A DNA stretch of 61,953 nucleotides, counting the filler. It is 9 parts of 9 records of this genome, joined end to end, with 100 filler letters (N's around TTAATTAATTAA, not from the genome) between each part and the next. Parts side by side here need not be neighbours in the genome. Positions count along the whole stretch, not along the records: positions 1 to 17,825 come from SRR11831585_380; positions 17,926 to 20,685 come from SRR11831585_390; positions 20,786 to 41,425 come from SRR11831585_396; positions 41,526 to 46,175 come from SRR11831585_397; positions 46,276 to 51,819 come from SRR11831585_398; 4 more parts are not named here. The stretch is one strand, 5' to 3'. Shown one piece after another: positions 1-61,953 of this stretch. Made by a program: the position numbers and the translations under genes. Numbering within the stretch: position 1 is the first letter of the stretch; each line of letters begins with the position of its first letter. The notes beneath the pieces were generated by a model. That model was not told the origin of the DNA. It saw only the letters and a program-made list of their open reading frames with translations, and did not search any database.

Positions 1-150
1 CCAGAGCGGAGAAGACAGACACACACGCACACAAGTACACAATTAGGGCATTCACTCGCACTCATACTAACATATGTGGGACCACACAGCCATTCGATCA
101 CCTCCACACAGTGATAGCACAGCTGGTATTCATTCAACGACCGTACGTAC

Positions 151-3100
151 TTAGCGGGAGCTTGCGCACGAGGCGGGTTTGGAATCCTACACCAAAATCA
201 GCATCAACTCCCCACAATCACTTCAACCAAATCGTTGTGAAACACACTCCCGCAGCGTACGATCGAAACGTGCCCTGACCCGACGGCTGCCCGCGCGCTA
301 GTGCTGGTGCCGATGCTGCCTTCTGAGGGGACGGTCGATGTTCTCGCTCGTGATCTCCCGTAGTCCTCTCGGGCACCCCACTGCCCCGGTCTATGGCGAA
401 CGATGAATGTGTAGGCTCAGAACGTCGAGCCTCCGAGCTGGCCAGGTTCGGCTGCTGTGGTGGAGGTGATTTGTGTCTTGCATCTGCGAATGCTGAAGGC
501 TGCACGGCGGACTGCTGCGTGCGGGAAGGAGCGGCGACTAGAGGCTCTCGTGCCTGCGGTGCGGGTTCTGTGTGTAGTGATGGTGTGTATGTTTGAATGG
601 TCGGTGGTTGCTCCATGTCCGCGATGCCTTGAGGGAGACGGTCTGAGATGATAGAGGGGGTTGGTGACATAGCCCTGCAGAGCATATATGCGTTAGAAAT
701 ACCGCAAACGACTGCTCCACCGTATATTGTTGTCCTATCAAACTAGACCACCTTTTGCGAACTGACACACATACGTAAACCAGTAAGGCCGTCTGTGGCC
801 ACGCATAAATAGACGCCGATGCACACCCAATAATACGTACCGGTGCGCGGACGGGCGCAACATCGCAGGCTGGTTCATGGTCATGTCCGTTATGCCAGGC
901 GGGACACGGTTGCTCACAAGAGACAGCATCGACACCGGCGAAGGAACCCTACCGCCAGCGTGAGTAACAAGAGAGAGAGAGAGATGAGAGATAATTGTCA
1001 GTGATTCGCGCGTTGGGCCGTACCGTAGCGTTGTTTGCGTAGTTATGGCCGGTGGTGGTGGTAGGGGGGTGGTTTGCATGTCGTCCAGCCCAGGAGGGGC
1101 GCGGTTAGACGTAAGCGATGTCAGAGAAATCATCGAGGTCGGGGATGCTCTACACAAGGCACCATGTAGGTGAGGAAAAAAAGAATCCGACAAGAAAACA
1201 GAACACATTGTTACGAGATGCGAGCGATGAATCAAGTTTACCACACGGAGTAGCGGTTCACAAGCTTTTAGCTGCGGTACCTTCGCTTGGGCACAGGTGA
1301 GTGCATCCGTGTCACCGCGGCTGAGTTGGGTTTACTAACACGGCGGAACGGGGAGGCTGCACGGAATGACGAGCCATCGCTTGGCCTATGCGCGTGGAAG
1401 CACACAATGAGTGAAGGTGAACAGAGGAAAAAAACTGGATTCTTGAGTACTTGAAAGTAGCACTACCAAACAGCATGTGCCACAAACAACACGAGCACAA
1501 CTGGTATTTAAAACGTACACGAAGTTTTCCTGCGGGCCGCCGTCCTGTGCAAGGCCCACGCCAGCGCCCACCAACTCACGTTGATCTGCCGCGTAGGCTC
1601 GGTCCCCTGGTTTGGTGGACGTAGAGGGGTTTACATGGGAACGAGGGGTGTCGGAGGCGGTGATGGGCTGTCGTTTGTGCGATGCAAACCTACACGCTCG
1701 GATGTCAGAAAGCAACAGAAAGATGGGAAAGGGAGAAGAAGGAACAAATAAAGTTGAGTCGTCATTACGAAGATGTATGCAACGAGAAAGAAGCAATATT
1801 GGAGGCACATGGTACCGTCGTGGTTTGTGCAGGAAGGCACTGCACTGTGTGCACTGTTTCTGATACTTGCTGCATTCCGAGCAGTAGACGCTGGCCGGAT
1901 TGTGTGAGTTGTCCTCACGCCAGCATCGGTCACAATCCTCCTGCGTACACACATGAGCCGTGATCCAGTGAACAGTGAATAAAATCAGACTGCACTCCGT
2001 ACATATGTTGCTTCCAAAGGAACCATGTACTTCGTCACAACATACCGTCACCACGTGTCGTGTCCCTGAGGCTGATTCTGTGGTGTCCCAGCCTGCTCGA
2101 GCGTCCTTTCGTACCATACTTTGTGTGACACGTTGAACTACACACACAGCAACAACATCAAGCCCACTGAGTGAGACGGCACAGAAAATACTTGATCATC
2201 TGGTAGCAAAAAGCCGTGCTGCTCAACACACATAATAGAACTATAACACATGCAACAACGCACCGGCAGATCGCAGTGTTCCCATGCTGTCGGAGGCTTT
2301 AGTGAGCTGCTTAACACGTTCACTGTGAGCACATCTGGCGCACACATATTCGTTGTCGTTCGTATCACCGAGAAGCGACGCCAGGGAGACAAGAGGTTGA
2401 GAGGAGCGTTTGTTACAGAGACCGCAGCGCTCGGGAATCTACACAGAGACATCACTCTGAGTTAATTGGTGCAGGAGACGTACAAACGTCATACATAGTT
2501 TTACAACACCATGAATATACGACTGCGAAGTAGTAACAGTGGTTGATAAGATCATAGCTGGAGGCGAGTACATACCGACACGGATGGTGTGTTCAGTTCA
2601 TCATCGTCTTCTTCTTCGTTGAAATCTTCATTGGCTGACAGTGTCAACTCAGCAGAGTGCATAGCTGCATATGCCGCCCGCTTGAATCGATAGCGCATCA
2701 CGCACACCACCAAGATGAATCCGAGCACGGTCAATATCAGTACGGGCAAGCCGACCGCGAGCCAGTAGTTCTACACAGTGTGAAGAAACGCAATTGTTAG
2801 ACAGTCATTAAGCATCTCTTTTACCAACAGGGATCAGCCAACACACACACACACACAAACAAACATAAACACACACACATACACAAATGGTTGGCCAATA
2901 CCACCGTATGAACGTCACATGGAGAACGTACTGTCTCGAAACGGTCAAACACTTCCGCATCCACAGTCGTAACAGCGCTCACAAACTGCCCTGCGCTGCG
3001 TGCCACAGCTTTCACCACCGTCGTCGAGTTGAGCACAATAGGCCCCACATATCGACAGGGTAACGCAGTGGTGCAGGGCGCTGAGAGGGGCAGACTGGTG

Positions 3101-6100
3101 GTCGACGCTGGGAACAGAGGTAGATGGGATGTGCCCAGTGTGTAGAGAATAGTGTCACCGGCGCTGCTGCTCTGTAGTGTGACGGTGGTACGGCCCACGT
3201 CGTAGGTGGTGGTGATAGTGGGTGCGGTAGCTCGCTACAATAACGTGAGTTAGGGAGAAATGATGCGGGGAGGCATAGCAGCATAGCACAGAGCAACGCA
3301 GCTTGTTCTGAAGGTGAGACAGGAAGGAGAGACTGCGCGACGTACCGGTTGTATAACGAATCGCATAATTTGAACAGAGCTGGGGACATGACCCGTTTCC
3401 ACAGCCCGCACATAGACTGTAACATCTGACAGGCCGAATGATGACAGCGGTATTGTGGGGCTTGTCACCGTTACGTAATCTGCACATTGTCCATGAATAT
3501 ACAAGCTGCGCACAACGCGCGTTGCCATTCATTCTGATCAACTACATGAATAACAACAACGCGTACCTGAATCCTGGACCACTGTGTTGTTGGGTTTGTA
3601 TGCAACCTGAATGCGTGAGTTCGCTGTCCCTGTTAGGTGCAGCGGTATGTGGGAGTCACGGCCCGCGAGATAAAAGGAACCGCTCACAGAAATGAATTGC
3701 TGTTGCTGTGATCCATCTACCACCACCAACGCAAAAGCGTGAGCGAATAAAATGCATCTGATCACCTGCAGCTACGAGCGATAGGTACGCTGGAAAACAT
3801 GTACTTCTGCTACAGACTACAGACGTACCACCTCGCGAAGCGAAGGCAGCTATGTTGATTACGACAGTGGACACCGCAGGCAGGGCAACATTGTACACGG
3901 CTGTCGTCTCCGGGCCCGCGAAGGAACCGGCCTTGAAGCAGCGCACTACACAGCAATACGATAAGAGCGTGATAATGCAAAAAAAAGATGTTCTGATATA
4001 CGCTCCGAGAAAACCGGATATTACCCTACGTCAACCACTGCCCGAGCCATAATTCAGCACAACATATGGGTTTGAGAAGGCACCGCTTTACACGAGTGTC
4101 AAGTTTGTAACAACGTATAGACACATACCTCTGAGGACGGTTGTAGTGAGCAGCACAATATTGCCACCCGCCACAGCAGTTGAGTATTGTGTGACGTTGC
4201 TGTTGTCTGTCGTGTAGCGCATGGTGATGTTCGGGTACAAATCAATGGGTGCAACGCGCACAGTCAACGGAGACGCATATCTGCGCAGATACGAAGTGAG
4301 TTATTACGAGGGATTCGTCATCAAAAGGTCATGTTTTGCTATTTACCCTTCCCCGCGCAGTTTTCACGACAATTACAGAATGAAGCAAGATGCACTGTAA
4401 ACAAGTCTATATAATATGTATGCACATACGATTGATTTCTCGGTGGGCTCATGGTGACGCCTGCAAGCGTAACTCGCACAGAGTAGTATCGCTGAGCCTC
4501 GGATGAGGGCGGTCTGTCTGCACCAGTAGCTATCGCACGAACTACACTCGTGAACATAGAGAGGGAAAATTAGGACAGCGACACGAAAAAAGTACAGGCA
4601 AACAGGGACACGCGCACTAGAAAACGATTCGATAAACTCCATACAAACGAATGACCTTGACTCGTACCAAGGAACGAGCTACTCGTGGCGTTTAATGTCA
4701 CTGGCGATGTGTAAACTGTGCCTTGCATTGGGTCAGAGCCATCAGTGGTGTATCTGAGACATCAAAGTAGTCGTAAGCTCCCTCGTTGCAACTTGGGCAA
4801 ACAATTTACCAAGCCACTCATAGCAACACATTCAGGACCAACCTCAAACACTCTCACGGGAGACAACCATACCGAATAACAACGGCACCACTGAGCAGGT
4901 CTGCGGAAGACACGCTCACGTTGAACGTGACAGAATCCGCATAAATACCGTCCACAGGATACACAACAGGTGTACCCACTCGCACGGGGGAGCTGTACAG
5001 AAGACAGCGACCATCCGGTGCGCGAGACAGTCTACTCACACCACGAAAGAATGAGCACACGATTCGTATAAAGAGAGAGAGAGAGAGTCAAACCATAACC
5101 TGTACAACACATTGCATACAAATTACACAGTACGTATCGTACCCGGGCAGGCATCCGCATGATGAATATCGTGTGCGCGGTGGTGTGCTGACTGTGCTGT
5201 TGGGAGGACATGAGGCGCATGCCACAGCGGACGCTGACTGCGTGTAGGACCGATCATCCATGATAGCCGCAGGGGCTTGTGCCGTGGGTTGTCCACTTGC
5301 CTAATGCACATATCATAGTTAGAATCAAGGGTACTCTATACAATGGATCAACTACCAGAACCCGGTACTCGTGGGTATTACGCTGATCAAAGCAGTATCG
5401 GATACGTAAACCAGAACCGGTATAGACCAATACCGGTGCGTATCCTTAGGTACGCACCTGTGTCAGGGAGTAATTTGACACGGCCAGCGCTCCAAGCTCC
5501 GTCACACTAAGAGATCCATTGGCAACGGGTACATTGCCTACATAGACACTGATGCGCGACACGCCCCGAGATGACAGAAACTGCGCGTTGTAGTTGAAGA
5601 TTGCAATGGATGAGATGTGTGTGGAGCGCCCTAGATCTAGTGTGACGCGAAAACGACCACTCTGTGCACTAGCAAACTGGAGTGCCGACTATCGGTCAAG
5701 GAGATAACACTACGAACACGCAATTCACTGACTTGCATTCACAGTCGGGACAAACAATAACCGAGTGACGATAACGAGCAATATGGGACACATGAATAGA
5801 AACGCGGAATGCTGAAAGGATATGATTAGGGTTGTTGCTGGTGGTGTCGCCATCAAACAATCGCTCACAGGAAGTTTGCGCGGTGCTGCTCCCATCCGAA
5901 GTACAGTTCACAATGGGCACCCTACAGCACACACAAACATTAACAGGCGCGAATCATCTATCGCAATAACACACATAAACTTGGACGGAGCGAATAGAGC
6001 GCCATCTGCGCGTAGGTAATGGTGTGCGTACAGTGACAGCAGGTTGTCATACACTTGCACCTCCAGAAGTCCTGTGGGCTGACTCGCACACGAGAAACAG

Positions 6101-9100
6101 TCGTTCGGGTGGACTAGCAGCGTGAGATAGCGCCCCTGCCACACCTACGTTCGCAAGACCACGTTCAGAGTTAGCGCGCCATCATCTAACACGACCAAAG
6201 TAGAAATTTCGTGTGACAGTAAAATATAGAGCTGGGTTGATATCATATCGCGTAAGAGCAAAAGAATAGAACCATTGACCGACTGTGACAGATGAGCAGG
6301 GTAAGTTGCGTACCTGAAACTGGTTCCAGCTACATTCACACGTGCAGTCATCGGTTCTCTTCATGCCTGCTGGGCAAGGGGCAACGAACAGGCCTCGGCC
6401 CGCACAAAACTCTGCACGAACGATATGATGAGAGCGATGCAACTCACTGGTTGTAACTATTCAAGTATCCATCTGAAACTCACTCATCTGAAACTAACTC
6501 ATTTCTGCGGTTCTTCGTACCTGTTGAGGACGTCGCTGCAATACACGTGCAATTTGTTGACGCTCGCTGAAATCCCGGTGCACATTGGGGTACGCAGGTT
6601 CCTAGATGCACCAAAATGACTTGTGAGTTAGTTTAACGGTCCTGTGGTTCCGGGAACTTGTGACGAAGCGGACAGGGAACCCAAAAGATCATACCGTTGC
6701 ACATCTCATCGAGTACGCCGTCGCACGCGTTCTGCACTGTATAACTTGTCTGATAGTAACCAAGCAAGCTGCTTGTAATGGCGGTGGGGTACATACGCAC
6801 TTCATCCACGGACGCGACCAGAAACGAGTTGTAATTGGTATCCTGCAGCAAATTATTCATAAAGGCCAGAGCACGCATGAAGCCATTGAAACATATATCG
6901 TGCACCGAGATTATCCCGCCATTGTATGGAGTGTACGGAAACGTACGTTTCGGCCACCCACGTAGACCAATTCTAGCGATCCCGCGTATGTGATAGTGCC
7001 CATATACACAGCTTGACCTGTGACACAGACACGTGCGCGGGGTGAGTCCGCAAGAAAAGAAACCACACACGCAAAGATTACAGTCAACCCAAGCCCATAT
7101 GTCCCAGAGATCACACACGCAAAAGCGTACCTGTCAGCTGACCATCCACCCAGAACTGCGTGACTCCGCTAGTCACCGTCACAGCAATGTGGTGCCACAG
7201 TGTGAGGTCCAGTGAAACGGGACTAGAGTACACGGTCCCTATGGAGCCTCGTGTGAATTGAACCGTGAGTGTGGTGTACGTGGTGACGATGCCCAGCGAC
7301 CAGAATGGATGCCTGTGCACAGAAATCAAGGTGAGTTCACACTGTATCACTGAACAAGCACTTCTCCGTTGTGTTAATATCAGGCACCTATGATGCACGT
7401 ACACGCCGATGATGGTAGCGTTTTGCGAAGTTGGACCTGCTCTGACCCATGCCTCCGCGGCAAAGTTCGACTGAGGCTGCAGCAGACGGCTGTCGGTTAC
7501 GTTGGCAGAAAAATACGATTGAAGAAGCTGTCTAGGGTTGCAGTTATTTGCGCCTCCCCCGGAAGTTGTGAAGCTCTGTAGATAGACATGTCAGTGAATA
7601 GCGCATTCAACAATCGTACCTGCAGTTGCGGGGGCAGCGGGATAGAAAAAGTACATGCAAAAAGATCGTTGTTATCTGCCGGTGAGTAAAACCCTATAGG
7701 GGCGTCCGGACACAAGTTACCCTATGCTTGCTGTTAGAAACACTTGACAAGAACGATGCATAAGGGATACACGAGGATGCGTGGACCAAAGAAGCTCACA
7801 TACCAATTTGTACTGATCCGCTTGTCTGCATAAAAATGGGCAATCTGGCGTTGTGACTGCAATCGTCGTGTACACAGATGTTGTGTCGTTTCCTGGCTTA
7901 TTGGTACTAAAACGCACGTTACTCAAAATGATCAACATGCACCAACCCTGCACACGCTGCACAAGAATGTATCACACTTTGGTGCATACCAAGTGAACAA
8001 GGAGGGATTCCCTGCTAGTGCATATTTGCCCACTGCTGCAGGCACACACACCGATCCGCCCAGCACATAGTATCCAGGAGTAGCACATGCCCAGGGACAG
8101 CTGTTGGAACCGTTCCCTGGCCCAATATACGTATCCAGAAGTTAAAGAGTTAACAGTCTTCAAATAAGTTTCGAATTTTTACGCACAAAACAAACGGTAT
8201 CAAAGATCAAAGAAAGAACAATGATAAGTGGATATATAGTGTGGAAGGGCGGAAACGCCAGCGGCGCGGTGGTACACGTATAACGAGCACAATCACCTGC
8301 GAGGGAGTAAAATCCCACCCCAACTGGGCTCACAACGCCATTGGCACAATAAAGATCGACACCACATGAGGACGCGGTGCAAGTCTGGAGCAGCGTTCGC
8401 GCAGCCCTGTGTGAGCTGACATCGGTGTTTAAGGCCAATGAGGTGGACCGAGTCTCGCCATACACAAGAACGGGCAAAGGCGGACTGGACTCGCTCAGCA
8501 GTCTGCGAGAGGCAGCAAATGTAAAGTTCGATCCTATTAAAATGATGTATCACCACAAGTAAGAACACGGCCTGTCACTTCCGCGTGTAGCATCGCCAGC
8601 GTACCTAAGGCTAGGACGAGGAAGCCGTCTGAAAGCTGAAATTTGGTTGGTGTTCTCAGATTGTCATAGGAGCCATTTCGAAAAACTCCTGTCGAAAGTG
8701 CAACCACCAATGGCAATCCAAAGGTGTCATTCGCTTGCGCTGCACAATAAAATAAGCAACCATGGGAAGTTGTACTCGATGAAGTCATTAACCAACCCAC
8801 AGTGGACCAGTACAACACACCTACCTGTGAACGAAGCCATCGTGTGCGTGTTCATGAGCAGCTCCAGCCCAGGCGTTTTTGCAAACAGCGTACGACACAT
8901 GTGAAACCCAGTCAGCCTCCCCGCCACCGTGCGATTGCTCTCAAACCGCTGCTCCGCCCACGCAAACTGCGCCAGTTTCACGTTCCAGCAGTTCCGTAAC
9001 AGATCGAAGGGTAGGGCGCTGACAGCACTCTGATACGCACTGTGCAGCGTGCGTGCTCTTGCGAGTCCGCTCAGTATGGTGTGATATACAGCGTTCTGTA

Positions 9101-11151
9101 TGTTGAAGCTGTATGAGGTTGTGAGTGTGGGGGAGACGCAGCGGCTCTCAATGGTTCCTGTCAAAGGTTTCATACCGCTATGTGTGAGCACATTGTGCAG
9201 CAAATACGCGAACACGTTCGAATAAGACCTGGGTATACTTGCTCTTCAGAGCAGATGAACAGAAATACAGTCTGACAGACTTGACTAGTACACGGATAAC
9301 ACGCACACAAGCATACCTGGAATGGCGCACTTGAGCGTGTAATAGATCATGGTCTGCCGCCACAGGTCTACGTACAGTCCGTGCAGCGCAAGCACGCTGG
9401 TGGACAGAGACAGAAAATGTGCCGCATCCTCATACTCTCTAACGCACACGGTGTTTTTAGTACGTCACGTGGAACTATGCACACATGATAATGATGGTGC
9501 TAACAAGTAGAAGCAATGCTTTGAGGTTGTTGTGCACACTCAATATACGGGAGAGTACGCGACGGACGACATACCGCTGAATTGCTTCGAAACTTGTGTT
9601 GGTGACCGAATGAAACGGAAACAGACCCGTCAACACAGTGGAGCCTTGGAACCACGATATCGAGTCAGCCTATGTTGCGACACATAGTCAGTGTGGTGTG
9701 GGGGCTTTGCTGTGCACTCAATACATTCTCACACAAATCACAGAAAGCATGACCGGCTGTTGGTGTAGTGTGTCACATTGCAGAACATACCTCAAGTAAC
9801 GGTAGCTGCAGGCTGATCAAAGCGATCTCTGTCTCGTTCAGAAGTACATCTGCACATACACAACGAACGCTCCGCATGAGACCACCACATATTCGCAGAG
9901 GTCACAGTTTCACTAGGCGCCTTATCCCACTGACAGTACATGTGACGCACCGATGTTGCTGCTGCGCTGTGCAAGGAGAGCGAGTGCGTCCCGTGTGCGG
10001 TTCAGTCGCTGTATGCGGTCTGACAGTATACTCTGTGCGGTGGAGGGCGATACGGAGACGACGGGGGCGAGTCGAGACTGCGAGGACAGAATACACAGGT
10101 TAGAGAGAGAGATAGAGACAAACACTGAGCCTAGACGCGGGAAACTACCACAAGAGGTACGGAACACGAACAACGAGCTTGATTTGCGAAAGCACAATAG
10201 TCACAGTCAAAATCTGAGACGACATACGGGTAGACCCAGGGTCGACTCACGCAGCCACTCCTCACTGCGCTGCACGGCTTGCACCACATTACGATACAGC
10301 AGCCACATCCGCTCCAGTATTCTTCTTGCTGCATCCGCTAGAACAGGCGCACGCACACTGCCTACCTGAACTGAGGCCCCAAACGCACCGCTAAGAGCCC
10401 CACGGTCCGCTGTCAAGGTTTCGCCGCTCCAGTCCCGTATGTTGTCGCGAAGCTGATCATAAAGGGTCTGCAGATTCCGTATGCTGCGCCATGCGTGAAG
10501 ATCCGTGAGCGCATGGCTGGCCCGCTGTGCGTCGGCGCTGAGAAGGGCGGGGGCCGGTCTTTGCAGGAAGCTGAATGAGGTTCCGCTCAGATCGTGCCAG
10601 GATGACGCGGTGGGGTTGCAGTTGTAGGTGAAGGCTTGGCACGGAAACGGGTCGAAGATGGAGCTGTTGAAGGACGCAGGGGCGGAAACTGCGCGCGAAG
10701 AAACCGCATGAGTTGCTCATGTAACAAATTTTGTGACGTACCATAGCATTGTGAGTTCCATGAATATAATGGACTTGTGTTTCCATTGGTATTCTCCCCA
10801 CTGATGACTGTTGCTGCGCTCTCGATGAACTGAATGGATGGGCGGTTCATGAGAAACGGAGCAGTCTGACACAAGATGGAGCCATTGATGACACGCAGTC
10901 TTCCCATGAGCAAGGGCCCGGGTATTACTTGAAAGGCGGTCGCCACATGACCTGCACACAAGTTACGAATTACTTGGGTACCACCTCGTGCGGAACATAC
11001 CAGCAAGCTCCAAATGCTGTAACGATGTATTGGCCAGAGCGCACGTCCCTATATGGTGTGTCAGAAAAGCGCGCAACTTGATTCTTTCAAGATGCGTACA
11101 CAAAAAAGCGCAATGCGCTAGTACAAGATATATTATACACCCAAAACGCAT
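151..11151 (-). CDS. Giant multi-exon (about 43 exons) type-I membrane protein: signal peptide, unannotated N-terminal region, Cys-rich repeats, LamG/ConA-like, F5/8-like, CHB_HEX_C/Fn3-associated-like repeats, TM, CxxC..CxxC, B-box, low-complexity tail; 3' end probably runs off the window
   Basis: Manual splicing gives one phase-consistent frame from ATG 11151 (MRFGCIIYLVLAHCAFLWTCALA, signal-peptide-like). It passes FAAEAWVR..WHHIAVTV..FWVDG..VDEVRMY (LamG, ~6700-7450), LFDGD..LDLG..IAIFNYN..RGVSRI (F5/8-like, ~5460-5920), IRYTTDGSDP and MRYTTDNS (~2930-4990), TM WLAVGLPVLILTVLGFILVVCVM-RYRFKR (exon 2576-2770) and CDRC..VYCSEC..CTQC..LH..H (1660-1940). The model needs two AT-AC introns. Confidence 0.75.
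5682..5823 (-). other. U12-type (minor spliceosome) AT-AC intron, 142 nt, phase 1
   Basis: 5' end ATATCCTTT, branch point TCCTTGAC (5702-5695), AC 3' end 14 nt after the branch A. Removal joins NNPN to LQFASAQSGRFRVTLDLG in frame. Confidence 0.9.
8131..8235 (-). other. U12-type AT-AC intron, 105 nt, phase 2
   Basis: 5' end ATATCCACTT, branch-like TCTTTAAC, AC 3' end. The segment holds in-frame TGA and TAA with no AG between the TAA and the resumed coding frame. Removal restores CTTAPLAFPPFHTMYIGPGNGSNSCPWAC, which matches the neighbouring Cys repeat. Confidence 0.82.
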
Positions 11152-11445
11152 TCTCGAACCACCACTAACTGAGCACCATAGCCAAGAGACGAGAAGTCGG
11201 TCGCCAGAGAGACAGAACACTGCCGAAAAACCCGCGAACGGCCGACGCACTGAAGAACCAGGGGGCAGTTGGGCACACGCCGCTGTGCAACGCAGCTGGA
11301 AAGTGATGTAGGGAAAACACAGCAAAAATGTGCGTGCCGCATTCATATATCGATAGAGGAAAACGACCCATGTGTATGTGAAAGCGAGTATTCAAGACTA
11401 GAGGTTGTTGGTTTTTAAATACTGAAAAACTTGGGGTGCCCGCGA

Positions 11446-13686
11446 ATGGCAAATCTAGATATTACCAGCCCGCAATCTGCAGCTGTAATACCTGATCCAC
11501 CACAAGTACAATTGCCCGAATTTCGATCGTTTGGGAGATGTCGAAGTTTAGACGAATTTGATCGTCTCAACGTTATCGGAGAGGGAACTTACGGAGTTGT
11601 TTGTATGCTACTTGTTACGGAGTAATGCTGTAGATGATATTTACGATGTTTCGCACAGATCGCGCACAAGATAAGGCCACGAAGCAGGTGGTCGCGCTAA
11701 AGAAAGTGCGCATGGAGCGTGAAAAAGAAGGAGTACCGCTGACCGCGTTGAGGGAAATTAAATTATTGCGGTCATTGGATCACGAAAACATCGTCAGGTT
11801 ATTGGACATCGCGGTTGGGACCGATCCCCAAAACAGGTTCGTCTTCTTGCTCCTAACGCATTATTGCGCTGGTTATGATCTTTCCGTGCATTTGAGGTTC
11901 CCGTCTGTCCCATTTTGTTTGTGTTGTGATTGCGTGCCTCACAGATGCGTTCGTGTGTGCAGTTTGTATTTAGTGTTTGAGTATTGCGAGCACGACCTGG
12001 CGTCGTTGCTGGAGAACATGAAGAGTCCCTTTACTGAGTCTCAGGTCAAGTGCTTGCTGCGTCAGTTGCTCAAAGCGGTCCTGTTCTTGCACGATAGCTG
12101 GATTATTCACAGGTATGCAAGCGTATTTTTGGGCGTACGTGTGACGCATGAGTGCATGTTGCTTGTGCACAACTCTGTCAACGTGTTGATCGGCGTCATT
12201 CGTTTCCTTGTGTGCTGCATTCTTTCCCCTACTCTTACATGTGTGCGTTTCTCTGTCCGTCTCTGTCTGTTCTTCTCTAGGGATCTCAAAATGTCCAATC
12301 TGCTGTTCACCAACCGGGGTGTGTTGAAACTCTGTGATTTCGGACTCGCACGATCGTTTGGTCAGAAGATCCGACCGTATACGCCGCGTGTTGTAACGCT
12401 ATGGTACCGGGCGCCTGAGCTGTTGCTAGGCGATGCCAAGTACACACCGGCTATCGATATGTGGTATGTGTGTCCCTAAGATATCTCTTCGCATTTGTGT
12501 TTGTGCGTGTCCCTGTGTGTATATGTATGTGTGCGATGTGTATGTTATGCATGTGTGTATTGGCTGTAGCCCCCCCCCCCCTCCTCCTTACTATCTCTCA
12601 TTTCTCACGCCCTAACACCCTCACAGGTCCATGGGCTGTATCTTTGGTGAGCTGCTTCAACACAAGCCGCTCCTCCCCGGCCGCACCGATGCACAGCAAC
12701 TCGAGTACATATGCCGGCTGCTGGGGACCCCCAATGAGAAGGTCTGGCCGGGATTCTCACGGCTGCCGAACGTGGAGAAGTTTGCTCTGCCCCATGTTTC
12801 GTACGCGCTGTCTGTGTGTCTGTGTGTTGTGTTGTGGTTGTTGTTGTCGTCGTTGTTGTTGTTTGGCAGACGGGCGGCTGTGTGTTATAGTGATATGCTG
12901 TGGTGCGCTGGGGATTTGTATTTTTATGTCTATTGATATGCTTGTATTGTTGGGTATGTGTGTGTCGAATTGTGCGTTATTTACTTATGTGTTTGCTGCG
13001 TAGGAGCTCCATGCTACGGTCCAAGTTCCCCAAATTGTCTGACAAAGGAGTGGATTTGATGCTGCAGTTCATGCGATACGATCCGGAACGCAGAATATCT
13101 GCTGCGGACGGTATGTTGCTGTGTTGTGTCTCTGTGCATTATGTGTGTGTTTCATGTTGATCTCGCTGCATGTGCTGCGATCCGCTATAATTGTCGCCTT
13201 AGAGTATTATTAGGGGTGTGTGTATATTGTGTATAAGTGTGTATGTGTGTGTGTGTGCACTCATGTCTCGGGTCCACACACACAGCTCTGCGGCATCCCT
13301 ATTTTGACGAGTCCCCGCTGCCCTGCGCCCCTGAGTTTATGCCCACCTTCCCCTCTCTGCACGACCACAACTCAACCAAGTACGCTTTCTTTGTTGTTGT
13401 TGTTCTTGTTGTTTTTGTTTTTGTTCTTGTTGTTGTTGTTGTTGTTAGTGTCAATGCGCGCTGTTGTTGCCTTTTTGTGCGTGGGGACATGCGCTCCAAT
13501 GTGTTGGTTTGTATCGCTGTGTGTATTCCTCCGTGTGTGTTGGCCCGGGTACAAAAGATTCCAACTTAGCATAACGCTTACTCCGTGTGTATGATGTGCG
13601 TTTGCAGCCGAAGGAAAAGGAAATCACAATCGCCTCTGGACCGGCCGCATGTTCGCAGTGGTGATGAAATCCGGTCAGAACTTTGA
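11446..13686 (+). CDS. CDK10: Cyclin-dependent kinase 10 (8 exons: 11446-11602, 11659-11836, 11963-12112, 12281-12463, 12627-12800, 13004-13110, 13286-13379, 13608-13686)
   Basis: [90 protein letters not shown] and PLPCAPEFMPTFP match CDK10-type motifs. All introns are GT-AG. Confidence 0.9.
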
Positions 13687-14502
13687 CTCTTTCCGATGTT
13701 GTGTGGTTTTTTGTCACGGCCGCCTCCCGGTGTCGTCTATCTCTTTCATCTCTCATGCCTGCGGACTGTTTGATCAGTGACTGTCGTATTTATGCACTGA
13801 AGCACCGATGCAGTTGTTGTGATCATTCTTTGGTGTATCGAAAGCACAAGAATGTAGGTGTGTTGACGCTCTGTGAACCCTGAGACGGAACGTGTTGCGC
13901 GCGAGATCATGTGTTTCTGTATTTCGATGACTCTCTCTTCTCTCTGAACTTGTTACTGGAAGGTTGTGAGAAACACCGAACGAGTGTATAGTTGTGTGTC
14001 TGTGCGTGCGGTGGGTTTGGTCACTGAGGCGCAGCAGGCGATGTAAACTCAGGGATTCTAAAGTGTGTGTGAACGAATGACAACCCTCACCGGTATCTTC
14101 TCACACCGCACACATACCTTTGCAACGAAGGGGCCAGTAATGCAACATATTCATTCTATTATATTAACATATATTATAAATAACAGCCCGCGAGTCTAAT
14201 AAGCCGCAGACGGCTCGTCTCATGTTACAAATGCATCATCATTTCACGATTAACATATACCGATTACATCGCAGCCAGGAACAACAAACAACCCTCGGTC
14301 GATACGAAACACAGAACGTCTCCTAATGTCGCTCCGCTACGTATGTGCGGCAACCACGATCTCTCACGCGCCTGGGGGTGCATCTACATGCATGTTGATA
14401 TACGAATTGAAATGTGACGAGTGCCGTGTGATGTGTTTCACTTGTTCCGTTCCAGCCAGGTCGGACAAAGCGGCGGTCCGGCATTTAGCAGTATTGTCGA
14501 TT

Positions 14503-17500
14503 TCATAACGCGGAGACAGATGTAACGCCCAGAATGAGAAGCAACAGAAACACGGCCCCCATGCTATGTCCCCCTGCACACGCGCGAACGCACACCAACA
14601 CACAACATCAGTCAGTGTGAACGTGCATACGTGAATCACATCAGAACGGCATCGCGAGAGACACAGACGAGACCCGTACGACAATAAATTCCGCGTGAGA
14701 ACCACTCCAGTATTTATATGTGAAACGGAAAACACAGCTGTATCGGAATTATGTCACATACCCGACGACGCAACACCATTGGTTCGCGTGACCGGAGTCG
14801 TATACTGGAACCCGTTGACAAGGGTCGCAGTCCTTGAGCTGCCGTTCACAGCTGCGTCCGTGTACTGCACAGTGGACAAAGGTGAGAAGACACACATATA
14901 CACATACACACGCACACTCTCATACGCGCACACGCGACTACGAGCAACAAAGAATATTACAAACGTGTGAGGTCACAGACGAGGCTGACTCTACGTACGT
15001 CGAAAGAAACACTTAAACACACTCGCACACAAACACGTAAGCACATACAGTAACGGTGTAGAATCCCACCGAAGCGCGTGGGGGCAGAGTGCACGTGACC
15101 TGTGTTCCGTTGGCGACAACCACGGGTGTCTGACAAAGAAAGGGTCCGATGTCCACCGTAACTGACGCAGACACAAAGTTGCCACCTGTGCATAATGTTA
15201 CACGAGAGAGTGAGTCGTAGGGGGCGAACACACTAACGACACAACAAAGTGTAAGCGCATCGCTAAACCAGCCTGTCACTGCACGGCTCCATTTAATAAC
15301 ATGTCCGCAGTGGTTAGCGTATACAACGCACACATACCGCTCAGTGTTATCAGCGATCCGGATGTGGTTCCGGCAGCGGACGGCGTTACAGTTTGTATGT
15401 AAGGATACCTGCGGGATCGAAAACAAGGTAATCAGCGACCGCATAGCCACAGGCAAAGCAAAACCAAGCTCGAACCACCTCCACAAAATCCACACATACA
15501 AGGGATGGATGATCCCTGAACGTACGAAGGATCGTATCCAAAGACACCCGCTCCCTGTATCACACCCTGCGGCACTCGTACGGCCGCCTCCAGGGCACCG
15601 CTTGCTGTGGCAGATCCGTACGATCCAGTCACACAGCGAATCTCTGTGTCAGAAACGGATACGGCGCTATTGCAAGGAATGGTGCCGATGGTAACGGATG
15701 ACAGCTGTGTGAATCCGGACCCTGTTGAGTCGTAGGCGGGTAAGTGACGAGAAACGGGAAACCCGAGCACAATAGGGCACACGGTGAAAGGGGGAGGGGT
15801 TGAGGGGAGAGGAACAGAGACCACACAAACTATCATACACTGGGTACGGTGCAACACGACATCGACACACACAGCCGCCCACGCAGTCCATGCGATAAGA
15901 TCGGGAACAGGAGGGGAGGGGGGGGGGTTGGACATTCTCTGACCAACGCACCCACACATGCCACCACATGCGATCATGTACACACATCATCCACACACTA
16001 CGCTACGCACCTAGGAGAGTCACCAGGGTACCGCCGAGATGGGTCCCAACCGCCGGCGTTACAGACACCACCTTGCCTGTCAGGCCTGATATGCAGAGCT
16101 GTTCGGCGTAGGGGCAGGTCAACACGCCTGTACAGCCACGGAAAAGTCAGAAGGGTGGGGCCATCACGCTGAGAAGGCATGGGCCTCACAACCAGTTATT
16201 GATACAGTGAACGCACACATGATGGGACGAGGGAGCGACACAAATGAACAAGCAGGATAACAGAGCACACATACACTGCGTGTGTCACGATATACGATGG
16301 AAATGAAACTGAATTATACACTTGCAATACCGTTGTATCCCGGGAACGACAACGGTCCGCCTGCAGCAGGGCAGATCTTCACCAGAGCTGAGCTGTCCGG
16401 CGGAGTCACAGTCACTTGAATCAAATTCTGCATACAGATACACAGACGCAGTAATAGTTAACAAAGTGTCCTGCTAAAATATCATACGTTCGCAACTGGA
16501 AACTAAGAACAGCTGCACGTATATATGAATCACACTCATCGTAAGTTGATATGGAAACATCAGACTGTCCTCGCAACAAACTCAGTAGCACACTTTATCA
16601 CACAATGCAGCACAACGTACCCCAGGCGTGCAGACCATCTTGAAGCAGCCCGAGTGACTGCTCACCGTCTGCTGACCGGTAGGACCTATTGCGCATCGAA
16701 CCAACAGTCGCGGAGAGTAAGTCATTGTCTTATGACTTTGCCCACACATTGCGTGACACGCGGACACACGCACACAAACATCTCAGAACAACACACATAC
16801 CAGCCTGTACGAGTGTGCTCATCATGCAGTGGGACGCGGTGCCATAGTGTTCCCCAAAGTCCGCCCCATAGGGCTGCGGCACATAGTTGGCAGGATCGTC
16901 GCAGTAACCTGCACACGAGAGTAGATGAAAACCACATTAAGATTAGGCCGTATGCTGAGAACACACGAAAGGTAACCGACACGACATTAACTGGGTCATG
17001 TTCAACGACGGTGCAGACACGCTCACGCTCGCCACTACGCCAGTCACACAGACACACTATATAATTCCGCAATCACAGCAGAAATAGCACACGCGTAGTG
17101 GTGCATTTCGTACCCTGATAGGCCGGGATGAAGGGAGTGCAGTAGTCCATGAGACTGTACGGGCCACCGTAGCGGGGATTGGAAAAATACTGAAAGTAAG
17201 CGGGCAGGTCGCTGACATACTCAAAGATAGGGCACAGGGCGCGGGCAGACAGATCGAACGTGCAACCCTAAACAGCGTTATACGTGAGCGAGTAAGCGTT
17301 ATGCGTTCAATGACAAAGACAGGCACACGATAGAGAGAGAGGGACACAGTCATATCCATCATGTAGTTGCGACACCGAGTCGATTCCCAAGCACACACAA
17401 CAGACGTGTGCGCTGTGTCACTGTCACAGAACCACGAAACAATCCGCACACACGCACGTACGTTTGCACTGGGCACGTTGCCACATACGTAGCCCGGCGA

Positions 17501-17793
17501 GGGCCAGTTCTGTGCCACGCATGGCTTCATCGCGAAGTCACATCCTACATACACACATGTAAGAAACTACGCGCACTCTACACAAATGTATACGTATGTG
17601 GAGTGTCATTTCAAACACACACATTTACATACACACACACGTACACACACATACCAAACACCACACACGCGCCTACCTAGGTTACGACCCCATATGAGGG
17701 TATCAGCCCGCGTGAAGTTGACCTGATAGTACCCCGAGTCCTGTAACAGCGCCAGTGTGAGGGCACTGCGCACAGGACGCAGGTCCGCAATAC
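14503..17793 (-). CDS. Leishmanolysin/invadolysin-like M8 metallopeptidase, C-terminal part, with two IPT/TIG-like domains and a GPI-signal-like C-terminus (5' truncated at contig end)
   Basis: SALTLALLQDSGYYQVNFTRADTLIWGRNLGCDF, LPAYFQYFSNPRYGGPYSLMDYC and GEHYGTASHCMMSTL are M8-like. SVTPAVGTHLGGTLVTLLGSGF and TVTPSAAGTTSGSLITLSGGNF are IPT-like. Ends ASSGGHSMGAVFLLLLILGVTSVSAL* (TGA 14505-14503). HExxH lies upstream and is not visible. Confidence 0.8.
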
Positions 17794-17825
17794 CTAACAC
17801 ACAGATACACACACAGACACAGACA

Positions 17826-17925
17826 NNNNNNNNNNNNNNNNNNNNNNNNNNNNNNNNNNNNNNNNNNNNTTAATTAATTAANNNNNNNNNNNNNNNNNNN
17901 NNNNNNNNNNNNNNNNNNNNNNNNN
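17826..17925. other. Artificial contig-joining spacer (44 N + TTAATTAATTAA + 44 N)
   Basis: Identical 100-nt spacer occurs 8 times; the 12-mer gives stops in all six frames. Confidence 0.98.
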
Positions 17926-17962
17926 CTGTTTTCTGCTTGTGCTCCTTTACCTACGCTTATAG

Positions 17963-20455
17963 AAGGTGCGTCTTGCCCGCGGAATATGTCTGCGCGTGAG
18001 TCGCGCTTACCTGATTCATCAACTCGGTCAACAGGTACCACGGAAGTTGTGGCAGTCACACTAGAAGGAGCGTTACTACTCATAAGATTACCGTCTTCCT
18101 CATCGTACGTTGGCTATTGTGTTGCGTGTCAATGTGGCATCTCATTCCGAAATTCAGTGCCGAACCGAGCGCTCAAGAGGTGTTTAAGGCTGCGTTCCCT
18201 CTTCTCTGTGTATCTGTGATTGTGCGTGAAGGTGGTGTGGCGCTCATTGCTGCTGGTGGACTGGGCACAGACATCTTGCTGTTCATTCGATGTACGTTCA
18301 GTGTTTGGGTGGGAAGTTGGACCCCATAGCGGCTGGTTTATACTTGTAACACCATATTGCTTGCCCGCTGTTATCCCGGTTTGTTATAAATATGTGCGTA
18401 TGTGACCCGTACGTTGTGTGACTACTTCGTGGTACGTGTGATTGGGTGTGTATGGTCAGTGTAAGTGCGTTGGTACTGTTATCGTTATCTGGTACTGTTA
18501 TCATTATGTGCTTCTGTACGCGTCATAAGCCACAGTATTTGTGTGTATGCGTTGATGATGCACTGCACGAAGAGCGGGGGGAACACTTAGTTGTCTCATC
18601 TCGTTCTATCTCGTATGTATCATACTTTACACGCAACCCCTTCTTGTTAAATATGTAACTTGGTTGGTATTTACAGTACCCAACGGAGACATACAGCCCG
18701 TTGGCTCCCTCACATCCCGCGGCTGTATCTATGCGGTTTATCTAAATCGGGCATTGGTCGAATCGCCGTCTGCCTCGATATGGTCCGTGGTGTTGTTTGC
18801 CGGCGGACAAGAGCGATCCCTCCTGCGGTTTTCATTTCGTACGTTCTCTCTCTCGTGATGCGTGATGTGTGAGAGTTGCTTGCTTAGTCACACCCGCCGT
18901 ACACATACATACATGCACGCACTCTCACACATACACGAGCTTGCAGTCATATACACTCGCACATACATGAGTCTTCATGGTTTGTTACACTTCATGCATA
19001 CCCACTCAGCATCACGCAGATGTACATGAGGAGCGTGTGTTGGACCGCACCTCCTACATCGTCAAGGACGTCGCCCTAGACAAATACGGCGACCACACAG
19101 CACCCATCCGTCACATAATGGTGTGTGTGTGTTGGTATGTTTGCATGTGCATGCACTTGTTATTCGTGTGTGGTCAGCCTGGGTGTGTGGTGCTGATCAC
19201 ACGTGTGTTTTACTCGGTTGTCTGCCACTATGTGTTGTTCGTACACATACTTTTCTACCCATATGCATGTATGTATTTGTGTGTGTGTTTTCGCGTACTC
19301 TAGGTGGACCACTCCTCGCACCGCTGGGCTACGAGTAAGAAAACCGCCGCTATGCACCAACATCGGGCCGTGGTGACGGCCAGTGATGACGGGTCCTTGC
19401 GGGTGTATGACGTCTCCCACGGTACGCAATAGAGCTGTGTATGTCTGGGGTGGCAGGAGCGTACCTTTCTATATATCTGGGGTTGCTTTCAAAATGGATA
19501 CATACAATGTGAATGTGTCCCGTGAATGCGTGTGTAGCGTTGAGTGTTATGCACTCAGTCGCTATTTTGTACCTGCTGCGTGGCAGTGACTGATCGGGTG
19601 ACTGTGATGCAGGCGAACACACCATGCGACTGCTGCATCACACGGATGCTGTGTTGGCGTGTGCATCGGCAGAGGTACGGAACATGTGAAGTTGTTTTGG
19701 TGTCGATGCATTTTGTGATCCCTCGACTCCTCATCTCCCATTGTTATTGTCGTGTGCGGCATGTCGCAATCTGTTCCTACGTTTACTATCTCTTTTTGTT
19801 TGCCTGAAAAGCGTATTGTGTTCTCTTTTCTTTCTCTGTCTATATCCTGATCCGTTCTCGTCCCAGTCTGTCTTTGTGAGCGGGTCTCGCGATGGACGGC
19901 TCTGTGTGTGGGATCACACCGATGCCAGGCAGTCGTATGCAACGGGGGCCGTGGTTCGCTCCGTGCAGCTGTTGGTATGTTGGTGGTGTGGTTGAATTAT
20001 GTAGGGAGAAAGTTGGGCGGTTGGGGTGTTGCGGTTGTTGGAGTGTACAGTGAAAACAGTTGGGTGCTGAGGGGTGTGTTGCGACGATGTGTGTGTGTTG
20101 CTGTGAGGATTATAATCAACGTTGAAACACTTGTGCTGCCAAATAATGCGGCCTAGTGAATGCAATTTATGTTTTGTTGTCATTCTATTATCAACATTCG
20201 TATATGGTGTAGGCGCTTTCACCACAACGCGTCATTGCCTTTGTGGGAGGCGGCGACGGTCATATTCGTGTCATGGAGACAGATACCGGTGCATGTCTTT
20301 GCGATGTACCGGTCAGTTCATCACCGGTCATGTCTCTACATGTCAGTCTGGCGGCGGGCGGCGTTTGGATTCTGGCCTGTGTGCGGGACGGTCGTATTGT
20401 AACGTTACATGCGGACAGCGCTGCATTGTTTGTCACATCAACGGTTGCGTCTTGA
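17963..20455 (+). CDS. WD40-repeat protein (about 8 exons, probably 5' truncated)
   Basis: GDHTAPIRHI, VVTASDDGSLRVYD, HHTDAVLACA, FVSGSRDGRLCVWD, VGGGDGHIRVME; GT-AG introns in consistent phase; TGA ends at 20455. Confidence 0.75.
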
Positions 20456-20685
20456 GGTGGTTCTTTCAGTGTTGAATGATGACGATGATGACGATGATGA
20501 CGACGTTGCTATTGTGTTTGGAAATAGACCGTGCAAGAACACCGGTGAACCTGAATCGTGCGTTCACACACTCACAGCATGAACGGAGAGGGAGCGAGAA
20601 AGGAAACGAACCGTACGAGCGTTGCTGCTGAATCATTTGTAGTAGTGGTTTCTCATACACATCTGTGAATCTCCGACCCTCCCGC

Positions 20686-20785
20686 NNNNNNNNNNNNNNN
20701 NNNNNNNNNNNNNNNNNNNNNNNNNNNNNTTAATTAATTAANNNNNNNNNNNNNNNNNNNNNNNNNNNNNNNNNNNNNNNNNNNN
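20686..20785. other. Artificial spacer; eukaryote-to-E. coli boundary
   Basis: N44-TTAATTAATTAA-N44. Confidence 0.98.
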
Positions 20786-21245
20786 GACGCGGGGTGAAGT
20801 ACTGGCCTGCACCAGACTTGGTTTCATTCGCGTTCTTCTGCAACAGCCCTTCGTACATATCGCCGAAGTCATCGCGCGACTTACCGTGCGCGCCGTTGTA
20901 CCAGTCCAGCGAATCCATATTGCTGACCAGTGCGGTTATTTGTTTCGGCTCGGTGATGGTGGTACTAACATTATGAAAAACTGCCTGTACCAGCTTTTTG
21001 TCATCTTCGCCTAAATGCACGAGCATTTTTCGGTAGAACTGCAACTGCTCCTGGCCGATGCGGGATTTCAGGTCATCCCAGCGGTAACCTTCCGGCAGGT
21101 ATTCCGCTTCCTGACCGGTCTCTTTACACATTTTCAAAAACAGCAGCGAGGCGAGTTCATTGACGTAGTTTTGATAGGAAACGCCGCCATCGCGCAGGTT
21201 GTCGCACAGCTTCCACAGCTTCGCGACCAGATCGTTATTGTTCAT
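20786..21245 (-). CDS. hsdM: EcoKI type I methyltransferase M subunit, N-terminal fragment (cut by contig end)
   Basis: MNNNDLVAKLWKLCDNLRDGG...GAGQYFTPR; lies downstream of hsdR. Confidence 0.97.
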
Positions 21246-21314
21246 TGTGAGTTCCGTAAATTAAGCAGCGGCCCAAATTCATCGAGCCGCAGAAGAAGAA
21301 ATTGCCGAGGGTAA

Positions 21315-21441
21315 TATACACAAAATCATTCAGGTTGCATCAAGGCGGCAAGTGAGTGAATCCCCGGGAGCGTACAGAAGTACGTGACCGGGGTGAACGA
21401 GCGCAGCCAACGCAGAGGCAGCCTGAAGGATGAAGTGTATA
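21315..21441. repeat. ERIC/IRU element (127 bp)
   Basis: TATACAC...GTGTATA termini and a central palindrome with GTGAATCCCCGGGAGCGTACA, in the hsdR-hsdM intergenic region. Confidence 0.9.
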
Positions 21442-21445
21442 CGTG

Positions 21446-24400
21446 TCAGGCCAGCTCGTCCCAGATATAATCGCTGAATTTGCCCAGCAGGGTATCGAGA
21501 TTATCGTCAAAGGTTCTTTGCAGCATCGCCTTCCCGCCGCGACGGTGGAAGTTGCCGGTTTTGAAGACATCGTCGTCGAGCACCACTTTCTCTTTCAGCG
21601 CCTGCGCTAAACGATCGAGCCAGCTTAATTGCTCGCTGCTCCAGTCGTTTTCGCCCTTAATGCGCGTCAGCGCGTGATCGACACGTTCCTCAAACGGTTT
21701 CAGCGCATCGCCCACCGCAGCGCGGCGAATATGACCAATCAGCCGGGCGGCGATATCTTCATTGCGCGTCTCTTTCCATGCTTTGCGCAGGGAAGATTCC
21801 TCAAAGTGCTGGCGGTCAAACCACTCCTGTAGCTCGACCAGCCCTTTACGGGTGAGATCGCGCGGGCGATTAATAACTGCCTGCAATGCCGGTTGCGCGT
21901 TCGGGGAACGTTGCACCAGCGAGTCAAAGGCTTCGAGGAAATCCTGCGGCGTGTCGTAATCACCGTACAGCGATTTTACACTCACCACTTCATCGTCGAT
22001 ATCGAGGAAGATCGGCGCATCATTCAGGTTGTTGATGTCCGTTTTCAGCTTTTCCAGACGGGCGATAAAGCCAGGCAGTTTGTTAAAGACTTCGGCGCTC
22101 CAGTGCGGCCCTTTTTCCCGCAGGCGCGAGGCGAAGCCGTTAAAGTTCACGCCCGCCGCGTCCTGGCATAGCTCATCCAGACGACGCACCTGTTTATCTA
22201 TCGTTTCGCTGCGGTCACGGTTAAACGTGGCCAGACCGATGATACGCTGGAGCTTCGCCACCAGTTGTTCATGGCTGTGCTCGGCAAAACTGCGGCCATC
22301 CGCTTCGGTGATTTTATAGGTTTCTGAATCGGTAATTTCATTGACCAGCGTTTGCAGTTCCACCTTCGGGCGCACCACCACCGGACGCATGGTGTCGACG
22401 CTCTCCAGCGTGCTGTAGATATCGACACAGTCAAAAATCTTAAAGCTGGTTTTATTCACCTCCGGGCATAAGCGCGTGGCGCGGCCTTTCATCTGTTCGT
22501 ACAGAATGCGGCTGCGTACTTTACGCAGGAACACGATATTACAGATCGACGGAATATCGACGCCGGTCGTCAGCAGGTCGACGGTTACCACGATATTGGG
22601 CAGCCGCTCTTTATTGAAGCGGGTGATCATGGTCTGCACTTTGCGCGCGTCTTTATCGGCATCACCGGTGATCTTGATGATCGCGTCGTGCTCCAGTTGC
22701 GGATACTTTTTCTTGAACGCGGCACGCAGCTCTTCCACCACCATATCGGCATGGGCATTGGTGACGCAGAAGACCAGCGTTTTTTGCGATCCGGTCGGGT
22801 CAAGATAATTGGTGAGTTCGTTACAGACGGCGCGGTTAAACGCCGGGATCACCAGGCCACGGTTAAAGTCGGCGACTTCAAAATCCTGATCGTCTTCCAG
22901 GGTGTCATTGATCACTTCTCCCTGCGGGCTGATGCGCTCTACCTGCTCGCCTTTGGAGAGATAAACCCCCTCCTGCGCGTTGCGGGTGATGATCTGAATA
23001 GGCGGATCCTGGTCGATCAGAAAACCGTCGATAACCGCGGTACGGTAGGTATAACGGTAAACCGGCTCGCCGAAAATCTGCACAGTATGTAGCGCCGGGG
23101 TGGCGGTGAGAGCGATTTTTACCGCATCGAAGTGATCGAGAATGCGACGGTAGGCAGAGACGTAATCCAGCTGGCTGCGGAACTGCAGTTCGCCTTCGGT
23201 CTGCTCTTTATCGAGAATATAGCCGCGATGCGCTTCGTCAACGACGATACAGTCGTAACGGGCCACCGGCATCGGTTCATCTGATTGCAGGGTGCGTTTC
23301 ACCAGCGACTGTACGGTGGCAACGTGAATTTTGGTGCTGTCTTCCGGGAATTTATCCGTCAGCCCTTTAATGTCGAAAATGCTGTTGAAGGTGTCGCCGT
23401 TAATACGCGTATCTTCAAACGCGCCCAGCGCCTGTTCGCCAAGAGAACGGCGGTCGACAAGGAAGAGAATGCGTTTAAAACGCTGGGACTGGATCAGGCG
23501 GAACATCATGGCGATTGCCGTACGGGTTTTACCGGTACCGGTCGCCATCGCCAGCAGGATCTCTTGTTGCCCCTTGACGATTGCCTTTTCAACCGCGCGG
23601 ACGGCATCTTCCTGATAATAACGCAGGCCCAGCTCGCTCATGCCAGGGTTATCGGCAAACCACTGATTCTGTTTTTGCGGTTCGCTGCCGAGCATTTCCA
23701 GCAGCTCTTCCGGGCGGTGCCACTCGGGTAAGGCTTTCGACATATTGCGGGTATCACGCACGTCGCGATACCAGATGCCGCTTTTGGTCTTCATTGTTGC
23801 GCGGTATTCGCGCCCGTTGGTCGAGTAGCAGAAGGGGATTTTAAACCGTTGTTTGCCGCTGGTGTCCTGTCAGCTGGTTTCATACTCTGGCACTGCTTCA
23901 TGCACTTCATCCGGTGAGTAGTGCTCAAGCAAGGTTTCCCGCAGGAAGCCATTATCGAAACATTTACTGTAGCGATACGACTCATTGAGCCTGGCGGGAA
24001 CGTCGATATTGTTACGTTTCGCCTCTACCACCGCGATGGGTTTGAGGCCGACAAACAGCACATAATCCGCAAAGCCCTGATTACCCGTTTCATCTTTTCC
24101 GGTCGGCCATTCGGCAATGGCTTTATTGACGCCGGGTTCCGGACGTGCGCCTTTGGAGAAGCGCAGGGTTTTGCTGTCGGCCTGCCAGCCTGCTTTACGC
24201 AGTTGCGCATCAATCAGGAAGCGACTCTCTTCTTCGCTAAGGTTGAGTGTGCGCTTGATGGCCTGATCGGTAATTTCTTTGTGGTAAGCCTTACGTTCCT
24301 GTTCGGTCTGTTTTGCCAGTTCCGCGTTCTTCTCGGCGAGCTGTGCTTCCAGTGCCGCAAGGCGAGCCTGGGTTTGCGCTTCGGTTTCCTGCTGTTTGCC

Positions 24401-24957
24401 TTCCAGAATGGCGATATAGCCGTTCAGGGCAACCAGCTTCTGCTGTTGCGCTTCGACTTCTGCCTGAGTCTGCGCTTTTTCTCGCACCTGCTGTTCAAGC
24501 TGTTGTTTTAGCGTCAGCACTTCCTGGTGATAGAGGTTTTCACCACGTTCCGGCAACACAAACACCGGCACCGGGAAGTCATAATCTTTAGTGACCAGAC
24601 GGTAGTACCAGACAGCCAGGCGGAACCCGAGTCGCAGGCACATCTGGGCATCGTTGAGATCGTTATGATATTCGTGCACCGCCTGGTTACCAATGCGGCG
24701 TAATTTGTGAAATACAGAGAGGATGTTGTCATCAACAAAGGCGATTTTGCCGAGTTCACGCAGGAGATCGTGTTGATTCTCACAAGGGGGGATGTTGAGT
24801 AACAGACCAAGATGTTTCGCTGTGGCTTCGCCAAACATACGCATTTTAATCAGCGTCGTGTTGGGATCATCCGGGTAGTATTTTCCGCCGCACAGGCGAT
24901 GGCATAAGTGAAGTCGTTGACGCCCTTCAGGAATTCAAAATTGGATTTATTCATCAT
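21446..24957 (-). pseudogene. hsdR: EcoKI restriction subunit inactivated by a 1-bp deletion near codon 27 (~24879) and a TGA at Trp363 (23872-23870)
   Basis: Span is 3512 bp, one short of the 3513 needed for the 1170-aa protein. MMNKSNFEF..AAEN shifts frame. YETS*QDTSGKQ continues in frame into the helicase region (MATGTGKT, DEAH). Confidence 0.93.
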
Positions 24958-25144
24958 TGTTATTAATCCATTGCTGTGCGGGCCTGTCCAAATATTTAAG
25001 GCCCATAACATCTCATCTTAGCTTTCTGTACCTTTCCGGGCAATGACCACGGTCACAGCAACTGACTCATTTCTAACGTGTTCGTCTATTTTTGTAGTGC
25101 TATAGTAGCCGAAAAACATCTACCTGATTCTGCAAGGATGTACT

Positions 25145-26059
25145 ATGACGGTTCCTACCTATGACAAATTTATTGAACCTGTTCTGCGTTATCTGGCAAC
25201 AAAACCGGAAGGTGCAGCCGCGCGTGATGTTCATGAGGCTGCCGCGGATGCATTAGGACTGGATGACAGCCAGCGAGCGAAAGTCATTACCAGCGGACAA
25301 CTTGTTTATAAAAATCGTGCAGGCTGGGCGCATGACCGTTTAAAACGTGCCGGGTTGTCGCAAAGTTTGTCGCGTGGCAAATGGTGCCTGACTCCTGCGG
25401 GTTTTGACTGGGTTGCGTCTCATCCCCAGCCAATGACGGAGCAGGAGACGAACCATCTGGCCTTCGCTTTTGTGAATGTCAAACTTAAGTCACGGCCGGA
25501 TGCCGTCGATTTAGATCCGAAAGCCGACTCTCCCGATCATGAAGAACTTGCAAAGAGCAGTCCGGACGATCGGTTAGATCAGGCGCTAAAAGAGCTTCGT
25601 GATGCGGTGGCTGATGAGGTTCTGGAAAACTTATTGCAGGTTTCTCCTTCGCGCTTTGAAGTCATTGTTCTGGATGTTTTGCATCGCCTGGGGTATGGCG
25701 GCCACCGTGATGATTTGCAGCGTGTTGGCGGTACTGGAGATGGTGGCATCGATGGTGTGATATCGCTTGATAAACTTGGCCTGGAGAAAGTTTATGTTCA
25801 GGCAAAACGTTGGCAGAATACTGTAGGCAGGCCAGAATTACAGGCATTTTACGGCGCACTGGCTGGGCAAAAAGCGAAACGTGGGGTGTTTATTACCACT
25901 TCTGGATTTACTTCTCAGGCGCGTGACTTTGCCCAATCCGTCGAGGGTATGGTGTTGGTTGATGGGGAACGCCTGGTGCACTTAATGATCGAAAACGAAG
26001 TAGGGGTTTCTTCACGTTTGTTGAAGGTGCCGAAACTGGATATGGACTATTTTGAGTGA
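25145..26059 (+). CDS. mrr: Type IV restriction endonuclease Mrr
   Basis: 304 aa, MTVPTYDKFIEPVL, DGGIDG..QAKRW motif. Confidence 0.97.
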   Translation: MTVPTYDKFIEPVLRYLATKPEGAAARDVHEAAADALGLDDSQRAKVITSGQLVYKNRAGWAHDRLKRAGLSQSLSRGKWCLTPAGFDWVASHPQPMTEQETNHLAFAFVNVKLKSRPDAVDLDPKADSPDHEELAKSSPDDRLDQALKELRDAVADEVLENLLQVSPSRFEVIVLDVLHRLGYGGHRDDLQRVGGTGDGGIDGVISLDKLGLEKVYVQAKRWQNTVGRPELQAFYGALAGQKAKRGVFITTSGFTSQARDFAQSVEGMVLVDGERLVHLMIENEVGVSSRLLKVPKLDMDYFE

Positions 26060-26063
26060 AATA

Positions 26064-26098
26064 TCAGGCCGGATGCGGCTGCGCCTTATCCGGCCCAT
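26064..26098. repeat. REP-like palindrome
   Basis: GGCCGGATGCGGCTGCGCCTTATCCGGCC between convergent mrr and yjiA. Confidence 0.8.
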
Positions 26099-26104
26099 AA
26101 CCCC

Positions 26105-27061
26105 TTACTTCCTCAACCCCGCAAACGCAGCCCGAATCTCTTCCTCCGGCAGCTGGATCCCGATAAACACCATCGTGCTATGCGGTTTTTCATCGCCCCA
26201 CGGCCTGTCCCAGTCGGCGCTGTAGAGGCGCTGGACGCCCTGGAACAGCAGGCGGTTAGGTTCGCCGTCAATCCACAGCATCCCTTTGTAACGTAGCAGT
26301 TTATCCGCCGACTCCAGCAGCAGGTTTTCCATCACGCGGGAAACTTCGCTGATATCTACCGGGTAATCCAGTTCCACCACAATCGACGAAATATCGTTTT
26401 GTTTATCTGCGATAAAGTGGAAACGCGGTTTGGTGCTGACGACGTTTTCTTCCAGCATAAAACCGTTGGTGTTGAACAGCAGGCCCAGATCGATGTCGCC
26501 GTGGGTGACGGTGTAGACCGGTGCGCGGGCGTTGATGCGCGCCAGGCGTTCATGCAGTTTTTCTGCTTCGCCTGCGACGTCGGTTTTGGTCAGCAGAATG
26601 CGGTCGGCGTAGCCAACCTGTGACTGGGCGATGGTGAACTGGTTCATCTGCTCATCGGCATGTACCGCATCCACCAGCGCAATCACGCCGTCCAGCAGAT
26701 AACGCTGGCATAAAACTTCATGGGAGAAAAAGGTCTGAATAATCGGGCCGGGATCGGCCATGCCGGTGCATTCAATGACCAGACGGTCGAACTGAATATT
26801 GCCCTTGTCGAGATTGTCCAGCAGGTCGAGTAGCGCGTCCTCCAGCTCGTTGGAGCGCGAACAACAGATGCAGCCGTTGGTCAGCGTTTTGATCTGCGTG
26901 GCGCGGTCGCCAATCAGTTGATCATCAACAGAGACTTCGCCGAATTCGTTTTCAATCACGGCAATCTTGTAGCCGTGCTGTTCGTTAAGAATATGGCGCA
27001 GCAGGGTGGTTTTTCCTGCGCCTAAAAAACCGGTGAGTAGGGTAACTGCAATCGGGTTCAT
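26105..27061 (-). CDS. yjiA: CobW/COG0523-family metal-binding GTPase
   Basis: MNPIAVTLLTGFLGAGKTT, GCICC motif, 318 aa. Confidence 0.96.
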   Translation of the reverse strand: MNPIAVTLLTGFLGAGKTTLLRHILNEQHGYKIAVIENEFGEVSVDDQLIGDRATQIKTLTNGCICCSRSNELEDALLDLLDNLDKGNIQFDRLVIECTGMADPGPIIQTFFSHEVLCQRYLLDGVIALVDAVHADEQMNQFTIAQSQVGYADRILLTKTDVAGEAEKLHERLARINARAPVYTVTHGDIDLGLLFNTNGFMLEENVVSTKPRFHFIADKQNDISSIVVELDYPVDISEVSRVMENLLLESADKLLRYKGMLWIDGEPNRLLFQGVQRLYSADWDRPWGDEKPHSTMVFIGIQLPEEEIRAAFAGLRK

Positions 27062-27071
27062 GCTCTCTCCA

Positions 27072-27275
27072 TTAACAACAGCGCATACCGCCTTTACCAT
27101 CGCCGCCGTAGCGCGCGTTCTGGCGTTCGCGGAAGAATTCTTCATAGCTCATGTACGGCTTGTCGGGATGGTTGGTCTTCATATGCTCGACGTAGTTGTC
27201 GTAGTCTGGAATGCCAATCAACATCTTCGCCGCCTGGCCGAGATATTTTTTTGCCTGTCCTAAGTTACCAAACAT
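27072..27275 (-). CDS. yjiX: YbdD/YjiX family protein
   Basis: 67 aa, ends GGMRCC; downstream of a CstA-family gene. Confidence 0.95.
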
Positions 27276-27287
27276 AGTTCACTCTGA

Positions 27288-27316
27288 TAAGAACAAAGCC
27301 CCGCCGAAGCGGGGCT
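27288..27316 (-). terminator. GC-rich hairpin with UUCG loop downstream of btsT
   Basis: Minus strand AGCCCCGC-TTCG-GCGGGGCT followed by TTGTTCTT. Confidence 0.6.
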
Positions 27317-27324
27317 AAACACGG

Positions 27325-29475
27325 TTAGTGGTGCGAAGAGATCTTCACGCCGCCTTCCGGGATTGGAACGTACGGTGTTTCTTTGTCAGTACGTTTGTCG
27401 CTGTTACGCACCGCAAGCCAGGTTTTGAAACCGTAGAAGATGATGCTGTACACCACAATCAGGAACAGAATACTCAGACCTGCGTTGGTGTAGTTGTTCA
27501 CAACGATGTGGTTCATATTGGCAATCTGCTGCGCCGTCAGGTCAGTACCGTTAGCAATCTTCTCTTTGTACTGGCTTGCCATGTAGAAGAAGCCTTCCAT
27601 CTGCGGGTTGGTGCTGAACAGTTTCAGGCCCAGCGCCCAGGTGGTGCAGATAAGCAGCCATACAGCCGGAACAACAGTTACCCAGATGTATTGGGTGCGC
27701 TTCATCTTAATCAGCACAACGGTGCCCAGTACCAGCGCTACGGCTGCCAGCATCTGGTTGGAGATACCGAACAGCGGCCACAGGCTCTTAACGCCGCCCA
27801 GCGGATCAACCACGCCCTGATACAGCAGGTAGCCCCACAGACCCACACAGCCCGCAGTACCGATGATACCGGCAACCAGAGAATCGGTTTTTTTCAGGAA
27901 CGGGATGAAGTTACCCAGCAGGTCTTGCAGCATAAAGCGGCCAGAACGGGTACCCGCATCCAGCGCGGTCAGGATGAACAGGGCTTCGAACAGAATACCG
28001 AAGTGATACCAGAAGCCCATGTCAGCCATCGGCAGCACTTTGTGGAACACGTGCGCGATACCTACCGCCAGCGTCGGCGCGCCACCTGCACGGTTCAGGA
28101 CAGAAGGCTCACCAATGTCTTTCGCGGTTTGCAGGATCTGCTCTGGCGAAATCACGAAGCCCCAGGAGCTGACGGTCGCTGCCGCGTGTGCGGTAACGTC
28201 TTTCAGCTGCGCCATGATGATCGGCGCGTTCTCGCCACCCATTTCATGCAGGTTAGGCATGGTGATGCCAAGGCCAGCAGGCGGGGTGTTCATCGCGAAG
28301 TAAAGACCCGGTTCGATGATGGACGCAGCAACCAGCGCCATAATCGCCACGAAGGACTCCATCAGCATTGCGCCGTAGCCGATGAAACGCGCGTCGGTTT
28401 CATTAGCCAGCAGTTTTGGCGTCGTACCGGAAGAGATCAGCGCGTGGAAGCCAGATACCGCACCACAGGCGATGGTGATGAACAGGAACGGGAACAGAGC
28501 GCCTTTCCACAGCGGGCCAGTACCGTCAATGTACTGGGTCATGGCAGGCATTTTCAGTTCCGGGTTCAGCACCACGATACCCAGCGCCAGGCCGACGATA
28601 ACGCCGATTTTCAGGAAGGTTGCCAGATAGTCGCGCGGTGCGAGGATCAGCCACACTGGCAGCAGTGCGGAAACAAACGCATAGCCAATCAGCGCGAAGG
28701 TAATGGTGGTGTCTTTAAAGGTCAGTGCCGGACCCCAGTACGGATCGTGAGCAATCACGCCACCGAAGTAGATAGAGGCAACCAGCAGCACGATACCAAT
28801 GACAGAGACTTCACCCACACGCCCCGGACGAATAAAGCGCATGTAGATACCCATAAACAGCGCAATCGGTACGGTTGAGCAAACGGTGAAGACACCCCAC
28901 GGACTTTCGGCCAGGGCTTTAACCACAATCAGCGCCAGGACGGCGAGGATGATGATCATGATTAAGAAACAGCCAAACAGCGCGATAGTCCCCGGTACTG
29001 GTCCCATCTCTTCTTTGATCATCTCACCAAGAGATGCGCCATTACGGCGAGAGGAGATAAACAGCACCATAAAGTCCTGAACCGCACCGGCCAGCACGAC
29101 CCCCGCCAGCAGCCACAGCGTGCCAGGCAGGTAGCCCATCTGCGCGGCGAGAACCGGACCCACCAGCGGACCAGCACCGGCGATAGCGGCGAAGTGGTGA
29201 CCAAACAACACGTAACGGTTGGTCGGAACGTAGTTCAGACCGTCGTTGTTAATAACCGCAGGCGTCGCGCGCGTGGGGTCGAGTTTCATCACCTTCTGGG
29301 CGATGTACAGACTGTAGTAGCGATACGCCACCAGATACACCGATACAGAGGCGACCACGATCCACAGGGCGCTGATGTGCTCCCCCCGACGTAATGCAAC
29401 TACCGCGAGGCAGAATGCACCGATGATTCCGAGAATCACCCAGGGTATGTGCTTGAATATCTTTTTAGTATCCAT
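27325..29475 (-). CDS. btsT: CstA-family pyruvate/H+ symporter BtsT (YjiY)
   Basis: MDTKKIFKHIPW, GHHFAAIAGAGPLVGP; many TM segments. Confidence 0.96.
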   Translation of the reverse strand: MDTKKIFKHIPWVILGIIGAFCLAVVALRRGEHISALWIVVASVSVYLVAYRYYSLYIAQKVMKLDPTRATPAVINNDGLNYVPTNRYVLFGHHFAAIAGAGPLVGPVLAAQMGYLPGTLWLLAGVVLAGAVQDFMVLFISSRRNGASLGEMIKEEMGPVPGTIALFGCFLIMIIILAVLALIVVKALAESPWGVFTVCSTVPIALFMGIYMRFIRPGRVGEVSVIGIVLLVASIYFGGVIAHDPYWGPALTFKDTTITFALIGYAFVSALLPVWLILAPRDYLATFLKIGVIVGLALGIVVLNPELKMPAMTQYIDGTGPLWKGALFPFLFITIACGAVSGFHALISSGTTPKLLANETDARFIGYGAMLMESFVAIMALVAASIIEPGLYFAMNTPPAGLGITMPNLHEMGGENAPIIMAQLKDVTAHAAATVSSWGFVISPEQILQTAKDIGEPSVLNRAGGAPTLAVGIAHVFHKVLPMADMGFWYHFGILFEALFILTALDAGTRSGRFMLQDLLGNFIPFLKKTDSLVAGIIGTAGCVGLWGYLLYQGVVDPLGGVKSLWPLFGISNQMLAAVALVLGTVVLIKMKRTQYIWVTVVPAVWLLICTTWALGLKLFSTNPQMEGFFYMASQYKEKIANGTDLTAQQIANMNHIVVNNYTNAGLSILFLIVVYSIIFYGFKTWLAVRNSDKRTDKETPYVPIPEGGVKISSHH

Positions 29476-29610
29476 AGTAAAACCTGGCATGTATTGATTA
29501 ATAGTTGGCCGAAGCCGTTCTAGGTTTGCGTTGCGTTTGAGGAGGTAAATTGACCGCTATCCTGTAGTGATGTTGCCAGAGTTACGCGCGCGTAAAGTAA
29601 GGTAAATAAC

Positions 29611-29639
29611 TGAGTGGTTATTTTAGGGATGTAAGCGGT
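29611..29639 (-). promoter_or_regulatory. BtsR (YehT) binding direct repeat
   Basis: ACCGCTTA-N13-ACCACTCA upstream of btsT. Confidence 0.8.
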
Positions 29640-29684
29640 CAGTTTTGCGGTTGAGCGGCAAAGGCGTCGTTTAAGTGACGATAA

Positions 29685-29706
29685 ATATGTGATTCATATC
29701 ACATAT
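29685..29706. promoter_or_regulatory. CRP site
   Basis: Perfect TGTGA-N6-TCACA core at 29688-29703. Confidence 0.85.
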
Positions 29707-29795
29707 TTATATTGTGAATAATTTATGTAAATAATGGCTTTTTAAATTCAGAGTGTGAATAAAATTCACTCGGCGTAATCTCCGCGGGATATTCA

Positions 29796-29822
29796 TAAAG
29801 TTTTTCCTTTCCAGGCCGAAAA
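29796..29822 (+). promoter_or_regulatory. Sigma-28 (FliA) promoter of tsr
   Basis: TAAAGTTT-N11-GCCGAAAA, 30 bp upstream of the tsr ATG. Confidence 0.85.
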
Positions 29823-29852
29823 TCTTGCATCGGTCCACAGGAAAGAGAAACC

Positions 29853-31508
29853 ATGTTAAAACGTATCAAAATTGTGACCAGCTTACTGCTGGTTTTGGCC
29901 GTTTTTGGCCTTTTACAACTGACATCAGGCGGTCTGTTCTTTAATGCCTTAAAGAATGACAAAGAAAATTTCACTGTTTTACAAACCATTCGCCAGCAGC
30001 AATCCACGCTGAATGGCAGCTGGGTCGCGTTGTTGCAGACGCGTAACACCCTCAACCGCGCGGGTATCCGCTACATGATGGATCAGAATAATATTGGTAG
30101 CGGTTCAACCGTTGCTGAGCTGATGGAGAGTGCCAGTATTTCGCTGAAACAGGCGGAAAAAAACTGGGCGGATTACGAAGCGTTGCCGCGTGACCCGCGT
30201 CAGAGCACCGCCGCAGCGGCAGAGATCAAACGTAATTACGATATTTATCACAATGCGCTGGCGGAGCTGATCCAACTGTTAGGTGCAGGCAAAATCAACG
30301 AGTTCTTTGATCAGCCGACCCAGGGATATCAGGACGGTTTCGAGAAGCAGTATGTGGCTTACATGGAGCAAAACGATCGGCTCCATGATATCGCCGTCAG
30401 CGATAACAATGCCTCCTACAGCCAGGCGATGTGGATTCTGGTGGGCGTGATGATCGTCGTACTGGCGGTCATCTTCGCCGTCTGGTTCGGTATTAAAGCC
30501 TCGCTGGTAGCGCCAATGAATCGCCTGATTGACAGCATTCGTCATATTGCAGGCGGCGATCTGGTGAAACCGATTGAGGTGGATGGCTCTAATGAGATGG
30601 GGCAACTGGCAGAGAGTTTGCGCCATATGCAGGGAGAGCTGATGCGTACCGTCGGTGATGTGCGCAACGGGGCCAATGCCATCTATAGCGGTGCCAGCGA
30701 AATCGCCACCGGCAATAACGATCTCTCTTCGCGCACCGAGCAACAGGCCGCTTCGCTGGAAGAGACGGCAGCCAGCATGGAGCAACTGACCGCAACGGTG
30801 AAGCAGAACGCCGAAAATGCGCGCCAGGCCAGCCATCTGGCGTTAAGTGCTTCTGAAACGGCGCAACGCGGCGGTAAAGTGGTAGATAACGTGGTGCAGA
30901 CTATGCGCGATATCTCCACCAGTTCGCAGAAAATCGCCGATATTATCAGCGTAATTGACGGCATTGCCTTCCAGACCAATATTCTGGCTTTGAACGCGGC
31001 GGTTGAGGCTGCGCGTGCGGGTGAGCAAGGGCGCGGTTTTGCGGTGGTCGCGGGAGAAGTGCGTAATCTGGCCCAGCGCAGCGCCCAGGCGGCTCGTGAA
31101 ATTAAAAGCCTGATTGAAGACTCGGTGGGGAAAGTGGATGTTGGCTCTACGCTGGTCGAAAGCGCCGGGGAAACAATGGCGGAGATTGTCAGCGCCGTGA
31201 CCCGCGTGACGGACATTATGGGCGAAATTGCTTCTGCTTCTGATGAGCAGAGCCGTGGTATCGATCAGGTTGGCTTAGCGGTTGCTGAGATGGACCGGGT
31301 AACTCAACAGAACGCCGCGCTGGTGGAAGAGTCTGCCGCTGCCGCCGCCGCGCTGGAAGAGCAGGCCAGTCGCCTGACCGAAGCAGTGGCAGTGTTCCGG
31401 ATTCAGCAACAGCAGCGTGAAACATCGGCTGTGGTAAAAACCGTGACGCCAGCTGCGCCGCGTAAAATGGCCGTGGCAGATAGCGAGGAGAACTGGGAAA
31501 CATTTTAA
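29853..31508 (+). CDS. tsr: Serine chemoreceptor (MCP I)
   Basis: 551 aa, MCP signalling domain, C-terminal NWETF pentapeptide. Confidence 0.98.
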
Positions 31509-31519
31509 TCGCCATGAAA

Positions 31520-31549
31520 ATGCCCGATAAGCAAAATGTTATCGGGCAT
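31520..31549. terminator. Hairpin between convergent tsr and lgoT
   Basis: ATGCCCGATAA-N8-TTATCGGGCAT. Confidence 0.65.
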
Positions 31550-31556
31550 AAGGAGA

Positions 31557-32918
31557 TTAATCTTTACGTGGGTCGTTGATCGGCTGACGAACCAGGAAGA
31601 TGTACGCCAGTGCCCCCGCTGCGGTGACGCAACCGCAGATGATTAGTGCCAGACGGAATGAGTGGGTGGTATCAACAATAAAACCAGTAATGATCGGCGC
31701 AAAAGAGGCGCAGATGAAGCTGGCAAAGTTCTGGATACTGCCCACCGACGCAGTCATGCGAGAAGCAACTGCGACGTGGATCAAGCCCCAGCAGGATGTT
31801 CCGGCAAAGTGAATACAGAACAGTGCCATGCCAATCAGCAGAACCGCCGTCATGGATGTTGTCGCTTGTGGTACTATCAGCGTAAAGGCGGCAGAACAGA
31901 ACATCCCGGCAATAATGCAGATCTTACGGCTTTTAATCGGAGCCATTCCCCCTTTGACCAGCCAGTCGGTAACGTAACCGTTGACCAGCATCCCGGCAGC
32001 CCCAAACAGGAAAGGGATAGCCGCCATCAACCCTGTGCTTTTTAAATCCAGGTTATAGGCTGTTTGCAGGTAACCAGGAAGCCAGGCCAGATACAGCCAC
32101 GCAGTGTAGTTGATGCCACTGAATCCGAGCATCATTCCCCACATTGTACGGTTACGGAACAGGCTGCGCCATTCGGCAAAACTGAGCGGATCTCGGCGGG
32201 CATTGACGCTACCTGCATTGAGATAAGCTTGCTCAACGGCAGTCAGTTCTACGTGCTCGCGGTTGCGATAGAGCATATACCAGCCGATGGCGAGAAAAAT
32301 CCCCAGTACACCAATGGTAATAAACATCCCGCGCCAGCCCATCACCAGCATCATCGCCGCCAGAATCGGTGGGCTTACGGCAACGCCAATGGTAGAAGCT
32401 GCGTTGAAGAAGCCCATCGGGCGTCCGCGCTCTTTGATGTTGAACCAGTCGTTAATGACTTTTACACCGCATGGGTTCATCGGCGCTTCACCAATCCCCA
32501 TACCGATACGCACCAACACGAACTGCGTAAAGTTGTGCACCATGCCAGACATTGCCTGGAACAGTGACCAGAAGAACATCCCCAGTCCCAGCATCAGGCG
32601 TGGGCCTTTACGATCCAATAGTGGGCCGCAAGGAAGTTGCGCAATCCCGTAAGCGAGTGAAAACACGGAGAGCAAAGCGCCGATTTCGGTGGCACTTAAT
32701 CCCAATTCTTCACGAATCGTTAAATTTGCTACCGACAGCGAACTGCGGTCGAGATAATTGATTACCGCCGCAAAAAATAATAACAACATGGCGGTGGTTT
32801 GAATGCGTTTAATTCGGGTACTGCGTTGAACTAATCCATCTGGTGGCACGGGAATATCTGCCGACGAAGATGGAGTAAATGAAGAACGCGGATCGATGGT
32901 GATATTTTCTTTTTCCAC
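31557..32918 (-). CDS. lgoT: MFS L-galactonate transporter (YjjL)
   Basis: 453 aa ACS-family MFS (INYLDRSSLSVA); gene order matches E. coli. Confidence 0.93.
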   Translation of the reverse strand: MEKENITIDPRSSFTPSSSADIPVPPDGLVQRSTRIKRIQTTAMLLLFFAAVINYLDRSSLSVANLTIREELGLSATEIGALLSVFSLAYGIAQLPCGPLLDRKGPRLMLGLGMFFWSLFQAMSGMVHNFTQFVLVRIGMGIGEAPMNPCGVKVINDWFNIKERGRPMGFFNAASTIGVAVSPPILAAMMLVMGWRGMFITIGVLGIFLAIGWYMLYRNREHVELTAVEQAYLNAGSVNARRDPLSFAEWRSLFRNRTMWGMMLGFSGINYTAWLYLAWLPGYLQTAYNLDLKSTGLMAAIPFLFGAAGMLVNGYVTDWLVKGGMAPIKSRKICIIAGMFCSAAFTLIVPQATTSMTAVLLIGMALFCIHFAGTSCWGLIHVAVASRMTASVGSIQNFASFICASFAPIITGFIVDTTHSFRLALIICGCVTAAGALAYIFLVRQPINDPRKD

Positions 32919-33132
32919 GCCGGACTCCTGTATTTATAATTTTAATTGTTTACGTAATTGTGCATTACGCAAGGTTGACATTAACGGCAGGTTAAAGTTT
33001 TAGGACTTTACTACCGCTCACAAAAACATTTTTAGTCGACTGATTGTGAGCATAGGTAAGCGGGAATTTCCCGGTATTTATCTTTTGATAAAACCGTGCA
33101 CCCGCTAATAGTTTGCTGTTTTTAATCCGTAC

Positions 33133-34047
33133 TTAATGAGCATAACGCGTGTTCTCATTAATGGATCGAATCATTGATTGTTTAGCTGAATTCAAATGGT
33201 TACGGAGCGCAAGGGTGGCATCAAGGTCACTGCGGCAAATCAGAGCGCTGAGAATGGTCATATGCTCATCGACGGCAATGATATTGCGCTGTTTAAGATC
33301 GCTTTCGTCCCATTGATAGTGAAAATGAAAGATGACTGAGATGATCTCAAGCGATTGATCAAAAAAGATATTGTCGGCAGCTGAAAGCAGTAAGGAGTGA
33401 AAATCTCTGTCAAGTTGCGAGAACATGCGAAAGCTATTGCCGATGTTGTCACGCAGTAGCCGATGACGTTCGAGCATGGTTTTCGCCTGCAGCCAGCGGG
33501 GATCATGATCAGGCAGGTTGAGAAAGTGCTGAAGTGAATGTGTTTCGAGCATTTCGCGTAGCTCAAACAGCTGCTCGGCGTAGGATTGATCGAATTGCTT
33601 CATGCTCCACTGGCCGCGCTTTTCGCTGTGAATAAGATTATAACGGCCGAATTTTAAAAGATATTCTCTTACTACAACCGGGCTGACACCCGCGGCCCGA
33701 GCCAGTTGCAGTTCAGAAAACGTTTCCCCTGGGCGTAACTGGCGCTGGTTTATCATCGTGAAAAAAGCCTGCTCAAACACTTTGTTTTGTTCACTCATTG
33801 AAGCGGTAGTACAGGCGAAACCGTCATCATGGTCAGGTTTACGCGCAATAACATAGTCGTTTCCAACCTGCGTCAAGACGCCGCATTCGCGTAAGTGGCT
33901 GAGAATATGACGCACTGTGGTGCGGCTGATGTTGTACATTTCCGCCAGCGCACTTTGCGATGGAAGTGGGGAAGGGATATGACCCCGCGCCATATCATCA
34001 ATGACCTGGTTAATCACATTGTGGCGTAAATTTTGTGAACGACTCAT
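33133..34047 (-). CDS. lgoR: GntR-family regulator (YjjM)
   Basis: 304 aa, two wHTH-like segments plus FCD-like domain. Confidence 0.92.
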   Translation of the reverse strand: MSRSQNLRHNVINQVIDDMARGHIPSPLPSQSALAEMYNISRTTVRHILSHLRECGVLTQVGNDYVIARKPDHDDGFACTTASMSEQNKVFEQAFFTMINQRQLRPGETFSELQLARAAGVSPVVVREYLLKFGRYNLIHSEKRGQWSMKQFDQSYAEQLFELREMLETHSLQHFLNLPDHDPRWLQAKTMLERHRLLRDNIGNSFRMFSQLDRDFHSLLLSAADNIFFDQSLEIISVIFHFHYQWDESDLKQRNIIAVDEHMTILSALICRSDLDATLALRNHLNSAKQSMIRSINENTRYAH

Positions 34048-34185
34048 ATTTTCCTCCTTGTGAGTCCATTAAAACCCGATTTAAAACATTTTTATGCGTG
34101 TGTTTTCACAAAAAAGATTTTCCGTTCCGCTGCCATTTTTCATTTTCATTGATATCTAAGGCAACAAAAAGTGGAGAGCCGAATC

Positions 34186-35208
34186 ATGTCTACGATGAAT
34201 GTTTTAATTTGCCAGCAGCCGAAAGAATTAGTCTGGAAACAACGCGAGATACCTATTCCGGGTGACAATGAAGCATTAATAAAAATTAAGTCTGTCGGGA
34301 TTTGCGGTACCGATATTCATGCCTGGGGTGGAAATCAACCATTTTTTAGTTATCCACGTGTTTTAGGCCATGAAATATGTGGGGAGATTGTTGGGCTGGG
34401 TAAAAATATTGCTGATCTTAAAAATGGTCAGCAAGTTGCTGTGATCCCTTATGTTGCCTGTCAGCAATGCCCGGCGTGTAAAAGCGGGCGTACCAATTGC
34501 TGTGAAAAAATTTCAGTCATTGGCGTGCATCAGGATGGCGGTTTTAGTGAGTATTTGAGCGTGCCGGTGGCGAACATTTTGCCCGCAGACGGTATTGACC
34601 CGCAGGCGGCAGCATTGATTGAACCTTTCGCTATTAGCGCTCATGCGGTGCGTCGCGCAGCCATTGCTCCCGGCGAGCAGGTGCTGGTGGTCGGGGCGGG
34701 GCCAATCGGTCTGGGCGCGGCGGCAATCGCTAAAGCCGATGGCGCACAGGTGGTGGTGGCGGATACCAGTCCGGCGCGCCGTGAACATGTGGCAACGCGT
34801 CTGGAATTACCTTTACTGGACCCGTCAGCCGAAGATTTTGACGCGCAGCTACGGGCGCAGTTTGGTGGTTCGCTGGCGCAGAAAGTGATCGACGCGACAG
34901 GTAATCAACATGCGATGAATAACACCGTGAATTTGATTCGTCACGGCGGCACGGTGGTATTTGTCGGCCTGTTTAAAGGTGAGTTGCAGTTCTCCGATCC
35001 GGAATTCCATAAAAAAGAAACGACGATGATGGGCAGCCGCAACGCCACGCCGGAAGATTTTGCTAAAGTCGGTCGACTGATGGCGGAAGGAAAAATCACT
35101 GCTGACATGATGTTAACCCATCGCTATCCGTTCGCCACGCTGGCAGAAACCTACGAGCGCGATGTGATTAACAATCGTGAGTTAATTAAAGGCGTAATTA
35201 CTTTCTGA
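34186..35208 (+). CDS. lgoD: L-galactonate oxidoreductase (YjjN), Zn-dependent
   Basis: GICGTD, GHE, CQQCPAC..C, GAGPIG motifs. Confidence 0.94.
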   Translation: MSTMNVLICQQPKELVWKQREIPIPGDNEALIKIKSVGICGTDIHAWGGNQPFFSYPRVLGHEICGEIVGLGKNIADLKNGQQVAVIPYVACQQCPACKSGRTNCCEKISVIGVHQDGGFSEYLSVPVANILPADGIDPQAAALIEPFAISAHAVRRAAIAPGEQVLVVGAGPIGLGAAAIAKADGAQVVVADTSPARREHVATRLELPLLDPSAEDFDAQLRAQFGGSLAQKVIDATGNQHAMNNTVNLIRHGGTVVFVGLFKGELQFSDPEFHKKETTMMGSRNATPEDFAKVGRLMAEGKITADMMLTHRYPFATLAETYERDVINNRELIKGVITF

Positions 35209-35235
35209 TAAGGCGAGATTATTAAAGTTGCCATG

Positions 35236-35272
35236 CAGCGTCCGGGGAAGTGTTGGGCGCTGTTTTTTTTGT
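35236..35272 (+). terminator. Intrinsic terminator after lgoD
   Basis: CAGCGTCC..GGGCGCTG followed by T8. Confidence 0.7.
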
Positions 35273-35304
35273 TTCTTAATAATGTGTTGTAAGCCGTAGA
35301 AGGC

Positions 35305-35333
35305 GTGTAGGTCGCACCCTATGCGACCTACAC
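35305..35333. repeat. 12-bp perfect inverted repeat downstream of opgB
   Basis: GTGTAGGTCGCA-N5-TGCGACCTACAC. Confidence 0.7.
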
Positions 35334-35345
35334 ATCAGTCAGGAA

Positions 35346-37637
35346 TTACCCTTCACGTTCTACCACTTTAATTTCCACCATGCCGATCCCGAGCTTACGC
35401 GGCGAGTGTCCGAGGATATTCCCTTCGTTGGTTGAGACAGGTTCCGGCGGCACAATTACCAGTGTGTCGGCATCGGTTGGGTTATCGAAATGCAGTGTGG
35501 TGGTGGTCACTTCATTGCCCAGCACAAGAGTTTGTTCTTCATTGCCTACGCGTACCGGAATAGGACGGCTGGCGTTATTGCCGTATGCTTTGGCGGTAAT
35601 CACCAGGTCAAATTTCTTCGGCAGCGGATGCTTGTACTCGATTTTTACTTCATCGCCCAGCTGCGCGTTGGACCAGCGGCCCCACGACTCCGGACGGGAA
35701 ATCCCGCTAAACTGTTTCACCTCTTCTGGCGCACCGGCGACGTTAAAGATGAAACTGTCGGCTTTGTAGCGAATATCGTTATCAACAATCTTCAGCGTAT
35801 CGACATTGCCTTTGTAACGCGCCATGTCGATGACCGTATCTTTAAATGCCGTTTTGCCCTGCCATGTTGTTTTGTCAACATGCTGAACAATTTGCTGACC
35901 GCCAAGCTGCCCTTGCGAGACACACCAGTCGGTGGAAAGTGCCAGTTCCGGAGCCCAGAGTTGTGCCATCTTGTAGCAACGGTCAACCCAGACGAAATTG
36001 TCGCGTGGAGCGAAATCGGCCAGCTGGAAACGCAGCGGTGCTGAGTATTCGCTTTCCGGCAGCGGTTCCACGCGTTTGTCTGAAACCCGCAACAGCAGCG
36101 GCAAACGGAAATGGCTACCCGAGAAGGCAATCATGTTTTTCTGCTGGTCGATGGTGAACTCTTTCATCTCTTTAGGGAATTTCCACAGGCGGATGATATC
36201 TGGCTTCCACGCCAATGTTTTCTCTTTGATATTGAGGAAGATTTCCGACATCGACTGCCCGGATAAACTGCTACGACCAAGTCCGAGATAGTTATCGCCA
36301 CCGAGAATGTCCAGCACCGTCGCGCCGTTATCCATCGTGTTACGCTTCACTGCCAGCGTCTCTTGCTGCGGCTTGTCGCCACGAATGACAAAAAACAGGT
36401 TATTGCGATCCTGCTTATTGAGGTATTTCCACGCCGTGTTGTTCATCGCTAAATGGTCAGAAGAGACGACGATGACGGTATCTTTAAACCACGGTGACGC
36501 TTTGATTTTGTTGATAAACGTCGCGATGTTCTCCTGGCTGCAACTTACCGCGCTGAATGACTGATTCGGTTTACCGTCAAAATCATATTTTTTGCGGTTA
36601 CAGGTACGAGAGATAAAACCATCCGGGTGATGGGTATCGACTGTCAGGGTAAACAGTGAGAATCGCTGACCTGAGCGGGAAAGCTCTTCAAACTTTTTCC
36701 ACGCTTCATCGAGAACGGTATCGTCGTAGAATCCCCAGTCGTTGCGATAGTGCGGGTCGGCTACCACGCTTTTCAGCTCTTCTGAGCCGTATAAGTGGTC
36801 GAAGCCATGCGACTTCAGGAACACATCTTTACCGGCAAAACGCAGATTCGCGCCCTGCACGAAATAGTTCTGATAACCCGAGTTTTTCAGGATATCTCCC
36901 AGACAGATGTTCTGCGGGAAGAAGCTGGAGACAGAGGCGGAGGCGTTGCCTTCAAAGGGGGCAAACAGCGGTATGCCGCACTGAGAAGCCACCATGCCCG
37001 CAATCGTGTAATCTGTTCCCGGCAGCTGCTGCGTGTGGCTGAAATCCAGGCCTTCATTTTTCAACGCGCCCAGTTCAGGCGTGAGATCCGGGAAAGCCTC
37101 GTTATCAAAATAGGTCCGCTCGAGACTTTCGCCGTAGATATAAACCAGGTTGAGTTTCGGGTCAGGGATAGTTTTCGACGGCTCTTTATAATAAGCCGCA
37201 AAGTCCGGGTCGCCGTCGCGTGACTGGGATTTCACCAGTTCCGTTATCTGACGAAATGCCGGGCTGGCGTCCACCGAACCCAGCGCCAGTAAGAGCGCCA
37301 GCAGGCTGTAACCAAAATGGTGCGGATGATGGCGACGACGGCGCAGGATCCAGCCCAGCGCACCGAACACCGCTGTCAGCCCCAGCACAATGCCGATACC
37401 CGGCAAAATGTATTTGCTGACGCCAGCACCGGTCAGGCTGTTGGTTAAGGTATAGAGAACCGCGTCGTTAATACCATCGCCAGTAAAATAGTCGCTGGCA
37501 AACAGGGTGATATTTAAAACGACAAATAGCCCCAGCACCGTTAACGTGGCTGCAAACCACCAGGTGTTACGTCCCGCTTTCCATGCGTAAATCAGCACAG
37601 AGGCGAGAAAAAGGGCGAAAGAGAGTAGTTCTGACAA
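35346..37637 (-). CDS. opgB: Phosphoglycerol transferase I (MdoB)
   Basis: 763 aa, sulfatase-like YGESLE motif; TTG start. Confidence 0.96.
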
Positions 37638-37890
37638 CGGGCGATCCTCACTAAACCGGGCCGTTTAGCCAACGTTTAAGCTTTTTGAGAAGCACAATGT
37701 AATGGCGTCGCCATATTGCTGCAATTCTAGTGTCAAAAAAATGCGATGTTGTTAGGAATTAGTTTATAAACAGACTTTTTTGATTACGGTCACTTCCCGT
37801 GTAACAGGGGTAAAACCGTCCAGGAGCAGGGAAAAGGGCAGGAGAGAGCCGCGTCAGCCGGGTAACAGCTAAAACGCGGCGTTTCGCGGT

Positions 37891-38385
37891 TCAGGAAATG
37901 AAGTTCAGCCCCTGTTTTAACACCAGATCGCAGGCTTTGGTTTTCACCTTTTCTGCCAGCGGAGTTGTTCCGATGTTATCCAGATTGAGTTGCTGACCAT
38001 CTTTGGTTTTCAGCAAACCCTGAATGCCGTCCAGATAGTTGGTGTCTTCTTTTTGCTCTTCACTGTTCAGGCCCAGCTTTTCCAGCACCTGGTTCTTGAT
38101 GTTTTCGGCATCGGTTACCGACGCCAGCTTTTGCTTCGCGCAGTATTGCAGAATGCCTGCGGCATTGTTCATGTTATCTGCGCTTAAGGCCTGGTTTCCG
38201 CTGCTAAGCAAGTTAGTTAATGACGCGAGCGACCAACCGCCTTCCTGTGTCGTGCTGTTTTGGTTGCCAAGTTCGCTGGCGGCGCTGGAGAGCGCATCTT
38301 TCCAGGACGCAGCATGCACCCCGGTGGAAATTAATGCGCTGGCGGCAATGGCACAGCACAGAAGATGTTTAACAGTTTTCATCAT
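37891..38385 (-). CDS. yjjA: DUF2501 protein
   Basis: Signal peptide, NNAAGILQYC; downstream of dnaC. Confidence 0.92.
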   Translation of the reverse strand: MMKTVKHLLCCAIAASALISTGVHAASWKDALSSAASELGNQNSTTQEGGWSLASLTNLLSSGNQALSADNMNNAAGILQYCAKQKLASVTDAENIKNQVLEKLGLNSEEQKEDTNYLDGIQGLLKTKDGQQLNLDNIGTTPLAEKVKTKACDLVLKQGLNFIS

Positions 38386-38433
38386 CATTACTCAAGGTGG
38401 AATTGTGTCGCAGTATACCGCCAGAAACGGGGA

Positions 38434-39171
38434 TTAATACTCTTTACCTGTTACCCGGCTACGGTAGCTATCCCAGTTGAAGATCACCCACAAACTGTTA
38501 CCCAGGCGCATACGGTCCATCACGCGTTCGCCCAGCAACTTGGTCATCTCTTCCATATTACTGTTGGTCAGCATCCCGGTTGGGCGTTTGGAAGAAGAGC
38601 GGCGATCGACGATCTGGTTGATGATCACTTTTTCGTATTTCGATTCGGTCTGCACGCCGATCTCATCGATCACCAGCAGATCAACGTTGCTCAGATCGTT
38701 AAGCAGTTGTTCTTCGCTGGTACCGCTATTCCTGAAGGTATCTTTCATCGCCGACATAATATCGGCCACGGTGATGATCAATACGGATTTACCGCGTAGC
38801 AGCAGCTCGTTGCAGATTGCCGCCGCCAGATGGTTTTTGCCGGTTCCTGGCTTACCAGAAAAGATGAAGCTGGCGATGTTGCCGTCAAACTCTTCGACAT
38901 ACTGGCGCGCTTTGCTTAACGCATTCATCTGCCCTTCACACTCAACGCGATAGTTCTCAAAGGAACAGTTCTGATGCAGTGGACGAATACCGGAGCGGTT
39001 AAAGGTGCGCTGCATTTTCATCGCCCGATTTTCACGTTCGAGAGCGGCGGAGCGGATCGCTCCTTGTTCTTTTTGCCAGGCCAGTAGTTCTTCACCCGTT
39101 TTGAATGCGGGTTTGATATGGGCAGGCATCATTTTTTGCAGGCGTTGCATCAGGTCGCCAACGTTTTTCAT
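38434..39171 (-). CDS. dnaC: Helicase loader DnaC
   Basis: 245 aa AAA+, GKPGTGKN, LLVIDE. Confidence 0.98.
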   Translation of the reverse strand: MKNVGDLMQRLQKMMPAHIKPAFKTGEELLAWQKEQGAIRSAALERENRAMKMQRTFNRSGIRPLHQNCSFENYRVECEGQMNALSKARQYVEEFDGNIASFIFSGKPGTGKNHLAAAICNELLLRGKSVLIITVADIMSAMKDTFRNSGTSEEQLLNDLSNVDLLVIDEIGVQTESKYEKVIINQIVDRRSSSKRPTGMLTNSNMEEMTKLLGERVMDRMRLGNSLWVIFNWDSYRSRVTGKEY

Positions 39172-39173
39172 CG

Positions 39174-39713
39174 TTACCCTCTGAATCCTGGTGGAATTTG
39201 GCTGTCAGGTTCGCTGACCGTATTCACATCTCGTTTCGGCAGTCCGCCGTTGCTGGCACGACCGATTTGCAGGCTGCGCGCCAGTTTTTGTTGCCACTGC
39301 ACATGGTGAAAGACTTTACCTTCCGCCTGCCAGTAGGCAATGAATGAGGCCAGTTCTTCGGTGGTCACCGGCTCTCTTAGCGCCACGCCCCATAGCGCCG
39401 CCAGGCGGATAAAATCGGCATCGGGTTGCCAGTCCGGATACATGGCGAATTTCCCCATGGGTACAGCAACGGGAGCGGCTTGCGGTTCCTGATAGAGTTG
39501 ATCGTCCAGAGCGACATCGCTTCCCGGACGCGCCAGCTTTTCTTCCAGCGCCAGCAGTTCAGCCAGGCGTGCAGGCGTGACGGCATAAAACGCCGGGGCA
39601 TTGTTAGCAAATACGGCAACCACACCGCCTTCAGCTTTTGCCAGAACGGTTTGGTGATCGTGTACCAGGGCGTCAATACCAACGACGTCCGGGGTCAAAA
39701 CTCTGGAAGACAT
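39174..39713 (-). CDS. dnaT: Primosomal protein DnaT
   Basis: [12 protein letters not shown]...IPPGFRG, 179 aa. Confidence 0.97.
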
Positions 39714-39819
39714 ACTGTTTCTCAAATATGGAACGATGAACGAGAAGGGAGATAACTTTTATAGTAACACACGGAGGAGAGGAGGCTGTCTCTCATCCGT
39801 GTGCTTAAGCGAGGCAATT

Positions 39820-40293
39820 TTATACGCGAGGGCGCTTGCGGTACAACCATAATCCAGGAATGGAAAGACCGATGGATAACGCACCAACAATCGATGAAGC
39901 TGTAAGAAAGTTGGTTAACAGGGTAATCATCAACGGTTCGCTGTAACCTAACTGGCTGATTTTTACCGCCGAAATCATTGCGGTATAAGCCGATATGCCC
40001 GGGAACATAGGGATAACGGCCGCCACGGTAAACACTTTCGGATGCGCCAGATACCAGCGCGACCATTGAATACCAATGGTACCGACCAGCATAGAAGCCA
40101 TAAAGGTTGACCACTCAATATTCAACCCGCTGGTCATCAAGATCATTCGGGAACCATGACCTATCGAGCCAAGCAGCGCACACCAGCGTAACGCCCGCAC
40201 GGGAACGTTGAACACCATCGCAAAGCCGACCGCAGGAATGGCGGCGAGGATCATATCCTGCGCCAACGCTAACAGAAATTCGATCACACCCAT
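39820..40293 (-). CDS. yjjB: ThrE-family exporter small subunit
   Basis: 157 aa, IPMFPG motif. Confidence 0.93.
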
Positions 40294-41054
40294 CCGCGTA
40301 GCCCCCAAATCGTCAGTGCCATCACTACGCCGACGCAGGTAGCCAGTGTCAGCAGACTGGCGATCGCCCAGCGTGCCAGTCCGGTATTGATGTGGCCTTT
40401 AAACATATCGGCGACGGCATTAATCAACGGAAAGCCCGGCACTAGCAGCAGAACGCTGGCGGCCATCGCAATGGTGGGGGTATTGCTGAAAGTGGGGAGT
40501 TGCAAAAGCAATCCGGAAATGGTGGTGGCGGCGAAAGCGGTAAGGCAAAAGTTGATCTGTGGATGAAGATGACGTTGTGCCAGCAGCTGGCGGATATACA
40601 TCGCGGTCGTACTGGCAAAGAAGGTGATGACGGCACCATCCCAGCCACCGTTATTGAGTTTACAGAAACAGGCGCAAGAAAGGCCAACCATTAAGGCTAC
40701 CAGCCATCTTGGGTAACGTAATGGCTGAATTTGGCTAAATCGTTTCTCTACGCCTTTGTAATCCAGCAGATGATGCTCCGCAAGAATCACAATGTGCTGG
40801 ACTTCAGTCACCACATGCATATTAATGCCGCGATCGTGATTTTTACGTGTCGATGTCAGGCATTGCCCATCTTTAATAGTTGTCAGCACTATGGCGTTCG
40901 AAGAGATAGAACTTTCGACGCTGTCCATTCCCAGTGCCCGACCCAGTCGTGAGGAAAGCTCATCAACCAACGCGCTTTCCGCACCATGTTGCAAAAGAAA
41001 TAATCCACACTGGATACAAAGCCGTGTTACGGCTCGCTGTTGCTCAGTTTGCAT
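40284..41054 (-). CDS. yjjP: ThrE-family exporter large subunit (alternative upstream start 41117)
   Basis: [14 protein letters not shown] motifs; overlaps yjjB start. Confidence 0.93.
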
Positions 41055-41425
41055 AACTCGCCCTTTGTCATAGACGTGCTGCGTATTGTTCAGATAATGA
41101 GAATCCATTTGTATCATGAAGCACGGTTGTTTTGCGGTAGGTTAAGATCAAAATTGCGCTGATTAATCCTGGTTATCGGGAGAAGCTCGGTGATAAAAAG
41201 CGAATTATCTCTCGCCGCAAACAAACTATCACATGAATATTATCATCATAATGAATTTATTGTTTGGCCTTTACGAATCAGGATAATAGATAACCGGGCA
41301 CGTTTTTTAATGTTAACAAGCTAAAACCATCAGATTTCATTGAATAAATATTGGTTGTGTGATTTTGCATTCTGCGGGAAGGGATATCATTTAATTATAA
41401 ATTAAATGAATGTGATTTCTGTTTT

Positions 41426-41525
41426 NNNNNNNNNNNNNNNNNNNNNNNNNNNNNNNNNNNNNNNNNNNNTTAATTAATTAANNNNNNNNNNNNNNNNNNN
41501 NNNNNNNNNNNNNNNNNNNNNNNNN
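41426..41525. other. Artificial spacer between two non-adjacent E. coli contigs
   Basis: N44-TTAATTAATTAA-N44. Confidence 0.98.
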
Positions 41526-41789
41526 AAAAACCAATATATTATCCTTAATTATCTATATATTTTCCTATTTTTCAGCGCAAACATTCATGTAATGAATAAT
41601 TATCACCACAAACCACCTCACCAGCACCTTATTATTCACATGATCGTAACTATAAAATTCATTAAATAAATACATCCCAGCAAGTTGGCTATTTCTGAAC
41701 GAGTTATTTATTTACATTCACAAACAGATATATATACTGCTTCAGCTTTTTATTTTAAAAAATAAATTTGTTATTAAGGATATGTTCAT

Positions 41790-42554
41790 ATGTTTTTCAA
41801 AAAGAACCTCACAACAGCTGCTATTTGTGCAGCACTTTCTGTTGCAGCATTCAGTGCCATGGCAACAGATTCAACTGATACAGAATTAACTATCATCGGC
41901 GAGTATACCCCTGGTGCATGTACCCCAGTTGTTACGGGCGGCGGCATTGTTGACTATGGGAAACATCATAACAGTGCGCTGAATCCGACCGGTAAAAGTA
42001 ATAAACTGGTTCAACTGGGCCGCAAAAACAGCACATTAAATATAACCTGCACAGCACCAACGCTAATTGCTGTAACCTCCAAGGATAACCGTCAGTCGAC
42101 CATTGTAGCGTTAAACGACACATCCTATATTGAAAAAGCTTATGATACTCTCGTAGATATGAAGGGAACGAAAAACGCCTTTGGTTTAGGTTCTGCGCCT
42201 AATGGACAAAAAATTGGCGCTGCATCCATTGGTATTGACAGGTCTAATGGTGGGATTCACGCGGCGGACGATACAGGTGAAATTCCTGTCGACCTGATTC
42301 AAACTGACCACTGGTCAGCAGCGACCCCCACATGGAAAGCCTCATCTAATGGCGCATTCTGCTCGCTGACAAGTTGCTCAGCAATCGAGCGCGGTTATTC
42401 TGTTGCAAAAACAGGGGAACTGACACCTGTTGCTATTACAGCGGTCACCTTCCCGTTACTGATTGATGCTGCGGTAAATGACAATACTATTCTTGGTTCT
42501 GATGAAACGATCAAACTGGATGGTAACGTCACTATCAGCGTTCAGTATTTATAA
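41790..42554 (+). CDS. gltF: DUF1120 periplasmic/fimbrial-like protein GltF
   Basis: 254 aa, MFFKKNLTTAAICAALS..GACTP..ISVQYL. Confidence 0.92.
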   Translation: MFFKKNLTTAAICAALSVAAFSAMATDSTDTELTIIGEYTPGACTPVVTGGGIVDYGKHHNSALNPTGKSNKLVQLGRKNSTLNITCTAPTLIAVTSKDNRQSTIVALNDTSYIEKAYDTLVDMKGTKNAFGLGSAPNGQKIGAASIGIDRSNGGIHAADDTGEIPVDLIQTDHWSAATPTWKASSNGAFCSLTSCSAIERGYSVAKTGELTPVAITAVTFPLLIDAAVNDNTILGSDETIKLDGNVTISVQYL

Positions 42555-42726
42555 GAACTTGTAATACAGTTTTTATTTTTACGTCATTAACCAGTTAGCT
42601 ATAACTCGGACAGATTATGCCCTATGACATGGTCTGTCTTAATCAATCTCATCGCAAACAGTGCATAACATATATTAACAATATGTTTCTGCGTTATTTA
42701 TCATTATTACAGGAGTTTTAATTTAA

Positions 42727-43401
42727 ATGCTCAGACACATTACATTCACTGTATTTATAACAACATCAATGAATACCTTAGCCACAGGGATGGTTCCTGA
42801 AACATCAGTATTGCTGGTTGATGAAAAGCGTGGTGAAGCTAGTATTAATATTAAGAATACAGATGATCATCCTTCATTGCTTTACACCACCATTGTTGAT
42901 TTGCCTGAAAGCAATAAATCAATTCGTTTAATCCCGACTCAGCCCGTTATTCGTGTTGAAGCCGGTCAAGTACAACAGGTTCGATTTTTACTTCAGGCGA
43001 CTGTTCCTCTGCAATCAGAAGAGCTGAAACGCGTAACGTTCGAAGGTATTCCACCAAAAGATGACAAGAGCAGCAGAGTTACTGTTTCAATTCGTCAGGA
43101 TCTACCTGTACTGATCCACCCGGCTTCCCTGCCGGAAGAGCGAGAGACCTGGAAATTCCTGGAATGGCGTAAAAATGGCGACCAAATTGAGATTAGCAAC
43201 CCCAGTAATTATGTCGTTCGTATGACCTTACAATTTAAAACGCTCCCTTCAGGAAAAACGGGGGCTATAAATAAGACCTATTTTCTACCACACACCAGTA
43301 CAACTACTGCATTAACAAACGCTACGGATACAAAAGTCGAGTTTTACCCAGCCAGCCGATATGGTTATCGCGGTAATAAATATGTCACTGACTTAAAATA
43401 A
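42727..43401 (+). CDS. yhcA: Fimbrial chaperone
   Basis: 224 aa, PapD-like (RVTFEGIPPK). Confidence 0.9.
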   Translation: MLRHITFTVFITTSMNTLATGMVPETSVLLVDEKRGEASINIKNTDDHPSLLYTTIVDLPESNKSIRLIPTQPVIRVEAGQVQQVRFLLQATVPLQSEELKRVTFEGIPPKDDKSSRVTVSIRQDLPVLIHPASLPEERETWKFLEWRKNGDQIEISNPSNYVVRMTLQFKTLPSGKTGAINKTYFLPHTSTTTALTNATDTKVEFYPASRYGYRGNKYVTDLK

Positions 43402-43421
43402 CTTTGCCTGGAGCGACAAGG

Positions 43422-45803
43422 ATGTTAAAAAAAACGTTACTGGCCTACACCATTGGTTTTGCCTTTTCTCCCCCAGCCAATGCAGATGGTATAGAGATTG
43501 CCGCTGTTGATTTTGATCGGGAAACATTAAAATCACTAGGTGTAGATCCTAATATATCGCATTATTTTTCCCGTTCAGCCCGTTTTTTGCCAGGTGAATA
43601 TTCACTGATAGTATCAGTAAATGGCGAAAAAAAAGGCAACATTGCTACGCGCTTTGATGAAAATGGCGACATTTGTCTTGATCAGGCATTTCTGCAACAA
43701 GCCGGTTTAAAAATTCCTTCTGAAGAAAAAAATGGCTGTTACGACTATATATTGTCCTACCCGGGTACCACAATCACACCATTACCTAACCAGGAAGCGT
43801 TAGATATTATCGTTTCACCACAGGCGATCATTCCCATAGGGTTGGATCTCACAAACGCAGCAACTGGTGGAACAGCTGCGCTGCTAAACTACTCTCTGAT
43901 GAGCAGCCGTGCAGAATTTTCTAATGGGAGTTCGGACTACTCCCAGGCTGCACTTGAAGGCGGGATTAATATTAATGACTGGATGTTACGCAGCCATCAG
44001 TTCCTTACACAAACAAATGGCACATTCAGTAACCAGAACTCGTCAACCTACCTTCAACGTACCTTTACAGATCTTAAAACACTCATGCGAGCAGGTGAAG
44101 TTAACCTCAATAATAGCGTGTTGGAAGGAGCCAGTATTTACGGTATCGAAATCGCACCGGACAACGCATTGCAAACCAGCGGCAGTGGTGTGCAAGTTAC
44201 TGGTATAGCCAACACCTCTCAGGCTCGTGTCGAGATTCGTCAACAAGGAGTTTTAATTCATTCCATTCTGGTTCCTGCGGGCGCATTCACTATCCCTGAT
44301 GTACCTGTTCGCAATGGTAATAGTGATCTTAATGTCACCGTTGTCGAAACAGACGGTAGTTCGCACAACTATATTGTTCCCTCCACCCTGTTTAATCAGC
44401 ATGTAGAAAGCTTCCAGGGTTATCGCTTCGCGATAGGGCGGGTAGACGATGACTATGACGAATCACCTTGGGTAATTAGTGCATCGAGCGGATGGAATCT
44501 GACACGCTGGAGTGCAATGAACGGCGGCGTTATCGTAGCAGAAAATTATCAGGCGGCATCAATCCGGTCGAGTCTGGTTCCCCTGCCCGATTTAACAGTG
44601 AGCAGCCAAATTAGTACATCGCAGGATACGAAAGACTCACTGCAAGGACAGAAATATCGTCTTGACGCGAACTACAATCTCCCATTTTCACTTGGGCTAA
44701 CAACCAGCCTCACTCGATCTGATCGCCATTATCGCGAACTGTCTGAAGCGATTGATGATGATTATACCGATCCGACTAAAAGCACTTATGCGCTTGGTTT
44801 AAACTGGTCTAACTCCATTCTGGGTGGTTTCAACATCAGTGGCTATAAAACATATAGTTACGACGGTGACAATGACTCAAGCAACCTTAATATTAACTGG
44901 AACAAAGCGTTCAAACACGCCACGGTTTCCGTCAACTGGCAGCATCAACTTAGTGCTTCAGAAAATAATGAAGACGATGGTGATCTGTTCTACGTCAACA
45001 TCAGTATTCCATTTGGCAGATCAAACACCGCCACACTGTATACTCGCCATGACGATCATAAAACCCACTATGGTACTGGTGTCATGGGAGTCGTCTCAGA
45101 TGAGATGTCCTACTATGTGAATGCTGAACGAGATCACGACGAACGTGAAACGAGCTTGAACGGCAGTATCAGTTCCAATCTCCATTACACCCAAGTCAGC
45201 CTTGCCGCAGGAGCAAGCGGCAGTGATAGCCGTACTTACAACGGTACGATGTCAGGTGGTATTGCCGTACATGATCAGGGAGTGACCTTTTCACCGTGGA
45301 CTATCAATGACACTTTCGCCATCGCAAAAATGGATAACAATATTGCAGGTGTCAGAATTACATCTCAGGCAGGCCCAGTATGGACAGATTTTCGGGGTAA
45401 TGCCGTCATTCCATCAATCCAGCCGTGGCGAACATCAGGAGTTGAGATCGATACCGCCAGCTTGCCAAAAAATGTCGATATCGGTAACGGCACAAAAATG
45501 ATCAAACAAGGCCGTGGTGCAGTAGGGAAAGTCGGATTCAGTGCGATAACACAACGCCGTGCATTACTCAATATCACACTTTCCGACGGCAAAAAACTGC
45601 CCAGAGGCGTTGCGATTGAAGATAGTGAAGGCAACTATCTGACAACATCAGTGGATGACGGTGTTGTATTCCTCAATAACATCAAACCGGACATGGTGCT
45701 AGATATAAAAGATGAGCAGCAATCATGCCGTATTCACCTTACATTCCCAGAAGATGCACCAAAAGATGTGTTCTATGAGACAGCAACAGGAGAGTGCCAA
45801 TGA
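43422..45803 (+). CDS. yhcD: Outer-membrane fimbrial usher
   Basis: 793 aa from MLKKTLLAY; FLPGEY and PAGAFTI usher motifs. Confidence 0.92.
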   Translation: MLKKTLLAYTIGFAFSPPANADGIEIAAVDFDRETLKSLGVDPNISHYFSRSARFLPGEYSLIVSVNGEKKGNIATRFDENGDICLDQAFLQQAGLKIPSEEKNGCYDYILSYPGTTITPLPNQEALDIIVSPQAIIPIGLDLTNAATGGTAALLNYSLMSSRAEFSNGSSDYSQAALEGGININDWMLRSHQFLTQTNGTFSNQNSSTYLQRTFTDLKTLMRAGEVNLNNSVLEGASIYGIEIAPDNALQTSGSGVQVTGIANTSQARVEIRQQGVLIHSILVPAGAFTIPDVPVRNGNSDLNVTVVETDGSSHNYIVPSTLFNQHVESFQGYRFAIGRVDDDYDESPWVISASSGWNLTRWSAMNGGVIVAENYQAASIRSSLVPLPDLTVSSQISTSQDTKDSLQGQKYRLDANYNLPFSLGLTTSLTRSDRHYRELSEAIDDDYTDPTKSTYALGLNWSNSILGGFNISGYKTYSYDGDNDSSNLNINWNKAFKHATVSVNWQHQLSASENNEDDGDLFYVNISIPFGRSNTATLYTRHDDHKTHYGTGVMGVVSDEMSYYVNAERDHDERETSLNGSISSNLHYTQVSLAAGASGSDSRTYNGTMSGGIAVHDQGVTFSPWTINDTFAIAKMDNNIAGVRITSQAGPVWTDFRGNAVIPSIQPWRTSGVEIDTASLPKNVDIGNGTKMIKQGRGAVGKVGFSAITQRRALLNITLSDGKKLPRGVAIEDSEGNYLTTSVDDGVVFLNNIKPDMVLDIKDEQQSCRIHLTFPEDAPKDVFYETATGECQ

Positions 45804-46170
45804 AACGGATAATAACAGGATGCCTGCTGCTGAACTTCGCCATGGCCGCTCAGGCAGAGTGTAATATCTCCAGTAGCATACAAAATATCGACTATGGCAA
45901 ACGAAGTGCTGCCATGCGCCAAGTTGACCGGGGTAAAACAACACAATTAGCAGACAGAACAATCACGCTGGTAATGCAATGCGATCAGGACGCTCATATT
46001 CGTGTTCAGTTGAATACCGCTAATATTTCCAACAACGGATTTGGATTTGGCCCGAATGGTTCATTAAATCTGATCGCCAGCGATGCATTTTCAGGTAGTA
46101 ACAATCTCGACCTGGCGTTAGCCAGTGGCAAAAATGACAATCCGGGCAGCACAGGAACAGCATCAATTAG
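45800..46170 (+). pseudogene. yhcE: yhcE N-terminal fragment, interrupted by IS5
   Basis: MKRIITGCLLLNFAMAAQAEC..; ends at TTAG followed by GGAAG and the contig break. Confidence 0.8.
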
Positions 46171-46175
46171 GGAAG
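46167..46175 (+). mobile_element. IS5 junction: YTAR target (TTAG) plus first 5 nt of IS5 end (GGAAG)
   Basis: Only 5 nt of the element are visible; the call relies on the known yhcE::IS5 insertion in K-12 and on the contig ending here. Confidence 0.65.
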
Positions 46176-46275
46176 NNNNNNNNNNNNNNNNNNNNNNNNN
46201 NNNNNNNNNNNNNNNNNNNTTAATTAATTAANNNNNNNNNNNNNNNNNNNNNNNNNNNNNNNNNNNNNNNNNNNN
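46176..46275. other. Artificial spacer; E. coli-to-eukaryote boundary
   Basis: N44-TTAATTAATTAA-N44. Confidence 0.98.
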
Positions 46276-46315
46276 TCGTAGCGCGCGAACGTGAGCGGTC
46301 TGACGTGTGCGGTAG

Positions 46316-49300
46316 ATTGAGGAAGCGGGACTGAAGAAGAACGACCCCAAGTTCGTGTCCACCGCAATTCTGCAGTATCTGCAACAACGCAAAGGGTTTG
46401 TCGTGGAGAAGAAGTACAAGACCCTGCTGCGCTGGGCGCGTTTCTGTACGTTTGGGCCGCTGTGGTGTCCGTGTTGGTGTACATTTCTTCGGGGATGCAT
46501 CTCGTCCGTGTGGTCCGTCCGTGGGCCCTTTGTGCGATTAGTTTGAATGTGTGATGCGTCCCGCTATCCCATCGTATATGTCAGTCTGTGCATTGTCTTA
46601 CTGAGGGGCCGCGGTGTAGGCACGCGTACCGATATCATGGAGCGCGTGAGGCCTGTGATGCGAGAGCGCTTGGAGACTCTCGATGCGGAGTTTGCAGATA
46701 TTGCAGAGCGGATTCAACGGATACAACGATGGGTATGCTCGTAATATATGTGTGCCTGTTATGTCTGCGTGTGTATACCAAGTGTATATTTGTGTATTCA
46801 TGTGTGCTTGTGTGTGTCCGTATGCGTGTGTGTTTCTTATGGTGGTGTTGCACACAGCGGGATGATGTGGAACAGAGGACTCTCGCGGCCGCACGCAAAG
46901 GGGAAACTCTGGAGGAGCAGCCACCATCGGAGGGTACGCATGCTTGCTGCTGTTGTTGTGAGTGTGCGGTGTCCTGGACTTTAATTCGTGTTCCCGAAGG
47001 CGTGTGTGTGCTGATAGAGCTGCGTATTGGCCGTAACGGACTATGCACTCTGGCCCATACTTATGACTATATACATTTCCCGCGGGCATTCTCCGTGTGC
47101 ATATATCCATGTGTATCTATCTCTATGTTTCTGTGCTGCGCTGTTGCCTGTTCTGTATTCGTCCCCTGATATATCTGAGTGTGTAGTCCCCGGTCTTGAT
47201 CCCACCGATGTGCGCTATTATCTGAGGCCCCTCATGCATTCGTTTGAGGCCGGCAGCCGTCTACGGTTCTTCTTCAAGAAGCTGCAGGTATTCCGCTGTC
47301 TGTGTACCTTACAGTCTGTGTCCCTTGCAACGTCGGTGGTCTCCCGTGCTTCGATCTTGCGAGTCTTTCTGTGCCGGTGCAGTGCATGTTGTCTCAGCTC
47401 TCTGTTCCCCCCTTTGCGCATCCACCACAGTGGTTTCGAGTTTGCTCAGTAACCTGTCTGCGCTCTCTTTCTGTGTGGGTGTGCCTGTGTGCGTGTGTGC
47501 GTGTGTGCGTTTGTGTGACCTTGTTTTGCAGTGGCTGCCGTACACCAACCGGTTTGATTTGTACCGACGGAGCCTCGAGCTGATGAAGCAGACCATGCAC
47601 GATGACACCAACTCCAAACTATCGTACGTCACGCGGTTCACGGAGGAGTGCGCGTGTGTGCATTACGCGGTTGCGCGCGTGCTTGTGTTTGTGTGTCTGC
47701 ACCCAGCGTATCATATCGTACAGAGAGGATAGAAAGCACATCAAGATTGCTTTTTTGAGCGTCCCTTACGTCCGCGGTAGTCAGTTATTGTCTTCTCTGT
47801 ATACGAGTCCGTTTCTCGGTGTGGCTCTGTCCCTCTCACACGGATTGTGTTGTGTGCAGGTTGCCTGTGCTGCAGCCCGAGAGTAGCCCCCTCTTTCGTG
47901 CGGTTGTGACGTCGCTCTGTGAGATATTCCGCGTATCCCGCCCCGTCACTGCCAAACACATGCTTCGGTGCGTTTCTTGTGCCGCGTTCTGTTCGGGCTT
48001 GTGTGCTGCTGCGCTTGTGTATCCAATGTTGCAGTTCGTGGTCTGATTACACATTTGTTTTGTCGGACGAACAGATCGGAGGTGGCCGACGCGGTTGCCC
48101 AGCATGTCTCTGCGGTGTCTGCCGCTATTGCAAGTGAAAAGCGTCTGGGCACGAATGCATCCGGCGTCGCGTCCACAGCGGCACACTACGCGGCACACTC
48201 GGTTGCACTGCCCCTGCCGGACAAGGGCGACGACGACGACGGCCTCACGCTGTTCGCGGCGGTCAGCAAGTATGCTGTTGTTGTTGTTGTTGCTGGTGGT
48301 GGTGGTATTGTTGTTGTCATTGTCGTTGTCATTGTTGCTGTTGTTGTTGTGTTGTTGTTTCATTGTTTGTGTTTCTTGTGGTTGTTGTTACTGTGTGTAT
48401 GTATATGTATGTGTGCATGTGTGTTTAACTAGGGACGCATGTCCTCGTGCGCCTTAGCTTGTGCTGTCCCATGTGTACTGACCCGCATTTCCGGATATAG
48501 AATATTCGGGTTCACGTTCGATAACCAAGCGGCACAGAAGCTTCTGCCCGGGTACGACTGCTCTATTGTGTTTGCCCCCTCCACAGAGACCAGCCGGCGT
48601 GAGTCCAAGACCGTGGAGGTCACGCCCGAGACCACGCACGTCAAGCCCGCGACATGGCTTCCATATGTGGGGTACGGTGCTTTCTCCGCTTGAATGTCTT
48701 TGCTGTATGAATGCGTGTTTGCGTGTGTCTTTGTGTAGTCCTTTGCTTGTGATGCAGTTTTCAGTCACTATTATGTGTTTGCTCACGTGGTGGGTGTGTC
48801 GTGTGTGCAGTGATGTCGAGGTCCCTGATTGGCAGGCGGAGCAGCAGCGCAAACTGCGCACTGTGGCGGTCAGCGATAACGAACTGCGCATCGAGATGGA
48901 CTTTGTCGACAACGACGATGCCAGTATGTGTGTGTGCCAGTCTGAAACCGTCTTGGTGTGAGTTTGCGGTATCGTAGTAGTATTGTTTTCTCTGACCGCC
49001 AACCTCTCACTGCGATGACACGTACCGCATCGCCTCTGTTTTGCTAACATGATGCCTGCCTGTCATTTGCGTGCAGTCTTTGTGACCAAGCGTTTGCGCG
49101 AGCAGGCTATGCTGCATGAAGAAATTGTCAGCGATGTCGAATGTACGTTGCCATGTTTCTGGGGGTTCGGGTGGGGGGTGGGGGGTGGGGTGGGGGTGGG
49201 CAGATTGTGCTTCTTTTTGCTTTTATGTACGAACATGTGGTCAGTCGAGTGTTGTACCCCTACTGCTGTTCTCTCAAATCGTCTGTTGTCTGTCTCCTTG

Positions 49301-51702
49301 CAGATAACCAGCCCTCTACGGCGGTGGAGCGACGTGCCAGCGAGAAGCAGAAACGCGGGAAGGCCGGTGCTCTCAGCGCCAAGGTACCGTTGTAATTTTC
49401 ATCTTCATCCTTTCGGGTTAGTTCGTTGCGTTCTGTCAAGCTCGTGCATGCACGTTGTCCACACTATATATACCTTCTGTCACTCACAGCCTCCGTGCTC
49501 TGTGTGCGCTGCTCCTTGTTGCAGGTTGACTCGAAAACGGTCGCGAAGGAACGTGCGGAGAAGCCCTTCTCCCGCCGTGTTCTCGCTGCTTATTATATGC
49601 GCCACATGCGTCTGCGGGACCTTAAGCACAAGCTGTTGTGTATTCTGAACTATCAGCGCTCGGTGCAGCGTCGTCTCGCCATCGATGTATGCGGGCTGGG
49701 TCGTTGTCTGTCTCTGAGTGGTCTGTGTTGCATTGATCGTGCTGTGTCTCTGCATTGTGTTCGTGTTGCGGGAAATTATCTCGAATACTTTCAGTCGCTG
49801 TTGCTATCTGCGCGGATTTCTCGTGCTCTCCCCTTCAAGATATGACTGTTTTCGGTGGTAACTCTGTTGTACGGTTAGGGCATTGGATATGCGTTGCCGG
49901 GCGAGGACCGCGAGCAAGTGCTGGCTGCGCAGTCACAACGTCCTATTCAGAGGTATTTTTGTGACTCGTTGGGGACTGTGTTGTGTTGTATGGGCGTTGC
50001 TATGCTGGAATCTGTTGCTTCCCTTTAATGTATTGTGCATATCACTGAACCATATTGTTTTCCATAGCGTGCCGTCCGAACATATTGCACTAGCGGATCC
50101 TTCCCTATACAAAGCCAGCGCGGACGTGCTGATGGGTTATAGCGGTATCAAGACGCGCGACGATTCCTATGAGTTTTCTGACAGCGGGATTCGTGTGAAG
50201 GACTCATTTGGGGTCTACGTTGTGTATGATATCCTTTGAATGATTATGTGTTCGCGTATATATACATATGTGTGTGCGTCCGTGTGTCTATGTGGGTGTT
50301 CTGTTTCTTGCCGCCCTATCGTGCTGGCCGCTGCTGTGTGTGGACTTGTGCATCGCTTTTAGCTACGTTTTCTTTGTGTTCCTTCACTTTCTTGCACAAG
50401 CGGCGCTTTCCGACCTTCACGCAATCGAAGATGAGGTGGTTCGTATGGGAACGCTCTTTGTGGACCGGCATGAGAGCTCGGATGCAGCCACAGGGTCCCC
50501 CGACCGCGTCACCATTCTGTTGGACGCGTTGGAGAGCGAGGTGCTGTTTAACGAGGCCAAACGAAAGGTGTGTGTTTTCGTGTTTTTGTGTGTTTGTGTG
50601 CGTGTGTATATCTGCGGTCGCGCGTGTTCCTCGGTGATGTGCGCCGATATTCTGTGCAAGTGGATCGAATGCACGCCTATTTGTGCCTCTCTTCGCTCAT
50701 GCACGACACTGCGTTTGCTGTTTGTGTAGGTCATCGACTGCTACATGGAGGCTTATGACCACACGTGCGATGCCAGTATGCTCTCGCGCTTGAGGGCTGA
50801 GATCAACAAGCTCATCGTGCTGCGACCGCGTATTGACCTGGAGGTATGTGTTTCGTCTGTGTTGTTTGTTCGCATTTGGGAATCGTTTTGTGTGTTGTGT
50901 ACCGTCATGTCGATCCCTGTGTGTCAATATATGTATACAAATGTGTCTGCGCGTAAGTTTGTGTTCACACCTAGGTGTGTGTGTGTGTGCAGGGTCCGTA
51001 CTTTATGCCGTCGTACGCCTCGGAGATCGTCTCTATGGGACTGCACTACAACTTGGTGCGCGACGTCGCAACACAGTGCATTGAGGAGGAAATGAAGCTG
51101 TCTGAGCACGTACACGCACAGATCGCCGTGGCACCGCTGCCCCCGCCTGCGTTCGGCTTCAACGAGCCCCCATGTACGTCGTGTTTCAGCCTTCCGTGCA
51201 TGTGTGTTTATGTGTGAACATGTGTGTTTATATATGTGTGTCCTCCTTGTTCTCACACTTCCTTTCTGCAGCCCCGGTGCATCTCGTGATTATGACCAAC
51301 GGCGGCCCCTCTGTGGGCGTGCTGGACTTTGCCCCGTCCCTCGGCCTCATGTGTGAGATCCCGCGCTTTCTGTGCGAGGCCACCGATGAACTGCGTCGTC
51401 TGCATGGTGTGCAAAGTGGCCTGGCCGCAACGTTGCTGCAGCGCGCCGTGTTCCAGCAGGCGCTCGTCGAATGGCGTGTGGCCCGAGAAGAGTCAAAAAT
51501 GTCCTCTCGCCTGCAGCTGCAGTTCTCGCCGGGGGGCAGTGCGCTCATGCAGTGGCTCACCGCGCCGCTCGTCTCCAATATGGTGGCGCTGGACGGTGTT
51601 GTCAGTGAGTTCTCTCCTCTTGAGAGGGCCGCGGTGGCCGACAGTCTGCGCGGTGTGGTGCCTGCGGGCGGTGCTCCGGCCCCTGCGAAGGGCGCACCAT
51701 CG
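46316..51702 (+). CDS. CCDC162/DUF4549-like large helical protein, internal fragment (about 18 exons)
   Basis: KYKTLLRWARFC, YYMRHMRLRDLKHKLLCILNYQRSVQRRLAID, IRVKDSFGVYVVYEAALSDL, DRVTILLD..E..F..AKRKVIDCYMEAYDH and RPRIDL resemble CCDC162-family blocks as I recall them. Phase-consistent splicing including one AT-AC intron. Confidence 0.65.
50229..50397 (+). other. U12-type AT-AC intron, 169 nt, phase 1
   Basis: 5' ATATCCTTTG, branch-like TTCCTTCAC (50379-50387), AC at 50396-50397. Splicing gives VVY-E-AALSDL; read-through hits TGA two codons after the donor codon. Confidence 0.88.
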
Positions 51703-51819
51703 GTATGTGTGCCTCTGTGGTTTGTGTGTTGTACTGTTTGCTGTTTTCTGTAACTTCTTCAACACTGTACCGGAAGCGCGTCCCGTCGTTTCGTGTACAT
51801 TGTGCGGGATGCCTGTTCT

Positions 51820-51919
51820 NNNNNNNNNNNNNNNNNNNNNNNNNNNNNNNNNNNNNNNNNNNNTTAATTAATTAANNNNNNNNNNNNNNNNNNNNNNNNN
51901 NNNNNNNNNNNNNNNNNNN
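51820..51919. other. Artificial spacer
   Basis: N44-TTAATTAATTAA-N44. Confidence 0.98.
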
Positions 51920-52140
51920 AGAGAGAGAGTGTGTGTGTGTGTTTGTGTGTCAGTGTGTCTGTGGAGTGCGATGGCATGCATGCGTGTGGTTGCGTAGGTG
52001 TTGTTACTGTCATTGCATCTTTTCTATACGCTCGTCACCCCAGCTTGATTTCCCCCCGTCTCAGTGTAGTTTCCTTTGCTATTCACAACCTGCTGATTGA
52101 TGTTTGTCTGTGTCGCTCCTCGTGTTTGTCTCCTTGTTAG

Positions 52141-53514
52141 ATTGTGTGCGGCGGTGAGACTGATGTAGGCTCTCGATACGTCGCCCCGACTGTTATCACC
52201 GATGTACCCCACGACGGGCGCTTGATGCGCGATGAGACGTTTGGGCCGATCTTGTACGTTGCGTGTGTGCGCGTTCGTGATGGCTGCGGAAGGGTAGTGC
52301 GTGGGTGTTATGTCTCGCGCTCGGAGTCAGTGGTTCGTACAATTGGGAACTCATGAGCGGCAGTGTAACCTCTCATCGAGTTAGCTGTGCTGTTATGTGA
52401 TGTTCACTTCCTCGGAACTCCACTTGTTTGCAACAGTGTGTTGATGTAAATCAGTCGACTTCGCATCGTACGCGTTATATATATAGTGTGGGCCGCGCAT
52501 TCATTTTGCGAACTCTGCATGTCTCTCGTTCACTTGTGACTCCTTGTGTGTCTGTATGTGTTTCGGTGGTGTGTGCAGGTTGGTGATCACGGTTGACAGC
52601 ATACACGACGCGATTCGATTTATCAACGCTCGTCCTCGCCCTCTGGCTGCGTATGTGTTCACAGGGAACAAGCGCACACGAGAAATGGTATGTGTGCCGT
52701 TGTGCAGCGTATGCAAGTGATTGAGGAACTTGTTTTTACGTACGAATCCGCATTGATGACATAATATGCGATGCTCCATTATTGTGCAGGACTGTTAACT
52801 GTTTTTGAACAGGTTGTGAACAGCACATACAGCGGCGCAGTGGGTGTGAATGAAGTTGCGTTCCACGTGATTGCTCCGACTATTCCCTTTGGCGGCGTGG
52901 GGAACAGTGGTACGAGCTGCGATAAACGATAGATGAACAGGCATCCTGCGTCACTGCGGTTCCTGCATGGTGTGGGCTTGATGATGACGGTGTGGTGTGC
53001 GATTGTGAGGTGGGGTTCTGTGCATCAGCGCTGGGCATGCGCGTGCGTGTGTAACGTATCGCCATGGTTGCAGGGATGGGCCGTTATCATGGTAAGTACG
53101 GCTTCGACACCTTCACGCATGAGAAGGCGGTGCTGGTCAAACCAACGTTTCTGGACCTGCCCGTGGGTGTATGTCAGAGGGTGTTTGGGGTGTCTTACGT
53201 TCGAATGTGGTTGTGAATACGGACGTGTTTGTGTGCTTGTGTGGCGGTGTGGTCGTACCTGCATTCTCATTGCGTCGAACATACACACTGCACACTATCC
53301 CAGGATACGTAGTTTAGGTATCACTCACATTATTCCCGTCTTTCTGTCCTCCTTCTTTGAATAGTATCCGCCGTACGACTCGTGGAAACTGAAGGCTTTG
53401 CGTCTGGTCAGTGCAGTCACGCGCAAACACCTGCGCTGGTCTGCTGTGGGTGCGGTGGCGCTCACAGCTGCGTTCTGGATCCTGCGTATGCGTGGGCACA
53501 GATCGCGCATGTAA
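52141..53514 (+). CDS. Family 3 (fatty) aldehyde dehydrogenase, C-terminal part with hydrophobic tail (5' truncated)
   Basis: [65 protein letters not shown]; TAA 53512-53514. Confidence 0.9.
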
Positions 53515-54574
53515 ACGAAGCAGTTGAGTACATATCTGTTTTTGTGTCTGTGTGTGTGCGTGTGCGTGTGTCGTTCACCTGTGTAGCGTTTCTATACGTC
53601 TTCGGCGATGCGTGTATATATGTGGTGTGGTGGTCACATGTAGATGATGATAACTCGTATGTAAGTGTTTATGTTCACGGATTCTTTCGTGGGTGTGTGG
53701 TGTTGCGCATTTATTAGCCGTCTGTACCAGCTCGTGCATGCATACGTGCGGGGACTCCAGCAGAATGCGAGATGTAAAGTGAGTGTAATCGAGGATTTGT
53801 CTTTGGTGAATACATACGCGTCGTCGAGTGATTTGTCGTTTCTGTTTTCGATGCGCGCTCGGACTACATACGCTATCATTTCACGCGCACCGTGTGTGCA
53901 CACAGACAACATGGTTCCGACTCGCACAGACAGACGAACGGAGCTCACTGTCCAGCGCTTACTGACTGTATTCAAATCTAGACAATATCTGTACAACAAT
54001 TTCGTATCGTCTAGACGCACCCCGACAACTCCCGATTCCGTAGGAATTCACACCACAAAAAAAAACCCACAGTGACCCAAGAGTACGCTAGCTCTCGGCA
54101 GCACCAGCTCAGCAAGAAGATTGCTTCTCAAGTCATCAACAACAAAACAACAGCTCCAACGAATTTTAGCCCGCCAGAAGAAATAACAAAGAAACAGTTA
54201 CGAACTAGTACATACAGCGTTCGTATCACAGAAAGACTGATGGGCGTATCACATCGATACTCACAGGTACATAAGAAACAGTGGGCGGTACACGCAACCA
54301 CACACGTTCACCACTGGACCGCACAGTGCGGGGTATGCCTGCAAATAATAAATAGACTAGTTATGAAAATATTACTCTATGTACAGCACGATCGTCGGAC
54401 CACAGCTCCAGACGAGGAACGTGAACTCATGAGTGACACTCCGATACACGTAAACGTGAGCTCATGGGTGACAGTACGATACACGTAAACACACAAGATC
54501 ACACTTATAACGTTGAGTCATCCACCTTCACAAAATGCGCAGTGTCCAGATGCTCGATACAGCAGTCCACCAGC

Positions 54575-54674
54575 NNNNNNNNNNNNNNNNNNNNNNNNNN
54601 NNNNNNNNNNNNNNNNNNTTAATTAATTAANNNNNNNNNNNNNNNNNNNNNNNNNNNNNNNNNNNNNNNNNNNN
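54575..54674. other. Artificial spacer
   Basis: N44-TTAATTAATTAA-N44. Confidence 0.98.
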
Positions 54675-54697
54675 CACACACACACACACACACACAC

Positions 54698-55597
54698 CTG
54701 ATACGCGCGAATATGATCACGGGGCTTGCCATCCGCCGGCTTGGGGGTCTCCGCGTGGTACATCAAGAACGCACCGTGCGCCTTCAACAGCGGGAGACAC
54801 GTTTCAAGATCCTCCATCGTAACGTTGGGGAACTCATCCACACCGCTGTGGCACATGAAACACTTGAACCCGCGCACGCCAGCCTGCACCAGCGCCGGGA
54901 TGTGGTGCTCGCTGCCTGGGATTACGCCGCCAAGGAAACCAACGTCGACGTGGAGCTTGCCCTCGGTGGAGGCGAGTTTTGCTTGGAGATTCTGTGTGCG
55001 TGCGGGTGAACACACATATGAGAGGGGAGCAAAGAAAAGGAGAGAACAAGAACCGGACAGTAGTGTACAGAGAGTGACATCATTGTGAAGTACAGATACA
55101 GGATGCGAATGCAGACATATATTCAAAACGAGAGAAAGTACGGAGCCAGAGATGCACCATACCTCCAATGTTGTGGTAGGCGGGTTGCTGTTGAGCGGCA
55201 TATCGCAAATGGTAGTAACACCACCGCTGGCAGCAGCTCGGGTTGCCGTCCAGTAACCTTCCCACTCCGTCCGTCCAGGCTCATTGACGTGCACATGAGT
55301 GTCGACAACACCAGGCAGAACGAGATAATCACCTTCACATGTATCGTAAGAAAGAATGCACATCATCAATAGGATAGGAGCACGCACCAGCTGAAACAAC
55401 GCGAACACCGGTGGGTACATCATTCACGTCACGAATTGCAACGATTTTGCCATTCCTGCATGTGATAGTTGCACATTAGAGTATGAAACGCAAAGAAACA
55501 GTGCAGCGAAGACATACGAAACATGAACTGAGGCGGGGATGATCGACACGTTGTCCACGAGGACGCGCTTGCCCACAACGACCAAATCCACACTCAT
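54698..55597 (-). CDS. Allantoinase, N-terminal part (4 exons, 3' truncated)
   Basis: [58 protein letters not shown]. Confidence 0.92.
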
Positions 55598-55927
55598 CGC
55601 CCACGCTTCGATGCCAAACACACACTCGCGACAGGCAAGACAGAAAAGTGAAGTGTGGTCGCACGGAACTCCCGTTTCTGGTGTGCGTCATTTTCGGTGG
55701 TACGCCGCTATCGAATGTTCGAAAATGTCTTGTGGGATGTCATCGCTGAACAGACAGCACACAGACAGCACACACACAGCACACACAAAGTGACCCCCTT
55801 TCACGAGGCGATCTCACAGGCTGAGTGACGAAACCGCACCCCGACCGCGGCGCTGCTCTGCGTGTTTCATTCCTCATTCCATACGCTGTGAGCAAGGTGA
55901 ATCCAGAGCGGAAAAGGGTGGGTAGAG

Positions 55928-56841
55928 ATGGCCATGAGCGATTCAGAGCATTCCGAGGACGCTGGACCGAGCACGAACGGTGTCAATGACGTAGATGTTG
56001 ATTTGGATCAGCCGAACCTTCGCATGTCCCCCGGAGCGCAGGAAGGTCGCAAGAACGCTGTTGACTCCAAGTCCGCCGCGCAGATGGCCGCATCGTATGC
56101 GAAGAAACCCGGGGTGCCGCGGAAGGCCAGTGGAAGGTTGGATTCTGCCGCAGCCCCACAGCTCCCTCCCACCATCATTGTCTCCGATCTCGTGCAATGG
56201 CAAGATCGGTACGTGTTTGCATGTCGCGCAGAAGTTACGCGCTCTGTATGCATCAGTGACCATGCGTGCTTGCTCTGGCCCTTGTGGTCGGTTTGGTCGA
56301 ATGGAGCTGTTTTGCAAGTTTACGATCCAGTGAGGAATCAGATCCTCCTGTCCATACACGTATTTGATTCTCGGCTCACGTTTCACGTTTGTGTTGCAGG
56401 CCGCAAGAACACACATGCCAGTACTGCGGGGACACGATGACGACCGTGGTGATGCACAAACGCGGCATTCTGACCTACGTCTTGATGGGGGGAATCTGCT
56501 TGGCCGGGTATGTGACTTGTTGTTGTGTCGGGTGAGCCTTCTGGGCAGGTCTTCATCGTATATTCACACCTCACACACTTAAGCCCCTATCGTAAATATT
56601 GTATTAGAGTGGCGAGTGTTGTGTACAGATACTAGATTCGGTTTACGGCATGCGTGTAGAAATTTGCATATATATGCCCATATAATAAGAATCTCCACGC
56701 GTTTACTCACGCACGAGCGTATCCGCGTGTAGGGGCTTCCTGGGCTGCTGCTTCCTGCCCCTGTGTGTGGACAAGGCATGCGATGTGCACCACAACTGCA
56801 GCACATGCCGTCGCACAGTGGGGATTAAAACACGCCTCTAA
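55928..56841 (+). CDS. LITAF (zf-LITAF-like) domain protein, 3 exons
   Basis: Spliced product CQYCGDTMTTVV..GILTYVLMGGICLAGGFLGCCFLPLCVDKACDVHHNCSTC: CxxC, hydrophobic segment, HxCxxC. Confidence 0.85.
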
Positions 56842-56919
56842 AAAAACACACAACATACGCACCACGGGGAGTCGCTGCGTTGGTGAAGAGGGCCGTGATA
56901 ACAATTTTATTCCTTTCCA

Positions 56920-57019
56920 NNNNNNNNNNNNNNNNNNNNNNNNNNNNNNNNNNNNNNNNNNNNTTAATTAATTAANNNNNNNNNNNNNNNNNNNNNNNNN
57001 NNNNNNNNNNNNNNNNNNN
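56920..57019. other. Artificial spacer
   Basis: N44-TTAATTAATTAA-N44. Confidence 0.98.
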
Positions 57020-57186
57020 GAAACGAGCGCGTTCGCCAGCGCGACGTCAACCAACAATCACTGATAGAAAACCACGCAGCGACGTGCCGCATGCTACCAA
57101 TTCACGCGCATGCAGCATGCACGCAGGGGCATGGAGCAAGCAACTCCGCGATCAACAGCTACGATATATATAATAAAGGGACATAC

Positions 57187-57737
57187 CGTGCAATGCAAAT
57201 TGTCGCGGACCCATCGTTCTGTCTCGGGCCCGCTGAGCTCTACTGGATTATCAGGCAGACCTGTTAGAGGGTGAGATAGTAGAATAGCAGTTGCACGCAG
57301 TATTTCGCACCTTCTTCACCGTACTGCTTGAGCATAAGGCGGACCTGCTGCAAAGCACGGTCCGATATCCCAAACTCAAACTTCAAGCGCATTACCCGCG
57401 CAACTCGGTCTGCATCCGCGCAGTGCGGCCGTTTGCCCGTAATTGCAGGTTCCGCAGTGGATACAAAAGAATCAAAATCGAAGGATTCCTCCACGGGATG
57501 GGGCTCCGCGTGGTCGCGTTGATGGCGGATCAATTGCTGCCTGTGCGAAAATCTTTGTTCACACCTACATACAAGAAAATTAGGTACACAGCAAGCAAAA
57601 AACGTCAACAACAACACACACCGATCACAACGAAATGGCACAAAGGGAAACCCACTGTGACTGGCTTTAGCATGCGTTGTCAATGATGACAACGTTGAAA
57701 ATCGGACACCACAGCGGTGGCACTCCAAGTCTGCCAT
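57187..57737 (-). CDS. Protein with two C2H2 zinc fingers; 3' part unresolved
   Basis: CHRCGVRFSTLSSLTTHAKASH and spliced CDRCEQRFSHRQQLIRHQRDH. Confidence 0.7.
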
Positions 57738-57800
57738 CAGACACAGCAAATAACGAAGAAGAAGATCACAGCCAAAATTCACTCAGCGAACAACACATCG

Positions 57801-57833
57801 AATTCACCTCTAATCCACCTCTAATCCACCTCT
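57801..57833. repeat. 3 x 11-bp tandem repeat in a divergent intergenic region
   Basis: AATTCACCTCT AATCCACCTCT AATCCACCTCT. Confidence 0.8.
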
Positions 57834-57967
57834 GCTGAGCGAAATAGCCCAGCCGCGACGTAATAGCTCAGTAAATCCGCGAAATCGTGCACGATTTGGA
57901 TGCTCTTTCTGTGCTTGATCGCTTAGTTCAGTTTACGTTCGTGGTTTGAATTACCACTCGAGTATCT

Positions 57968-59360
57968 ATGGACGAAGATAGTATTCGTCTCTTGGAAGAG
58001 CGTACGCGCACACTGGTACGTGGAAACCGTTCGGCGGCAATTGCGCTGTTCAAGATCTTCCACAAGGAAGCGTACGGTACCGAGGCCACTCAAGTCAAAG
58101 TCGATATGTTGTATGCATGCGAATCGTTCTGCATTTATATGGTTCGAATCTAACAAAATGTAGGTCGCCTGATTCGGTACCGCAGAGGATCTCATTCATT
58201 TTGAGAAACAACAGAAGGACGTCCAGAAGCATGTACACTGTTATTGAAAAAGAAGTTTCAACGATGGTACATGATCTCTCTGGTTCGGATTCTCGATCTT
58301 CGCTTCTCTCTCTCCCTATCTACTCGCGCTTTTCTCTCTCCCTGTCTCTCTGACACTGTCGGTCATGCACATCTACACACAAGCGTACGTATATTATACT
58401 CTCTGGCTCGCGCTCGCTCTCTCCGCTCTTTCTCCGTTCTCTCTGGGTCGCTCCCTATCTCTCTCCCGCGCGTTCTCTGTGGGCGCGCTCCCTATAGGCC
58501 CTTAATTCTCTCCCTCTCTATAGCTCTCCTTCATGTTGTTAACTAACTTGTATATCGTTCTCATGCTTGTATCTATGTTATGTGTATAGGAGGCAGATAC
58601 ACCTGGAACGTCTGTGTCCGTCGAACACTCCGCATCCACCACATCGTCCCAGAGCTCCGTAACTCCTCAGCCCGCGCGCAGTGCCGCTGCCCTGGCGTCC
58701 CCTTCCACAGCACCACGCGCAAAGGCGGAGACCTTGAAACGCCGCCCGCGCGCGGATATTCACCACTACGACATGCGCGAGCTTCGCTCTAAGCTGACGG
58801 ATGTAGTGGGAGACATGGAGTCAGACCACTGGGAGGGGGCGCAATCCATGATCGTGTCGTCTATCAACGTACGCGTGTGTGTCGTTAGTTGCAATTATAT
58901 ATGTACATGTCCGCGGATACGCACGCATGTTTGAATATATTTATATATAATCCGTATATACCTGCGTACATGCATGTTTACTTATATAGCTTGTGCATGC
59001 GTTTGTTGTAGCCGTTGGTGCTCAAGGTGGCGGAGCACACCTTTGATCTCTGCCACCCGGATCAAATCAAAGCGGACGACAAGTACAAAGCAGCACCCCT
59101 GGAGGTGGTGAAGGCAGTCGTCGGGGCCATAGTGCAGCGCTTACAAGTGCGCGCAGATAGTAGTACGTGTGCATGGTGCTGCATGTATATACTTGTCTTT
59201 ATCTGCATATAACGCGCGGACATGCATTGTATACACGTATATCGAGCTGGAGGTCTCTTTACTCATATATATGTATGCACATGCACGCGTGTGCATGTAC
59301 TCTGTAGAATGGAACACACGCAAGTCCATCGCCAAAGAGATGACTGAGCATATGGTCAAG
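57968..59360 (+). CDS. Hypothetical protein (5 exons visible, 3' truncated)
   Basis: Phase-consistent GT-AG splicing from MDEDSIRLLEER to KWNTRKSIAKEMTEHMVK; no family recognised with confidence. Confidence 0.6.
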
Positions 59361-59460
59361 NNNNNNNNNNNNNNNNNNNNNNNNNNNNNNNNNNNNNNNN
59401 NNNNTTAATTAATTAANNNNNNNNNNNNNNNNNNNNNNNNNNNNNNNNNNNNNNNNNNNN
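59361..59460. other. Artificial spacer
   Basis: N44-TTAATTAATTAA-N44. Confidence 0.98.
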
Positions 59461-59727
59461 CACACACACACACACACACATACGCACACAAGCAGAGAGA
59501 GAGAACTGTGAGGGACAATGGACATAAACAGTGCCGAATGCACCTATCTCTATTGATTACACAGCATAGACATCCACCTTCTCAATACAGGGCATGTAGG
59601 ACATACATCGCACACAAATTGACATCCATGCATGCATGCACGCAACACAAACACACGCACACACATACGTACGCACACACATATACAAACACACGCACAG
59701 AGGGACACACACTTAAGTATTACGTAC

Positions 59728-61821
59728 ATATATCCATTGCTGTGCCATGGGCGCCATAAATAAAGGTATCGAGTGATAAATCGCACACCATTTTCCACTC
59801 CATATGCTCTGACCACGGGACCAGCGGCGTAAAACGCACGCGCTGCACACTGTCAGGACCGAGTCTAGAGGCGATTTCGCGCCGTAAGTTGGCGACCGCG
59901 CTCTGTGGGTACTCCAGCAGCCACAGATAACCGTTGGGGACCTAAAATACAGACAAACACACACATACACAAACAGTGAGCGAAAGAGAGTGAGCGAACT
60001 ACGGATGAAGAAAAGCCGGACAGACAAATGGTAACAGCCGCAGCCACGATGTGTGATTACAAGAGAAGGACGTGGTAGTTGTGAACTAACGTTGCGAAGT
60101 CACCGCGAAAGAAGGGCACCCCCGCCGCGCAAACGGAGACCGCCATACCTGTGTGAGGATCTGCATCCACGCATCCAGGGTCGCTGGATTCATCTGCACC
60201 CAACACACTGTTGTGTCAGAATACTCACAGGGCAACAAAGATGCAACAAGACAACAGATGGCGTTCAAACATACAGCATATACATAACACACACAGCAGG
60301 TAATATAACCCCTCCACACATACATACACAAATACAGCGCATACCTTATACAACTGATTAAAGTTACACATTAGCACGGCGTCGTCCCGTCCCGGCCCCT
60401 CCACCCCGTCACCAAGGATCTTGCGCCGAATCTCAGTGCGACGCGGCGCACTCAGTCTCACATCGGCATACAGCTCACGATAGCTGGTCGCAAAGAAGCT
60501 TCCCGGTACCATAATCAGATGCTCGGAATAGAGCGAACGGAGCTCGGGGGGCGAGGCGACACGGTCTGTCAGCAAATGTGTAATGAAAGGCGCGCCCATG
60601 GTCGATGCAAACCCGTTCACCTGTGTTTGCATACGTAAAGGGGTGAGGGCGCGTGGTGGGGGAGGGAGGAAGAGATAAGAAGTCCATTTCGCACGGACAG
60701 AAATCGCACGAAGGAGGAGCCGCTTCAAGTCACTCATTCAAGCACTCACCCACGCACACGCCTTTACACACAGGCATAGCACCCACATTACATACATACA
60801 CGCACATACATACATATATTACAGCGTGACACACCTGTATCTGCACCGGCGCCGGCTGCAATGCGAGGATGTCGTTTCGTGATCCCTCTGTCCAACCATC
60901 TAAACTTAACAGTACGTGCGGGCCGCGGCTCTGCTGCCCCTGCGTCTCACACACAATGGTTCGATACGCGCTGGTTGTGTTGAGCCCGGACAGCTCGACG
61001 AATCGCTCAAACTATCGGCGCGATGGGCGGTAAGTTAGTAACAGGTATCGAGAGGATGATGGGTCTCGCGAGCGTTGTATACCAAGTTCAAGAGAGAGAG
61101 AGAGAGAATCAGATCTTCCGAACAGTAGACGCTAGGCGGAGTTATGAGAAAACAGCATATGAGTAGGAAACAAGACCATTAAAAGCTTGTGTGTGAATGT
61201 GTGTGTTGATGATGAAGGAACCCCACGTACAGCCGCCTCTGAGTGAGCCCGAAGCGGTGAGTTATCGGACGGCGAGGTCGCATACCCCAACATCTCAAAC
61301 CTGCCACAAACACACACACGTAAACACACAAAAGGCAGACATCAGAATCCAACACGCAAATCATACCTGCTTCGATCGTGCAGCCCAAACACGCTGTACA
61401 TGGTGTGTGACAGGACATGCTGTCCAAAACCGCTGGTGATGTACCCCAGCCGAAGACGCTCTCCCTTCTGCAGCTGCAAAACAACAACAGGAGCGATAAC
61501 AACATCAGCACAACGACAAAAACAACAACACCAACACCACCACGACGGCCACCACCACCACCACCAGCTACAACGACAGCAACAACAACAGCAACAGACC
61601 GCATCAGAATCCCTCTGCGAGCCTGCTCTACCTATCGAACAAAAAACACCCACCCACAGCATTGGTCACACCCTCATACTGCGCTTCTCTTTGTATACCT
61701 TTATTGCAGGTGCGGCGTGTACCCGATAGGCACTGACTGTCTGCAGAGCCCAGCGAGCCTGCGCTTCCGCAAGTTGGCGAATGAGCGAGCGCGGGACGGG
61801 GTACACCAGGGCTTGAATGAT
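59728..61821 (-). CDS. O-GlcNAc transferase-like (GT41, OGT/SEC class) catalytic region, internal fragment (7 exons)
   Basis: RLRLGYITSGFGQHVLSH, LDGWTEGSRNDILALQPAPVQ, GFASTMGA, YSEHL, CNFNQLYKMNP, VPNGYLWLL, DLSLDT..GAHGTAMD. Confidence 0.88.
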
Positions 61822-61953
61822 CTGATAACGGGATACACACAGAGAATGAGAAACAACGAGACAATCACAAGCACACACAAGCGCAAAAAGCAGAACAGCG
61901 TCGCGTAAATCAACCCCTTCCCCCACCACACACACACACACATACACACACAC

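Follow-up and report, generated by a model that had tools for sequence, protein, structure and literature searches.

The locus studied here lies in a window of 61,953 nucleotides (the whole stretch of DNA that was analysed, filler included) and is contained in one gap-free contig piece, positions 1-17825. As the first-pass annotation had stated, the ORF track displays it only as fragments, the longest unspliced open stretch being 269 aa, which raises the question whether these fragments belong to one gene and, if so, what kind of protein it would encode. Our hand-curated model joins them into a single coding sequence of 6,480 nt, i.e. 2,160 aa, which runs on the minus strand from an ATG at 11151 to a stop codon at 220-218 and contains no internal stop. 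About 43 exons in one frame had been proposed for positions 151-11151, with the strand left unstated; the single frame and the start at 11151 hold, whereas our model has 40 exons and places the end at the stop codon.

All 39 introns (49-183 nt) are of the GT..AG type, and 30 of them carry the donor consensus G|GTAYG. By position, the 39 donors have G at -1 (30/39), A at +3 (33/39), C/T at +4 (37/39) and G at +5 (36/39), and every acceptor has C/T at -3. The minus strand has 51 GTAYG sites vs 29 on the plus strand and 21.2 +/- 4.4 (maximum 35) in block shuffles, i.e. the enrichment is restricted to the gene's own strand, and 30 of the 51 sites are used as exon ends in the model. When codon likelihoods were tested by leaving out one exon at a time, the annotated frame was the best of three for 35 of the 40 exons; the five that failed (exons 1, 12, 18, 33, and 35) are all short. 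The gaps between successive coding exons do not exceed 183 nt and the frame is kept at all 39 junctions; there is neither room nor signal for a second gene. The locus is one intron-dense nuclear gene of a microbial eukaryote, an observation that we confirm on a model in which every junction is predicted, and both the gene structure and the topology of the predicted protein are well supported.

Some exon boundaries are soft, as 10 of the 39 introns lack an in-frame stop on read-through. Two in-frame, stop-free introns in the tail region (105 and 126 nt) might be retained, near-equal alternative junctions exist at exons 7, 10/11, 21/22, and 22/23, each changing the protein by about +/-10-25 aa, and an in-frame ATG further upstream at 11346 offers an alternative start. 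The 3' end of the gene may lie outside the window, past base 1: the donor at 261 is strong and belongs to the GTAYG sites that the model leaves unused, it could lead into an additional exon, and bases 1-70 resemble a TG-rich intron. The gene and the regions of its predicted product are as follows:

218-11151, minus strand: whole predicted gene with 40 exons, 39 GT..AG introns and 2,160 codons plus stop at 220-218, based on three frames and the splice sites read by hand and on statistics
11086-11151, minus strand: start codon and signal peptide (aa 1-22), hydropathy window at aa 1 of 1.74
8388-11085, minus strand: N-terminal ectodomain region (aa 23-640; exons 1-10), about 620 residues without family match, probably alpha-helical
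7620-8387, minus strand: Cys-rich region A (aa 641-781; exons 10-13), C..C..G.[YF] spacing that recurs as in ephrin-receptor-like/GCC2_GCC3 modules, assigned by pattern
6600-7527, minus strand: Laminin_G_3 domain, a ConA-like lectin (aa 782-957; exons 14-17), Pfam PF13385 above cut-off
6314-6599, minus strand: Cys-rich region B (aa 958-1016; exons 18-19), EGF/TNFR-like spacing read from the sequence
5458-6144, minus strand: exon 20 linker and putative galactose-binding-like domain (aa 1017-1186; exons 20-22), weak overall
5028-5300, minus strand: linker and Cys-rich region C (aa 1187-1240; exon 23), sub-threshold Ephrin_rec_like match
2932-5027, minus strand: four CHB_HEX_C/Fn3_assoc-like, Ig-like repeats (aa 1241-1643; exons 24-31), from Pfam and leave-one-out HMMs
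2696-2764, minus strand: single transmembrane helix (aa 1646-1668), maximum 19-residue hydropathy 2.9, directly followed by the basic stretch RYRFKR
2594-2632, minus strand: juxtamembrane acidic cluster with a run of seven D/E, read from the sequence
1668-2426, minus strand: cytoplasmic zinc-binding-type modules with five CxxC pairs, CxxC-x24-CxxC-x-H in exon 33 and B-box-like C2-C2-C2-H-H in exon 35
596-1282, minus strand: three exon-sized tail repeats with an S/P-rich ... PPG[IL]xDM motif, beginning at the first base of exons 38, 39, and 40, respectively, in the same phase
70-186, minus strand: possible extra exon (donor 261, acceptor 186), after which the frame is open to base 1 of the window

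The predicted product, about 2,160 residues long, is a membrane glycoprotein of type I (N-out, C-in) and probably a lineage-specific mosaic. All hallmarks of this topology are present, i.e. a signal peptide, one transmembrane helix, the positive-inside stretch RYRFKR, and N-glycosylation sequons exclusively on the N-terminal side. The helix is the sole strong internal hydrophobic segment, the other window above 1.6 being a weak peak of 1.65 at aa 1424 inside repeat 3. The ectodomain of about 1,620 residues contains 29 sequons as compared to a shuffle mean of 14.9, a number reached by none of 2,000 shuffles, and the enrichment extends over its entire length; the 492-residue tail contains no sequon vs a mean of 2.7 (P=0.045).

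Within the ectodomain, Pfam cut-offs are passed only by the Laminin_G_3 domain and two Fn3_assoc repeats. Laminin_G_3 (PF13385) was found in ORF 7114-7590 with an E-value of 1.5e-7 and 32.1 bits against a cut-off of 27.6. In a representative search the region yielded 95 matches (best 91 bits; identities of 26-55% across the 95 listed), the spliced residues 790-950 are collinear with single prokaryotic LamG_3 copies, and 31 of 103 BLASTP HSPs cross all three exon junctions. Fn3_assoc (PF13287)/CHB_HEX_C_1 (PF13290) scored above cut-off on exon 25 and on ORF 2824-3234, which contains exon 31, CHB_HEX_C_1 remained below it on exon 27 (0.02), and leave-one-out HMMs support the organisation in four repeats. 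The other modules are fainter. In the Cys-rich regions, exons 10-13 gave no Pfam match at E<=1 in a per-exon search, region B matched TNFR_nem (0.044) and GBP_PSP (0.012) at chance level only, and exon 23 matched Ephrin_rec_like (PF07699) with 0.034 and 14.4 bits, below the cut-off of 23.1, in a per-exon search of modules that span junctions. The putative galactose-binding-like domain, which is split over two exons in different frames, showed sub-cut-off matches of exon 22 to DUF4457 (4.2e-4; 20.1 bits vs 26.7) and F5_F8_type_C_2 (0.08; 14.0 bits vs 27.8) and no PDB sequence match.

The N-terminal region of about 620 residues stands apart from these modules. Exon-by-exon searches assigned it to no Pfam family and to no credible PDB sequence, there was no usable Atlas match, language-model features giving leads below 0.9 only, and no relatives were found in the 5.8-billion set or in metagenome contigs. 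The region is probably alpha-helical, as AF2 single-sequence models are helical, with low confidence (pLDDT 51 and 35). In the tail, ten of the eleven cysteines form the five CxxC pairs. Exon 35 contains the eight-ligand Cys/His pattern of a B-box, and its profile matches are below cut-off, ANCHR-like_BBOX (PF22586) at 0.0048 and 17.4 bits vs 27 and zf-B_box (PF00643) at E=0.56; DUF7836 matched the zinc-module region at 0.015, and PDB sequence searches with these modules gave nothing significant.

This architecture agrees largely with what had been read from the sequence at first pass. The signal peptide and the single transmembrane helix are borne out by hydropathy, the LamG domain by its Pfam score, and the several hundred unrecognised residues after the signal peptide by the lack of relatives in any resource tried; the three or four CHB_HEX_C/Fn3-associated-like repeats are four, two of them above cut-off. 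Three assignments are weaker: the Cys modules compared to GCC2/GCC3 have the spacing pattern and miss the Pfam cut-off (best 14.4 vs 23.1 bits, exon 23), the F5/8 or galactose-binding-like fold, putative at the place first given, has only the two sub-cut-off matches, and the zinc-binding modules after the membrane helix have the CxxC and B-box ligand patterns with sub-cut-off profile matches.

No orthologue and no protein of the same architecture emerged from exon-by-exon searches, and the 95 LamG relatives have no region outside this domain in common with the protein. To the extent of these searches, the statement that the combination occurs in no named family holds. By sequence, the LamG module is closest to giant prokaryotic surface proteins (P0001, P0002, and others) in which Laminin_G_3 domains occur in tandem. 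Those named belong to an actinobacterial MAG and to a Pacearchaeota archaeon, and the presumed role that these proteins share with ours is the binding of external polymers. They are uninterrupted ORFs with many LamG copies, whereas the single LamG domain described here has three introns inside and only here is it combined with the eukaryotic layout of signal peptide, transmembrane helix and tail. CHB_HEX_C/Fn3_assoc stalk repeats are likewise typical of bacterial surface proteins; in a control, the family was detected in 3 of 14 named prokaryotic genomes.

Among eukaryotic proteins, the literature offered nothing closer than the animal Caspr/CNTNAP-neurexin IV family, whose members have an N-terminal discoidin domain, four LamG, EGF and fibrinogen-like modules, and a 4.1/PDZ-binding tail. 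Two articles deal with this family of single-pass proteins with discoidin, LamG, and EGF modules (PMC5997682, PMC13152795). The likeness lies in the type I single-pass glycoprotein, the discoidin-type, LamG and Cys-rich (EGF-like) modules, and an adhesion or recognition role, which for our protein is putative. In contrast, our protein has one LamG domain (Laminin_G_3), located before the discoidin-like domain, instead of four Laminin_G_2 copies, lacks a fibrinogen-like domain, has no fibrinogen or EGF Pfam match, and contains the additional 620-residue N-terminal region, the four CHB_HEX_C/Fn3_assoc repeats and the zinc-finger tail; no sequence relationship beyond domain superfamilies was detected, and we do not assign it to this family. 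With eukaryotic type I proteins of the Ephrin_rec_like (GCC2_GCC3) kind it shares the topology and the C..C..G.[YF] spacing in three stretches, but one sub-threshold Pfam match (0.034) is all that was found, the other Cys-rich exons giving nothing at E<=1. The B-box-like module resembles those of TRIM-type and ANCHR-like proteins in its ligand pattern and weak profile match, but it forms part of a membrane receptor's tail, with neither a RING nor a coiled coil next to it. In apicomplexan cysteine-repeat modular proteins (CRMP), GCC2_GCC3-like repeats are combined with a multi-pass membrane region; here only one strong internal segment has TM-like hydropathy.

The best explanation overall, which we hold with slightly better than even confidence, is that one intron-dense gene encodes a type I receptor of about 2,160 residues built as a mosaic of lectin and stalk modules. 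Type I topology and lectin-like lumenal modules would also fit a sorting or cargo receptor that cycles through the endomembrane system (Golgi, endosome, lysosome/phagosome), binds glycosylated cargo and uses the acidic cluster as trafficking signal; the cluster would suit such a receptor as well as a surface one. The tail has its run of seven D/E, with Ser/Thr nearby, about 27 residues after the transmembrane helix and one YxxPhi-type motif 9 residues after it. We nevertheless regard this as rather unlikely, since the tail contains neither an acidic-dileucine nor an NPxY motif, Pfam searches revealed no MRH, VPS10 or other known cargo-receptor domain, and an ectodomain of 1,620 residues, heavily glycosylated and carried on a stalk of four repeats, would be more usual for a protein of the cell surface. 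An enzymatic origin, i.e. a membrane-anchored glycan-processing enzyme or its relic with a diverged glycoside-hydrolase-associated module at the N-terminus, is quite improbable. Bacterial surface glycosidases do combine a catalytic module and a helical accessory domain with subsequent CBM32, LamG or Ig-like modules, LamG_3, galactose-binding-like and CHB_HEX_C modules accompany such enzymes in prokaryotes according to the family descriptions, and in language-model features exon 3 comes closest to clusters with the helical domains of GH20C, GH84, and NAGLU (0.86-0.88). However, all Atlas scores stay below the lead level of 0.9, the features in common number about 128 of 256, as against the 170 or more that are usual for true family members, no N-terminal exon matches a Pfam glycosidase at E<=10 or a PDB sequence, and the roughly 120 residues before exon 3 are too few for a TIM-barrel catalytic domain.

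The integrity of the model itself may be questioned as well. At least two adjacent genes, e.g. one for a secreted N-terminal helical protein and one for a LamG/CHB_HEX_C membrane protein, might have been fused by our splice predictions and those of the first-pass annotation, as no homologue ties the N-terminal 640 residues to the remaining protein, only 295 nt separate the gene from its divergent neighbour in a compact genome, and the stop-free introns soften the boundaries. This is improbable given 39 consensus junctions in one frame with gaps of at most 183 nt, the absence of a strong signal-like segment between signal peptide and transmembrane helix, codon statistics that are uniform along the gene, and sequon enrichment across the whole ectodomain. 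A decaying or non-expressed gene, or an artefact of a low-quality, contaminated assembly, comes to mind as the window is made up of short contigs strung together, laboratory-type E. coli sequence among them; it is highly improbable, as a 2,160-codon frame that stays open across 39 introns, the sequon asymmetry and the consensus splice sites argue for selection, and the gene does not leave its gap-free contig piece.

Returning to the mosaic receptor, we regard it as probably lineage-specific and active in adhesion or glycan binding, and not as a novel kind of system, a reasonable assignment because the lectin-like and stalk-like modules fit a type I surface glycoprotein. A glycan-sensing adhesion receptor had been proposed from the start; the anatomy (a ConA-like lectin domain of the Laminin_G_3 type, the weakly supported galactose-binding-like one and the Ig-like stalk of four repeats) is in line with it, lectin-type folds alone do not prove glycan binding, and we infer ligand, signalling step and cellular role from the sequence. 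Prey recognition, which had been suggested alongside, finds no support. We speculate that the distal helical region and the lectin-like beta-sandwiches may recognise a ligand outside the cell, most likely a glycan, that is carried by a substrate, a partner cell or food. The binding modules would be spaced away from the membrane by the Cys-rich and Ig-like repeats, with the four-repeat stalk adjoining the membrane, and the tail may couple ligand occupancy or clustering to cytoplasmic partners, candidate elements being the acidic cluster, the zinc ribbon, the B-box-like module and the three duplicated, proline-rich, docking-like motifs. That the N-terminal 620 residues represent a new ligand-binding fold and that the protein, from a eukaryotic lineage with little sampling, founds a hitherto undescribed class of receptors, in which long-resident, intron-split modules of bacterial type are wired through the membrane to the B-box-like module and docking motifs, is distinctly unlikely; if true, the protein could, for example, recognise particles or prey and trigger their uptake.

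Large mosaic surface proteins are the means by which many protists recognise substrates, mates, hosts, and food, and to our knowledge very few of them have known ligands. The protein described here joins lectin and stalk modules of prokaryotic type to a zinc-finger tail of eukaryotic type and to a long stretch for which no relatives were found. The immediate value of one predicted gene model from a contaminated, fragmented assembly is modest, and lineage-specific mosaics are common. If expressed, it would be a tractable candidate for studies of surface recognition in an unsampled lineage and an example of bacterial-type adhesin modules fully domesticated in an intron-dense eukaryotic gene. The locus is neighboured by a divergent kinase gene with its ATG at about 11446, 295 nt from the receptor ATG; in a protein search, the relatives of this conserved kinase were only 32-48% identical and scattered over the eukaryotes.

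The receptor gene on the minus strand was reconstructed by manual reading of the three minus-strand frames together with the splice signals from position 11400 down to 1. The predicted model runs from the ATG at 11151 to the stop codon at 220-218 and comprises 40 exons with 2,160 codons. All 39 introns are of the GT..AG type, have lengths of 49-183 nt and share a donor motif, G/GTAYG, with G at -1 in 30, A at +3 in 33, C or T at +4 in 37 and G at +5 in 36 of the 39 cases, whereas C or T at acceptor position -3 is invariant (39/39). The introns are rich in T, with 34% T vs 20.5% A on the sense strand, and the exons are C-rich (30% C). Stop-to-stop ORFs across the region are only fragments, the longest of 269 aa, with the protein-like ones on the minus strand, just as the first-pass annotation had described them, and its proposal of a multi-exon gene spliced in one frame agrees with the model.

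Two rival explanations concern the model itself, i.e. a false join, in which two genes have been fused, and a locus that is dead or artefactual. Three checks are independent of the manual choice of splice sites. The minus strand has 51 GTAYG sites vs 29 on the plus strand and 21.2 +/- 4.4 in block shuffles (maximum 35), and 30 of the 51 are donors of the model. In a leave-one-exon-out codon likelihood test the annotated frame was preferred in 35 of 40 exons, the misses (exons 1, 12, 18, 33 and 35) all being short. Moreover, the spliced laminin G region is collinear over three junctions with individual copies of the domain in unrelated proteins (31/103 HSPs). The ectodomain contains 29 NxS/T sequons vs 14.9 predicted from composition, with at least 29 in 0 of 2,000 shuffles, and the tail contains 0 vs 2.7 expected (P=0.045). 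This asymmetry is in favour of an N-out, C-in topology and also of a genuine coding frame.

An automatic dynamic-programming gene finder, whose codon table was trained partly on bacterial ORFs, yielded 40, 126 or 32 exons depending on the parameter setting and diverged on self-training, and was dropped for manual reading. The first automatic model had an exon 1320-841, which was discarded, as no in-frame donor fits the phase of acceptor 1149. A small exon at 2522-2484 was also rejected, because the introns beside it would be 53 and 45 nt long. Details of the model allow variants: there is an upstream in-frame ATG at 11346, exon 7 has an alternative end at 9376 in place of 9307, junctions 10/11, 21/22 and 22/23 have alternatives that are nearly as good, and two introns of the tail (105 and 126 nt) could be read through in frame without meeting a stop. 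A strong donor at 261 combined with an acceptor at 186 would swap the last 16 codons for a frame that is open to base 1, and thus the true C-terminus of the receptor may fall outside the window, of which bases 1-70 are TG-rich and intron-like.

The spliced product has the following layout.

Layout of the predicted receptor (residues of the spliced product)
aa 1-22, signal peptide
aa 23-640, region without assignable domain
aa 641-781, Cys-rich region with ephrin-receptor-like spacing
aa 782-957, Laminin_G_3
aa 958-1016, Cys-rich region
aa 1017-1186, short linker and putative galactose-binding-like domain
aa 1187-1240, linker and Cys-rich unit
aa 1241-1643, four CHB_HEX_C/Fn3_assoc-like repeats
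aa 1646-1668, sole strong internal hydrophobic segment (hydropathy up to 2.9), directly followed by RYRFKR

The tail comprises 492 residues. Seven acidic residues lie in one run, five CxxC pairs account for 10 of the 11 cysteines, and an S/P-rich motif that ends in PPG[IL]xDM occurs as three repeats. Each of these repeats begins exactly at an exon start and in the same phase, which is a signature of exon duplication.

Support for the individual modules is graded, and as the profile searches were run on single exons or read-through ORFs their power was lowered. Laminin_G_3 passes the Pfam cut-off (32.1 vs 27.6 bits), as do Fn3_assoc and CHB_HEX_C_1 on exon 25 (29.1 and 24.3 bits) and on the ORF with exon 31 (27.8 and 26.5 bits). 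Matches below the cut-offs were obtained for CHB_HEX_C_1 on exon 27 (E=0.02), Ephrin_rec_like on exon 23 (E=0.034), DUF4457 and F5_F8_type_C_2 on exon 22 (E=4.2e-4 and 0.08), an ANCHR-like B-box and zf-B_box on exon 35 (E=0.0048 and 0.56) and DUF7836 on exon 33 (E=0.015). The Cys-rich exons 10-13 gave no Pfam match at E<=1 when searched exon by exon, and in PDB sequence searches exons 22 and 35 gave no match and exon 33 only zinc-finger noise (E>=0.03). The other CHB_HEX_C/Fn3_assoc-like repeats were missed by jackhmmer seeded with repeat 4 alone; leave-one-out HMMs recovered them weakly. Thus, the order and kind of modules listed in the first-pass annotation stand, two kinds (Laminin_G_3 and Fn3_assoc/CHB_HEX_C_1) being firm and the others remaining at the level of resemblance at which they had been worded.

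An exhaustive representative search with the read-through ORF that carries Laminin_G_3 (PF13385; 7114-7590) returned 95 proteins at E<=0.001, the best with 91 bits, none at E<=1e-30 and no orthologue, and no longer homologue was found among proteins of up to 2,000 aa. None of the 95 relatives shares any region of the model outside aa 738-994. Two of them were scanned and both are giants with multiple LamG_3 domains, one also with RTX repeats, and the three named proteins in the top ten matches derive from an actinobacterial MAG, from Pacearchaeota and from a "hypothetical protein" entry. Judged by sequence, the module looks prokaryote-like, though it is now split by three introns. Neither the exon-wise searches nor those with this ORF revealed an orthologue or a protein combining the same parts, and the literature excerpts consulted do not describe the architecture. 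The nearest case in these excerpts is animal Caspr/CNTNAP, which shares the idea of discoidin, LamG and Cys-rich modules on a single-pass protein, but differs in module order, copy numbers, stalk, N-terminal region and tail. To this extent the combination matches no named family, in line with the first-pass annotation, which recognised none.

The N-terminal ~620 residues form an orphan region. Their exons match no Pfam family up to E=10 beyond chance level, and exons 3 and 8 have no relatives among metagenome contigs. In PDB sequence searches exon 3 gave nothing, and the sole match of exon 8, to designed repeat proteins, covers 20 residues and has 0 passing stretches. For exon 8, a set of 5.8 billion proteins, searched at lengths of 236-2,000 aa, yielded no relative, and the ESM Atlas no usable match. 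Exon 3 yielded only Atlas leads below 0.9, to clusters with helical accessory domains of GH20C, GH84 and NAGLU. AlphaFold2 without alignment predicts long helices in exon 3 (pLDDT 51) and exon 8 (pLDDT 35), both low-confidence models.

Most likely the receptor is a type I glycoprotein of the surface (or an endocytic) membrane, in which an external ligand, probably a glycan, would be bound by the distal helical region and the lectin-like beta-sandwiches. The Cys-rich and Ig-like repeats would serve as spacer and stalk, and the tail would recruit cytoplasmic partners via zinc-stabilised modules and the three duplicated proline-rich motifs. The gene structure statistics, the topology and LamG_3 and Fn3_assoc membership are shown, and ligand, signalling and role are what we infer. 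The earlier reading as a glycan-sensing adhesion receptor is partly supported, its prey-recognition variant being speculative. A less likely reading, a sorting receptor, is suggested by the acidic cluster and one YxxPhi motif adjoining the membrane, and another, a glycosidase-derived protein, by the Atlas leads of exon 3. These leads are taken to point to the all-helical nature of this exon, not to homology. Taken together, the receptor belongs to a known kind, i.e. the mosaic lectin/adhesion-type single-pass receptors, with an orphan N-terminal region, and it is of interest mainly if transcripts confirm the model and this region is a new binding fold.

An identical spacer (44 N, the 12-base stop-in-all-frames linker TTAATTAATTAA, 44 N) is found at eight sites, and the 61,953-base window is thus no single chromosomal stretch but a chain of contigs whose order has no biological meaning. 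The receptor gene lies entirely within the first piece (1-17825), which is gap-free.

Spacers and eukaryotic pieces (coordinates, strand, feature)
17826-17925, spacer
20686-20785, spacer
41426-41525, spacer
46176-46275, spacer
51820-51919, spacer
54575-54674, spacer
54675-55423, minus strand, amidohydrolase fragment (2.9e-7), eukaryotic piece
56920-57019, spacer
57264-57782, minus strand, C2H2 zinc finger (1.9e-4, below cut-off), eukaryotic piece
59361-59460, spacer
60225-60737, minus strand, GT41 (O-GlcNAc-transferase-type) fragment (5e-13), eukaryotic piece

In the pieces 20786-41425 and 41526-46175 the ORFs are long, uninterrupted and bacterial, read as restriction, chemotaxis, replication-primosome and fimbrial genes. 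Both pieces match the nearest-genome reference, G001, at 95-100%; the latter piece is 100% identical to laboratory strains of E. coli and spans gltF-yhcA-yhcD-yhcE. Both are cloning-host-type contamination within a eukaryotic assembly. The locus DNA, exons 3, 31 and 33 and PF13290 had no matches in G001. As this reference matches the bacterial pieces only, it is no kin of the eukaryotic contig and paralogue searches in it are uninformative.

On the receptor contig, a divergent, intron-containing CDK10-like kinase gene (~11446-13000, plus strand; Pkinase, 5.5e-39) starts 295 nt from the receptor ATG and shows, among the matches listed, 32-48% identity to proteins from scattered eukaryotes and transcriptomes. 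ORF fragments at 15013-15986 (minus strand) with a weak IPT/TIG match (E=0.0078, 16.6 bits vs a cut-off of 20.9) may belong to a second multi-exon surface-protein gene. The AT skew of the plus strand flips with the direction of transcription (1-12000 vs 12001-20000), from ~+0.1 where the receptor gene is read on the minus strand to -0.34 at 12001-14000, where the kinase gene is read on the plus strand.

Follow-up and report, generated by a model that had tools for sequence, protein, structure and literature searches.

The 61,953-nucleotide stretch of DNA analyzed here (hereafter, the window) very probably carries three genuine U12-type AT-AC introns of a single eukaryote, which is very intron-rich and probably ciliated; they are distributed over two of its protein-coding genes. 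The predicted assignment of all three to the U12 type and its AT-AC subtype is based on the splice signals, their spacing, and the reading frame, together with homologue collinearity in the case of intron 3. The original prediction had placed three AT-AC introns at the positions listed in Table 1, and each was located there by direct reading. As had been proposed, they occupy phases 1 or 2, with phase 0 unrepresented. The claim that such introns occur in a surface protein holds for two of the three, which lie in a LamG/discoidin-like/Cys-rich gene with a membrane span; the third lies in a CCDC162-like gene, which is ciliary and conserved.

The window comprises nine short contigs with linkers (N/TTAATTAATTAA) between them. 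About 36 kb belongs to the intron-rich eukaryote. Contig C consists of laboratory E. coli K-12 DNA; contig D, as read, contains enterobacterial fimbrial genes. The originally indicated span of 5682-50397 takes in about 25 kb of this unrelated bacterial DNA. In a word-based homologue search, an allantoinase ORF of the window matched sequences of bacteria and animals only, at about 40-65% identity, and the same type of search returned no homologue for a GT41 exon.

Intron structures and host genes

Gene structures were predicted with a self-trained dynamic programming model, in which the bonus given to U12 sites (8+5) was arbitrary. The model yielded 113 introns (110 GT-AG and three AT-AC), and the count ranged from 104 to 126 over four parameter settings, in keeping with the earlier estimate of about 100; all four settings retained the three AT-AC introns. 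Both flanking exons were at least 45 nt long in 94 introns, and the host introns measured about 144 nt. The U12-type donor GTATCC was found in 0 of the 110 predicted GT-AG introns, in agreement with the earlier observation, which had located no GTATCCT donor in any GT-AG intron. Feature coordinates are given in Table 1.

Table 1. Positions of the predicted AT-AC introns, their splice signals, flanking exons, host genes, and GT-AG alternatives (numbering along the window).
Feature	Position	Strand	Description
Surface-protein gene, host of introns 1 and 2	2576..8739	-	Limits approximate; the model chains 52-11371 into one gene
Exon downstream of intron 1	5458..5681	-	Part of a discoidin/galactose-binding-like domain (weak Pfam matches, gene model)
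Intron 1	5682..5823	-	Predicted U12-type AT-AC, 142 nt, phase 1; open frames joined on removal
Intron 1 branch site	5695..5702	-	TCCTTGAC; branch A 14 nt from terminal AC
Intron 1 donor	5816..5823	-	ATATCCTTTC; ATATCCTT = 8/8 against the U12 consensus, then T
GT-AG alternative, intron 1	GTTTCT at 5803 to AG at 5662	-	Frame kept
Exon upstream of intron 1	5824..5885	-	5' limit uncertain; with an alternative acceptor the start may be at about 5921
Exon downstream of intron 2	7991..8130	-	Cys-rich; 3' limit is a GTATGC donor, set by hand (model ended at 8052)
Intron 2	8131..8235	-	Probable U12-type AT-AC, 105 nt, phase 2
Intron 2 branch site	8141..8148	-	TCTTTAAC, differing from TCCTTAAC by one change; the branch A is 11 nt from AC
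Intron 2 donor	8228..8235	-	ATATCCAC; 6/8 against the consensus, departing at +7 and +8
Exon upstream of intron 2	8236..8533	-	Cys-rich repeats; weak Adt-1 match
Partial CCDC162-like (ciliary) gene, host of intron 3	46278..51819	+	21 predicted exons; truncated by both contig ends
Exon upstream of intron 3	50068..50228	+	tblastn: P0124 residues 580-627, P0123 residues 668-705
GT-AG alternative, intron 3	GTATGA at 50224 to AG at 50362	+	Frame kept
Intron 3	50229..50397	+	Predicted U12-type AT-AC, 169 nt, phase 1; open frames joined on removal
Intron 3 donor	50229..50236	+	ATATCCTTTG; ATATCCTT = 8/8 against the consensus, then T
Intron 3 branch site	50380..50387	+	TCCTTCAC; branch A 11 nt from AC
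Exon downstream of intron 3	50398..50567	+	tblastn: P0124 from residue 628, P0123 from residue 706

All three introns combine an ATATCC donor with a branch site that resembles TCCTTRAC and precedes the terminal AC by 11-14 nt. They are located on the coding strand, at the borders of coding potential, and keep the frame. Comparison with the U12 consensus motifs, including the donor [A/G]TATCCTT as quoted in the part of bioRxiv 10.1101/2020.10.12.336362 used here, gave a TTCCTTRAC-like branch site in 3/3 and extended donor matches of 8/8, 6/8, and 8/8 (introns 1, 2, and 3, respectively). AT-AC termini with a restored frame were found in 3/3, and homologue collinearity in intron 3. As in the classical U12 AT-AC introns known from animals, plants, and further eukaryotes that have a minor spliceosome, the features of the three introns include the ATATCCTT donor, the TCCTTRAC branch site near the 3' end, the YAC 3' end, a phase other than 0, and a host gene whose remaining introns are numerous and of the U2 type.

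The surface-protein gene is fast-evolving and was predicted to encode Cys-rich repeats, Laminin_G_3, discoidin-like, and Fn3_assoc/CHB_HEX_C repeats, and a membrane span. Intron 1 was picked by the gene model in every parameter setting. The exon downstream of it gave two weak Pfam matches, DUF4457 (E 5e-4) and F5_F8_type_C_2 (E 0.07), and 0 matches in a PDB sequence search. Intron 2 was taken by the model once the branch pattern admitted TCTTTAAC. Its removal joins open frames, its length and position restoring the frame exactly, and reading through it would meet two in-frame stops.

The CCDC162-like gene was recognized by a DUF4549 match and by collinear tblastn matches of two EukProt proteins of 2,200-2,350 aa, P0124 from Fabomonas tropica and P0123 from Artemidia motanka, across 9-10 exons of contig E, which carries this gene. 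Both homologues are distant, and their protein coordinates are contiguous across 50231-50399 (residues 627 and 628 in P0124, 705 and 706 in P0123). The AT-AC model of intron 3 gave a gap-free homologue alignment across the junction, with 115 and 92 bits. The homologue check of the gene models covered contig E, and the junction test covered intron 3. Exon 19 of the gene yielded no homologue in the word-based search, none in the metagenome scan, and no lead in ESM Atlas (best score 0.77). P0121 was likewise without a match in the metagenome scan, and a 30-base exon string had 0 matches in the genome contigs. The sole genome-contig match to P0121, locus L001, was rejected, as tblastn indicated that it is not a CCDC162 orthologue. 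A literature search on CCDC162 together with U12 returned an unrelated paper only.

Splice-signal controls and competing gene structures

In the eukaryotic contigs, ATATCCTT occurs at two sites when both strands are counted, and each of the two has the branch-site and AC arrangement. In 300 order-3 Markov simulations, this strict arrangement occurred on average 0.017 times, and at least twice in 0/300. When the donor was relaxed to ATATCC and the branch pattern was loosened as well, the arrangement was found at 3 of 12 sites; the simulated mean was 0.71, and at least three arrangements occurred in 4.7% of the 300 simulations. Intron 2 therefore rests on its coding context and not on the motif alone.

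Introns 1 and 3 might instead be ordinary U2-type GT-AG introns using nearby in-frame sites (Table 1), the U12-like motifs being coincidental. A model without a U12 class does pick these frame-preserving alternatives, which costs it some 10 to 20 score units, U12 bonus included; with the bonus discounted, the AT-AC and GT-AG structures score about equally for both introns. The coincidence, however, would have to produce the strict arrangement of donor and branch site twice, which none of the simulations did. Ranked among the 110 U2 introns of the organism itself, the alternative donor of intron 1 falls below the 1st percentile, whereas the alternative sites of intron 3 are weak yet inside the U2 range (14th percentile for the donor and 12th for the acceptor). 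For intron 3, the GT-AG structure needs a 10-residue insertion relative to the homologues, lowering the alignments to 106 and 84 bits, and the extra 12 codons have no coding signal (log-odds 0.07). We consider a U2 identity of these two introns highly improbable.

It is unlikely, to a lesser degree, that intron 2 is not an intron, either because the surface-protein gene is broken (a pseudogene or an assembly error) or because the Cys-rich ORF 7991-8130 is non-coding. The donor ATATCCAC departs from the consensus at two of its eight positions, the frequency of the loose arrangement among random ATATCC sites is about 4% (0.71 per 16.6 simulated sites), and the support from homologues concerns intron 3. 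Against this reading, the ORF repeats the G-[FYK]-Y-x-L-x-G motif seen in the exon upstream of the intron and runs on into further coding exons. The exact restoration of the frame and a branch site one change from consensus, 11 nt from the AC, also favor an intron. The frame downstream of intron 2 is closed by a TAA 21 nt before the AC, with no AG between. Among the 110 U2 introns, the donors of its GT-AG alternatives ranked no higher than the 1st percentile and the acceptor at the 10th, and no acceptable GT-AG route leads from one of its coding exons to the other.

Descent of the three introns from a common mobile element ("introner") was considered and rejected, since their alignment revealed no similarity beyond the splice signals, except for a short extended branch-site context common to introns 1 and 2.

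Local share of AT-AC introns and known minor-intron systems

The three AT-AC introns make up 2.4-2.9% of the 104-126 introns, a local share over 36 kb, and the 95% interval for 3 of 113 is 0.55-7.6%. According to the accessible part of a survey of more than 3,000 genomes (PMC10639083), minor-intron density is 0.276% in human and 0.554% at the highest reported outside Amoebozoa, and about 26% of human minor introns are AT-AC. Minor introns normally account for no more than about 0.5% of introns, and most of them are ancient. In the portions used of PMC10639083 and bioRxiv 10.1101/2020.10.12.336362, Physarum polycephalum is the only documented case of a large gain. The local share is well above the published genome-wide densities, and for an expansion it is a lead, not proof. 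The three introns differ from classical U12 introns in this share, in the location of 2/3 of them in a fast-evolving surface-protein gene, and in the AT-AC subtype of 3/3 as against the human share.

These values may reflect a chance cluster of real U12 introns in a genome whose minor-intron density (about 0.5% or less) and AT-AC share are ordinary, which we regard as somewhat probable. The sample is small, and the window was singled out because of these very introns. Since introns 1 and 2 belong to one gene and are separated by 2.4 kb, the three events are not independent. Yet the probability of at least three minor introns among 113 is 0.004 at the human density and 0.025 at 0.554%, rising to 0.10 at 1%, and that of 3/3 AT-AC introns is 0.018 at a 26% share. 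Fast-evolving surface-protein genes are not the usual location of ancient minor introns, and the placement of two introns in such a gene also speaks against a chance cluster. The prior for an expansion is nevertheless low, because only Physarum was reported far above about 0.55% among the more than 3,000 genomes in the accessible part of PMC10639083, whose per-species supplementary tables may list more. A search of the literature since 2021 found no further protist minor-intron expansion beyond the known surveys. A second, independent large expansion, in which minor introns would reach at least about 1-3% of introns and classical AT-AC introns with canonical branch sites would have entered fast-evolving, lineage-specific surface-protein genes, is possible but doubtful.

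If the local share held genome-wide, the organism would resemble Physarum in having minor introns far above about 0.5%, also outside ancient conserved genes (bioRxiv 10.1101/2020.10.12.336362, in part). The expansion in Physarum differs from the one considered here, as only the latter would be made up of AT-AC introns of the classical kind, their branch sites being canonical. In the sections used of Larue, Elias and Roy (bioRxiv 10.1101/2020.10.12.336362), Physarum has 3,021 GTATCCTT donors against 627 of ATATCCTT, with GT-AG dominant, a TTTGA branch motif 10-12 nt upstream, rare classical CCTTRAC, and many non-canonical termini. The present set comprises three AT-AC and zero GT-AG minor introns, all with classical branch sites. 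In Blastocystis sp. ST1, the AT-AC subtype is dominant, as it is here (77%, 196/253, against 3/3), while minor introns are about 42 nt on average and 49% are in phase 0, according to the accessible text of PMC10639083. By comparison, the introns found here are 105-169 nt long and in phases 1, 2, and 1, and their host is probably ciliated and very intron-rich, with introns of about 144 nt.

Predicted minor splicing

From the U12 signals in the three introns, intact in every case, we strongly infer that the organism keeps a working minor spliceosome, in line with the original prediction. A search of the window for minor snRNA genes gave 0 Rfam matches at the gathering threshold, 36 kb being too small for this to be informative; at E ≤ 1, the only Rfam matches were chance miRNA/sRNA-like ones in TG repeats. 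Minor-spliceosome protein genes were not found within the window.

The successive action of U11, U12, and U4atac/U6atac-U5 is established in the case of the minor spliceosome. For the organism studied, U11 would recognize the ATATCCTT donor and U12 would pair with the TCCTTRAC branch site; U4atac/U6atac-U5 would then join, and the AC, which lies downstream of the branch A at a distance of 11-14 nt, would serve as the 3' site.

As it stands, the result suggests that an intron-rich eukaryote retains minor splicing and provides three precise predicted junctions. If the expansion is real, a percent-level, AT-AC-dominated set with classical signals would offer an independent case for the gain of minor introns, and a second expanded lineage would also bear on why the minor spliceosome persists.

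Composition of the assembled stretch

The stretch contains eight identical linkers, each consisting of 44 N, TTAATTAATTAA, and a further 44 N; it therefore represents nine separate contigs, and adjacency or distance across a linker is meaningless. Contig C was 100% identical over all 20,640 bases to laboratory E. coli K-12 strains (DH5alpha, DH1, HMS174, and others), showing that laboratory E. coli DNA is mixed into the eukaryote assembly. Contig D reads as enterobacterial fimbrial chaperone and usher genes. The eukaryotic part comprises seven contigs (about 35.8 kb) with short exons and GT-AG introns. It encodes a CDK10/11-like kinase, ALDH, allantoinase, a GT41 glycosyltransferase, a WD40 protein, a membrane protein with leishmanolysin and IPT/TIG parts, a large surface protein, and a CCDC162-like ciliary protein. 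Intron lengths and donor classes are similar among all seven contigs, which is consistent with one organism. Eukaryotic contig ends lie at (CA)n/(GA)n microsatellites (e.g., 17806-17825, 51920-51939, 54675-54694, and 59461-59480). On the coding strand, the introns are rich in TG and poor in A (A 17%, T 36%), and this composition gives rise to long spurious Cys/Val-rich open frames.

Linkers, contigs, AT-AC introns, and an additional gene of the analyzed stretch
Feature	Position	Strand	Characteristics
Linkers (8)	17826-17925, 20686-20785, 41426-41525, 46176-46275, 51820-51919, 54575-54674, 56920-57019, 59361-59460
Contig A	1-17825		eukaryotic
Contig B	17926-20685		eukaryotic
Contig C	20786-41425		E. 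coli K-12
Contig D	41526-46175		enterobacterial fimbrial chaperone/usher genes, as read
Contig E	46276-51819		eukaryotic
Contig F	51920-54574		eukaryotic
Contig G	54675-56919		eukaryotic
Contig H	57020-59360		eukaryotic
Contig I	59461-61953		eukaryotic
Intron 1	5682-5823	-	142 nt; start ATATCCTTTC; branch site TCCTTGAC, branch A 14 nt before terminal AC; phase 1
Intron 2	8131-8235	-	105 nt; start ATATCCAC; branch site TCTTTAAC, 11 nt before AC; phase 2
Intron 3	50229-50397	+	169 nt; start ATATCCTTTG; branch site TCCTTCAC, 11 nt before AC; phase 1
Leishmanolysin-like gene	14503-17823	-	Peptidase_M8 (E 7e-8), fused with IPT/TIG repeats and a C-terminal membrane span; 14 predicted exons

Gene model and signals of the AT-AC introns

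Gene structures were predicted using our own dynamic-programming exon/intron parser, which combines log-odds of codons with a Markov model of introns and splice-site matrices. Training started from eight conserved exons, checked by hand, and four introns of the kinase gene, and was then repeated on the parser's own output. The final model comprised 11 gene chains with 113 introns (110 GT-AG and 3 AT-AC), and in 94 of them neither flanking exon is shorter than 45 nt. When minimum intron length and intron penalty were varied over four settings, the total ranged from 104 to 126, with the same three AT-AC introns in each. The donor of the ordinary GT-AG (U2) introns (n = 110) is almost always GT[A/G][C/T]G; G occupies +5 in 87%, the median length is 144 nt, and the phases are 45/37/28. 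On contig A the model probably joins more than one gene into a chain, and it missed a Cys-rich exon (7620-7721, minus strand, 102 nt) followed by a 44-nt GT-AG intron (7576-7619); introns shorter than 70 nt thus exist, and the intron count is slightly low. Intron density is extreme, at about 7.3 per kb of predicted coding sequence, and the median exon is about 110-140 nt.

The signals of introns 1-3 agree with the consensus of U12-type (minor-spliceosome) introns given in a Physarum preprint (donor [G/A]TATCCTT, branch site TTCCTT[G/A]AC; bioRxiv 10.1101/2020.10.12.336362), and excision of each joins open frames. The original prediction of three AT-AC introns with non-zero phases, about 3% of roughly 100 introns, was thereby confirmed, the modeled share being 2.4-2.9% (exact 95% interval for 3/113, 0.55-7.6%). 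Its statement that GT-AG introns with a U12 donor are absent also held, since GTATCC was the donor of none of the 110 GT-AG introns; coding-strand GTATCC sites lie at an exon start (15408) or within a U2 intron (48019).

On the two strands of the eukaryotic contigs taken together, the sequence ATATCCTT is present just twice, each time with a branch-site match 121-151 nt downstream, correctly spaced from AC. In 300 order-3 Markov simulations counting donor, branch-site, and AC arrangements, the strict arrangement had a mean of 0.017, and two occurred in none. When the donor (to ATATCC) and the branch pattern are both relaxed, 3 of 12 sites have the arrangement, whereas the simulations gave a mean of 0.71 and at least three in 4.7%. 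For introns 1 and 3, the motif statistics are therefore decisive by themselves; for intron 2 they are not. Introns 1 and 2 have in common an extended branch-site context, TGTTAnCTCyTTrAC (about 14/17 identical; 5695-5711 and 8141-8157, minus strand), which is absent from intron 3. Apart from this context, alignment found no common sequence outside the splice signals, and hence no sign that the three introns derive from a shared mobile element.

GT-AG alternatives and homologues

When run without the U12 class, the parser found GT-AG routes that keep the frame at introns 1 and 3. As the U12 bonus is arbitrary, the score difference between AT-AC and GT-AG routes alone decides nothing, and the alternative sites were ranked relative to the 110 U2 sites of this organism. 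For intron 1, the alternative donor (GTTTCT) fell below the 1st percentile. In the case of intron 3, donor and acceptor of the alternative route ranked at the 14th and 12th percentiles, and the 12 extra codons had a coding score of 0.07, i.e., no coding signal. All GT-AG routes for intron 2 depend on donors that rank no higher than the 1st percentile and on an acceptor at the 10th. The downstream frame of intron 2 is closed by a TAA lying 21 nt ahead of its AC with no AG between, reading through meets two stops, and the exon behind it carries the same G-x-Y-x-L-x-G/Cys motif as the exon in front.

Intron 3 interrupts a conserved CCDC162-like ciliary gene (DUF4549 match). A full HMMER search with its 143-residue exon 19 retrieved four proteins at E ≤ 0.001. 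Two of these, 2,220 and 2,349 residues long, come from the EukProt transcriptomes of Fabomonas tropica (ancyromonad) and Artemidia motanka (diplonemid). In tblastn, both were collinear with contig E over 9-10 exons, and their residues were contiguous (627|628, 705|706) exactly across 50231-50399. The AT-AC model gives a gap-free alignment through the junction, its split codon encoding E opposite a conserved D, whereas under the GT-AG alternative an insertion of 10 residues is needed and the score is lower for each of the two homologues. The sites of this alternative are a usable in-frame U2-type donor, GTATGA, at 50224 (5 nt ahead of the AT-AC donor), and an in-frame AG (50361-50362) 35 nt upstream of the AC; the pair is possibly a cryptic or alternative U2 route adding 10 residues.

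Introns 1 and 2 both belong to one fast-evolving gene for a surface protein, which has a membrane span in addition to Laminin_G_3, discoidin-like, Fn3_assoc/CHB_HEX_C, and Cys-rich parts. This agrees with the original prediction of such an intron in a lineage-specific surface protein. A PDB sequence search with the discoidin-like exon gave no matches.

The allantoinase had no relatives above about 65% identity, and a word-based homologue search with two other exons (CCDC162-like exon 19 and a GT41 exon) gave no match. The nearest relative of exon 19, ahead of any named organism, was P0121, a 76 aa environmental ORF (51% identity) on a JGI metagenome contig of 36,861 nt, which could carry the position orthologous to intron 3. 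In a pan-eukaryotic survey (PMC10639083), Alveolata, Discoba, and Ochrophyta are reported to give no evidence of minor introns; a host from any of these would therefore be news.

Probable minor splicing and local intron density

Three introns with intact U12 signals imply a functional minor spliceosome in the host, as judged from sequence. An Rfam search (gathering and E ≤ 1) detected no minor snRNA gene in the window, which holds only about 36 kb of eukaryotic DNA. In the same survey (PMC10639083), minor-intron density is given as 0.276% in human and 0.554% in Basidiobolus, among the highest outside Amoebozoa, with Physarum as the lone large outlier. At the human density, at least 3 of 113 introns would occur with a probability of 0.004; the value is 0.025 for the Basidiobolus density and 0.10 for 1%. 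Three of three being AT-AC has a probability of 0.018 at the human AT-AC share. Several points nevertheless speak against taking the local share for a genome-wide expansion: the sample is small, two events fall in one gene, the window was picked because of these introns, and the prior for expansion is low. On a rough weighing, a genome-wide share above 0.5% is an even prospect, and one above 1% is rather doubtful.

The three introns differ from both known unusual cases: Physarum, described as GT-AG-dominated with a TTTGA branch motif (bioRxiv 10.1101/2020.10.12.336362), and Blastocystis, for which 77% AT-AC, 42-nt introns, and a phase-0 excess are given (PMC10639083). The proposed retention and possible expansion are partly supported as an interpretation, namely in that minor splicing is retained. 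Introns of this kind are well known; of interest here are their local density, their restriction to AT-AC, and the occurrence of two of them within a fast-evolving gene.
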